Source of the DNA: Nageia nagi
Lineage: Eukaryota; Plantae; Pinophyta
Reading direction: 5' to 3'
Assembly: GCA_050084985.1 (NCBI GenBank)
Contig: JBITNC010000001.1
Span: 165,478,001 to 165,542,000, forward strand
Length of the DNA: 64,000 nt
The translations under genes were made by a program, and so were the position numbers. The notes under the pieces were generated by a model, which saw only the letters and a list, made by a program, of their open reading frames with translations, ran no database searches and was not told the origin of the DNA. This document shows positions 1 to 64,000 of this stretch, piece by piece (position 1 is the stretch's first letter; the number at the start of each line of letters is the position of its first letter).

Positions 1-2585
1 TGATGATATGGTGGTTCATGAGGATGCTAAAAAAGCTTCATAATTGGTAAAAAAGGAGATTGACAAATATCTTAAGGTGGGATTCATTGAACCTATTGAT
101 TACTCACTTTGGTTATCAAATATTGTTCCAACCATGAAGCCAACTAGAGAGGTCAAATGCTACATAGATTTTAGAGACATTAATAAGGTATGCCCTAAGG
201 ATAAGTTTCTTCTTCCAAATATTGATGTGATAGTGGATTCTATAGCAAGCTATGAAGCATTGTCATTTATAGATGTATTCTCGTGTTATGTATTCTACAT
301 TCCTTGGGGCACATTTTGCTACAAAGTTATGTATTTTTTGGGATAAATAATGGAGGAGCAACTTCTCAAAGGGTCATGGTATCAATGTTTCATGATACGA
401 TTCATAAGGTAGTGGAATTTTATGTAGATGAAAACTTGGTGAAGACAAAGAAAAAGGAAAATCATCTTAGAGACCTCACAGTTGTCTTTGAGATTGAAAA
501 AGTTCAAGATCATATTGAAGCCTAAAAAATGTGCTTTTGGAGTCTCAAGTGAAAGGCTTTTGGGTTTCATAGTATCCATAAGAGGGATTGAGATAGATCA
601 AAAGAAAGTAAAGGAAATCTCATAAATGCTTCATCCAAAGAACCTTGAGAAACATAGAAGTTTTCAAGGCAAAATGCAATTTGTAAGAAGGTTTATAGCT
701 CAATTGGCTAATAGGAATTCTCCTTACAGTCGTCTTCTTAAGAAGGATACAAATTTCATTCGGGATAATAAGTGTCAGTGCATTTGATGATAAAAAAAGG
801 TACTTAATCCCTTTTTTAAGCTCTTGTTGATCCTTCAAAACCTTTATAGTTGTATATATCAACCACTCAAAATGCCTTGGGTAGATTGAGGATAATAAAG
901 AAAGAGAAATTTATTACATTTCAGAAATTATTTCTTAAGCATAAGACAAGGTATACTTCAATAGAAAAGTTATGCTATGCTATAGTATATACAATATAAA
1001 AATTAAGGCATTATATAATCACAAATACAACATTTTTGGTTACTTAAGTTGATGCATTAAAGTGCCTTATATCCAAGAAACATCTCAAGGACAAATAATT
1101 AAATGGATAGTGCTTCTTGAAGAATTTGATCTCATTTATATGCATCAAAATAACATTAAAGGGCAAGCTATAGAAGATTTCTTAACATAAATTCCTTACC
1201 AAGAATCAAACCCATAAAATGCAAAACTCAGAGATGAAATTACGAAGATGAAGATAAGGAATGATTCGTATACTTTGATGGATCAAAGTGTATAAGAGGA
1301 GTTGGGGAAGGAATCATTCTCATTACCCCACAAGATCAAATTATCCTCGTGGCATACAAGCTTGCTTTTGATTGTACAAATAACATGCTTGAGTATGAGG
1401 CTCTCATTTTGGCACTAGAGGTTGTTATAATGGTCAGAGTAACCAACATAAGGATTTATGGGAATTCTTAGCTTGTTAATCAAATTAATGGTATCTACAA
1501 TACAAAAGATGAAAAGTTCATTCCATACAAGGAGCTTAATGAGGAAATTTTAGGAGCTCATTTCATCAAGGTGCAAGATGAAAGTATTCCAAGAAAAAAT
1601 AATAGATTTGTTGATGATATGGCTAATGCAACTTCTTTAACACCAATTGAAGTTGAGAATAAAGAAACAATAATAAGGATATAGAGTATTAATAATCCTT
1701 CTCATACTCCTACTGAAGATAATGTGCAAGAAGTTCTAAATATGCTTGAATTGATGGCTTATTATATTATACCATACAAAGCATGGTATACAGAAATCTA
1801 CAAGTATCTCAAGGATGGTACAATACCTAAAAGTTGCAAGAGGAAAAATTAAAGAACAAGGATCAAAAAGATAACTACAAGGTATGTAATTATTGTTGAT
1901 CTTCTTTTTAAAAGATCTTTTGAAAGTACATTATCGAGATGTTTACTTCATGATGAGGCTGAAAGAGAAATAGAGCATGTCCATGATAGCCAAAGTGGAG
2001 GACATTTTAATGGTAGGGCTATTTATCATAAAATTGTAATATTAGGATATTATTGGCCATCCATGGTGGAAAATTATACTATTCATGTAAGAAAATATCA
2101 AAGTTATCAAAAACATGTCAATTTGCACTTAACACCTTGTCATGAGGCTCGTACAATGGTTTATCCTTGGCCTTTCTCTATTTGGGTTGTGGATCTCATA
2201 AGAGTGATTAAACTTAAGTCAAAGGAAGGACATAAGTTTATAATCATAACTATAAAGTATTTTAAAAAGTTGGCTAAAGCTATCCCACTAAGATCATCTA
2301 AAGGATGTCAAATAGTAAAGTTTTTCAATGAGAACATCATAGTAAGATTTGATTTTCCATCAAAAATTATCATGGGCAACAAAACTAATTTCAAGGCAAT
2401 GATGTCAGGAATTTTTTCAAGGCTTTCAATATTCAACAAAAAATTTCTTCCACATATTATCCTCAAAGAAATGGACAAGTTGAAGCAACAAATAAAACCA
2501 TTATTAATATCTAGTGTAAAATAGTTCAAAGGCATTGAAGAGATTGGCATGAGCACTTGGTATATGCTTTGTGGGCATATAAAAC
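1..2585 (+). pseudogene. Degenerate Ty3/gypsy (Tat/Ogre-type) pol, part 1: RT, RNase H, additional archaeal-type RNase H, integrase N-terminal part and core
   Basis: RT motifs WLSNIVP / CYIDFRDINKVCPKD (44-346). aRH motif YFDGS...CTNNMLEYEAL at ~1271-1410 lies between RH and INT. Integrase GYYWP...PWPFSIWVVDL (2040-2200). Many stops and frameshifts. Confidence 0.9.
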
Positions 2586-2830
2586 TATTAGACACCTAAT
2601 CCTTAAGGATTATGGTAAATATAATATAGTACTAGTTACTATATTTAGTAAATTCATAGCTAAATGTGTGGTAGAATTCTTACTGTCGCTTCTATAAGAA
2701 TATGAAGAGTTACATTGTCTCTCAAGAATCACCTAAGAAGGTGAATGTGAAGAGTCAAGCTTCTTGTGTATTAAAGCATTATTCTAACCTAATATAATGC
2801 TTTTTGATCTTGGAGTTATTCGACTTGGCA
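2586..2830 (+). repeat. 5' LTR of Copia element 1
   Basis: Direct repeat of 8216-8464, ends in CA and is followed by a tRNA-Met-type PBS. Confidence 0.9.
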
Positions 2831-3999
2831 TTGGTATCAAAGCTATAAGGTTTTCATTCTCTAACTCAATGAAAATCAAAAAGTGATTTTGTCCAAAGTT
2901 TTCCATAAATCTTTGTTTTACATTTTTTGCAAATTTTATTTCTCAAAATCTATCTGTAAGCCTATATTTGGATTCTTCTCATTGTTATGGTCGTTTTGAT
3001 ATATAACGTGATCTATTGAGCAACAAAAATGGTGAAGTTATGCATGTTTGAAGTTTCAACCTGATTTATGGTTTTTGAGACGATTTTTGAGATCCTTAAT
3101 GGTATTAATTTTCTAAAAGGGTGTTCTTTGGAGAAACGTGTTGTATCAAACGTGAACACTCCCTGCTGCTTGGCGCCCATCCTCTCGAGCGTTGGTTTAT
3201 ACTGGATCTACCTCTAAGCCCCTGCACCTCACCAAACAGTCACTGATTTCACCAGCCCCACCGGTCAATACCACCCCGGCAGCCGACCATGTCTCCTAAA
3301 CCTGTGCATTGATAAACTTCATCGGACCCAACATCGTTTAGACTGACCCCCGCTGTTTCTGCACGTCCCAGCCCTCCGCGCGCATTCAAACCACAGCCAT
3401 TCTCGCGCGCCTTACCACCCACCAAACCGAGCGCCTCCCCAAAGCCCTGTTGTCTGCGCACATTACTTCACAGGTTGATCGGACGTGAACACTGTAGACC
3501 AAAACCACTCTTCGACACCCGACCTCACCCGACTCCGTTGTCCATCGTTCTGACCTGCCATGTGGCATACCTACTCCACTGCACAGCCAGCACACACACA
3601 TCTACCACGTTTATAGCCCAGTGGCACCTCGTCAACAGCATCTGCCCAGTCAACACTTACATAGTGCCACGTAAGTTGGACGTGTCAAATCTGCCAAATC
3701 AATGCTTGTGCCATGTCAGTAGCCCTACCCTGCCACATCATCCTGCCCTGCACAATCAACATTTTACCTCGATTTTTGTGCCCAATCAGCATTTTGAGAT
3801 CATTTTTTATCTATTTTTGAAGATTTTTTTTCTTTGGATCCAAAATTTCAATGGCTACAATTTGAGATGATTTTCAAACTTTGAAAATGTACAAATTTTG
3901 ATAGAAATACAGAATTTGTGTAAACTTATTTTTGGGAAAAGATAAATTTTGAAAATTTTGAGATAGTAAAACTTTGTTGAAAAATACATTCACTTGTGA

Positions 4000-6900
4000 G
4001 CATTGTTGAAATAGTGTTAACTGGTAAAGAAAATTTTTCGGAGTGGTCTAGAAAAATTAAGCATACCTTGATTTTCAATGATTTTTGGGTTGCCATTTAT
4101 GATGGTGATAACCTACCAAACCGACTGATGCCAAGAAGCTTACATTTTGGAACATGAAAAATAGTAAGCAATATGCTTTGATTGCATTTTCGGTTAATGA
4201 AGAGATTAATCGCCATATTATCTTCATAGGTGATGCGTGGAATACATTGAAGAAATTCAAAGACTTGTTTGACTCCCATTCCAAATTGGAATTAATCCAA
4301 CTCCAACTGAAACTTTTTAACTTATGATGATATTATCATGCATGATATTGACTCTATTGGTGTGAAGATTGACATCACTCTTATAGCTTTGATTAAGGCA
4401 TTGTACCCGACATATTCAAATTATCTCAAATACTTGCAAGCTAGTGGTAATTTGAAGTCTTTCACATTTGATACTTTGATGGATAAGATTGCGAAATGTG
4501 AGAAGGCATTTAGCAAGAAATCTAGTGATCCTACTTCAAATAAATTGTGTATTGCTCAAAAAGGAAAGGATGTTGCCTATGATTCTTCTCGAAGTGAAGG
4601 TAGCAATCGTGGTCATGGTAGGAGGAATCGCAAAGGCAAGGGGGGCAAATCTAATCAAGGTGATTGTGATGAGAGAAACAATCTCCACTGTAAAAGATGT
4701 GATAGATAAGGCCATCAAGCTAATATTTGTTGCACTCCATGATATAAAATTAAAGAAATGAACAAAAAACAGAAGCATGACAATAGTAAGAAACCTAATT
4801 CCACTCACTATGTTACAGCTCACTGTAACACTACAATTGAAAATTTGTGTAATACTTCATTTGCATCTTGGGAGGATGCATGGTTGCTTGATATTGGTGT
4901 GACATGTCACATGTCATTTTGATGGGACTTATTTGAAAATATGAATACCAACATTAATAGTGCAGTATACATTATTGATGGATCCAATATCAAACCTTTA
5001 GGTATTGGTACCGTGAGACTCAAATTGTCAGGCATTCCAGATATGATTCTTCGTGATATGCTCTACTTTCATGAATTGCGAAGGAACATGTTATCTCTTT
5101 TGCTCATTCATCAATAAGAACACTCAATCCATATGTTCAATGGCAAAGTGGAGATAAGGTCGTCTTCAAATGGTGATGACTAGTGGGGAGGATGAGAAGT
5201 TGTTGAATATGCATGGAAGTTCTACCAAATCAAAGAATTTTGCCTCCCTCACACATCAAGAAAAGGTACTCTCTCATCTAGTCTTTTGTGGCGTGCAAGA
5301 TTTGGCCATCTCAATTTTGATGATCTCTGTTTGTTGAAAAAGAGAGGTCTTTTAGGATTGCCTACTATTCCTAGGAACATAGAACCTTGTGAAGCATGTG
5401 TCCTATGAAAGCACAACAAACAACCTTTTCCTGATTCAAAATTTAGAGCATATAGAAAACTAGAACTCATTCACTCTAATTTGTGTGGACCATTGCCTAT
5501 CCCTTTTGTTGTTGGAAACCAATATATCATGACTCTCATAGATGATTACACTAAGGTGTGTTGGGTGTATTTGTTGAAGAACAAGTCTTAATGTTTTGAA
5601 AAGTTTAAGCAATTTCATGTGATGATTAAGAAAGAAGCTCACACTCATATTGGCACACTTCGTTCTAATAATGGGGGTGAATACACATCAGTTGAATTCA
5701 TAAACTATCTTAGTCAACATGGAATCAAGTATCAAACCATTATTCCCTACAATCCAAAATAGAATGGTGTAAATGAAAGGATGAATAGAACTTTGTTGAA
5801 TATGCCTCGTGCAATGTTGTTTTTCAAGAATGTGAAAATGATGTTTTGGGGTGATGCAGTTCTATGTGCAGTGTATGTCAGAAACATATGCCCATCTCAT
5901 GCTCTTGACAATAAGACTCCATATGAAATGTGGTTTGGTTGTGTTCCTTTGGTTCGACATCTTAGAGGTTTTGGTTCCACATGTTATGCCCTAGTCCTTA
6001 AGGAACAAAGAAACAAACTTGGTGCCAAGAGTCAAAAATGTATTTTCTTGGGGTACTCAGATACTACCAAGGGCTATAAGCTTTATGACAAGGTAAACAA
6101 AAAGTTCCTCTTTGCAAAGGATGTCATTTTTTTGGAATGTTCCAATAGTGACTTTACTATTGAGCGACAACTTGATCACCTTGATAAGTTTACCCGTGGA
6201 AAGCATTTCTTTGAAGTTGATTATGAGATTCCAAATCTTAAGGGGATCCCTATATTGGATCAATCTTTGGAATCTACACCACTCGCGTCTATTTCAGAAG
6301 TGCCTGATCCAACAATAGCACTTGTTCTAGTGATACAAACACCTCCTCCACCACAATAAGATCCTTCCTCTTTGTCAATTCTGAAAACTCCTTTAGATGA
6401 TGTGATTGATGGGATTGGTACGTTGAGTCTTAAAGGGAATGAAGAACCTCCTCAACTTGTTAAGCAACCAGAAACATCGTAGAAAATTTCGAAATGGCTA
6501 TCAAAAATACTTGAGAGTGTTCATCTTGATGATGTTGGAAAGACAAGAACTAGGAGTTCCTACAGAGAAAGACTTGAAGATGGAGCAGTAAAGGGTCCAT
6601 ATTCAAGAGATGATGTTGAAGATATGGAATGTTCATTTGATTGTGAATTAAATTTCTCTATTGATTGTGAGTCGACTTCCTTTAAAAAAGTTTTTTCTCA
6701 TGATGTCTGGAAAGATGCTATGAAGGAGTATGATGCTCTCATTAAGAATGGTATGTGGAAGTTGGTGGATCCTCCATATGGAACCAAACCTATTGGATGC
6801 AAGTGGATCTACAAAAATAAGTACAAATCAACCGACTCACTTGAGAAACACAAAGTGAAGCTTGTGGTTAAGAGTTTTGCACAAAAAGAAGGTATTGACT

Positions 6901-8207
6901 ATGATGAGACCTTTGCTCCCACAACAAAATGGGATATTATTCATTCTTTGTTAGTAATGTTAGCTTAGCATGGTTGGAAAGTTCATCAAATGGATGTGAA
7001 GACTACTTTCTTGAATAGTGATTCGAAAGAGAATGTGTACATGAAACAACTAAAAGGATTTGCAGTGAAGGGTCGAGAACAAAAAGTTTGTAAACTCATC
7101 AAATCCTTGTATGGCCTAAAACAAGCTCCTTGCACTTGGTACAAAAAGCTTACTAAGCATCTCTTGAAGATAAACTTTGAACACTTTAATTTTGATGATG
7201 CAACTTTGTTTGTCAGAAAAGTTAGCAAAACTATTGTATATCTTGTGGTGTATGTAGCTGATCTTTTGATAACAGGGAACAATGAAAGTTACATTGCATC
7301 CATAAAACAAGATTTGAAGAGAGGTGTTGAAATGACAAATATGGAACATCTTCATTACGATTTGGGCATTGAAGTGACACAAAACCTAAGGTACATCTTC
7401 ATTTCCCAAGGGACGTACATTGGAGAGTTGTTGAATAGATTTGGTATGGCATATTGTAATTATTTTTCCACTCCAATGGAACAAAATTTGAAATTGAAAT
7501 TTATTGAAGGGAATGCATTTGAGGATGCAACAAAGTATAGACAACTTGTTGGAAGTCTCATATATCTAACCACAAGTAGACAAGGCATTTCATTTGTAGT
7601 TGGAATTCTTTTTCTCAGTTTATGCAAAAACCATGTGAAGGGCATTGGAATGCAGCAAAAAGAGTTCTCGGATATTTGAAAGGAACACATGAATTAGGGT
7701 TCAAGTATTCCAAGGTGGGAGACTTCAAATTGATTGGATATATAGATTCAGACTTCGATGGTGACAAAGAAAATGGAGTTTCAACTTAAGAATATGCCAT
7801 GACTCTTGGATCAATAGTTATCTCTTGAAGATCACGAAAGCAATCTGTTCCAGTAGATTCCACTACAAAGGCAGAGTATGTGGTTGTTGCAGAGGCAACA
7901 AAGGAGATTGTGTGGCTCAAGAAGATACTGGAAGATTTGCAAGAAAAATAGGTGTATCCAACTCCACTTTTGATTGACAATATTTCTACAATTCAATTGG
8001 CCAAGAACGTAAAGTTTAATGATCGAAACAAAGCATATCAACACGAAGTATCACTTGAATCAACATCATGTAAAGGTTAAGACAATTTAGTTAAAACATT
8101 GTTCCACATATGAATAAACTGCAAGCATCTTCACCAAAGCACTTGGAAGAGAAAAATTTGAGAAGTTCAAGAAGATGCTTGGACTTACCAATACTGCTTC
8201 GGATTAA
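4000..8207 (+). pseudogene. Disrupted copia gag-pol (gag, zinc knuckle, protease, integrase, RT, RNase H)
   Basis: ORF fragments NRTLLNMPRAM, KCIFLGYS, MDVKTTFLN, KLIKSLYGLKQAP, LVVYVADLL in copia order (INT before RT), with multiple stops. The start is approximate. Confidence 0.9.
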
Positions 8208-8215
8208 GGGGGGAA

Positions 8216-8464
8216 TGGTAGACACCTAATCCTAAGGAATTATGGTAAACATAATATAGTAGTAGTTACTTAGTATATTTAGTAAATTTGTAACTAAGTG
8301 TGTGGTAGACTTTTAAGTGTCACTTCTAGAAGAATATAAAGAGTTACATTGTATCTCAAGGGTCACCCAAAAAAGTGAATGTGAAGAGTCAATCTTCTTG
8401 TGTATTAAGGCATTATTCTAACCTAATTCAATGCTTTTTTAACTTGGAGTTATTCAGCCTGGCA
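8216..8464 (+). repeat. 3' LTR of Copia element 1
   Basis: Starts TG after a G-rich polypurine tract, ends CA, followed by the TSD AGAAC. Confidence 0.9.
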
Positions 8465-8930
8465 AGAACTAGTATCAAATTTGTTACATGATGTACTCCA
8501 TACTCTTTGGTATATGAATATGAGGTTGTCTTACCATTAGAAGTTGAGATTCCATCTTTAAGAGTCTTATTGAAGGGAACATTGACTAAAGAAGAAACAA
8601 GGTCAGCAAGGTTAAGGAAACAAGAGATCCTTGATGCAAAAAGAGTAAATTCTCTTGAACATCTCAGGGTTTATCAGAACAAGATCGAAAAATGCATACC
8701 GTAAGAAGATTGGACCATAGGAAATCAAGATTGGTGACTTAGTGCTCAATAAAAATAATCACAACACTAAGCTAGAAAAAGGAAACAAAGGCAAGTTTGA
8801 TTCAAATTGGATTGGACCATACATCATTAAGGAGAAATACAACAATGGGGCATACAAGTTGCAAACCATTGAATAGAATGAGAAAGAGTTCATAATAAAT
8901 GTAATGCATATCAAACTCTTATATGCATGA
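8465..8930 (+). pseudogene. Tat/Ogre gypsy integrase C-terminal part (continuation of 1-2585)
   Basis: VVLPLEVEIPSLRV and KFDSNWIGPYIIKEKYNNGAYKL, i.e. the GPY/F module. Confidence 0.88.
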
Positions 8931-9465
8931 TCAGGACCAAGAAAGTCGATCTTTTATTCATTTTTCATCACAAGATGATTTCACAAGTCTTAAGTATTAA
9001 GATCATATCCTTGCAAAGAAATCTTGTTTTTTGGACCAACATCAACGTTGAGTTGCATGTTAGTCTACATACTTGTTTCAAAGTTCCATCAAGTCATTGG
9101 TTCACAAAAAGGACCTTTTAGAAATTAAAAACATCAAGATTGAATTTTGAGCAACGAATTGCCACCCGAGTTAGGATAGGTTCAAAAAGGATTTAAAAAA
9201 AAATACTTCAAAAGAAAAATACCATTTAAGTTTATATGATGTTTATTCATCTCAAGGAATTCCCTTCTCAAAAATCTAAGTCATGTTCCTTAAGAATGCC
9301 AATGTTAACACTTCTAGTAGTCAACACTATCATGCATTAATAATTTCATCAATAGTCTTCAAACATTTAAAGGTTGTAACAGAAAGGTAAGTACAAGTAA
9401 TGCTTTTTGATACATTATCCTTACTAGAAAATTTTCAAGCATTTTATCCAAAGTATGTTAAAAAA

Positions 9466-9592
9466 GGATCCCAATGGTACCTATAGAAAAGGGTACCCAC
9501 AATGACAAGTTCATTATGAAGATTTCTTAAGGCTATCCCAATGGTACCTAGGGCGAAGGGTACCTGCAATGACAAATTCATTGTGAAGATTC
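9466..9592. repeat. Two diverged ~65-bp tandem copies in the gypsy 3' UTR
   Basis: ATCCCAATGGTACCTA..AAGGGTACC..CAATGACAA.TTCATT.TGAAGATT occurs twice. Confidence 0.7.
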
Positions 9593-10054
9593 CGAAAGAT
9601 TCATTTTAGTACTTTTGGTAACATAGAGTAAAATCTTATACCATTTCTTTCATTAATGTTCCCTTTTATTAACGATGAATCTATGAATGATGAAAGCTTA
9701 CAAGTTCGATATTTGTGATAGAGTTTCTTTTAGTAAGGTTTTCTTTTATCAATGAAAATCTATGCATAGTGAAAGCTCTTATGATATTTTGATCTCAAAG
9801 CATTTATGTTCTATATGTTGTTATGATCTTTGGAAAGCATCTATGTTCTCTCATCTCAAGTTCTTTGCATTTGATTCTTGATAATTGCACTAAGTACTTC
9901 CATAACAATCAATGCAAAGGGGGCAAAATACATCACCAAAAAGTTTTTAATTCAAAGCTTTGTTAAGTACATGGGTGTATTCTTTTTCTCCTCACTCTTT
10001 CCTTTGCAAGCATAATTTCATTTTGTTTCATTAAAACTTGCAAAGAGGGGCAAC

Positions 10055-10793
10055 TATTGACACCTAACTTGGGACCCTTTTTGGCCCAAACTAGTTGTCA
10101 TATGACCCTAAAGATATTATTATCTACTTTAATGTTATATCTTTCATTATTATCAATAATGTTATATCTTATTCATGTTTCTCTTTGTTTGTGTAAGAGC
10201 CTGTGAGCGTCAACACTACTCGATAATAGTGCTAAATGGTGTATATTGTACCTATACAATAGAAGAATATATGCATGGGATGAGTATCATATTTTATATC
10301 AATAGGACCTTATATATACTCTCAAAAAATACTTACGATATCTCTCGGTGCCATTTATCAAGATTGGAATTTGTTGCACTCAAGCTATATGTTACTCTTT
10401 CACAATACATACTAGACTAGGCTAAGTGTATATACTATTATTGGATCTAGGATTGCTCATCCTAACATTATAGGGTTATCAATGTCAACGCTAGGTTGCA
10501 TCACTCCTCGATGTCAACACTTCTTGACATGAGATATTTTTTATTCTTACATTCGCATCCTTACACAAAAGCTTTGTTCTGAGCATCTATTCATGGTCGT
10601 CACGATAAATGAACAAGTATTTATCTTTCTCATTTGTCTCTCATAGGTTTTGTAAGTTGTTAGGTCTACTTCTATTACTAATGTTTTTTTTTTACTTTCA
10701 CAATGTGTTAAGTGTTTGTTCTATTAAGCATCATAAGTTATAGGTTCCATAGTATCGTTTGTTATTTAAGTAGATGCATTATAGCTTTGTAAC
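10055..10793 (+). repeat. Probable 3' LTR of the Tat/Ogre gypsy (right end uncertain)
   Basis: PPT AAAGAGGGGCAAC (10042-10054) is followed by TATTGACACC, a degenerate TGTTGACACC. The end was guessed at TGTAACA. Confidence 0.45.
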
Positions 10794-11166
10794 ACCTCCA
10801 ATTCAAGGTTACATTGTACCATATACAAAGAGCATCATAATATACAATTTTAAACAAAATCAAGCAATATTAGATTACATATAAAAAACAACTTCATTAA
10901 TCATCCCAAATATAACAACTCCTATTAGATGATTTGAATGATTAAATTTTGAATAATCTTTGAAAAACACCTATTACCCTAAACAAATAAACATTTAATA
11001 CAATACAATATTTTCAAGAGTAATTATCATCTCTTTTGATATAAATATTGAATATCCCTGTATAAAACTCTCATCTCTTTCCTAAAGTTGTATATATCGC
11101 CAAAAAAAAAAATGTAACATGCAATGGCCTAAAAATAATAACATTTAGAACAACACAATCCTCCTA

Positions 11167-11565
11167 GAGTGGGATCCCATGGAGGGGCTACAAGATCTAT
11201 TTTTATCGAGCAGGAGATCCCATGAAGCAAAATAATTTATGTTAGAGGATTATTTGGAATCTTCTCCTGAAAAATAGGAGCAAGGCTCCATATTTAAGGT
11301 GGTTAAAAAAGGGTGGAGCTGGAAATTACCCCTACCCACTTAAAATTTTTAGGAAAGTTTTATGCCACTTGTCAAACATCTAAAAATTTTAACCCTAAAT
11401 AAAATGGAGGAAAAATTTCTGAACAAAAATATTTCTTAAATTTTGAAGTTTAAATTTTTAAGCTATCAAACATACTTAATTCATGAGACCACTACTTAAA
11501 AATATTCCTGCTGAGCAACACCCTCTTAGATTTTGTAGGAAACCCCCCTCCATGAGATCCCACCC
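11167..11565. mobile_element. Tourist (PIF/Harbinger)-like MITE, 399 bp
   Basis: Imperfect ~33-38 bp TIRs GAGTGGGATCCCATGGAGGGGCTACAAGATCTA / TAGATTTTGTAGGAAACCCCCCTCCATGAGATCCCACCC, with flanks CTA/TTA. Confidence 0.7.
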
Positions 11566-14005
11566 TTACTTTAGACCAAAAGATCAAATAACTCTTTAAA
11601 CATCATCCTCATGAATAGGAGTCACCAAATGACTTATCTTGAACTAAAGTAAAATAAAATAAACATTACCATACACTTAAACCAAACTCGTGGAGGAAGA
11701 TGATTGGTAGACTTCCAAAGTCAAGATGTAAATAGTGACAATGGGCTTCTCCACGGCCTATCCATTCAACTACCCCATCCACGTCCTCCTCCATGACCAA
11801 ACCACAGTACATAGAAAACTACATTCCGCCGTTCATAACAACTAAAAAATGCATTTCTACGCAGAAAATCTCCCCTCATTTCAACGCTGCTGTGAAAAGA
11901 TATCACATTCGGTGGTAAGGTGTCAACACGCTTCCAAGAACAGGCGCCTGGTTGGAATCATTAACATCAAAGAATATACTCAGACGGAATTTCAGGAACC
12001 AGCTCAGAAAGAGACCTGAAAATGATGATGTAATGGTTGCATCATCGGCCATATGCGGAGTAGTTGGAAAAAGGATACCGACATTGAAGCTAATTCTAAA
12101 TTCTCTTAATGTCCTTTGGCTTCACAGGGAAAAACGTGGAATGTTTCCTTGAAATTACAGACTATTCTAGCCTTCTTTCCAAACCATCGTGCGAGGAAAT
12201 TTCGAAGGGCTGCAGTCTTCTTTGCCGGGTTTTGTTATAGCTGTACAAAGAAGAAAGAAAGAGTCCTTTTTATGCTACTTCGCCATGTGCTGTCCTTAAT
12301 TTGGATTCTCTGAGGGGTTCCGTTTTGTTGTTCATTACGTTTGGATAGTCAATTGAATTGAAGTGCCAAGTCTGAATGGAATTGCTTTAGAAGCTTCTTA
12401 ACAGGGAAAATTAGTAAAATGGTCTAAAGAAATCATCTATTTACTGAAATGGTTCTGATAAATTTTTATTTACAAAATTGATTTTTAGAAAAGTAAAAGG
12501 TATTTTTATGTATGTACGTACAAAATTTATGTATATAAAATTCATGTGTATATATACATAAAAATAAAAATTGTATGTTTTTTTTTATTCATCATCTAAT
12601 AAGTATATACATAAAAATTGTATGTATATATAAAGCTTGTGAGTATATATGTAAAGTTCATGTGTATATGAAAAAAAAAAAAAGGTTTTGTCAATTTCTA
12701 TTTGATGATTGTATATGCAAAAAAGGTCATGCTGACTTCCACTTGAAAACTCTTAAGTGAAAAAAGAAAGGTTCTAGGTTCAAAACTCTCCTCCTTCACA
12801 TGCATGTGGATATACTAAGTCTAATCGATGGTAGTTAAGTCACTCCGCTTGGAATGTGATTCCTAGAAGAGAACCCCAAGACATGGAATTTAAGTCCACC
12901 CTGCAAAGGAAGATTTACCAACAAAAAATATTGAGTGATGGATCGAAATTTTAATATACTCATCACGTTCATGATACATTTTGAATAGAGACTTGATGAA
13001 CAATTTCTTATAAAAACCCAAAAAATAACCTTAAATTTTATATAAAATCACTTTTATAAATACACATTTATCAAAACCATTTTAATAAATAAATGATTTG
13101 TTAGAATTTTTTTGAAGTCTTAAAAAGAAGTATTACGATGGTTTCAGTACAATGATAACCTTTCTCTCATATGCTGGAATTGAAAAAACTGTTTTGAGCC
13201 CGACAAAATTAATAAACTACTTGTAACAACCCCCACAATCGTCCGAAAGACACTGCCCAACAACCCATGGTATAATGGATACCGAAATTCTGATATGCAG
13301 CAATTAAGTTAAATACACGTATATAATCCTTTCACACCAGGAATAGCGTTAGTCGAGATATTCAACTCTATTGTAGACAACAGCTCGCAAATGACACGGC
13401 CTTCACTGTCTATCATCATTCAAACTCCCGCCCAACGAATCATCCCAGCAACATCTTCAACCAAAAGTAGAAAAACAAACATCCACATAAGAACTCTACG
13501 TAATAGAATTCCATTTCCCCTTTAATTATAGGTGTTAAAAAAGATATTAAGAGGGACCCCTTGTCCTTACAACAACCAATCAATTCGCAGTGGCACGAGA
13601 GAAACGAGCCACCAAATCCATGTCAAGCTAGACTTGTTTCGATTTGGGTGTCCAATTTTCAAAGTCTCTCATCATGAGGAACGGAAAGCTTCCGATTTCT
13701 TAGTATAATTCCAATTTCTTAAAATAAGTTCAACGTCGAAAGGACGATGGATAAGTCCTTCGATTCTCCAATTTAAATATCAGCAGCAGCGAATTCTTTG
13801 GCTCGCTATGAAGGTTGTGAAAAAACTAGTGCCGTGCTTTAACTAGTAACTCGCCTCCCGTCCTCATTGTTCTAGATTTATGCTTACCTATAATTCTCCG
13901 TACTGCATACCAGTTTCAAGAAAGCGTGTTATTTTTTTCTTCTCTAAAACCTCCAGTCAGGGAGCGATTTTGTTGACCTTAGCGTTTTCCATACCCGGGA
14001 ACTCG

Positions 14006-14013
14006 TTTAAATA
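14006..14013 (+). promoter_or_regulatory. Candidate TATA box of the LBD gene
   Basis: TTTAAATA about 100 bp upstream of the ATG, followed by a pyrimidine-rich leader. Confidence 0.4.
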
Positions 14014-14110
14014 CGAGCTATATCTCAGCCGGTGTTCATTCATCTCATTCTCCACCACCTTATTCTGCTCTATTCAGCTGGATTGGAAATAGGAAAAAAC
14101 ACAACACAAA

Positions 14111-14299
14111 ATGCAGATCTCTGATAGCAGTTCTAGTTTTAGAAGCGGTGTCTCTTCGCCATGTGCAGCATGCAGAATGCTGAGGAGACGATGTGGAGAG
14201 AAATGCGTTCTAGCTCCCTACTTCCCCTCCAATGACATTCAAAAATTCGCTACTGCCCATAAAATTTTTGGAGCCAGCAACATTATCAAGTTTCTTCAG
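14111..14299 (+). CDS. LBD: LOB-domain (LBD/ASL) transcription factor, class I, LBD1/LBD11-like, exon 1
   Basis: C-block SPCAACRMLRRRCGEKC (CX2CX6CX3C) and GAS block start LAPYFP...AHKIFGASNIIKFLQ. Donor CAG|GTATAC at 14299/14300. Confidence 0.95.
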
Positions 14300-14599
14300 G
14301 TATACTGTCTATATGATTTATGGTTTTCATAAAGTATATTAACCTTCGAAGATCAATTTATTTATAAGACAATTATAGCAGGTCATTATATGTATATCTC
14401 TTAGTGGAAGTCAATTTATCTATAAGACTATTGTAATAGATCATTACATAGTATGTATGTCTCGAACATAAGATATAAACCTCAACAAAGTCAATACATT
14501 ATGAAGTTATAAACTACAGGTGATTGCAAATAACTACAAAAGTTTTGGAGAAGGAAACACTTATTGTTCTAAAAGTGTCTGTAATTTGTGTTTTTTCAG

Positions 14600-14953
14600 G
14601 ACTTGCCCGGAGAGCTGAGGGAAGATGCAGTGACAAGTATAGTGTATGAAGCGGGTGCGAGGATTCGAGACCCTGTGTATGGTTGTGCTGGAGTAATCTG
14701 CCATATGCAGAGGCAGATATCTCAGTTACAGTCACAACTAGCAAGTGCTCATGCAGAAATTCTAACCATGCAATTACAGCAGGCCAATCTCCTTGCCATG
14801 CTTACGGGTTCTGTTGAAACGAGTCAGCCATTTTCTCCAACGGGCAGTGCTACTTCTCAAGAAAGTGATGAGCAGCACAAGAATAACGATTTGATTTTCT
14901 CTGGCGAGTATCCTTTGGAACTGTGGGACGTCTCGCTATGGACACACCGTTAA
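14600..14953 (+). CDS. LBD: LBD transcription factor exon 2 (spliced product 180 aa)
   Basis: Acceptor TTTTTTCAG|GAC after a 300-nt phase-0 intron. Encodes DAVTSIVYEAGARIRDPVYGC, a leucine-zipper-like segment and the C-terminal LWD.SLWT. Confidence 0.95.
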   Translation, partial: DLPGELREDAVTSIVYEAGARIRDPVYGCAGVICHMQRQISQLQSQLASAHAEILTMQLQQANLLAMLTGSVETSQPFSPTGSATSQESDEQHKNNDLIFSGEYPLELWDVSLWTHR

Positions 14954-16043
14954 TGTAATCTATAAAAAATAGTGGCGAATCATAGTAGTCTGGAACAAGG
15001 TTACTAATGAAAAAGCCGGCATTCTTAGTTCTACTTGGAAAAACTTAGTCTGTGCAGATCTGGGAATGCTCTTCTGAACGTATTTGGTAAGAAATGTTAC
15101 ATCTATATTTCCAAAAATAAAGTTTGACGAGTATCATCATCAGCATGCTGAGAAAAAGGGTGACATGATGTGAAGTATTAGGAGTTTGATCAACTACCCC
15201 CATTGAACAAGGAGATGAAGAGGACTTGCAGAAGAATAGTGGCAGCATGTAGTCTATTCTAGAGTGGTGTGCACATGTTAATGTAAACATGGCAATGACA
15301 CAGAATTTCTGAACTGACATCTGAGAGGGTCACATTTTCAATTTACGAATTATTTCTACTAATTCGATCTTTGACCCTCCAACTATATGAAGTCTTGCAT
15401 TCCAATTTTTCATGTTTTCAAACTTGGTTCGCATGTTTTCTTTTCATAGTTTGATTAATGTATTATATCTATAATAATATTATGTTTCAATATAATAATT
15501 TATTATGCTGGAGTGGAGTGGGTTCCTCATTTTCAGAAAGTCAAAATAAATTATTCCTCATTTTCATAAAGTCAAAATAAATTATGTTTCATTGAACTCA
15601 CTTCCATGTTTAAAGAAAAAGCAAGGATATGTCATTCCATGTTTAAAAGAAAAAGAAAGGACATCTTATTAAATTCTTTTGTGTCACTTTAAAAAATTTG
15701 GTTTACACAATAGATGTAGTATTCAAATGATGAGATGCTTCGTAAGTTTAAAAAGTTATAATGATGTAGAAATTTGTTAGTAAATATTAAATAATAGATA
15801 TTAAAATGAATAAGTAAAATAAAATCAACATTTAACATTCTTTTAAATTTATTAGTTCGTAAGATTTATCAAGAATTTTTAAATGTCATCAATGTAGGAG
15901 ATAGGAGTGGAACTTGGAAACTTTCATATGGGTGCATTCATACCTCACTTGTCTCCCAACTCCCCTAACAAGAAGTGATATAAATGTTAAAAATAAATAT
16001 AAAAGTAAATCATGGTAAGAGGATATATATAAGGTTAAGTTTT

Positions 16044-16167
16044 TTATTTATTTTTTATATATATGATACACACAACTCACACACCCAACGTAGGGATTGG
16101 AACTCAAGATCTACCGATGACAGTTGCAGACATCCCAAGGCTCAACCACTACGTTACTCCCATTGGG
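16044..16167 (-). mobile_element. tRNA-derived SINE, ~124 bp
   Basis: On the minus strand: A-box-like TAACGTAGTGG, B-box-like GAGTTCCAATCC and an A-rich tail. Perfect 17-bp TSD ATATAAGGTTAAGTTTT at 16027-16043 and 16168-16184. Confidence 0.85.
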
Positions 16168-17762
16168 ATATAAGGTTAAGTTTTAGAAAAATGTGTTCTA
16201 GAAAGAGAGAAAATAAAATGTGGCAAAAAGAAATTGCATGTGAAAAAAGTACAATTGTAGAAAATAATGATATGGAAAAGTCATTGATTTTACAAAAGTG
16301 AGTTTCTATAAAATGATAATGTGGCATAAGATAGTGATAGATCCTAAGAGGGGAAAAATATATTTATAAAAAAGAAGATAATTTTAGAGAGCATTCCAAA
16401 TATTTAAAATTATTTAAATACCTCACTTTTCCTATAACTAGAAATACTTCATAGTCATGAAAGAAAAATGAAGAAGTAAAAACTTAAGTATCTGTTACTC
16501 AACTAAGCTATTATTCCTTTTAGTATGAATGTGACTTTTAGAGTATTATAAGAGTGTTACGCAGGGAAGTAACTCTATCAAAATTTTCATTGATGGTAGT
16601 GGCTTAAGACCATGATCACCTTTTGAAAGGGACGACTATGGGGTAAGTCTCCATAAGGCATTTCTAAGTTGCTAAAAAAAGCTATGGGTGATCTATAGAA
16701 AAATAATTATCTTTTTTACAAGATTGAATAGCTTACAACTTCAAAAAGTATTATTCAATAACTTACTCTTTTTTCTTCGTTTTTCTATAGAAGCCTCCTA
16801 GTTGGTAAGAGTAGATTACACCAATAAAGATAACAAAAGGTTAAGGTAAGAGTATGTATTTCTTCCACCTCTCTAATATGCTTGTAAAAGTAATGAATAA
16901 TACTCGATACAATATTTTAGGGCACTAACCAAGGAGGAAGGGTTTTCTATTCGTGATTTCTCAAATCCTTAATGTAATTTGCAAGAAAAGGCATTCGCTT
17001 GTATTGGTACTCAAAAGCCACCTCTCTCCTACAATCTACAGGCCAAGATATTGAGCAGCTACCTCCCTTCCAACTCCTTGATAGGACCTCTAATCCTTCA
17101 AACTAAGATATCAACAAAGGGATCAAAAAGGAAATCTACTTGGCTTACCTAAAGACAACTTGGATTGAACCAAGAAAACCTCTTTCACCAAAGCTCTTAC
17201 ATTGTTCTCATGTTTACATGAAACTAGAGAATGGTGTTATTAGCATCATTAATTACATCAAGCTACACATATCACATGGTTTCCATTTTCCCCTTATTTA
17301 AATAAGGGTTTTTTCACACCAAATTTGTATCGTGACAAACTACCATATCCCTAGAGACCAATGCGTATGCAAACTATGCAACATGGAACCAAAAACTAAA
17401 GAACAATTAAATTTATTTTCTGCATCTACTATGAAATTCATAGCCAATCTCATTACTTATTTAGGGGTGCCAACATTATGAAATCGTGGATGAAGTATGA
17501 AGAACAAAAATGTCTTATACTCTACATTATAAAAGAAACTCACCTCAGATAGAAAGTGATCGTTGATAGATCCTGCAACACGACAAGTTCTAAACTTATC
17601 ACATCTTATTTTCAACGTTGGAAACTACAAATCAAGAGCATCACTTGAACCCTAAAGATTCTAAAAGGATTACTTATCAATCCATTATTGCTTAAACCCA
17701 CTAGGGATACTCCCTTTGATAATGACATCAAGAGTTTTTTTGTGAACTTAAATGTTGGAGGA

Positions 17763-18942
17763 TGTGATGTCCCACTTGTATCATTGTAATTAATTATAAA
17801 ATTCTATGAATTCCCCTTTTGTATTATATTTTATTATTAAGTTGTGCTTGAAGTAATACTTGGGCTAGAAGAATTGATGGGTCATTGGACCCCATTGTGA
17901 GTCCCAAGTGGGACGTCTCCCTCCCAAGCGTAAATTAGGTGCTTTAATGTACTTGGAGATCACGATCATGATTGTGGGAATCCCAAGGTCTATTTAGCAC
18001 TTAGGTGGATGGATGAGCACTTGTATACATGAACCAACCTTAGGGAGACTCCTAGACCCCAACGTTGGCCCATGATGACACCCTAGCCCCACACATGACT
18101 CCTAGACCCATGTTAGGAATGCGTGGCACTCCATACCCCCATGTTGGCATTTATGGCTACTAGATACCCACGTTGGGCATACCTGACCCCTAGGCCCCCA
18201 CATTGGACATTCTCAACCCCCGGGAGGCTAACATTGGATTAGAGGAGTTGGGTGATAACTCCTAGGTGAGATCCAGATCCAATGATGTGTTATAAAAAGG
18301 CATTGGAGCCTCATAGTTGGATATGCTTGATTATTATTACATTTGATATCATCCAGAGGACAAGAGACTTAGCACAACGCTAAGCAAACCCCTAGGTGCA
18401 ACATCTAGGAGGATTAGCAGGATGAGGGATCCTGTTGTCTACAGAATTGGTGTAGCACCCTTGCCCATCCTGTGGTATTTTGAGGTTGCGCTTCTACCTT
18501 CAATGGTTTCTAGGATCAGAGGAGGGCTTCTTCGGTGGAGAGGATTTGAGTTCTGAGGGAGCAAGATTGTCCCATCCATCCGTCCAGCTTGAGGACATTT
18601 GTTGTGCCTTAGTTGGCTCCTTAAAGGCCAATGTCCAACTCTGGGAGCTTGGTATTGTATTATTGCTATTTCATATCATTTATACAACCATTGGGCCATT
18701 TGATCTCCAATTTACATTGTGTACTTACTCATGTTGGAATGTTGGATTATCTTTGCATGTATGTGATTGTATGAGCTATACATTGGCATTTTGAAGTGTT
18801 GTATACTGTTATTTGCCAGTTTGGGTCAAACATTGGCATTGTGGTGTTGTGTATGCATTATCTGGATGCCCTAGACTAGACGTTGCGATTTACTTGTGTA
18901 TTTTGAGCATTTTGCACTTGATATTTTGATTGGATCCTTACA
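17763..18942 (+). repeat. 5' LTR (1180 bp)
   Basis: Direct repeat of 22033-23068; TATA-like TATAAAA at ~18291. Confidence 0.92.
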
Positions 18943-18976
18943 GTGGTATCAGAGCTTGGATCTAGCCAACCTGTGA

Positions 18977-21104
18977 ATGATACCTACAGTTTGTCGCTAT
19001 TACACCAGATCCACCATTCGAAAGGAGATGGCATCTGCCAAGAAGAGCAAAAAATCGCAAGCAAAAGACACACCTTCTAGGGTCATCCAAGAGGAAGAGA
19101 GTCGATTGTAGATGAATGATGTGCCAAATGAAGGTAACTATGGAGAGGATAATGATGCACCAAGAGGGAGATCTGCATCAACCATTTCGATCATTCATAG
19201 CATGACGGGAGCCATTAGCACCATGCAAAGGCAGTTGAACAGACATTTGGGAGTTCCAGAGGAGCCAGAAAGGCACATTAGACCTCCACGTCCTATTCCA
19301 AACAACGGAGAAGAACCGCATGAAGAGGACAAAGCAAATAGGGAGACAAGTATGAGGAGATCCTACAGTCTGAAAGATCGAAAATTCACTCATCATGGAT
19401 CTATGGGTCATCTAGAACCCACATTCTTGAGATCCCACTCACATTGAGCACCATAGGGTACTAACCCTCTCCTAGGGAAGTAGCTAGATGAGGATGTTGG
19501 CAAAATTGGGGAACAACCCATTATCCCCAAACCGTCCAAACCCATGTTCGCCAAGAAGTTGGGAGAAGATGTGAAGAATAATGTTCTTGGCCCACTAGAG
19601 CTAAATAAGATTTTCAAGGAGTACTCTATGTTGGATCTGGGATTGAAGAGAGATGTCAACTTCAATGACTACCTGGAGATCTTAGGGTTGAAAGGGAGCA
19701 GTTCATACAGTCCACACACTCCAAGCAGCTCATGGGAAGATAAAAGAGACCTACAACAGAAAATAAATAAAATGTAGGTGCGAATTTATGATGGGAAGCG
19801 GATGACAGCTAGGGCATGGTTGCATCAGTTGCAGACCTATTTCACTTTGAGCCCAAACATGGTGGAGGAAGATGCAATTCATTTGCATCATTACATTTTG
19901 AGGGTGATGCCCTCGAATGGTGGCAGCATGGAGTAATCAGCCAGGACTACTCACTCATTACCTCCTTTGATGAGTTTGTTAGACAACTAGTAAAGAGGTT
20001 TGATCGGAAGGAGAATGATTACTTCCAAGATCTGACATCTTTGAGGCAATAGGGAGCAGTAGATGAGTATGGATCTGAGTTCCAAAAGATTGTAGTCATG
20101 ATTCACCACATTCCTAGGAGTGGTTGATATTCCTCTTCATAGAGGGACTGATGGAGCCATTGCAGGGAATGGTCAAGGTATCCTCACCAAGGAGCCTTGA
20201 TGATGCCATTCGAGCTGCAGATGTACAAGGGGCCGACCACCTGGAAGATGTACAAGGGGAATGGTCAAGGTATCCTCACTAAGGAGGGTAGACATACAAG
20301 GGGCTGGCCACCTCGAAAAATTTTGTAGATAAGGAGGGGCCTAGCAAGGCCAAATCCTTCCCCCCACCTCGGACAAACTAGTTGGATGCAGCTACTCAAA
20401 GGAAGTTGAGGGAGGAAGGCAAGTGCTTCTATTGCAAGAAGACTTGGGATCCAAGGAACCATTGCTAAGGCAAGGGACAGATACATTACATACAGGTGTT
20501 TTTCGATGAGGAGACAGATGATTCAGACTTGGATCTTGGCGTGGATATGTTAGATCAGGAGGCATCAAGAGCAGAAGGCATGTTAGGGAGCATGATCACT
20601 TCATGACATGGGGTGAAGAAGTACCTCACATCGAAGGTGGTGGGGCAAGCTGTTGGCAAACATATGATGGTCCTGATTGATCTAGGAGCATCCCACAACT
20701 TCATCAATGAGGACTTTGTTGAGAAGAACCTAAAAAACAAAGGGTTTGAAGGATTCAGAGTTTCCAATGCCAATGGGAAACTCACTCTCATGGATCACAT
20801 AGTTGAGAGGTTTGGAGTGAGGCTACAGAGCTACATTGTAAGGGAGAACTTCTATGTTTATCCCTTGAAGGGGCATCCCCACATCATTTTGGGAGTGCAA
20901 TGGTTGTTCAAGTTGGGTGATATCCACACTAACTACCAGAAACTCACTATGAGTTTCGAGATTGATGGGAAGACCCATACATTGCAAGGAATTCGTGATG
21001 ATTTTCCACAAGTAGATAACAAGCGAATGGAGGTGATTGAGTGGTGCCAAATGAAGGACGAAGCTGAATATGGGGCCACGTTGGACAAAAAAGAGTTTGG
21101 ATAG
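18977..21104 (+). pseudogene. Disrupted gag (retrotransposon gag domain, zinc knuckle) and aspartic protease
   Basis: FASLHFEGDALEWWQ (gag), KCFYCKKTWDPRNHC (knuckle) and LIDLGASHNFI...IILGVQWL (gypsy protease). Confidence 0.85.
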
Positions 21105-21736
21105 GAGGAGAAGAGCGTTGGAGAGCTCCCATACCCCACATTGCATCCTAGGAAGCTTGGAGGTGGCACGTTGAGCTTGGTAGGTCTCCTACACCTCACG
21201 TTAGGCCTTAGGGAGGCTAGACACCCCACGTAGAGCCTTAAGGAGTCTCTACCCCTCACGTTGAGCACCAGGGAGGCTTGTCATCTCGCATTGGGCTTCA
21301 AGGAGGTTTGCCACCCAATGTTGGACCTAAGATAGCTTCTACCCCCCACATGGAGCACTGAGAGAGCTAGGAGTGGAAAGTTGAGCTTGAAGGGGATCTG
21401 CTTCCCCACATTGGATTCAAGAGAGCTACTACACTTCGCATGGGTGGATGAGGGATATTTGTGCGTCATAATAAGCATGAAGGGGTTTGGACACCCCACG
21501 TTTGGTTTGAAGGGGGCTGAGTACCTAACAACTACGTTGAGGGAGTGTTGGCTTCACACGTTGGACCTGGGAAAGTCTATACACTTGATATTTGGCCAAA
21601 GTGCAACTTGGTACCCCATGTTGGAGGAAGGGGAGGTTTCTTGCTTCACATTGGCAGTTGAGGGAGTTTGGAACTCCACGATAGGCTTGGAGGGGACTTG
21701 GCCTCATACATGGAGTAAAGGCTCCACCTGTTTACA
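21077..21736 (+). repeat. Degenerate 30-bp tandem array (~21 units) in frame with the protease
   Basis: The CAC(G/A)TTG core recurs at 21137, 21167, 21197, 21227, 21257 ... 21677, always 30 bp apart with no indels. Confidence 0.85.
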
Positions 21737-22032
21737 CTTACCTATGATTTACTTGAGGTTCTTGTAGGTACACCCTTTAGAGGCATTCATAAAATCCCTT
21801 GTTTTCTCAGGACAACCATGCAGTACCTGATGGGGAATGATAGCCACATCATATCAAAGTTTTTGCATGCAGTTCCAACATTTTGCATAGGGTCCTCATC
21901 AGGGAGAGGACATATTGAAGTTACATTCCACTTTGGCAGATTGTAGTCTACAAGGTTGAAAGATTCTTGGAAGACAATATCTTGCAGTCTCCTACCATTG
22001 CTTGAGAGCAAGCAATTTGAGAGGGGAGGATT

Positions 22033-23068
22033 TGTGATGTCCCCTTTGTATCATTGTAATTAATTATGGAATTCTATGAAATCCTCTTTTGTATTATATT
22101 TTATTACTATGTTGTGCTTGAAGTAATACTTGGGATAGAAGACTTAATGGGTCATTGGACCCCACTATGAGCCCCAAGTGGTATGTCTCCCTCCCAAGCA
22201 TAAATTAGGTGTTTTAATGTACTTGGAGATCCTGATCATGAATGTGGGAATCCCATGATGACACCCTAGCCCCACGCATGACTCCTAGTTAGGCATGTGT
22301 GGCATTTCAGACCCCCATGTTGGCATTTATGGCTCCTGGATGTCCATGTTAGGCATACCTAACCCTTAGGCCCCCACGTTAGACATTCTGGGCCCCCATG
22401 AGGCTAACATTGTATTAAAGGAGCTGGGTGATGACTCCTAAGTGAGATCCAGATCTAGTGATGTGTTATAAAAAGGAATTGGAGCCTCATAGTTGGATAT
22501 AATTGATTATTATTACATTTGATATCATCCAAAGGACAAGAGACTTAGTGCAGCGCTAAGCAAACCCCTAGGTGCAGTATCTAGGAGGATTCGTAGGCTG
22601 AGGGATCTTGTTAGTCTACGACATTGGTCTAGCACCCTTGCCCATCCTATGGTTTTCCGAGGTTGCACTTCTACCTTCAAAGGTTTCCAGGATTAGAGGA
22701 GGGCTCCTTCGTTGGAGAGGATTTGAGTTCTAAGGGAGCAAGACCATCCCATCCATCTGTCCATATTGAGGACATTTGTTATGCCTGTTGGCTCCTTGGA
22801 GGCCAACATCCAACTCTAGGAGCTTGATATTGTATTATTGCTATTTCATATAATTTATACAACCATTGGGCCATTCAATCTCCAATTTACATTGTGTACT
22901 TGCTCATGTTTGCAACATTGGATTAGCTTTGCATGTATGTGATTGTATGAGCCATACGTTGGCATTGTGGTGTTGTGTATGCATTATTTGGATGCCCTTG
23001 ACCAGTCGTTGGGGTTTACTTGTGTATTTTAAGCATTTTGCACTTGATATTGTGATTGGATCTTTACA
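22033..23068 (+). repeat. 3' LTR (1036 bp, shortened by internal deletions relative to the 5' LTR)
   Basis: Matches the 5' LTR but lacks ~110 bp between two CCCA microhomologies, plus smaller indels. Confidence 0.92.
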
Positions 23069-24289
23069 AAGGAGCCCTTGAACTCTCCATACGTGGACTT
23101 CTTGCCTCACTCAATCTTCTTGTCTATGACACTATTGTTTTTGTATACTTCTCTTCTTATATGTGATTTTTTATAGCCCATTGACCATTTTTTGCACCTA
23201 GGAACATCAATATCAAATTTCAATTTAAATTTTAATTTATGTACATGATGGTGATATCTGCAGGTATTATTCTCGATTCACTACAAAAATTAAAAGATCG
23301 ATAACTTCCTAAGGTTCCAATTTAGTTCCTCGAATGTCTCAATATATGCAAGCTACACAACAACTCAAAATCATATACACATTTTATCTAGGCCTAGGTA
23401 TCAATGTATAGTTTTATGCACCTTACTTGACATAAGCTTTATGGGTTGGCATGCTTAGCAAAAACTTACAAATCCTCCATGATATTTTAAACCCTTTCTA
23501 AAAGGTTTCTAACCTATTATCAATGTAAAAATAAAAACTAGCAAGAAAATGATTCGAAATTAATCTAGAATAAAGGTTAGGTATAAATCTAGTCCCTTGA
23601 AAGAGTTTTGATACCACATTATAAGATCTTGCAATAAATATGCTATCAATATCCTAAATCTCTCATTTCTAAATTATTCAATCCTATGAGTGGTATCAAT
23701 CCCTTAGAAGATACAACACAAATCTACTTATAGACACAAGGTATTTTGCCAAAAATGTCAACCTTGGTCATAAGGGAAAGTTCATTAATATGACCAAAAT
23801 AATCACACAATAATCAATTATTTACAAATACGAAAGGGAAGATACTTCAATCATAGTACCATTATGAAAATATTTACAATATCACGAACCTCTAAAAGGA
23901 GGCAACTACCTTCTTACATTATATATTCCCTTGACACATGCTTCTTACAAATATTTCTTGTATGTTTACCTTCTTACATATTCCTTTACACCTGCATTCT
24001 TGCATAATATTTTATCAAGTGTTTTTTATTCCCTTTTGTCTAGTCACTACTCTTAGTGTTACATAACTCAGAAAGAGGTGGGTATGTAACAAACCTATAA
24101 ATGTTGAAACATAATAACATGTTGATATTTGTAGATTTTTGAAAGAAATTTTTTTAATACATCATCTAAATCTAAATGATAAAATTAGAGTAAGAAAATC
24201 AATTGTGACGTATGTAATCATAGTTGATATTCTCTTTAAAAGTTCCTTTGAAGATACATTGCTTAAATTTGTAATAAACACTTTAATAG

Positions 24290-25290
24290 TAATGCTATGA
24301 GTAAAGAAATTACTTAGAATGAATTATTACTGGTCAACTATGGAAGACAATTCTCATGAGTATGTAAAAGCATTTAATCAATACCAATAACATGCACATT
24401 TTACTACACACTAGAGAATTATAAAACGTGACATTTTTTGGCCTTTCAATTTAGGGTCTTGATTTAGTAGGCATGATTAATCCAACATGTACAAAAGGAC
24501 ATTAGTTCATCATTATAATCATAAAAAATATTTCACCAAGTGGGTTCAAGTAGCCCCCTTGTTTCACCTAAATATGATATTATTAAATTTGTCTTTGCTA
24601 ACATTATCATAAGATTTGGACTATCCTTTACCATTTTTTAGATAATAGGACAACCTTCAAGAATCAATACATAAAAGTTTATGACAAATATAATATTCAA
24701 CATAATATATCAACTCCATACTATCCATAAGGAAATTAACAAGCAAAGGCCACATCAAAGTATTTATCAAGATCCTATCAAAGATAGTAAACATGCATGG
24801 AAATGGTTGGCATGATCATCTATACACAATACGATGGGCTTATATAACATGAATAAGAACTTCAATAAGGACAACTCTTTACACATTAGTTTATGGTAAG
24901 GAAGTAATGATGTCTTTAGAATTAGTCCAAATTCCTTTCTTAAGAATTTGTTTGTGAGAAAATAATCGCATGTGAAGATATCAAAAAAAATATTTAAATA
25001 ATTCGAAAAGTTTGAAAGAAATGAGCCTATCCTTTTGAACACTTAAGAATTTATCTTAAGAAATTACAAAATGAATACAAGGAAGTTCAATAAAAAGAAT
25101 TCCAATTAGAATGCATAGTCCACTTGGAACATTAAAAAAATCCCAATATAAAAAGGGTCAAAAACATAAGTTTGAAATAAATTGGCTTAGCCTTATAGCA
25201 TCATAGAAAAATTCAATTAATAGAATGTAAGGTTTTCCCAAACCCCATGAACACGAACATAGTACACCTTAAAGGTGTTATAATTGAACT
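24290..25290 (+). pseudogene. Heavily decayed Tat-type gypsy integrase fragment
   Basis: YYWSTMEDNSHEYVK, WPF..GLDLVGMINP, YFTKWV; similar to 2040-2300. Confidence 0.65.
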
Positions 25291-28200
25291 TTGTATCTTT
25301 CATATTTTATTTTCTTATACTCTTTTATCCTTTCATCTAACAATTTCTTTTTAAAGTTTGTTTCCTCTACGCATTTGACATATATACCCAAAAGAAGAAG
25401 AAATTCATATATCTTTATTGAAATCTCTAACTATAATAACACTTTCTAAAAATGTTGCAACATCTTTGACTTATTTTTATTAGAATGTCTTCTTATCAAC
25501 AAAATAATGTTCATTACATAACATTGTATTGATTTGCAAGCCTAAAAATTACGAGCAGATTTTCACTAATGTTATTTGGAATAACATTCAAGCATCTTCT
25601 ATGAATGTCACTACATTTTCTAAAATCATTGTAATGCTTTACACCTTAGCATCACTTCCAACTAGGTTTCCATATTTGTTTATGCACCAATATTCTTGTC
25701 ATCACTACATAATATTCTTTCAACTAGGTTTTCATTATTACATAATATTGTTACCAAAGTTTACTACCTTTTTAGTTCTAAAAGTTTAGGGTAGGTTTAT
25801 GCATATCACAATAAAGCATCTACTAGGTGTTCTCTAGAAACTCAAATTATATTTTTGGTATTTTCGCTAAGTGTGTTTTGTAAGTTTTCTTTAATAAAGT
25901 TATTTGTGTTTCCTTGAAACATTAAAAAGTGCTCTTTTAGTCTTGATCATATTACAAAGAGATGAAAATATAAACGCATTAAATATTGCTTTTGTTATAT
26001 TTTGGTTATTGTAGATAATGGACAACTTTTATCATTTCAATGTAGCTTTACTAACTTTTATAATTCGTATCCAAAAAAAATAAACTAATTGGATAAATCT
26101 CTTAGAGGGAAGGTTAATATTTTGAATTTCTTTTATGCAAGAAAAAACTATAAAATGTATAACATAAAGATATATAAAGCATACAGAGGAATGATCAAGA
26201 GCTAGTATAATAAGAGTCCTTATTTTCCATTATTTTCACCATGTTATCTTATTTACAAATTCAATGCATGCCCTCAACTCACATTAAGCATTCAATGCAC
26301 ATGGATCATTTGATTGTCTTCTTGCTTATAGGTCATAAAAACCAAAATAGGTCATAAGATATTTACAAAAAGGACAAAAATATTCTACAAATAATCAAAA
26401 TGTTTATATACAACCACAAATTATCCAAAGCATGTTAGACGATTATTGTAACATTCCTTAAACAATATGAGTGATTATATTATTGCTCGTGGGTGATCAA
26501 TAAGATCAAAGGGACTAGGAAGTATAGCCAAAGAAATACAAAGGAACTAGGGAATAAGTCCCATAAAAGATAACTAACTATGATAAATAAATAAACAAAC
26601 AAATAAAAGGATGGGGAGGTGCAAGCGAAAATCACCAAACCCAAACCCTAGGATTATAATATCCAATTATTCCTAACATCAAAGGTTGGAGGACTATTGG
26701 TGTCTATGAAGAAAGTGGTGATAAGGGATTACATACGTTGCCTTGATGAAAGATGTGTTGATGTTGGTTGAAAATAGGTCTATGGTGCCTAGTACAAAGA
26801 GGTTGTTGGAAGAGCTAGATGGTGGTGCCTGGTGAAGATCATATAAAAATTGACCTATTATTTTTTATGTGAGATAGAAAGTGTCTTGAGGTTGTTTGAC
26901 CCCCTAATAGGAGAAATGGGATGAAAGAAGGAAGTGATCAACCTAGTAGTGGTTGGGGTCTCTTATATAAATTTGTATCTAATTGAGATAACTTCTCAAA
27001 TATATAGGGCCAAACATCATTGATCCAAATATCAATAGGTGGAGAGACAATTGTTGAAGTCTCCAAATAAGTAGTGGAATCTTTTGCAAATCTCATATTA
27101 AATGGGACACCAAAAGATAAAGTGTTCTTTAGACTCTATTTCCCAGATAGAGCAGAGATGATAAATGTGATCCTCCCAAGGGTTGTGGTGATCATATTTG
27201 ATATGAAGTTGGTGGGAATGTACTTTCATCGCTTAATTTTCTAGCCTTACCTAGGTCACCCATTTCCCAAGAGTTGAAAACTTAAGTCCCCCAAGCCAAG
27301 CAACCTCTTCCAAATTCTTGATTCAAACCACCTACCAGATGTCTTGATCCCATCCATTTCAACCCTTTACAATCAGGCCATTTCACCCGAGTCAATCCAA
27401 CTAACACTTATTTGTTGTAACAGGTATGGTTCTCTGTTGCAAATTCGAGATGAGTACCTCAAAGTCAAAGAAAGCAGGAGTTGAGGAACAATACACTAAT
27501 GAAGGGATTGTTTGTGTTGTAAAGTTGTCGAGTGTCTAACTTGGCATTCCAAAAGGAGCCAATATTCTTATAGAACGAGGGTGAATTCTTCCAAAGCAAA
27601 GAAGTCCTAAAGATGGAGACTATGGGCCAGACGACGGAAATTGATATGAAAGGCAAGTGGGGCAAGCTTAATGAGCTTTGAACCTCATGTGTCTATAAGG
27701 AATCCTCCTTTGCATAAGTTGTTTGTTTATATGAAAAGTTTTCTACATATATTGAAGATGTTCAAGCTCTACAAAGTCAAAGTAAGACAGAACTTATTGA
27801 AGCTATGAGAGATTTTCTTTAAAGGGTCATAAAGAGTGAAGGGTTGCGGCATTTCTAGGAGCTTTAATCCAGAACTTGTGAAAATGGCCTATTGTTGTGG
27901 AATTTTGAATATTGTGCTTATCATTGTAAGACTTGAATCGTGAGGATGAGTTAAGCTCCCAGGAATTCAAAGTACAAAGTCAATAATTACGGCTATATTT
28001 TGTTTGTATTAAGTTATAGTTAAAACTTTGGCAATATTAGGCTATCAGAGGAATATTAGGATCATTAAGGTTGGCCCTTCGATTGTTTTAAAACAACATT
28101 ATGGTTGTTAGACTAGTGTCAGACTTTATTATTAGAACTTGGCCCTTTCTATTGTTTCAAAGGGCATTTTAGGGTTTTTTCAATTGCTTTTCATTAAATG

Positions 28201-28633
28201 TTGGTCGTTAAATTAGGGCAACAATTGTCATACTCAGATGTTATAAGTACCCCTCACGAGGTCACTTTTTACTCAGAATGGAAATAGAGAAAAGCTTGCC
28301 CAAGAACGATTGGCCTTTAGTGTTTGTTCTTGAGTTGTGATTTTATATTGATGTTGTGATTGTTGTTCGTTTAGTGGAGTTGTGGAATACTTTATATAAT
28401 ATCTATAATAGTTTTTTATTCACTTGTAGGCATTTCCTTTGAAAACTTCGAGTTTAAGGGAAAGAAGAACGATTATCTTTTGAAGTGAATAAATGAATAT
28501 CAGTTTCATACTTGCACATTAAGTTTTGTATTTTGGGAAATATTTGTTTCTATGTCATTTATGTGGAATCTTGCATGCAGAACGGTGATTAGTGATTGAA
28601 TATTGAACGAATCTTGTGTTGTCATTCCACCAA

Positions 28634-29740
28634 CGCTCTGCTTCCTGCTCGTTCTTTTTATGTACCACAAATATAAAAGTTAATATTTCAAATCCCTGTC
28701 CATTTCTCAAGATATCCCTTAGCTAATCAAAACACTAATTATACATGAAAACTCGTAAATCTACCAAGGATGAGAATAAAAATGAAGAAAAGGACATGAA
28801 AAACAAGTTTAAATTGATGAGTTCTTAGATATACATTTATGTCGTAGAGTCTATAATAAGTTTCATCATTTGAGCTATGATAACCTTTGTTTTATGTGCT
28901 CAACTAACACTTTTTTTGGTGAATGTAGGCAACCACTTCCTTCTGAAGTCTAGAACTAGATGCCGTAGAAAAGGAAACCTAAATCTTTGTCCAATCCATT
29001 TAAGTCCTTCAACCTCAAAGAGATTTGATTTAATGTTCCAATATTGGAATTTTATTTCATAAATGGGCTCTCTCTTTTTCAATGCCTCAAGTAATTCTTC
29101 AAATCTCATGAGGCTTCCTTTTATAGCCTCTTCAAGAAAACATTGGTTGATATTATCATAATGGTGAAGCCATTCATCCCTAATTTCTTTCATCTTCTAT
29201 GAACATTTAGGGTCATGTGCCATTTCATCATATTCTTTGATCATCAAATTTGAATAGTTATGATTAGCCCTAATCATCAATCTACTCCATTTCCCTCTTC
29301 CTCATAATTCATATTGTAATGATGGAGAAAAAGGCCCAAAGTTGGATCTCTCCCGCAAATGGATTGGGATTCCAATACATCATGTGGAAAAAAGGTAGTT
29401 GTACAAATATAACTCACACAGCAGGTCTTGCTAGGTTGGAATAGTAAACAACAACAAAGTATGTTGGTTTTATAATAGTATAGGTATATTGGTTTTATTT
29501 GAGGCCTATGTATTGATGTGAGGTTTCACACAAAACTTTATGGGTTAACATGCTCAGCCAAAAACATTATGCCCTTTATGAAGTTTTTGAAACCCTTAGT
29601 ATCGGGTTTCTTAGCCTATGAATTAGAAATAGGAAAAGAAATAATAGTATTGGGAAGAAAACAAAACTGTAAAGAAATTTGAAAGTAGGAAAAAAGTTTT
29701 ACATAGGTTCAAGCCCTAGAAAGAGCTCTGATACCCCTTG
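28634..29740 (-). mobile_element. Truncated minus-strand LTR element 5' internal region (PBS + gag-like remnant)
   Basis: Reverse PBS GCTCTGATACC at 29725-29735. The leader (29538-29620) resembles 23437-23520. Gag-like ORF at 28900-29193. Confidence 0.5.
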
Positions 29741-31488
29741 TGATTTTGCAAGACCACTAAAAAACACAGCTTCGTAGGTTCCAAGAACCAGAAGCTAGGA
29801 ATTATGCGATGAAGAGGTTTCTAGAAAGAAAAGGAAACATGATCAATGACTGATCCGAAATGGATTTCGAAATCTAAAAAATAAAAGTTCTCAAAATTGT
29901 GTTATTATTCTCTTCAAGTCGAAGAGCTCTCCATCAGCTTCCCAACGCCTTCAATGGTTCGAAAATTCAATATCGTATGTACGATGTATTGTGAATTTAC
30001 ATTAAGTGGGTACATAGTGATTTGTGTGCACTTGATTACACATATGGATTTGTGAAAATATAGAGCAATGGATCTTCCCTGTATGGACACTATACGAATG
30101 TGCTGAGATGATTGTTGATTTTGAAGGATGATTGGGGTTGCAATGGCCTATCTAGAAGTGAAGGTGATGATAGGCTTTTCTCCCTATCATTGCTTGTTTG
30201 GCCTATGCTTTCATGTGCTTGTTAACAAGTTGCTTGTAAGGTCTGTTAGATTATGAATGCATAAGTGGGATGATTATGTTTGAAACATAGTCTAGTGTGA
30301 TAATTTGTGGCTTGCTCTATCTATGGATGGCATATGCTAAGGCTATTGCATGGAAGGTGTCAATCAAAGGGTAACCTGATCAACAATATGCTTGGTATTG
30401 AATCAAGATCACATTTCTTCTCTTAGTGTATAAGCTAAATGTGCTAAATGAGTTGGCCAAGTGGTGCATCTGCTAAATGCCATGCATGATTTGCCCAAAT
30501 GTAGTTGATGTTGGATAAATCAGCCTTGATCCAAATTATAGTGCATAACTCATCTGAAAGGAATCTATGAAAAAATTAAAACTACATGCTGAGACAAACA
30601 TGTTTATACCTCAACTACATACAGTCCAAGGTGGAAGTGCGAAGCAGACCAAAATGCCGTTGAAACTTAAGAAGCCAAATACAGTATAAGAAGGAATCAC
30701 AATTAAGCAGCCTAAGAATCATAACTCCGCCCAAACCAGATTCCATATGTGATCTCAATAATAAGCATAACTCAACTAAGCCTAAGGAACTTCTATCTTA
30801 ACAATACTAGCTCTATACAGTATATAGTGAAACTTTACGACGATCATTGAATCTGTTTAATGTGATAAAAGAGCACTTATATGATGGTTAAAGTCTTTGT
30901 CCAAGTGAACTAAGGTACTATAGAAGGGTTTGATTTAAGTTTACTGGTGCACACGTTTAAAAGACATTAAAAGCACCATTCCAAGATTTCATTGATCTGT
31001 ATGATGATCTAGTAGTTGAAAAAACAAAATAATTATAAGCTTAAAAGCTTGTTCTCATGTTCCTTGTGATGCCTCTGGTTCTTTACAAGTATGTTAGTTA
31101 CTACTGTAATTAATTGTAATGGAATGAAGATATAAGTCTTACAGGTGCTGTGTTTCTCCCAAGCCAGAAGATAGTAGACATTGTTAGTATAATAAACTTA
31201 ATATGCTGTGCATTTTTCTATTTAAGAGTTGAAGTATCCTATGCATTTGTAAGTGTATGACATTCAATTATTTTTCAGCTTGTAATAAACCCATGTTAAG
31301 ATGATGTAATATATGACAACTAGGACTATCACAAACAATGCATAATGCAAAAACAGTTACCGTTATAAAGTGAATATATACTGATATAGATTATCTTACT
31401 ACACTTAAAAACTAAATTCATGAATAGAATCTGAATCAAGGACAGTCCTATTTAAAATCTGTATAAAACTCAAGGATACACTAATTAT

Positions 31489-32105
31489 TAGGGTCGGGGG
31501 CAGGTTTTGGTGGTGCATTCTGGACAGTAGGGTCAATTTCTTGGGAACATTAAGGATGGCAAAAAATACATTGAATTACAGTATTTTCAAAAATATCAGT
31601 TAAAATATTAAAATCAGTTTCTTTCATAGTAAAACATGAATGCATAGATACATAAAACCAAATACAAAACTTGAATATACTCATACAACATTAATAAGTA
31701 ATTAGGATCTAGAGAACACAAGCTATATTATATTTAAATTTTCAATGTTCACCACCAAATGAAAAATGCTTAAATGGAGTCCAAGTCCAATACAAAACTG
31801 TATTTGTAAAAAAATAAGGATAAATAAAAAACTATTCTTCTAAGTTTGTCGACTCAAGCTAAAATCGGTTCTTGGTTGGCTTCCTAACCCATCAAAATCA
31901 TCATTATTTGAGTCATTATCTTCAATCATCACATAATCAAACTCATCCAACATTACTCCAAACAATCCCTACTAATCCTCATCATCATCATTTTGCCTTC
32001 CAATCAACTTTTCTGCTACGTGAGAGGTGATCTACTTGCTTCTCATGCTACAAATAATTATGTATTTAGACCAATTTCTATCAGCGGCAACGGAATTAAC
32101 AAGCT
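31489..32105 (-). mobile_element. hAT DNA transposon 3' remnant (C-terminal dimerisation domain)
   Basis: Minus strand 32105-32002 translates LVNSVAADRNWSKYIIICSMRSK*ITSHVAEKLI, matching the hAT SSxxERNWS..IHS..RNRL...AEKLV motif. It is followed by an acidic tail; TIR-like TAGGGTCGGGG at 31489. Confidence 0.65.
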
Positions 32106-32399
32106 AAGATAGCATATGAATGGAAATATATCTCGTTTCTTGCATCCATCCCATAGAGTTGCCACTGTCCAAGAGGGTCTTGCTAGGCAAAGGTAGACAC
32201 ATCCTCTCTACACTTTGCCCAACTAAAAGTTGCACCCTTAAGTTTTTCAAATTTCAATATCTCATCATGAAGTGTTTGGGCCTCCTCCCTAGAGTAGACC
32301 TTTAAAGGACACTCAAGAACACTTATTTCACATCAGCTTCATTTGGAGGTAATTTTCCTAGCTTAGGGACATAGCATTTGGGCTGAATAATGGGAAAAT

Positions 32400-32779
32400 G
32401 GAATTTAGCTACAATTTTTATCGTGATGGATACTTCGCTGTGAAAGTGAGAAATCTTTGTATTTGTTGCATTTGGAAGAACTTAAAACGTCATGGTGCCC
32501 TAGATGCATATCCTTTCGAGATGCTATCAAAAACAAATTGCAGGGTCCAAAGGAAGAGATCATTGTTGGCCGTCCACAACGCAAACTACGTATGCCCAGA
32601 ATGGATCCCATAGAAATTGAATCTGGGTGTCTACATGTTGCACAAGAGATTCCTAAGGTTTCGATAGACAATGAGGGCTTCTATAGCGACATTGACAAAT
32701 ATGAATCACATGCCCTAACTAGCAAGTTCCTGGGCATCCGACCAAACTAGCACACCATCGAATCCTGGGTTGCAGACAA
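32400..32779 (+). mobile_element. L1-type LINE, piece 1 (5' region and ORF1 start)
   Basis: YESHALTSKFLGIRPN*HTIESWVADN, a DUF4283-type ORF1, continues at 34264 as NWETQG. The 5' boundary is approximate. Confidence 0.7.
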
Positions 32780-34263
32780 TGTAATATTCCCAAATTTTGG
32801 TGTATCATTCACTTTAGCATAAGAAAGTGGAACATGCACCCTCATTGTGCTCTTTTAGTCATTTAGAAGTATTTTAGTAGTTTTAGAGTAATTTGGGAAT
32901 ATTTTGATAAATTCGACATTAATTATTGGATTTTCTATGTTTTATCCCACTTGGAGGCTCTTCAACATGTGACATTGGACTTTGAGTCATTGCTTGTTAT
33001 TGTTATTTGTAATTTACATGGGCCACTTAAAGATGCCAAATAAATATTGTAAGTGTAATAACAAGGAAAAATTACAATTGTAAATGCAATATTAGTCTCC
33101 CTTAGTGAGGTATTGCATATCTTGGCCTTGATGAATTGTAATTTGGCATCTAGAGGCACTTAGAAGCCTCTCAATATAATAGTGCTTCCCCCTAAGTTGG
33201 ATGCATCACTAGGGGAAGAGCACAAGGATTATAAGAAGGTGAAACTAATCTCGAAGCATAGAAGATATCAAGAGGGAACTATTGCACCTAGAGGAGAAAT
33301 CTGGAATCGTTGGATGTGATCTTGTGGATCCCAAGGCACTACAACTTGTGATGTCTCACCCCATGGGTGAATGTATACCCCATGCCTTGATTATGATGAT
33401 CCCAATGCATCTTACAAGAAAGACATCCAAAGGCTAAAAAAGGGAGAGTATTGGACTCATTTGGATAGCTTGTTTGGAGTAATTCTCTCTTTTTCAAGTT
33501 GCGGGCGCCGACTCCTTCCATTGCCTCTTGCAAACGAAAACCCACAAGGGAGGTGTTGAGATCTAGCAAAGTCTCTGGGCTATATGGATCACTACTTTGA
33601 GGGTTAGCGCATCTCAAAGGACTTGCTAGCTATCTAGGGGTGTAAGCATTACCCTAGATTATTTAACAATGCTAGAGGGACCTTGGTGTCTTTGCCAAGG
33701 TTTGGAGGAGGAAGTCCTAGTACAAGCCTTGCTACTTCTATGGGACAACCCTGTTGCTTATCTTCAGCTTTCAGCATTTTAAAAGCATCTTCATCTAGGG
33801 CATCATTGCTCTAGATCAAGAGGCATGTAACTCAATTTCACTTGCAATATTATTTGAATTACATTTTGGGGCTCACTTTCTTGTGTTCTTTGTGAGTTTG
33901 GCCCTAGTAACCTAGACATTACATGATTGAGGTAGAAATTGTTGAGTTTTGCACTTAATTGTTAGATGTTGGACTATTGTGGTTGAGATCTTGCTTTTCT
34001 GGCCAGTCGTCAAATTTGTTGGTGCTTAATTACTAAGTTTATGCACTTGAGGTTGGACAATGGGTCATCCTTGACATAGACATTGGGTTCTTGTTGGTAA
34101 TTTGCCCCTTTTAGGCTAGACATTTCCATTTTCAAGAATGGAATAGGGCATTTTCGGTGATTTAAGTGCATAGATGGCTTGATTGCTAATTTTGGTGAAT
34201 TCTAATTATATTTGTGAGCCCCTTTGGCACGATTTTGGATTAGCCCTAGTCCAAAATATTTCA
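32780..34263. mobile_element. Solo-LTR-like insertion in LINE ORF1
   Basis: Interrupts the ORF1 reading. Termini TGTAATATT...AATATTTCA, with an internal second end ACATTACA at 33923. No clean 5-bp TSD. Confidence 0.6.
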
Positions 34264-36866
34264 AACTGGGAAACACAAGGTTAGATAACTATAAGCTTCT
34301 ACTCCAATAGCTATTTCATTGCTCTCTTTACTAATGAGTTGGATAAGGAAACGGTCTTTGAGGAAGGACAATGATTTTTGGGTAGAGTTGGCCAATTTAT
34401 GAAGCCATGGCACACCAGGTTTAAACTAGAAGAAGAGTCTCCTTTCTCTGGTCTAGTGTGGGTCCAACTTCCTAGGGAACTTTAGAATGAAGATCTCTTT
34501 CAAGCTGTGGGAAAATCTTTAGGCGGCTTCATGGGCATTTCAAACAAAACCGATTGACTCTCCTCTTCCTACTCAAATCAAAATTAATCCACCATCAAGG
34601 GGAATGATTCACATGCAAACCATTGACTATGAGAACCTGCCTTTATATTGTCAGATATGCTCAGAATATGGGCACTTAGCAAAAGCTTGCCCATTTGCCC
34701 AATCCTAGAAGTTTGATTCTAAAGTTCCAAAAGATGGTTTCCAAGTTCCCAAAAAGAATCACCAGACCAATAATCAAAATAGACAGGTAAGCGACTTAAA
34801 AGACTACAATCCCCTTGAGATTCTACATAACCCAAAACCAATGAAGATACACAAGAACCCATGGAGCAAAACCAAGAAGATAATATACAAAGCTCTAACA
34901 CTCAAGCTAAGCAGATGACAAGTTTGAATCACAATGTGGTCAATTCCTCATAGCAACCTGACTTCACACCTCAATCCAAACAGAATCCCCCTCTGCAGCC
35001 CATGGACATGAACATGGAAGACACCTCACGAAAACACTGATCCATTGCACTTTGCCAACGACCACTCGAGACAATTCAAGGGTGCCACTAAATGAAAAGC
35101 TAAAAAGTACAGCCATTAGGCAAACCCATAATTCCATCAAAGCTCCTATAGTTGGCATCATTAAAAAGAAAAAGGGGTGCACTACAAATCAAGAAAAATC
35201 AGCCAGGAGGCTCTAAAAAACATTGAAGAAGGCAGCCAATCGAAGTTAAAGGAGCTCCTTCCCTCCAAAAAACTTCATGTTTCCCAATGATTTTCATCTC
35301 TTGGAACACTAGGGGTCTCCATGAATCCTTGAAACTCCCTCAAGTCAAAGCATTAGTAGAATTAAAAATGACAATAGTAGAGGAAAGTATAAAAGCAAAT
35401 TTTGGCCCAAGAGTTCCCTTTTTGCTAGTAATTCGAATTGCCAATCAAGAGGGATTATCACCCTTTGGGACATTTCTAGAATAGATTGTAAATTAGAAAT
35501 GGTAACTAATAATTGGATTTGTGCAAAAAGCAATGACTCGGGTCTCAATTTTGGGTTGGGCTCTTGAATATTTATGCCCCCCAAGAACTCCCAAGGAAAT
35601 TAGAGTGTTGGAGGTAGATTTCGATCTGGTTGGACTTACATAAGGATCTCCCATGTGTAGTGGCGTGTGATTTCAATGCTATCAAGCCTTTATTGAAAAA
35701 GGAGGTAAGAGCAAGCTTGAACAACTATGTTTAATGATTTCAATGAACACAACCAACTTTTAGAGCCAATGAGTAAGAAAGGTAGTTTTACATGGACAAA
35801 TAAGCAGACAACCTAGTTTAAGGTAATGGAAAAGCTAGACAGATTTCTCCTTTCACCCCAATGGCTAATACATGGTCTCATTGCTTAGGCAAAGGTTTTA
35901 GCACATAGCGGTTCTAATCATTGGCCGATCTCCTTGTCTATTGAACTACCTTCCAAAAGAAAACGTACCCCATTCCATCTTGAAAAGATGTGGTTCTCCC
36001 ACCCAGAATTTTCTGATTTAGTAGATGGTTGGTGGAAGAAGCCCAATCTTCCAAGCTCAAGAATGTCTAACTTTGCTATCAAATTAGGGAAAGAGAAGCT
36101 AAACCAATGGAATAACCAAATCTTTGGAAACATTTTTGAAAAGAGAACAGGATTAGAGCTAGAACTACAAGAAGTTGAGCAAAAACTTCAAGTTGAACCA
36201 GATGACACACTTCATGCCTAGGAACAAATTCTTACACAACAATTAGATATGATTTATTTACAAGAGGAAATTTTCTAGAAACAAAAATCCAGATTGAATT
36301 GGCTCAAGGAAGGTGACAAGAATACCAACACCATCTCTTCACCAGAGGACCTTAACGAACACATTACATCATTCTATCAACACCTACTTTAGGAAGAGGA
36401 CAGTCGAAGAGACCATGCACAACAACATTTTCTAGACTTAATTCCAAACCTAAGGACTCTGGCTTAGCATACTAGTCTTGTTGCCCCCATTTCAGTTGAT
36501 GAAGGAGAAAAGGCAATGTTCTAGATGAAAAGCTTTGACGCACCTAGGCCCAATGGTTTCCCTCCTGATTTTTATTAAAAAAAATTTCCTCTTCTCAAAG
36601 ATGAGGTAGTTGAAGTTGTCCGGGAAATTTTTAAGAAGGTTTAATCATACATTCATTGCTCTCATCCCAAAATCTGAAAATGTCAAATCCATTGATGGCT
36701 TTAGACCTATTTCCCTATGCAACTCCATTTACAAGATTATTTCTAAAGTTGCAGCCAATAGACTAAAAATAGTGCTCCCATCTCTCATTTTGGATGAACA
36801 AAAAGCCTTTATCAACAAAAGACAGCTCTTGGATGGTCCTATTCTCATTCATGAACTACTACACTT
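34264..36866 (+). mobile_element. LINE piece 2: rest of ORF1 (zinc knuckle) and ORF2 endonuclease to RT start, degenerate
   Basis: MKPW..VWVQLP and IDYENLPLYCQICSEYGHLAKACP in ORF1. ORF2 MIFISWNTRGL (35287), MEKLDRFL, SGSNHWP, FRPISLCNSIYKIISK. Confidence 0.92.
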
Positions 36867-37985
36867 TGTTGGGAAGTGTTGAGGGGTTTTACTTTCCTAT
36901 CCTTGAGGATCGGCAAATGGTGTCACAAATCTCATGGAAAGAATCCAACACCTGACTGGTAGGGCATAACCCCTACCCCCTATGAGGACTTTTACCTCAA
37001 AGGTTTGAAAATGGAGGGTGTATGGGTTCACTCAGGTGAAACGGTGGAGATGTTTAAAGTTGTTGCCAACTCAAAATATAATCTTGTTAATCAAGGACTC
37101 AAAGGGTCCCTAATCCAGGTATAATTGTTTCTCAAAAAGGGGAAAATAAAAATGGTTTGTTGCGAAAGTCGTGCAAAGAAAATAAAAAAAAAAGGTTGTG
37201 AAAAGACGGTGATATATGAGTGGGGCTCTAGGGCTATGTTTTCACTGATTCATATGACCTTCTGAGACCGAACTTGTGTGAGTTTGGTATAGGTCCCACG
37301 CACCCCAATTCCAGCTCGAAAGGCGACAACATGATTGTCCTGACGAGAGGAGCTTGGCGCTAAGGCAATGAAAAGAAGAGGTAAGGTATGGGTATGACTC
37401 AATCGTGGTGTGAAGTTCCTATGTTAAAGGGCATACACAATTCATCATCAGAACATATTATTCCTAAGTGCAAACTATGAAACATCACACTAAAACACTT
37501 CTCGAAATATTTCTAAAGATATGCAAGCACTCTTTTATCCACCTGTTAGGTTTATAAAATGACTCAAATACTCAAGATAGCATTAAAATGTAACAGTCAT
37601 TCACATTCATAGTCTCAAATGAAACAAGCTCACTTCAATTCCTTGAAATTATATCACAATTGCAAAAAGGGAAAACTTGTAAGTTTTTAGAATATTATCT
37701 TAAGCAATCCCAATTGCAAAAAATCTTTGATGCCTTTACAAATGAGCCCAAATAGGCTACTTATAGTCTTTAGAGCAACCCAAAGTGTTGCCCTAACCCT
37801 AATTACGATTTCTAAGAAATGAAATATGGTCCAACATAAATATGCCACATGGCATTACAAGATGTCCTCCAAATTTTTGGGAGCAAATCCTCATCCATCA
37901 CAAATTTGGGAATTTATTAACAAATAAATAAAGCCTCCAAAAGTAATTATGAAATATAATAAATGCAAGATAACAAATATTGTGA

Positions 37986-40717
37986 CTAGGCAGTTGGTGG
38001 GCCCAACACCTCTACAAGCCCTTCAAAGTCATCATCCAAGAATTTGGCCGTGAGCTCCAATCCATGTAGCATCTCTGATAGCTTCGGCCTATTCTTCACC
38101 ACACTGTGCTCTACGTTATCGATGATCCTCATCATGTCCTTCTCCCACGCATGAGCTTTGAGCAAATGCTCCAAGTGACTACCTGTTTGGAAAGTATTAA
38201 TGTCTGTAGTCATGATCAAACTATGAAGGAAGTGTCTCACTTCTGCCACTACAAAGTCTTTGTCATAGATGGCTGCATCATCATTAAGAAACTTCACTTG
38301 GAACTCCTTTTGCTCAAGACAAGTATTTGCTTTGTCGTTGAGCTTTTGAACATCCTTTTGGAACTCCTGGAATTGGGTGGTTATTTGGTTAACTACACCC
38401 AAATAGAATCAATATTCTTCGCAAAACTTTATATCTTCTGGGTCCCGATTCCGTGACATTTCAAACTTCATGATCATGGGCCATCTAGAATCCAAGATCT
38501 TGAGAAGACTGGTTCTCTCCATAATGATATCCTTGAGCTTTTGCTCCTCGAATGCTATCCTCTCTAGTGCTTCAATGAACTGCTATATTGCTACCAAGAC
38601 CTCCTCTATATGCTTCTGTTTTATTGCAATCATACCCTCCTTAAGCGGCTTGATTTTTCGGAGCTCTCCAATGGGTACTTTAGCCGATTCTAATTCCTTG
38701 GTCAACTTCCTTTGTGCAACTAACTCCTTCTTGAGGCCTTTGATCTCCTTATCTTTCATCATACCATCTTTGGTAATGGCCTCAGCGTTGGAGATAATTG
38801 CATGTTTCCAACCAGCTAGACCAATCGGACCTATGTTGATAATCTGGTTAATATGTCTGAGGTCTTCAAGGCATTGCGGATTTTCCTTATCAGCTATAAT
38901 GGTTTTAATATGTATGGCGTTATCAGCTGTGTATATATGTCTAGGTCTTCCCTGGGCGAGTGGAGCTTTCTCCTATCTGGTCATTCTTTTCTTTCGTCCC
39001 AAATTCTTCCCCGACATCCATATTAAACACATCTAGACACTCCTCCATGTTGACACCCCACTCATTCATGAGTGATGGCTGATAAGTCTCCACAACTGCT
39101 TCTAGAATAGTAACAACATTCTTCTTCATTCTCTTCGAGGGTCTCTCTTCTCTTTGCTCAACATGTTCACTTGAAGTTCCTGTAGCTTGTTACTGTGGGG
39201 TTCTCTTTAATCGAGCCCTCTTCTGTACTATCTTGGATATTGGCTCCTTGTCCTTTTCTATAGGTAGCTCTATCACAGTTGTCTTATGGATTTCTGCCAA
39301 TATCTCTACGGATTCATCTTGTTGCTGTGCATCTAGGATCTCCTCATCCTATACTGCATTCTCCTCCTGTTCATCTTCTAATGCTTCAATCTCCCTTCCT
39401 CTTGATTCTCATCAGGCTTATATGATGGGCTAGAAGCAGACGATCCGGATGGTGGAACAACTGGTGACTTCACGACCGTCATGGTCCTAGGTGGTCTTGG
39501 AGATGGAGAGGGATCTTTGTGTCTATTTCTCATGCATCTCACCACTTTGTTTGTAGCTACTCACTCTAGCTCGCTTGCGTCATTTTCATCCATGGTGACC
39601 TGCACTTGTTGCACAACTTGTTCGATTGGCCTTTTGCCATGCATGGACACATAATGTCCAATTGGTGTTTCAACGATTGGAGGGAACTATGTAATCTTGG
39701 AAGTAGACTCTTGAGATTTTATGCCCTTATGTTGCGAGTCTTTTACTTCAACACGGTGCTGCTGATCATTTGCATCCTTGTCTACCCTTCCTCTTACCTT
39801 CCTTATTTCTATCTCATTGCTAATATTCCAGAAAGGCTCCTCGTCTACTAGTGACTTATGCTCATAAGGTTTCTTCCTTTCCTTCATGAAGAACGAGTGC
39901 ATTCTGTGATTCGAATCATAATGGTCGGCAATAGACATTTTCTTGAAATTGAATTTTGCCAACTCTTCCTTCATGGTGTCTACATCCGTCCAAAACTTAC
40001 ATTGGTACTCTCCTACAGCAATCGGAAAATTAGAAGTGGTCGATTTCTTCTGCCATACCTGGTCATGTAGAAAGGCCAATTGCCTCATCATCTTCATTAA
40101 CAGCATCATCCTGTTACTCACAAACCTAGGCAACTGATAGGGTTGAATGGCTGATCCATGTATACAAATATAAGAGAAGTGTTGATGATGGAGGAAGAAA
40201 TCTCCATGTTTCTTCAAAGTATCTTGGGCTGCATTTGAAATTCGGGAAACCGTGATCTCTCCCTTGAGCTCTTTATATATCTCATACTCCCATCCATCGT
40301 TCTTCATCATGAAATGGTCCCATGTTCTCTCTAATTTCCATTTGGGGTAGCATTTCCAAATGGAGTAAGTTCCTCTTTCTATCCAAACCGTCTCTCCCTG
40401 CGCTGTAGCTCTATACTTGCGATGAAGTAACATGTATACCAGGTATGAATTGAGATAGAATTTGCGAGTGGTACCTATGGATGACAATTGGTCTGCTATG
40501 GTATCACTCACCACCTTGCTCCACCTAATCCTTCTACCCCTAGCAATTCCATAATGAACCCAAAGAACTCCTTCTTGAACTTTGAAGCATCTTCATTCTC
40601 GAGAACTCTAGACAACAAGAGTATCATCAGCTCAACTGCAGGATAGATATTGGAACGAGGAGCATTGATGAGTGCATTTCCCTTCAATCCGTGATGCTCC
40701 TCCAACATCCAACTCTT
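37986..40717 (-). pseudogene. Element A uncharacterised ORF, C-terminal part (conserved domain, acidic linker, coiled-coil)
   Basis: ORFs 40508-40708, 39687-40514 (RKFYLNSYLVY...LPRFVSNR), 38941-39129 and 37986-38402 are collinear and homologous to 58211-61740. Confidence 0.8.
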
Positions 40718-41217
40718 TGTTAGAATTTGTAATGAAATATTGTGAATATCTAAACTCCTTGTAAATTCAATTAATCACTTAAAGGATATGTAGATACCTT
40801 AAGGGATTAATTGAATTCTTTATTATGTGTGGACTTTGACCTAACCATGGGGTTAGTTGGTAGGTTAAAGTTAGGTCACGCATTTATTGTAACCCTAACC
40901 TTACCCTTGGGTTAAAGGGAGGTTAGGGAGGTGCTCTCAAGCTATAAATAGAGGGTCTCTCCTCTTGTAACATATCTAAGTTTTGGAGTAAGATTACTCT
41001 ACTAGGTTGTGTAAGAGAGGAAGAGAATTGTAGTAAGAGGTGCATAGATTGAGAATAGAGAACTAGTTGTGGATGTACTCCCAAGGAGGGAGGAACCACA
41101 TTATATTGGTGTCATATTATGTGAATGTGTTAGTAGCTTGTAGATGTTGCATGTTGAATGTGATTGAGCTTTCTATAGTCTTGGACCTTGGGAATTAGAG
41201 TAGTGCTAATTCTCTCA
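40718..41217 (+). repeat. 5' LTR of Copia element 2
   Basis: TG..CA termini, TATAAATA at ~40943, 98.6% identical to the 3' LTR. Confidence 0.97.
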
Positions 41218-41231
41218 ATTGGTATCAGAGC

Positions 41232-41399
41232 TTGGTGTGGAAGCTCTTCTTCTACATCTTGGAGGTTCTTCATCCTTCTTCATTCCTTTGGTGTGGAAGC
41301 TCTTCTTCTACATTTTGGAGGTTCTTCATCCTTCTTCATTCCTTTGGTGTGGAAGCTCTTCTTCTACATTTTGGAGGTTCTTCATCCTTCTTCATTCCT
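41232..41399 (+). repeat. 3 x 56-bp tandem repeat directly after the PBS
   Basis: TTGGTGTGGAAGCTCTTCTTCTACAT(C/T)TTGGAGGTTCTTCATCCTTCTTCATTCCT starts at 41232, 41288 and 41344. Confidence 0.95.
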
Positions 41400-42026
41400 C
41401 ATCTTACACCCCATTGGTGAGGTAAAACTAAGAGAAGGTATAAATTTCCTTCTCATTTGATTATCTTAATGGATTATTACATTAGATACTAACATATTTT
41501 GTGAGATATTGGAGCTTATTTTTTGCAAAATATGATCAAAATTGGCAATGCAAGCAATTTTTTTTGCTAACCTCTTATGTTAGTAGCATTTTTTTTACAA
41601 AATGCTTAATACATGATATACCTTTTTAAGAGGATACTATGCAATGTAAGTATTTTTACTAACATTTTGTTTGTTAGTAGTATTGATCAATAACTCTATT
41701 ACAAGCATTGCCAAGGTGTAATAGTTACATAATACTTTATTTCTTCTCTAAATTGTCTTATTTTTTGCAAAAATTTTAATGCAAATAGAAGGAAATAATT
41801 TCTAGAGGCAATTGTTTAAAATTTAAAGCAAATATGGGGCTCATTTTTTTATTGTTGAAATAAAAAGTGGAAGACTTTACAAGTTTTTTTTGAAATATTT
41901 ACAATATTTTTTATATATAATATTTTTTTCAAAAATTATAAAATTTTGGGGGGGGGACAAAATAAACGGTAGGGTCTGCCCAGTAGCTCGCGGTCCACCC
42001 TCCGCGTCTCCCTCCTTCCTCTGCAG

Positions 42027-42562
42027 GTCTGTAAAATGTTTGACAAAATGCCTCGACAAGGTGAGTCTCGCAGAAACGTGAACGAGTCCACGCGGTGCAG
42101 ACCTTTCCTCACAGCCTCCTCCCTCGCCAGCTCTGCGTTTCGTGGGCTGCCATGATCGTCGGATATGCACAAAACGAAGCGTTGACAGGATCTGCGAAGC
42201 TGTTTAACAAGCTGCACAATACCGATAGCGTTCCATGGACTCCAGTGATTGCAGGATGCAGACCGTTTCATGGACTCCAATGCACGCAAGATCTGCCCAA
42301 AACGGATACACGGATACGTTGAAAAGCTTCACGTCTCCTGGACTGCAGTGATCACAAGCTGCAGATGCCGCTTCATGAACTTCAACGATCGCAGGATATT
42401 CCCCAAAACGGATACATTGAACAACCCCGCGAATCTTATTGACTATAAATTTAAGATACGTAAACATGTATGCAAAATGTGGAAATGCAGGAAGTCGCTG
42501 GAATGTTTGCCAAATATACCCAAAACAGATGCATTAAAAGACTCCCGCGAATTGGTTGCTAA
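42027..42562 (+). other. Mosaic of PLS-class PPR motif fragments in the Copia 5' leader
   Basis: KMFDKMPR, VSWAAMIVGYAQN, VPWTPVIAG, VSWTPMHARSAQNGY, VSWTAVITS, TIAGYS.QNGY and NMYAKCG occur in shifting frames. Confidence 0.85.
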
Positions 42563-44747
42563 GTGAGTCCTCACGCGAGCGGCAGGCGTTGCAAGCCACG
42601 CCCCCGTGTTGCTCAGACTCTGCACCATAAGCATGCAGGTCAACTCCTAGGCGCTGCCACTCTGCACCACGAGCAAAACGCTCCTGCACTCTCCTTCCTC
42701 TCCTCTTGCGCTCCTCCTCTCAGTCGCCAGCCTCCTGCGCAAGCCTCCTCTTCCTCCTTCACCATTTACTCTTCTAAGCATGGCCACCATCACCTCCATA
42801 GGCTGTCCTATAGTGCCTCCATGAAGGTCCTCCTCCTTCCCACGGTCAAGGTTGATGGCTGCCAACTCTTTGCAAGTCTTTTTTGTCACTTAAATGCACT
42901 TAGAAGCATTAAGTTCTTGTTGACCACTTGCAAAAATGATGCACTTCCAAAAGCAAACGTATACTCCTTAGGCACTTAATATTTTACAAGTCAATTGCTC
43001 CCATTTAATGCACTTAAGAGTACTTCTAATATTCACCACTTTTTACCTTCTATGCTCCTCCACAAAACAATGTATGCTCTTCTTGGTAGAAGAAAAAGAG
43101 GGGGGGTCATTTCTTAAGAAAAAACATGCATTTAATTTTGTTTTTACCAACAAGAAAGGGGATTTGATTTTTTACCACCTAAGTCTTAAGGACCCAACCA
43201 AACCCCTTGAGTATTAATTTTTTGTTGACTGCTTATCACCTTCTTTACATGCACATGAAATTCCAACGTATTCTCCTTCTTGGTAAGGGAAGGGAGCCAT
43301 CACTTTTTTTACCAAAAGCATTTATTTGTTTTTGACTTAAGAGTATTTTTTGTTTGGAAAAGCTTTGGTAGAAGAAGCATTAAATATGCATGAAGTAGGG
43401 GTATGGGTCTCCTTTTTCCATTTAATTCTTGGAGACTTGGTAAGTGGTGAATATTTTTAACTTATTTTAAGTTAAACTTAGCTTATTTTTTTAAAAAATG
43501 CTTAGAATATTTTTAATATTGCATGTTTAATTTACTAAGGTGCACATGCAATTTCTAGAATGCTAACCTCTTAGCATTTTTTTCTCTATAAGCATAGTAA
43601 TTTAGTCTAAGTATGCTATTTTTTTAAGTAAATAAGGGAATTTTTTTTACTTAAAATGCATACTTATAAGACAAGACTTAGCATACAAGTTTTTTTTTAG
43701 GGATAAAACTTTAAGTGAAAAGGGGGGAATAGGTATAATTTTTACTTAAACTTTATCTAGATCTTTGCATGCTAGACTTGTGATGCATGTCTCTTTATCT
43801 TGTAAACTTTATCTAGATATTACATGCTAGACTTATGATGCATGTATCTTTATCTTGTTTGAGGAATAAAGCATGCTTAGGACTTAAAATTTTAAGTTAA
43901 ATAATGCATGATTATTACTTAAATTTTTTTAAGTCATGGAACAATGCATGTTTTTTAAGTTATGGATTAATGCTAAGTAGGACTTAGTTCTTTTTTAATT
44001 CATTAAGTGCTTGAATAAATTGAGCAAAATATACAAAATGTAAAAAGTCCTTTAGGGGTTAGTACAAAACCCATTGGACTTTTTAAGGTTTTTCAAGCTC
44101 GTGTGGATGATGCAATTTTACTTTACTTTATATTTTTGCACAATTTGCTTTATACTTGCAAAACGCAAATATTGAAAGTATCCCCTAAAATGAACACATC
44201 CGCACGTATTCTTCCACAACATGACTTGTTTGGGGAGCCACAAGGTGAGGACAGGGCAGACTGGAGCCCTTTTAGTCCGAAGACCCAAGTGGTGGTAAGT
44301 CCGTCTTAATTGCCCCTAAGACCTCTGTTGGATTGGACATAACTCTATTAGGTGGACAGGCATGTGTGTAGTGATACCACATGTCCGCACGCCCATTCAG
44401 GGATTATCCTAATAACCTAGGAGGAAAACTGAAAACCTTAATCAAGATAATTAAAATGGCCGGTCCAAGATATGTCGGATCCTTGGAAAATAGTTGGTAC
44501 TTCTCCTTGTGAGAGTATATTACTGACCAAGGTGAACTGGTTGAGGACTGGTAGTACCTGAGCTCCACCTTGCGGGCATCCAGGTGAAGGCCTAATTCTA
44601 TACAAGAAAACAACCCCAACTTTATTCCTCTACGGATCGTAGTTTATAAGTTTGCACATGTGGGACATGTTTACTTATGTTTGATTTGTATAGATGGAAA
44701 CTTGTAAAAATTTGCATTCTTATTGCATATGTACTTTTGTACAGACA

Positions 44748-47700
44748 ATGGTTGAAACCTTCATACCCAAGCATATACTCGACGGTTCCAACTTCGGCAT
44801 ATGGGAACCTCGTATGAGAGCTGAGTTACAAGCAAGGAAGCTATGGCAGACAGTAAATGAAGATCTGGTCGCTCCTACAGATGAGAAGGCCCTTGAAATC
44901 TACAACTCAAAGAATGAGTTAGCAACTTCAATGATCTATCGTGCAGTTTCAGATGACATCCTTCTCATGATCTCTTCCTCGACATCAGCAAAAGAAGCTT
45001 GGGATAGACTAAAGAAAATTTACCTTGGGTCCAAATTTTCAAGAAGGTTCACCATTCTACAAAAGTTGTTGCAATATCGTCAAGGTGAAGATGAAAGTGT
45101 CTCTTATCTACTTGAACAAAATCATTGACCTCAGGACACAACTGGTTGGCTGTGGGTGCAATTGGATCAATGATGAGTTCATGGTCTTCATCATTCTTCA
45201 AAGCCTCTCTACAAATTTCAGTAACTTTGTCACAGTTATGGAGACTAGGCTCGATGATGAAGAAGATGTCATCTCTCTTGACAACCTTTCTAGACTCCTT
45301 CTGAAGCATGAGGAAACTTTGAACAAGAAAATATTGAACATCTCTCCAAAGGATAATAGCATTGCTCTAAGAGCAACCAAAACTCCTTTCAAGAAGACGT
45401 TCAAACATTATAAATTCAAAGATAACAAATCCTCATCTACCATCAGGAAGCACGACAACTTCAAGCAAAGGAATGACAAAGCTGGATCAAGCAAACCAAC
45501 ACCGCAGGAAAAATTTGATGGAAATTGTAACTTTTGTGGTATCTTTGGGCACAAAGAGTATGATTGTCGCAAAAAGAAATTTGCTCAAAAAGGCAAGGGA
45601 AATGCAAATGTGAGAAATTTCAATAATAAAAAGAAGAACAAGCATGCTGCTACTGTTGCCTACTACTCAATGACTCAAACTATTTCAAATGATTGGATTG
45701 TTGATTCAGGATGCACTAATCACATGTGTTATGAAAATGATAAGTTTGAAAATTTTCATAAGTACAACAAGGATACAGTTGTGATAGGTGATAATACAGT
45801 CCTTGATGTTCAAGGAATAGGGAGTGTGAAGATTCATGGAAAGGCTCTTGATAATGTCTTTTATGTACCTAAACTAAGGATGAATCTTATCTCCGTAATT
45901 CAGATTACAAGGAAAGGATGCTCATTTGAGTTTACCTCACACTCCTGGTGTGTCAAGAAAGGACTTGCCACCTTGATAAAAGGATCAGTAAAGGATGACC
46001 TTTATATTGTGGATCAAGTACCTTCAAAGATTTGTCTTGCTGCAAATGTTTGTTCAAAGGGTAATCTTTGGCATCAACGATTAGGGCATCTTAACCACAA
46101 GAGTATTCAAGATATGAAAAATCAAGAACTTGTGGAAGGTTTACCTAATATTTCACCCACAATTGGTCTTTGTGAAAGGTGCATTCTAGGAAAGATGAAT
46201 AGGCAAAAGTTTGAAAAAGATAAGGCAACTCGGGTTACTCGTCTTCTTCAGCTTATGCATTCAGATTTGATGGGTCCATTTCAGACTAAGTCTCTAGGGG
46301 GAGCTTCTTATGTTCTAACCTTCATTGATGACTACAGTAGGATGACATTTGGTTATCTACTTGAGCACAAGGATCAAACTTTTGACAGGTTTAAAGACTT
46401 CAAGGCTCTTGTTGAAAATCAAACTGATTTTAAAATTAAGATGCTGAGATCTGATAATGGGGGTGAGTATAATAGCAATGAGTTTAACGACTATTGTGCT
46501 AAACATGGGATCAAGCAACAATTCACAATCCCTTACACCCCTCAGCAAAATGGAGTTGCTGAAAGGAAGAATCGCACCATTATGGAAATGGCAAGATGCA
46601 TGTTGGGTAACCTTCCTAGTTTCCTATGGGGAGAAGCTGTTCACACTGCTATTCACACCCTAAATAGGTATCCTACTAAAGCAGTTGAAGGAAAAACTCT
46701 GTATGAAGCATGGACAGGAAAGAAACCTAACATCTCACACTTAAGGGTCTTTGGTTGTGATGCATTTGCCTTCATTAACTCAGAGAAAAGAAAGAAGCTA
46801 GACAAAAGATCAAAAAAATGCATCTTTGTGGGGTATGATAATCAGCATAGAGGTTACAGGCTCTACTCCTCATCCCATAAAACAGTCTTTGTTTCTAGGG
46901 ATGTCAAGTTCAATGAACTTCCTGAGGATACGACTTCTCATGCTGAGGTGTCTGATTCAGATGATTCTACGCCTGCACCTAACTGGTTAGATGATCATGT
47001 AGGGAAGTCACCACAAGAGCAAAATTCTCCAGCTCAGAGAATTACAAGGAGTATGACCTTGAATAAATCCTTATTTGCCAAAATTGATAATATGAATGAG
47101 CCATCAACATTCAAAGAAGCTTCCAAGCAAGAGTGTTGGATGGAAGCTATGAAAGTTGAGTATGAGGCACTCATGAAAAATGAAACTTGGGATTTGGTTC
47201 CTTATCCCAATGAGAAAAATGTGATTGGAAATAAATGGATATACAAGGTCAAGTACAATTCTGATGGAAAAGTTGAAAAATACAAAGCAAGGTTAGTGGC
47301 CAAAGGATTCGCTCAGAAATATGGTATTGATTATGAGGAAACCTTTGCTCCTGTGGCCAAGATGCCTACTGTCATGATAATCCTTGCTCTTTCTGCAGCT
47401 CAAGGATGGAAAGTTTTCCAACTTGATGTCAAGAGTGCATTTCTCAATGGTGACTTGGATGTAGAAATCTATATGAATCAACCAGAAGGATTTATTCCAG
47501 AAGGAAAAGAGTCTCTTGTGTGCAAGCTAAAGAAGTCTTTGTATGGACTTAAACAAGCACCTAGAGCATGGTACAAGAAAATTTCAGGATTCTTTGCAGA
47601 TATTGGTTTTTCCAAGTGCTTCTCTGACTCAGATCTCTATGTACTCAATCAAAGAAAAGACGTGGTCTTAATTCTCCTTTATGTGGATGATCTTCTCATA

Positions 47701-48645
47701 ACAGGCAACAATATTGAAATCATCCAAGAGTGCATATCCAAACTGAAGGCAACATTTGAAATGACTGATCTAGGTCTATTGCATTACTATCTTGGAATGC
47801 AAGTATACCAACACAAAGATTGTACTTATCTTAGTCAATCTAAGTATATATCAGACATCTTGCAAAAGTTTGGAATGGAGGAGTGTAGATATGCTGCAAT
47901 ACCTGTTTCTCCTAGAATTGTTGTATCACTGAGCTCAGATTCTCAGTTGGCCGACGCTACAGCTTATAGGCAATTGATCGGTAATCTTCTGTATTTGACT
48001 ATCTCTCAACCTGATATTGCCTTTGCAATGAATCTGATGGCATGATTCATGCAAAAACCATATGTTGAACACCTCAATGCTGTGAAGCAAATCTTGAGGT
48101 ATGTGGCAAGGACAAAGGATCTTGCTCTTAAGTATTCCAAAGTGCCCTCAATTGTTCTCTCCGGGTTCTCAGATTCTGATTATGGGGGAGATAGAGATGA
48201 CAGAAAATCAACCTCTGCATATGTGTTCAGCATTGGTTCAGGTGCTATCTCTTGGGCTTCCAAGAAGCAACCTACTGTGACTCTTTCTACCACCGAAGCC
48301 GAATATCGAGCCATGTCTGTTGCCGCCCAAGAGGCTATTTGGCTGAGACATCTTCTGAACGAAATTGGGTATAAGCAAAATGGCCCATCTCTTATTTCTT
48401 CAGACAATCAATCGGCTATCTCTTTGGCTAAGAATCCTGTGTTCCATCAGAGAACTAAACATGTGGAAATCCAAGCCCATTTTATCAGGGAGAAGGTTCT
48501 AGATGACATCATACACTTGGAGTATTGTCCATCTATTGAAAACTCCGCTGATTTATTCACCAAGCCCCTTCTTAAAGTTCAGTTCAGCAAGCTTAGGGAT
48601 TCTCTCGGGTTGGTGAAGTTGCCCTCAAGGGGGAGTGAAGTTTGA
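44748..48645 (+). pseudogene. Copia gag-pol polyprotein, near intact (one +1 frameshift at ~45105, one premature TGA at 48043-48045)
   Basis: LDGSNFGIW (gag), CNFCGIFGHKEYDC, WIVDSGCTNHM (protease), LWHQRLGH, PQQNGVAERKNRT (INT), LLYVDDLL (RT), FSDSDYGG...RTKHVE (RNase H). The TGA is consistent with CGA>TGA deamination. Confidence 0.95.
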
Positions 48646-48705
48646 ACTTTTGTTAGTGATGACAACTTCACCTCTAAGAGGTCTTTTTTGATTGTACATT
48701 CTAGA

Positions 48706-49075
48706 CCTCCGTGGTAAGTTTGCTCTGCGTGACAAACTTGTTGTACAATTGTTGTTATAGAGTGTTGATTATTTTATACCTCCGTGGTAAGTTTGCTCTG
48801 CGTGACAAACTTGTTGTACATATTTATACCTCCGTGGTAAGTTTGCTCTGCGTGACAAACTTGTACATTTTACACCTCCGTGGTAAGTTTGCTCTGCGTG
48901 ACAAACTTGTACATTTTATACCTCCGTGGTGAGTTTGCTCTGCGTGAGAAACTCGTTGTACAATTTTTTGAGCATATAATTAATATACCTCCGTGGTAAG
49001 TTCGCTCTGCGTGACGAACTTGTACATTCTATACCTCCGTGGTGAGTTTGCTCTGCGTGAGAAACTCGTTGTACA
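48706..49075 (+). repeat. Seven copies of a ~40-bp hairpin repeat with variable AT-rich spacers in the Copia 3' UTR
   Basis: CCTCCGTGGT(A/G)AGTT(T/C)GCTCTGCGTGA(C/G)(A/G)AACT(T/C)(GT)TGTACA starts at 48706, 48779, 48829, 48875, 48921, 48988 and 49034. Confidence 0.95.
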
Positions 49076-49547
49076 ATTTTTATACTCTATTAATAATCAA
49101 CACATGTCTATATACAACAAGTGACTATGAGTGATGGCTTGGCATCTCCGTGATGACTTATAGTGCACCATTAATCAGTTATTTATAAGATGGCATTATT
49201 GATTCTTTTATTTGAATATATGATGCATCTAACTGATTTTGTTCATGAGTTGCTTGTAGCATGCAGAATCTTCTTCAGAAATGCAGGTTACTCACCTTGT
49301 GAAAGCAAGCTCATGGAGACTCACATGTCAGCTTAAAGTTGATCAACTACTATGTACAGTGAAACCAGTTGTGGTTAATGATTGTATTGTAAACCATTTT
49401 GTCAAATGGTAATGTAGTGAGTCTCATACTAGTTCTCAAAAAAGATTCTCAAATATGTAAATGTTCTCATCTCCACTTGTATCTCTATGGAGGAAAACTC
49501 TCTCTTCTCTCTTCTACACTCTATCCCAATATTGCATTAAGGGGGAG

Positions 49548-50047
49548 TGTTAGAATTTGTAATGAAATATTGTGAATATCTAAACTCCTTGTAAATTCAA
49601 TTAATCACTTAAAGGATATGTAGATACCTTAAGGGATTAATTGAATTCTTTATTATATGTGGACTTTGACCTAACCATGGGGTTAGTTGGTAGGTTAAAG
49701 TTAGGTCATGCATTTATTGTAACCCTAACCTTACCCTTGGGTTAAAGGGAGGTTAGGGAGGTGCTCTCAAGCTATAAATAGAGGGCCTCTCCTCTTGTAA
49801 CATATCTAAGTTTTGGAGTAAGATTACTCTACTAGGTTGTGTAGGAGAGGAAGAGAATTGTAGTAAGAGGTGCATAGATTGAGAATAGAGAACTAGTTGT
49901 GGATGTACTCCCAAGGAGGGAGGAACCACATTATATTGGTGTCATATTGTGTGAATGTGTTAGTAGCTTGTAAATGTTGCATGTTGAATGTGATTGAGCT
50001 TTCTATAGTCTTGGACCTTGGGAAATAGAGTAGTGCTAATTCTCTCA
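49548..50047 (+). repeat. 3' LTR of Copia element 2
   Basis: Follows the PPT and is followed by the TSD CTCTT. Confidence 0.97.
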
Positions 50048-50052
50048 CTCTT

Positions 50053-50532
50053 GATAGCGAAGGCTACCCTGGGAGTCTCCTAGTAACAAGCTAATGATCT
50101 AGCCTCGCTATACTCTCCTTCAAAGTTCTACTGAAATGTTGCTTTGATGGCATGTAGCCCGAAGGCCATTATGATATCTCCTTTGATACTTGGAAGGACT
50201 CTCTCCCCTTTCTGCCAGTGGTGACCGACCTCCATGCACGATTCAAGAAATGGGGCTGTGAATGGGACTAATGTGCAAGTGGAGAATCCAGAGGAGAAGA
50301 CGATATCCTGCTTCAAGTCAGTGATAGGAAGACCATGAGTGCTCTCCCTCATCTGTGTAGGATCAACGTTTTGCCAATCTGTATCTCCGATAGTTGCAAA
50401 ACCATATATCGAGAATTTAGCCCCTTGGGGAAGGGCTTATTGTCTTTCACGAATGGAGATGACACAATCCTATTTCAACTGCTCGAGATCCTTAGCGAAG
50501 TACGAAGCCGAATTGCCCTTAGAAGAAGCCAT
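50053..50532 (-). pseudogene. Element A uncharacterised ORF, N-terminal part
   Basis: ATG at 50532: MASSKGNS...ATIGDTDWQNVDPTQMRE...VPFTAPFLE, homologous to element B MASS...FVGDTA*GNLDPVQ...MPFAIPFPD. TATA-like CTATAAATA on the minus strand at ~50755. Confidence 0.75.
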
Positions 50533-50914
50533 GGTGTTCTCACTTGCAACGTGGTCCCTCAAGAATGTTGTGTGGGTTTCCAGGTGAAGATGACACCCAC
50601 GTTGGAGGGTCTTGCCTCCCAAATGCTTGCGCAAGCCCTAGTATGGATGAATGATAATGTTTGAGCATAAAAATATGCAATTTGCTGTTATCTTGGTGCA
50701 AGAGTAGAAGAGGAGCAAGTTTTGAGTTTGAAAAAATGAGGTCCCTAAGCTTGTATTTATAGCCCACTTGGCTTCTAGCTTGCCCTAGTTGGCTAGGGTT
50801 ACTAATAGAACTCATCATAGCCTTCCACCTGACTGACCTCGAGATGTGTGCCAACCCATAAACTCATGCAAAGCCTCCTATGCCCTAACATTTGGGTTTT
50901 AATACTCAAACTGA

Positions 50915-52015
50915 CTTGGCACATGGAAAAAAAAGACAAAATGATTTTTTGAACCATGTGCCAGCCCTGGGAGCTTGTATGCTTACAATGTTGGGTCTCT
51001 TGTCTTCATGTTTGCTTGACTTGATCACCTAACTCACTCAATAACCTGATTTTTTTTAATTTCTAGTCTTCCAGTCGACTAGACTTGTCGATTTTGATGT
51101 TTCATTTCGACCTGGGCAACCTATGGACTTGGCGCATGCTTTCAAAAGTCAAGTTTGTGACTTTTTGAGGCATGTGTCAGCCTTGCTTGTCCATCTAGCT
51201 TGATCACATGGTTCAATAAGACAAGATTTTGTCTTTTTGAAGCATGTGCCAACCTCCAGTTGGCCTACTTTTCGGAATTTGATCTTCAAGTGCTCATGCC
51301 TTAACCAAATTTTGTGTTTCTCGAATCCTGGAGGCTTCCTAGGCTTGGCGCATGTCTCAAAAAGTCAAGATTTTGTCTTTTGAGACCATGTGCTAGCCCC
51401 TTTGGGTATGCTCGAGTTGGTCATGAGTTTCCCGGACTTGTCAAATTTTCCACTTTGCTTGGATTGGCAGCCTTTCTAGGCTTGGCGAATGGTTCAAAAA
51501 GACAAGATTTTGTCTTTTTGAAGCATGCGCCAGCCTCCTGGGTGACTCATGTTCATTTTTTGACCTTCGAACTTGCTCAACTTGCCCTCTTGGCAAAGTC
51601 GTATGGTTCAAAAAGACAAGAATTTTTCTTTTCAAACCATGCGCCAGCCTCCTGTCTTTTGAAGCATGCGCAAGCCTCTTGGGTGATTCATGTTCATTTT
51701 CTGACCTCCAAACTTGCTCAACTTGCCCTCTTGGCAAAGTCACATGGTTCAAAAAGACAAGAATTTGTCTTTTGAAACCATGCGCCAGCCTTGTAATGCC
51801 TCTGCCTTGGGTTTTTCGTGCTTACTTTTGTTCCATTTCCTCCCTTATGTTTGGTGCATGCCCAGGAAAGACAAGGTTGCCTTTTGGAGGCATGCGTTGG
51901 GCTTCCAAGTGCCTAGATTTCATTCTTGAGCCTTCCCTCTTGTCTGGATGACACCCAAGCCCAATCGCATGGTTCAAAAAGACAAGATTTTGTCTTTTTG
52001 AAGCATGCACTAGCC
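50915..52015. repeat. About eight dispersed ~50-bp palindromic units in element A
   Basis: Variants of TGGCGCATGGTTCAAAAAGACAAGATTTTGTCTTTTTGAAGCATGCGCCA near 50917, 51130, 51207, 51345, 51482, 51603, 51743 and 51967. Confidence 0.85.
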
Positions 52016-55000
52016 CTTGGAGATGCCTAGTTTGTTGATTGGGCTTCAACTCTTCCTAGACTTCCTAGTTCACCTAAGATCAACTTTTACACTTCCCAAA
52101 CTTAAGCCATTTTTAGAAATTTTGAAATTCTTATCATGACATGACTAACCCTAGGCGAAGGAAGAGGCTTGAACTATAAGGAGTTGATCGTGAATCTGGG
52201 TCTTTGAGATGCAACTTGGCTAGGACTGACGACGACAAAACGAAGTATATACATGTGTTTCAATCACAACAAAAAGGAAATCTTTCCTCTTACTCAGCGA
52301 TTGCCTGAACGATCAAGATGGGAAAGCAACCCAACATTTAGGTGAGAACGAGTTACTGAACTCCTCTTGTAAGGATTAATATCCCAAGTTTTCTATTGAA
52401 AAGCTCGTGTCGTTAATACAAGTTTTAAATTATGTAGGTCTTGTTTGGAAATCAACTGATTGGTGTAGTAGAGGTAGTAACTGTTAGCAAACTTTTTTTG
52501 TGGGGACTGAGGTGTATTATCTTGCAATAGGTCGAAAGTTGCTATAAGTTTAAAGAAAGTGTAAAATAAAGAAAGAAAAGTGAGAATGAGGCCAAATACT
52601 GGCAAGACTTCAAAGAGGTAGTCACAATGTAGCTTTGCCTAAACTTCTTTCTTTCGAATCAATTTAGAAATCTTGTTCAATTCAATCAAGTCTTCGAAAT
52701 GAATAACTATTGTCCAATCATTCCAAAGATGAGCGAAAAGCGGAATTGATTGTCACTACTTTGCGAATAGGACCGATGCAATCAAATGGATTAAGCGTGA
52801 GGGAAGGTGAATAGTTTTGAACAAGAAGCCTAGGAAGATGTCTTAAGAGAAATTCGGTTCAAAATACTAAGTATTTAACAAACGCGTAGTGGATTAGCAA
52901 CAATTCAAGACAATTCAAACATTTTAGAAAAGTTTGCAACAAACTCTCCTAAAACTCGAAAGTTTTCAAAGAGAAGGTACAAAAATATTTGAATTACAAA
53001 AAATGCTTTCAAACGATCAATCCACCACTCCCATAGATGAAAACACACCTTGAATCAACATGTAGCCCCTTGTATTATGATTGCAAAAGAGTTTTGCATT
53101 ACTACATCAATTTGCTCCTTAGTTACAAAAAATTTCAATTTTCATGAAAATTGGCCTTTTTTGAGGACTTGAATTTGAGGGTGTTGCCCTAATACTTAAA
53201 AAAACTTTAAAATGCTAATTTGAAATTACAATATCATTTTAGTGGGAGAACAATACTCATCCCACTAAAATATGCTAGAAATAAAATATTTATAAAAATT
53301 GATGCCCTCTAGCATGGATTTTGAGGCATTTTGCATCAATTTGGCAAAATTTGGACCTTCAAATCATCATTTTGGATCCTTCTATTAGTCTTTTGAGCTC
53401 CTTCTTTCTTTGCATATGGATTTTCCCATGATGTGATCATTTTGGCAAATTTTCAAGGAATTCTGAAAGGATTTTTCGAAAAAGTGGATTTTTTTGTCTA
53501 TTTTTCAAAAAGATGGGGGGATCTGAAATTTGGAAAAATTTTAAAAAGTGGATTTGAGCTCATGGATGGATGGAGGATAGGATTATAAGGTACTTGGCAA
53601 GTTTTGAGAGGATTTGGAGCTTTTTAGGAGATTTTGTGAAGGATTTGGAATTTTTGGCAAAGATTTCGTTTTTCATATCTGGAATTTTTTGGTAGAAAAA
53701 AGTGAAAATTTCCATATGAATGAAAAATGCCTCCTATATTTTTGAGCACTTAAAATTGGTCAAATTTGAAAATTTCAAAGTTTAAATGTGCTCAAAATGT
53801 GCCCTTTCATGCAATGAAACCATAAAATTCGATTTTTGAGCAAAATTTGACATTCCTTCTCAAGTTAGGCACTAATTTTCACTTGTATGGATTTCCAATG
53901 ACATGAAAACCTGCAACAAGCTTTTAGAGGGGCTTGCCTTGCTCAAAATCGAAAAAGTGAAGGTTTAAATGTTCACAAAATCACTTTTTCAGTCCCTTGG
54001 ATTTCCAATGACATGAAAACCTGCGCCTGCCTTTTGGGTGCCTTTTCATTGCTCAAAATTGAAATTTTGCAAGTCTAAATGTGCTAGAAATCATCATTTT
54101 CACCTAATGGACACCCAAAACTTGATTTTTGATGAATTTTGCTCTTTTGCCTCCAATTTAGGTGCCATTTTTCACTCCTATGAATTTAGAAAAATTAGGA
54201 AAACTGCGCCTAGCTTTTAGATGCTCAAAAAAAGCTCAAATTTGAATTTTCAAATACCTAAATGTGCTCAAAATCACCTTTTTGACCCAATGAACCCCTC
54301 AAACTTGTGTTTTGATCAAAATTTGTTAAATGTTTTCATTCAAGGCACCATTTTTCACTCATTGGAATTCCATAGCCTTGAAAACTTGTGCCTAGCCTTT
54401 AGGGTGCTCAAAAATGCTCAAAATCAAAACTTTTGAGACCTAAATGTCTTTAGAATAATGTCTTAAAAAAAACACTTAAGCTTATCAACCTAGGTGCCAT
54501 TTTTCATGCCAATGGATTTGGAAAAATTTAGAAACTTGCGCCTAGGAATTTGAGGGTTTAAACTTGCTCAAAACCAAAAAAATTGAGACCTAAAATGCCT
54601 TAAAACCATCCTTTCCATCCATCTATGCATTTACATTTGACTTTCGATGCATTTCTACCTTTTCCTCACAATCTAGGCGCCAAAAATCATCTCTATGGAT
54701 TTCCCATAGGCTTGAAAAACTAGGCCTAGGATTTGAGTGCCTTATAATTGGTCAAAATCGAAAAATTTCAAGTCTTAATTGTGATAGAATTCACATTATC
54801 TCTCCAATAACACTTTTAGACTTGATTTTTAACACCATTTGTATTTATCATTGAAAAAAGTGCACCATTTTCCCCTCATTTGGGTCTTCAATACCTTGGG
54901 AAAAAGTGCCTGGGGCCAGTGGTACTCAAACTTGCATTTCCGATCCATTCCAGACTCAATGTACATTTCTGACCATTCTTGGCATTTCCGAGCTCAAACT

Positions 55001-55777
55001 CGACCAAAACACCCTTTCCGGCACCTTTGAGCTCAAACTCTGCATTTTCGATGATTCTTGAGCTCAAATGGGGCAAAAACGACCATTTCCACCTTTCGAG
55101 CTCAAACTTGTCATTTTCAGTGATTTCTAGACTCAAAGTATTCACTTCTACCCATTTCCGGCATTTTTGGGCCCAAAGTGTGAAAAACCAAACACTTCCT
55201 GAATTTTGGCCATTTTGATCTCAAATTTGCATTTTTGACCATTTTTTAGCTTTTTGGGCTCAAATGGTGCAAAACCGCACTTTTCACTATACTAACCACT
55301 TTCGGGCTCAAAATTGACCAAAATGCTATTTTTCATGATACTAACCATTTTTGAGCTTTTCGGGCTCATACTTGACAAAAAGGCTTATTTTTGTCACCTT
55401 AGCTACATCCACTACTTCCGGACTCAAACTTGACAAAAACGCTCATTTTCATGACAATAGCCATACTTGTGAGCTCAAACTCTGCAAAAACGACCCCATC
55501 TCCACTGACCTCACTCTAGACCCAAAAATTCGTGCTCTGATACTCTCTCAAATCCTGGCTCCTTTGCTCCAAAAATGACGACTGTATACCCTAGTACTCT
55601 TCAGGGTCTTTGTCGTATGATCTGCTTGAATCACTCCCTGATATCATGTTTGCAGTCTTCAAAATGAACTGTCTGTCGCCAAAAGCCAATCTCAAGGCAA
55701 TACACCTCATTGCCTTTCGAAAATAGGGTCCCCAAAATCTTGTATTTTGAGATGTGTTGTGCAGACACAACACACTT

Positions 55778-56503
55778 CCCTCAATCTTATTATAGAAAAG
55801 GACTGCTCATAAAACAAATATGAAGAAGACATTTGATAGGGAAAACCGGTCTTTCCTTCTTGGCATCATGAGGAAGTTTGGCTTTGGAAATCAATGGCTC
55901 AGCCAGGTCTCTGCTTTAATCAGCAATCCCTCCTTTTTTGTTCTGATAAATGGAAGTGCACAGGGGTATTTCAGGAACACTCGTGGTCTTCACCAAGGAG
56001 ACCCACTTTTGCACTATTTGTTCATTATAGTGGCAAAAGCTCTAGGAAGAGGCCTGAAACATATTCAGTCCACTAGACATATCAAAGGGCTGCATCTTAA
56101 TCTTCTTTTCCCCTGATCAATCACTCTCAGTTTGCAAACGAGACTCTCCTTGTTGTCTATCCTCCCATTCAGGAAATCCACATGATCAAGAATTTGCTCA
56201 ACTCCTATGAACGGGCATCAAGACAAGTAATGAACTATGAAAAGTCAAAATTTTATGGAATCAACTTGAAACCATCCTTTCATAAATACCTGGCAAGGCA
56301 AACTGGTATGTGCATTGACTCCTTCCCAAGAACATACATGGGTTTTCCTCTATTTTTGGGGGGCAACACTGAGGTCTTTTGGGATTCGCTCATTACTAAG
56401 CTCAAAACTGAATTGGTTAGCTAGAAAAGAAAATGGCTTTATGCTGTAGGTAGACTATTCAAGATCAAATCAGTCCTCTCCTCTTTCCTAGTCTTCTAGA
56501 TGG
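55778..56503 (+). mobile_element. LINE piece 3: RT core, degenerate
   Basis: MKKTFDR, VLINGSAQGYFRNTRGLHQGDPL, QFANETL (QFADD equivalent), YMGFPLF, IKSVLSS. Confidence 0.92.
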
Positions 56504-56689
56504 TGCTGTGCCCCAAAATTTTGCATTTTGAGGACCCTCGAAAACAAAGTTTAAATGCATGGAAGTTAATAATGTCTAAGGGAACGTATGCATCTTAGTT
56601 TAAGTTTTGGGAAATATGCTAAACTTGCACATTCATGATCAATTCAAGTCATTAACCTGCATTTTTCCTCAATCGCATGTTTTAAGGGA

Positions 56690-57945
56690 CATGCTTTTGC
56701 ACGTCCCCTAAACGGTGTGACCACCCTCATGCTGCATTTTCATAGTCGTTACTTGCATTTTTCAGTCTTAAAATTGCACTGTCAAGGTCCTTCATGATGC
56801 AGAAGTTCATCTCTCCCTCATTGCATTTCATGTTTGAAGTCATTCTGGTCGGAATTCAAGACAAAAAACTTGTTTTCAGCTTGTCACATGTTTTCAAGTG
56901 AGTGCTTTTGCACCCACCCAAAATGGTGTAACCAAAACTAGAGATTCTCATTCTTAGCAGTTTTTTGGAAAAGCATGTCGCATGTTTTCAAGTGAGTGCT
57001 TTTGCACCCAACCAAATCCATGTGACCAAGGAGGAAGAAATCTTTACTTAGCCATTTTTGGACCTGCAAGACTAGTCACATGTTTTCAAGTAAGTGCTTT
57101 TGCACCCCACGAAATCCATGCAACCAGGAAAAAGGGGACTTAGCCATTTTTGAGACAATCAAGGCTAGTCGCATGCTTTCGAGTGAGTGCTTTTGCACCC
57201 AACTCAAACCATGCAACCAGATTCATAAGGTGGAAGTTGGCTAAGTGTTGGGTCCAGATTGTTGCCAAGTGGAAACACATGCATTCGACCCCCTTTTGCA
57301 CCAATCATGTGATAACACCTGTCCTATCCGGAAGGCTATAAAAGGAAAGTCAGCCTCAGTCATTCTATTTGCAAAACTATCTAGAGCATTGCGTGGAGCC
57401 AAGGGAGAAAAAGCACATCCTCCAAAACGTGCAACCTATGTCAAATTTGCATTTTTTTAGTCATTTTTTGGAATTTCTGGTCTCGGGGGGTGCACCAAAC
57501 CCCAATCACATCATTTTATGTGCATGAAAAAACACTCCTCCCAAGTCATGTGCCCAGTCCTAGACATTTTGCCCCGAGGTTGAAATTGGCTAAGTGTTTG
57601 GAATTTGGAGGTAAGGCCCAAGCGCAAGGATTAAGGTGCATGCTTTTGCACCCCTTCTAAATAGTGCGACCAAGAATCGAGCCTCATTATTGACCTGAAA
57701 TTTGACCAAGTCCCAAGTACCTAGTTGCATGCTTTTTGACCTATGCTTTTGCACCCCTTCTAAACGATGTGCCCTTGTTTTGGCTCCACCATTCAACCCC
57801 TAGCTTGACCAACCCAGTGGTGACATGTGGCAGCATAGAAGGTTATAAATAGCATGCCAACCCTAAGTCATTTTCACCACTTCATCTCAAATATTTTTTT
57901 ACCTTACTCCCAGTCGCACCATTTCTAGCGCATTCTTTTGCACTC
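56690..57945 (+). repeat. Array of CTTTTGCAC(C) motifs, partly as ~92-98 bp tandem units
   Basis: About nine copies. Four have the longer context CATGTTTTCAAGTGAGTGCTTTTGCACCC (56885-57200). Confidence 0.8.
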
Positions 57946-58210
57946 ATCCAAAACTGTGTGCCCAGAATTGCAAGGTGAAATTGGTCAAGTGTGAGATGCC
58001 AGGAGTCAGGAAGAGAGGAAGACAAGTGGCAGGCATGCACTCTGCCATGCATTCACACTCCATGCATCTCATTTAAAAGGAGGCAACTTTCATTCAATGT
58101 CCTGGACGTCCTGTAGCCCAGACTTGCACGTTTGGTTCTTCCTTGCTGCTTTCTTCACAACATCCAGATTTTGTCCCTAGGTCCTCTTGGGGCATTCCAT
58201 ACATTTTTGC

Positions 58211-61200
58211 ATGGCTTCCAGTATCAGACCACCTCCATCCAGAGCCAGGAAAATTCAAGGGCAACTATTTGAGAGACATGTGACCAAGAACTAGATGGCT
58301 TGGCTTTCGAAAGAAAGTCTTATTGAATTTCAAGAAAGAGAGAGACTAGAACTCCCTGAGGCCAAATTCAAGGGGAGGTACATCTTTGTTGGTGATACAG
58401 CCTAGGGAAACTTGGACCCCGTCCAAACTTTAGCCTCCACAGCCTCTATCAGTAAGGAGGATTTATCAAAAGAGCTCATCCACACATGTGCCTTGTTCAA
58501 CGCCACTATGATGCCTTTTGCAATACCCTTTCCTGACTTATGCTACAAGGTAACCAGGAAATATGAATATGACAAGAAAGTCCTATGGGACATAGAAGGA
58601 AATGTAATCATGGACTTCTCCCTCATTGGGATTGAAGCAGCCTTTGGCTGAAGAAGGTATGCGGACGATTACACAGTGGCACACTGAAGAATTCCATGAT
58701 TCCACAACCCGGCCTGGGGACTACATTCAGCCCTAGTTACTGGAAGATTACCAAAATCTTCAAGGTCTGAGGTTGATCAGCACTCGTAGAGAGGAGTTTG
58801 CCTGTTGTGGCCAAGATGATCACTCTTTTGTCTAGGGTCACTGGTCAGGAGAACGATGTGAAGTACAAGAAGGAGTTAATAGGCTTCATTGCAATTATCA
58901 ACTCGAGGAGAGCTATTCGATGGGCTAGGGTAATCAATGATGCACTATGCCACTAGTTAGCCTATTTTGGCTCGTTGAAGAGATTTTACATGAATTCCTA
59001 TCTTGTGTACTTATTATTGCATGGCAAGGTCAGATCCAGGGAACTAGCTGATGAAATATATTTAGGACAAAAGAACACCCTTGTGTGGCAAGCTTATCCA
59101 AAGTGGTGGTACCAGAACAAGTTCCAACATTTTTGTGAGAGACAGACCGTTGGGAGTATGATATCTACAAAGATATCAAAGGGAAGTCCGTAGTAAAGAA
59201 GATTTTTGATGCAACCATTCAAGCTATTAGTGTACATATAGATTTCTTCTTGTAGAACGTTGACCATACATTCATCAGAGTCTATGGCTCAAAGGAGCCC
59301 CTACTCTTGCCAAGATACGTCGATGATATGCTTATCCTCATGGAATTTGCCAGGCAACTTTTATTTTTGAAAGAAAAAGTCTGGAAGAAGAAGAACAGGG
59401 CCATTAACTTGCCAATCTCAATTGTAAGGTATGTGTGTCAGATGTGGGTCAAGGCAGCCAATATGAAGAAGGAACTGCAGCAATATGTCTTTTCCAAGGA
59501 GGCAACTACAAGAAACTATGATCATAGGGGCATAATTGCACATTTCTATAGCATTGCATTCCACAAACCTATTGTGTTTCCGCATGTCTTTGGGGAGTGT
59601 GGAGAAGTACCGAAACGTGTAGGATGAGGAGGAGATTGCAAAGGTAGATGCTCTTTTGAACATGAAAAAGGCTCTCCTCCAAGCAGCAAAACTACCTCAG
59701 AGACCCCATACCATTAAATCTAGATCACAAGAGGTCCCTCTCAGGATCAGGTCATCCCCTCCTCTAGTTCGTGTTGCACTCCCGCCAGCTAAGGTACCCT
59801 TGCTTCCCATTGGCAAGAGGCAAGAAACTCCAAGGGAACACATTCCAGGCCCTAGCAAGCATAATGGTGATGACTGATCTCAAGGATGCTAGCTATCGTG
59901 CTATTCCCTTGGATGTGCTGGATGATGTAGTGGATGAGGCTTGTGCCAGTGATTCACCCAAGAAAGCGATCCCTTCCAGGCTCACTCATTCTCCTGGATG
60001 CAGAGAGAAAATCCCCCCCTTGCAACCAAGTTCTAGTTCCAGTTCTGAACGCTCCACTTCCTCTTTCGACGAAGAGACTGATGAAGAGCCCGACCATACA
60101 ATAGAAGACTCCAAAGAAGAGTCAGAAAGTCATGGTGGAAGAGAAGAAGAGGAAGAAGATGATGATGATGATGATGCTACTGTTGTCCCTGAGCAAGAAG
60201 ATGAAGCTATAGGTGCATCTGCACCTGACGAGACAAAGATTGAAACTCTCCCAGATGACAATAAGATAGTGGACATTGGGACCTATGATGATGATGAGGT
60301 CCTGATCGTTGGAGATAGGTGTGCTAGAGAGGTGGGTGCCTCCAAACCCTCCCTGCCAAGCATAGGAAGAAGTCCCCTTCCTCTTCGCATAAATCCTCTA
60401 CAAAGAGAACGAGCCATGAGACATCTCCTCAGCCACGCAAAGGCATATCTATATGTGGTGATGGAGGAGATAAAGAGAACGAAGGAGAGACTGAGGAATA
60501 GAAGAAGAAAAGAAGGCAGGAAGAGCACCAAGGTAAGGAGATTACCTTAATTCCAACTACTCCAGCGAAAGAGGTCAAGAAGATCAACAAAGGATAATTG
60601 TTGGTACAAAGGTTTCCTCCCCAGCCAGCAACCAAGCATCCAGATCTTGACCTAGATGTCTACCAGCCCTCAGCATGAGTATGGCTCATGATGAAGATAT
60701 AGACCAGGATCTATGCTCTAAAGATGAGGAAGAGGAGCTTTTAGATGATGAAAAGATTTGAAGGGTTGACACATTTGTTTCCACCTACCGAAAGGAAATC
60801 TCCAACAGCCATTGCTATTCAAAGGAAAAACATCCTTAGAAAGCAGAAGACTGTGTCATCAAGACATTCAAGATGCCTATGAAGCTAGGATTGACAGCTC
60901 GTAAACATATAGTTACTCATAATGTTGCAATCATGAAGTAAGAGGGGTATGAAGCCAAGAAGTGAAGAGGTTGAAAAAGAAACTCACGACTAGCAGGAAG
61001 ATCATCGAGTCCTAGAAGATCAGTATCACCCCCTTAGATCTGTAGAAGCATACCTCATTCCATGAGGGATGGGAGTTGATGAAGGTGCAATTAAAAAGCG
61101 AAATGATAAAGGCTATTGAGAGGTTGTCTTCTTGAATCTACAAGCTCCTTGCTAAACATGTAGAAACTAGGGACCTTAAGACACAAATCTCAGCACACCT

Positions 61201-61740
61201 TAGCACATTGAACAGCCATCTTCCCAACGTCTTCCATCTGCAGCATGTTTACGCTAACAATCCTGAAAAGTTAGTCTACTGCCACAAGTTCACATACCAC
61301 CATGTTTGGTTGAATCACGCACTTGAAAAATGCAACGCAGTCCTGAAGATCAGAATCCCCTTGAGAAAGGAGGTCGAGGAACAAATGTGTGACTATGCCT
61401 ATCAGCTCAAGTTCCAAGGGGAGGACAACAATGTGAGAAAGAAGGAGGCGGTATTGGAAGAGGCTCCAAACCTGATACAGGAGCATTTAGATATCAATGA
61501 CCTCAGTTTGATGAAGGCAAGGCATCCTATCGTCCACGAAAGGCAGATGGTCATCTGGAGGCACTAGATGCGGGCTACATTGAAGATAGAGGACTACTTT
61601 CAGCAGAATGGTAGCACCATTGGTATGATTTTCAAGGGCATACGGAAGACTATGGTGTTCTTGGAGGAGACCATTGAGTCATATGGTCTCACCAACGAGG
61701 AGTGGAACTCCGCCAGTATCGGATCAAATCTGGCCTAGGT
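58211..61740 (+). pseudogene. Element B uncharacterised ~1150-codon ORF, disrupted
   Basis: KRFYMNSYLVYLLLH, LPRYVDDMLILMEFARQL, a D/E-rich linker (60040-60300) and a charged C-terminus. Homologous to the element A ORF. The end is approximate. Confidence 0.8.
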
Positions 61741-63182
61741 CTGATCAACCAGCAGATTTTGTTTGCGGTATCTTTTCTTTTGTTTAATGCATATTTGATG
61801 GTTGTTATTTCAGACTCTATTTCACTTGATTTGACTAGTGTAGGGATGAGTTTTTGCTCTCATCAAGTCAAATCTGTTAGACTCATTTATGACTCTGATC
61901 GGTGCAAGGATGAGGTTTTTCTCCCGCCGGTTCAAGTGTCAGACCCCTTATTGCATATTTGATTTGCTTTTGAGTAGATTAAGAAGTAGATTAAATGCAT
62001 TTTGGTAGTGACATTTATATTTGGTCTGACTTTTAAGTGCCACTTGCATCGATTCATGTGAACAATCTGATTTTGTATTGGTTTGTGTGTTTGTGTGTGT
62101 GCACACCATATCAAATTTGATGCCTTTAGGGCTACACTTCTAGTGGCCTAGTTATACCCCATCATGGTCATTTAGAAGAAGATTTTGCATTTGGGATTTT
62201 TGCATGACATTATGCATTTTTGCATATGTGAGACTCTACACTTAATAAAAATATTGCATATTGAGGATCTTGCATTTTGGGATGTTGGCTACAAGCTTTT
62301 GTATGTGTAAGAATTTTTGAGTTGTTGCATCTGTTATAACTGAGGTTTATTGTATTTCATATGAATGCAACGAGGTTTTTCTACATATGTTTGGGTTGTT
62401 GCATCCTTAAGCTTTTACATTTTGTTGCATAGAGGTTCATTGCATAAGGGGTTTCTATGCATGTTCATCATTGAATATCATCATGAATGTATTTCTTTTG
62501 AGGAATGAGATTATAAAGTTAATACTATGAAGGATGTCATTTGTGGGATCATGCATATTTGAATAGCTTTTCTCTTGGAGTTACGTATTGAATATTGATT
62601 GAAGTGGTTTGAGTTGTTCTTTGCATGGTTTGCATGTAAGTGAATGTATTATGAGGCTCATAACTTATCTTTATACCATTCGGTTAGGTTTTTGTGCTCA
62701 CACCCTCACTTCATTTATTTCTCCCCATTGAGTCTTCCACCAAAGACCCCACAACTTCTTGCTCTCGTCTGGTAGTGATTTGAGTATATTTTGCTATTTT
62801 CTTCCTGGCTTGATAGTGAGTACATTGACCTTAATGAATCTGAAGATGACCTGCCGAGACACTGCATCACTGGTGATACCTTCATAAGTTCATTTTTACT
62901 TGTATTCCTTTGCATTTATCCTTGTGTTTTGTCCCTGCATTTGTGATCTTTCTTCTCATTTGTTCACATTTGTAGTCTTTCCTCATTGTGAAGAAGAATT
63001 CTGAAGTTGTATTTCCCTTGTATACGGTTAACAACATGCATCTCTGACTACTATGCCTTCAAGACCATATTCCATGTGAGCGCTTGGGGTAACCAGTCCT
63101 TTCAGGCGGAAACAAGTAACAATGTTTCCTCTAAGTCTTGTGCATGTTTTGGACTAGGAAAGAAAAACATACCAACAAATGG

Positions 63183-64000
63183 GTCTTTTCTGGATCCCTA
63201 GGAATGTGAACCAACAAATTAAAACCCTCATGCGGAACTTTCCATGGTGTGGCAACTCAAAGGAAAGGAAAACCCACCTAGTACCCAAGTAGACTGTTTG
63301 TTCAGACTTGGAATTGGGAGGTTTGGGCATCAAAACTATTTGTATCATGACTATTGCCTTAATTGGCAGGCTAGAATGGCAGTGCTACAAACAATCTGAC
63401 TCCCGATGGAGCCAAGCATTTAGATCCAAATACTTAGATCACTTTTCTCCCCATAGAATTTTCACAGCAGTAAATCTTCCTTTCGATTCTATGATTTGGA
63501 ATGGATGAGGAAGGCCAGGGACCATATATCACATCTCTTGAAATGGGTCACTTTTGGAAAGATACATGGCTGTCAACAACGCCGCTAGCATAGTTAAACA
63601 AGTTCAAGTAGCTGCAAAACTTGCTCATCCAAATAAGAGGAGAACATTTTGTTGATTACATAGAATGGAGCAATGTTGATGGCCGACTGTTACCAAAATG
63701 GCGCAGTCTTGACATAATTCCTGAAGATCTTAGCGCTGAACAAAAGGCTCTAGAGTCCATGTTACTACTTTATAAGCTTACGCCAGATGAAGAAGACCAC
63801 CTCATCTAGGCCCCAACTTCGATGAGAGACTATACAGTTAGATCAGCGTACACCAATCTGGCTCCCCCTCTTCCTCCAGCTTGGCCTCTTATTGTTTGAA
63901 ACAAAATATGGAAATCAAAAGACTGGCACAAGGCCAGTTTCTTCTTACGGGCTGCCACACAGCAAATTCCTCTCCAACAAGCAATTATTCAAGAGAGGTT
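63183..64000 (+). mobile_element. LINE piece 4: post-RT region running toward the zf-RVT region, continues beyond the window
   Basis: ELGGLGIK, WSQAFRSKYL, FWKDTWL, YTVRSAY, IWKSK..KASFF. Confidence 0.88.

What the first reader, a model, noticed from the sequence alone, without database searches (positions are those of the whole stretch)
36867..63177. Two related giant TG..CA units with 5-bp TSDs that encode one unknown protein but have no gag/pol and no LTR pair: ORF-bearing giant solo LTRs or an undescribed element class
Seen: element A (36867-55772, minus strand, 9.57 kb net) and element B (56504-63177, plus strand, 6.67 kb) each interrupt the same LINE cleanly. Both have integrase-type TG(T/C)TG..CAACA ends, 5-bp TSDs and similar 5' termini (TTTTG(A/G)GGACCCT). 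Their layout is the same: motif arrays, TATA-like signal, one ~1100-codon ORF, then a U5-like end. The proteins are clearly homologous but divergent (GDT..N.DP; FY.NSYLVY.LLH; YPKW; LPR.V...L...RQL). I found no internal direct repeat, PBS, PPT, gag or pol. Established: solo LTRs keep TG..CA ends and the TSD, and accessory ORFs of plant LTR elements (Athila/SIRE env-like, Ogre extra ORF) normally lie between the LTRs. Inference: here the whole unit is the LTR and the accessory gene sits in U3, as MMTV sag does. Each solo LTR would then leave behind a self-contained expression cassette.
Basis: partly seen in the sequence, partly recalled or inferred. Interest (0 to 1): 0.85.

Follow-up and report, generated by a model that had tools for sequence, protein, structure and literature searches.

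The report
Giant solo LTRs carrying a gene
These are likely leftover 6-7 kb terminal repeats of a plant (probably conifer) retrotransposon that carry a whole conserved gene inside the repeat, and that gene's predicted fold weakly resembles a transposon anti-silencing protein, so each leftover would be a self-contained cassette that may protect its family from silencing.

The parts
56504..63177 (+). Unit B: ORF-bearing solo-LTR-like element, 6,674 bp, TGCTG..CAACA, TSD GATGG/AATGG
56650..57965 (+). B upstream motif array: 9 copies of a B-specific core; 6 paired CATG half-sites 31-35 nt apart (5 at 34 nt)
57843..57875 (+). TATA + TCATT module upstream of the B ORF (a second similar module near 57336)
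58211..61738 (+). B ORF, about 1,176 codons, broken by stops and frameshifts: conserved N-terminal ~450 aa, acidic linker, C-terminal conserved part
62510..62545 (+). TATA + TCATT module downstream of the ORF, 667 nt from the end (inferred U3/R boundary)
62982..63177 (+). U5-like end with a motif shared by all family ends; 21 nt from GGAA to the terminal base
36877..52271 (-). Unit A2: ORF-bearing solo-LTR-like element, 6,060 bp net of the nested copia, TGTTG..CAACA, candidate TSD CTTTT/CTTCC (3 of 5)
50920..52022 (-). A2 upstream array of ~48-bp palindromes; 7 units with CATG half-sites 32 nt apart
50730..50762 (-). TATA + TCATT module upstream of the A2 ORF, conserved in L001, L002, L004, L006
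37986..50532 (-). A2 ORF, about 1,070 codons net, split by the copia and broken by stops and frameshifts
37730..37766 (-). TATA + TCATT module downstream of the A2 ORF, 890 nt from the end (862 nt in L007)
52272..55772 (-). Unit A1 body: ORF-less related LTR (3,506 bp with its displaced end), own motif arrays, U5-like end at 52399-52272
36867..36876 (-). Second TSD copy of A2 plus the last 5 bases of A1; the exact CACTT TSD lies outside
40718..50047 (+). Younger Ty1/copia nested in the A2 ORF (500-bp LTRs, TSD CTCTT, pol ORF 45013-48045)
55773..56503 (+). Host LINE RT segment between the insertions (continues left of 36867 and right of 63177)

Best explanation
B and A2 are likely solo LTRs (6.7 and 6.1 kb) of a Tat/OTA-type Ty3 retrotransposon whose U3 region holds a conserved accessory gene, predicted to encode a VANC/PMD-like DNA-binding protein that would bind the family's own upstream motif arrays and counter silencing. 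Shown: the ends, TSDs, lack of an internal repeat, ORF homology, purifying selection, family-specific arrays, two TATA modules, and one relative with a PBS-like site after the same end. Inferred: the full element is LTR-PBS-gag-pol-PPT-LTR (about 18-25 kb). The genomic RNA would start at the TATA after the ORF and carry the gene at its 3' end, so reverse transcription copies it into both LTRs. The gene would be read from the TATA before it. Recombination between the long LTRs then leaves a solo cassette with promoter, arrays and gene. A1 is a related LTR without the gene.
Confidence: 0.62

Rival explanations
1. Same structure (ORF inside a giant LTR), but the protein is not an anti-silencing factor. 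It acts as a transcriptional activator, or as a particle or integration accessory like the Athila/Ogre extra-ORF products, and the arrays are host-factor enhancers.
For: The fold match is middling and did not repeat with the second model. Arrays of tandem repeats are common in OTA non-coding regions (PMC6317226). A1 has arrays without an ORF.
Confidence: 0.2
2. The units are deletion or recombination derivatives of ordinary Tat elements: the ORF is a normal 3' extra ORF, the true LTR is the last ~1 kb, and L007 is a tandem pair sharing one LTR.
For: TatII elements carry sense extra ORFs 5' (23%) or 3' (26%) of pol (PMC6317226 supplement). A promoter module lies 670-890 nt from the 3' end. B's last 300 bp is covered several-fold deeper than its interior.
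Against: A ~1-kb LTR would also stand at the 5' end; none does in A1, A2 or B. The same non-U5 5' start leads straight into arrays and ORF in three A-family copies (A2, L001, L002). No pol remnant or second U5 was found upstream in L007.
Confidence: 0.1
3. The units are a distinct LTR-less class that moves as a single TG..CA cassette, mobilised in trans by a retrotransposon integrase, with no internal domain of its own.
For: 6 of 7 3' ends and 5 of 5 5' ends face unrelated DNA. Read-contig flanks are diverse. Solo LTRs are reported to be scarce in conifers.
Against: L007 shows a PBS-like site after the end. The units have no PBS or PPT of their own, no TIR and no recognisable transposase. Short-read contigs under-represent identical junctions.
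Confidence: 0.08

Closest known systems
Ty3/gypsy non-chromovirus OTA clade, TatII (gymnosperm) as defined in REXdb (PMC6317226)
   Same: [quoted passage not shown] That the L007 site is Asn-type is recalled, not tested.
   Different: The ORF lies inside the LTR rather than between LTR and gag or pol. The LTRs are 6.1-6.7 kb against 'up to about 5 kb' there. No RT, aRH or INT was available to place the family.
VANDAL/VANC anti-silencing system (MuDR-like DNA transposons; VANC21, PDB 9LNK)
   Different: Here it is a retrotransposon LTR with no MuDR transposase. Sequence identity is 5-9% with no Pfam match. The array units are ~50-bp two-half-site repeats rather than 9-bp motifs. Binding and demethylation are untested.
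Ogre ORF1 / PMD-A, Retand Transposase_28 ORF, Athila ORF-1, maize Grande gene23
   Same: Conserved accessory ORFs of OTA elements; Grande's has its own promoter (PMC7264820).
   Different: These are described in the internal region and are lost on solo-LTR formation. None of these Pfam families was hit by the window's ORF pieces or listed for the homologues.
MMTV sag and HIV nef in U3 (recalled, not from a call)
   Same: An accessory ORF within U3, duplicated into both LTRs.
   Different: Vertebrate retroviruses with LTRs near 1 kb, and unrelated proteins.

Membership tests
Solo LTR of an LTR retrotransposon | TG..CA ends with short inverted termini | tested here: met
   A1 and A2 TGTTG..CAACA, B TGCTG..CAACA
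Solo LTR of an LTR retrotransposon | 4-6 bp target-site duplication | tested here: met
   A1 5/5, B 4/5, A2 3/5 (two transitions)
Solo LTR of an LTR retrotransposon | No gag/pol and no internal terminal repeat | tested here: met
Solo LTR of an LTR retrotransposon | The same end is followed by a PBS in a relative | tested here: met
   1 of 7 ends: L007, 16/18 to a CCA-ended RNA, 5-nt spacer; one degenerate locus only
Solo LTR of an LTR retrotransposon | gag downstream of that PBS | tested here: inconclusive
   Frame looks gag-like by recalled motifs; no hit
Solo LTR of an LTR retrotransposon | The same start is preceded by a PPT in a relative | tested here: inconclusive
   0 of 5 starts; sample small and biased to unique flanks
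Solo LTR of an LTR retrotransposon | Intact element with two copies of the unit around gag-pol | not testable with these tools
   No genome held; longest locus 15.6 kb
TatII (OTA clade) | RT/RH/INT phylogeny, and aRH between protease and RT | not testable with these tools
   No pol of this family was recovered
TatII (OTA clade) | PBS for tRNA-Asp or tRNA-Asn | tested here: inconclusive
   CCA-complementary site shown; tRNA identity recalled; no tRNA gene recovered
TatII (OTA clade) | Gymnosperm host | not tested
   Inferred from recalled protein motifs and the nested repeat landscape; no call names the host
VANC / PMD-like anti-silencing factor | VANC/MAIN fold | tested here: inconclusive
VANC / PMD-like anti-silencing factor | Sequence match to a PMD or VANC Pfam domain | tested here: not met
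   PDB profile searches
VANC / PMD-like anti-silencing factor | Family-specific motif arrays in the element's non-coding DNA | tested here: met
VANC / PMD-like anti-silencing factor | Sequence-specific binding and loss of DNA methylation | not testable with these tools
   Needs EMSA or DAP-seq and methylome data
VANDAL (MuDR) element | MuDR transposase and ~9-bp TSD | tested here: not met
   5-bp TSD; no transposase Pfam hit
LARD/TRIM or internal-deletion derivative | Pair of LTRs at the unit's ends | tested here: not met
Integrase-type DNA transposon (Ginger, Polinton) | Long terminal inverted repeats and an integrase ORF | tested here: not met
   Only 5-bp inverted ends; no integrase hit in the ORF pieces

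The most novel reading that the evidence does not exclude
A high-copy gymnosperm retrotransposon lineage has packed a VANC-like sequence-specific anti-silencing system (gene, promoter and co-evolving binding arrays) entirely inside 6-7 kb LTRs. Solo-LTR formation, normally the host's way of disarming an element, leaves working cassettes that can de-silence the family in trans. The full elements escape standard LTR finders.
Probability: 0.35. Interest if true: 0.85.

Novelty: new variant of a known kind. Interest (0 to 1): 0.65.

Why it matters
It would be a plant LTR retrotransposon with a protein gene inside the LTR, and with LTRs longer than the ~5 kb upper end given in REXdb. Such elements would exceed common finder limits (one conifer study required the LTR pair within 15 kb), so an abundant family could be missing from conifer annotations and solo-to-intact estimates. 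The function of OTA extra ORFs is an open question (PMC7264820). Here a weak fold match to VANC21 and family-specific arrays give a direct test: does each family's protein bind its own array? A positive result would extend sequence-specific anti-silencing from eudicot DNA transposons to retrotransposons and bear on the disputed origin of PMD/MAIN/VANC.

Tried and rejected
No genome is held, so pairs of repeats could not be sought.
ORF relatives: none among longer proteins, in viral contigs or in prokaryote genomes. P0046 among the 108 hits is an fn3-repeat false positive and was left out of the alignments.
No RNA holder listed. Run X5, guessed to be RNA, was laid only on the 3' end and shows nothing on expression.
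A PBS-like word in the X1 loose-end consensus was set aside: agreement 0.45 and the wrong spacer.
Pattern scans for the PBS-like motif gave 19, 2, 2 and 1 loci. ARAGORN found no tRNA in 23 of them; the one read was an unrelated chance match. Blastn against phages and plasmids gave only chance hits.
The L007 gag-like frame stays unconfirmed.
Fold searches: Foldseek on PDB and viral models, VIA second look and PDB sequence profiles gave nothing clear. The Atlas on P0033 gave no usable hit.
dN/dS: 7 of 14 pairs were saturated at silent sites and give no ratio.
Single-unit reading of A rejected. DNA-transposon and LARD/TRIM readings rejected (no TIR, no transposase, no LTR pair).
Earlier findings of this scan: nothing.
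The VANC21 structure paper and the 2022 VANC evolution paper were not held.
Full report
Observation. B (56504-63177, +) starts TGCTG, ends CAACA and is flanked by GATGG/AATGG. The outer A interval (55772-36867, -) has TGTTG..CAACA ends and an exact CACTT duplication. The LINE reading resumes across both. Neither blastn nor nhmmer --max finds a terminal direct repeat. The two ORFs are homologous (33-57% in tblastx segments) and span about 1,070 and 1,176 codons, broken by stops and frameshifts. Contigs from 4 of 4 laid runs cover B end to end, far deeper than most of the LINE flanks. Contigs leave the window at 63177 (17 in X1, 7 in X3) and at 55772 (13 in X2) with unrelated flanks (agreement 0.43-0.47). 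These are real, repeated mobile units.

Correction. A is two elements. A profile of five family 3' ends also hits 52399-52281 inside A (E 1.2e-4) and stops at 36877 rather than 36867. An A-family start lies at 52271, collinear with L001. Removing 52271-36877 restores an end with the same 21-nt terminal spacing as A2, B, L003 and L007. So an ORF-bearing unit A2 (6,060 bp net of the copia, candidate TSD CTTTT/CTTCC) sits five bases from the end of an ORF-less 3,506-bp relative A1. A family profile finds no ORF remnant in A1.

Relatives. The ORF has 108 hits among 50% representatives and 10 closer ones. None is named and no consistent Pfam family appears. One scan of metagenome contigs gave 7 loci. 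L001 and L002 show the A-family start running straight into arrays, TATA and ORF. L002, L003 and L004 show family 3' ends on unrelated flanks. L007, an old copy about 35% identical, is the informative one. Its ORF is followed by a TATA + TCATT module, the shared U5-like motif (E 7.5e-5 against a profile built without it; alignment), the end, five bases, then TGGTTCTAGAAGGAGGGC. This matches the complement of a CCA-ended small RNA printed in PMC8747174 at 16 of 18 (rough chance 7.5e-6) and meets the 0-5 nt PBS rule of PMC6317226. That it is a tRNA-Asn end is recalled. The frame beyond looks like retrotransposon gag by recalled motifs, but four searches and a local comparison gave no hit. No second U5 copy and no pol remnant were found upstream, which is weak evidence in so decayed a copy. 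In all, 1 of 7 3' ends faces a PBS-like site and 0 of 5 starts faces a polypurine tract. That is more solo-like than the 1 solo per 4-7.5 complete elements reported for pines and spruces (PMC5751070). Short-read contigs favour unique flanks, and long LTRs may recombine more.

Anatomy. Each ORF unit reads: TG, motif arrays, TATA + TCATT, ORF, a second TATA + TCATT 667-890 nt from the end (A2, B, L002, L007; the pattern missed L003), U5 motif, CA. The second module is where an ordinary LTR promoter would be, which puts the ORF in U3 (inference). The ORF was conserved: dN/dS is 0.11-0.31 in the 7 of 14 pairs not saturated at silent sites. The arrays are family-specific. The A motif occurs 12, 12 and 9 times in three A-family upstream regions and never in B. 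The B motif occurs 9 times in B and never in A. A1 has a third motif 11 times (expected 0.1-0.3). A and B units share a layout of two inverted CATG half-sites, mostly 32 nt (A) or 34 nt (B) apart: 6-7 pairs per region against under 1 expected. The patterns were chosen after looking at the sequence.

Mechanism. Most likely the parent is LTR-PBS-gag-pol-PPT-LTR of Tat/OTA type. Genomic RNA would start at the downstream TATA and carry the accessory gene in its 3' U3, so both LTRs receive it. The upstream TATA would drive the gene. The protein, probably as a dimer given the paired half-sites, would bind the family's arrays and keep the LTR unsilenced. Recombination between the long LTRs leaves solo cassettes such as A2 and B, which later decayed. 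I put the structural reading near 0.8, the anti-silencing function near 0.4, and the statement as hedged at 0.62. Rivals: another accessory function (0.2), a deletion derivative with a ~1-kb LTR (0.1), an LTR-less class (0.08).

Comparison and novelty. It works like a solo LTR and meets the features I could test locally. Membership of TatII is not shown, as no pol was recovered, although gymnosperm TatII has Asp/Asn PBSs and sense extra ORFs (supplement 3 of PMC6317226). It is not a VANDAL, LARD/TRIM or Ginger element. REXdb gives LTRs up to about 5 kb, and a 2020 review places extra ORFs in the internal region (PMC7264820). Searches turned up no listing that describes an ORF inside a plant LTR or a VANC-like gene in a retrotransposon. 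The library lacks most subscription papers, and Repbase was not searchable. MMTV sag and HIV nef as precedents are recalled. Verdict: new variant of a known kind, interest 0.65. The boldest reading, self-contained anti-silencing cassettes left by solo LTRs, has probability 0.35 and interest 0.85.

Papers seen. PMC6317226: passages and supplementary file 3 (its per-element supplements were not among the 5 files held and may list such LTRs). PMC7264820: parts 1-2 of 3 (main text). PMC13547354, PMC5735166, PMC5418596, PMC5751070, PMC13477047, PMC8747174: passages only. Others: search listings only. The VANC21 structure paper and the 2022 VANC evolution paper: nothing seen.

Noticed in passing
window 40718-50047: Young copia (LTRs differ at 7 of 500 sites) with a 1,010-codon pol ORF, three 56-bp repeats after the PBS and a 46/67-bp array at 48656-49096.
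   Followed up: partly
window 17757-23068: LTR element with ~1.1-kb LTRs and a PBS; only aspartyl-protease-like hits were found in its two long ORFs, so it may be non-autonomous. Its LTR is 73-75% like L001 2119-2582.
   Followed up: no
window 2589-8464: Older copia with ~245-bp LTRs (86% alike) and RVT_2 pieces.
   Followed up: no
window 14585-14953: ORF with a LOB-domain hit (E 6e-14), possibly a host gene exon or pseudogene.
   Followed up: no
window 12427-13102: AT-rich 82-bp inverted repeat, MITE-like.
   Followed up: no
L002 2817-2850; window 52271 and 55772-56504: Family members land next to or inside each other: a B-family end lies about 30 bp from an A-family start in L002; A2 sits in the end of A1; A1 and B are 731 bp apart. 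This may reflect targeting or clustering.
   Followed up: no
window 62862-63177: B's last ~300 bp is laid several-fold deeper than its interior in all four runs, perhaps because more subfamilies or ORF-less relatives share this end.
   Followed up: partly
window 52272-55772: ORF-less relative A1 has its own distinct arrays and lacks the paired-CATG layout; it could be a target of another family's protein or a derivative that lost the gene.
   Followed up: partly
L007 13686-13703: The PBS-like site is complementary to an RNA annotated as miR3711 in PMC8747174; that CCA-ended 'miRNA' may be a tRNA 3' fragment.
   Followed up: no
L004 1-123/900-1022 and 1903-2012/5821-5930: Perfect inverted and direct duplications suggest an assembly chimera; the layout of this locus was not used.
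   Followed up: no
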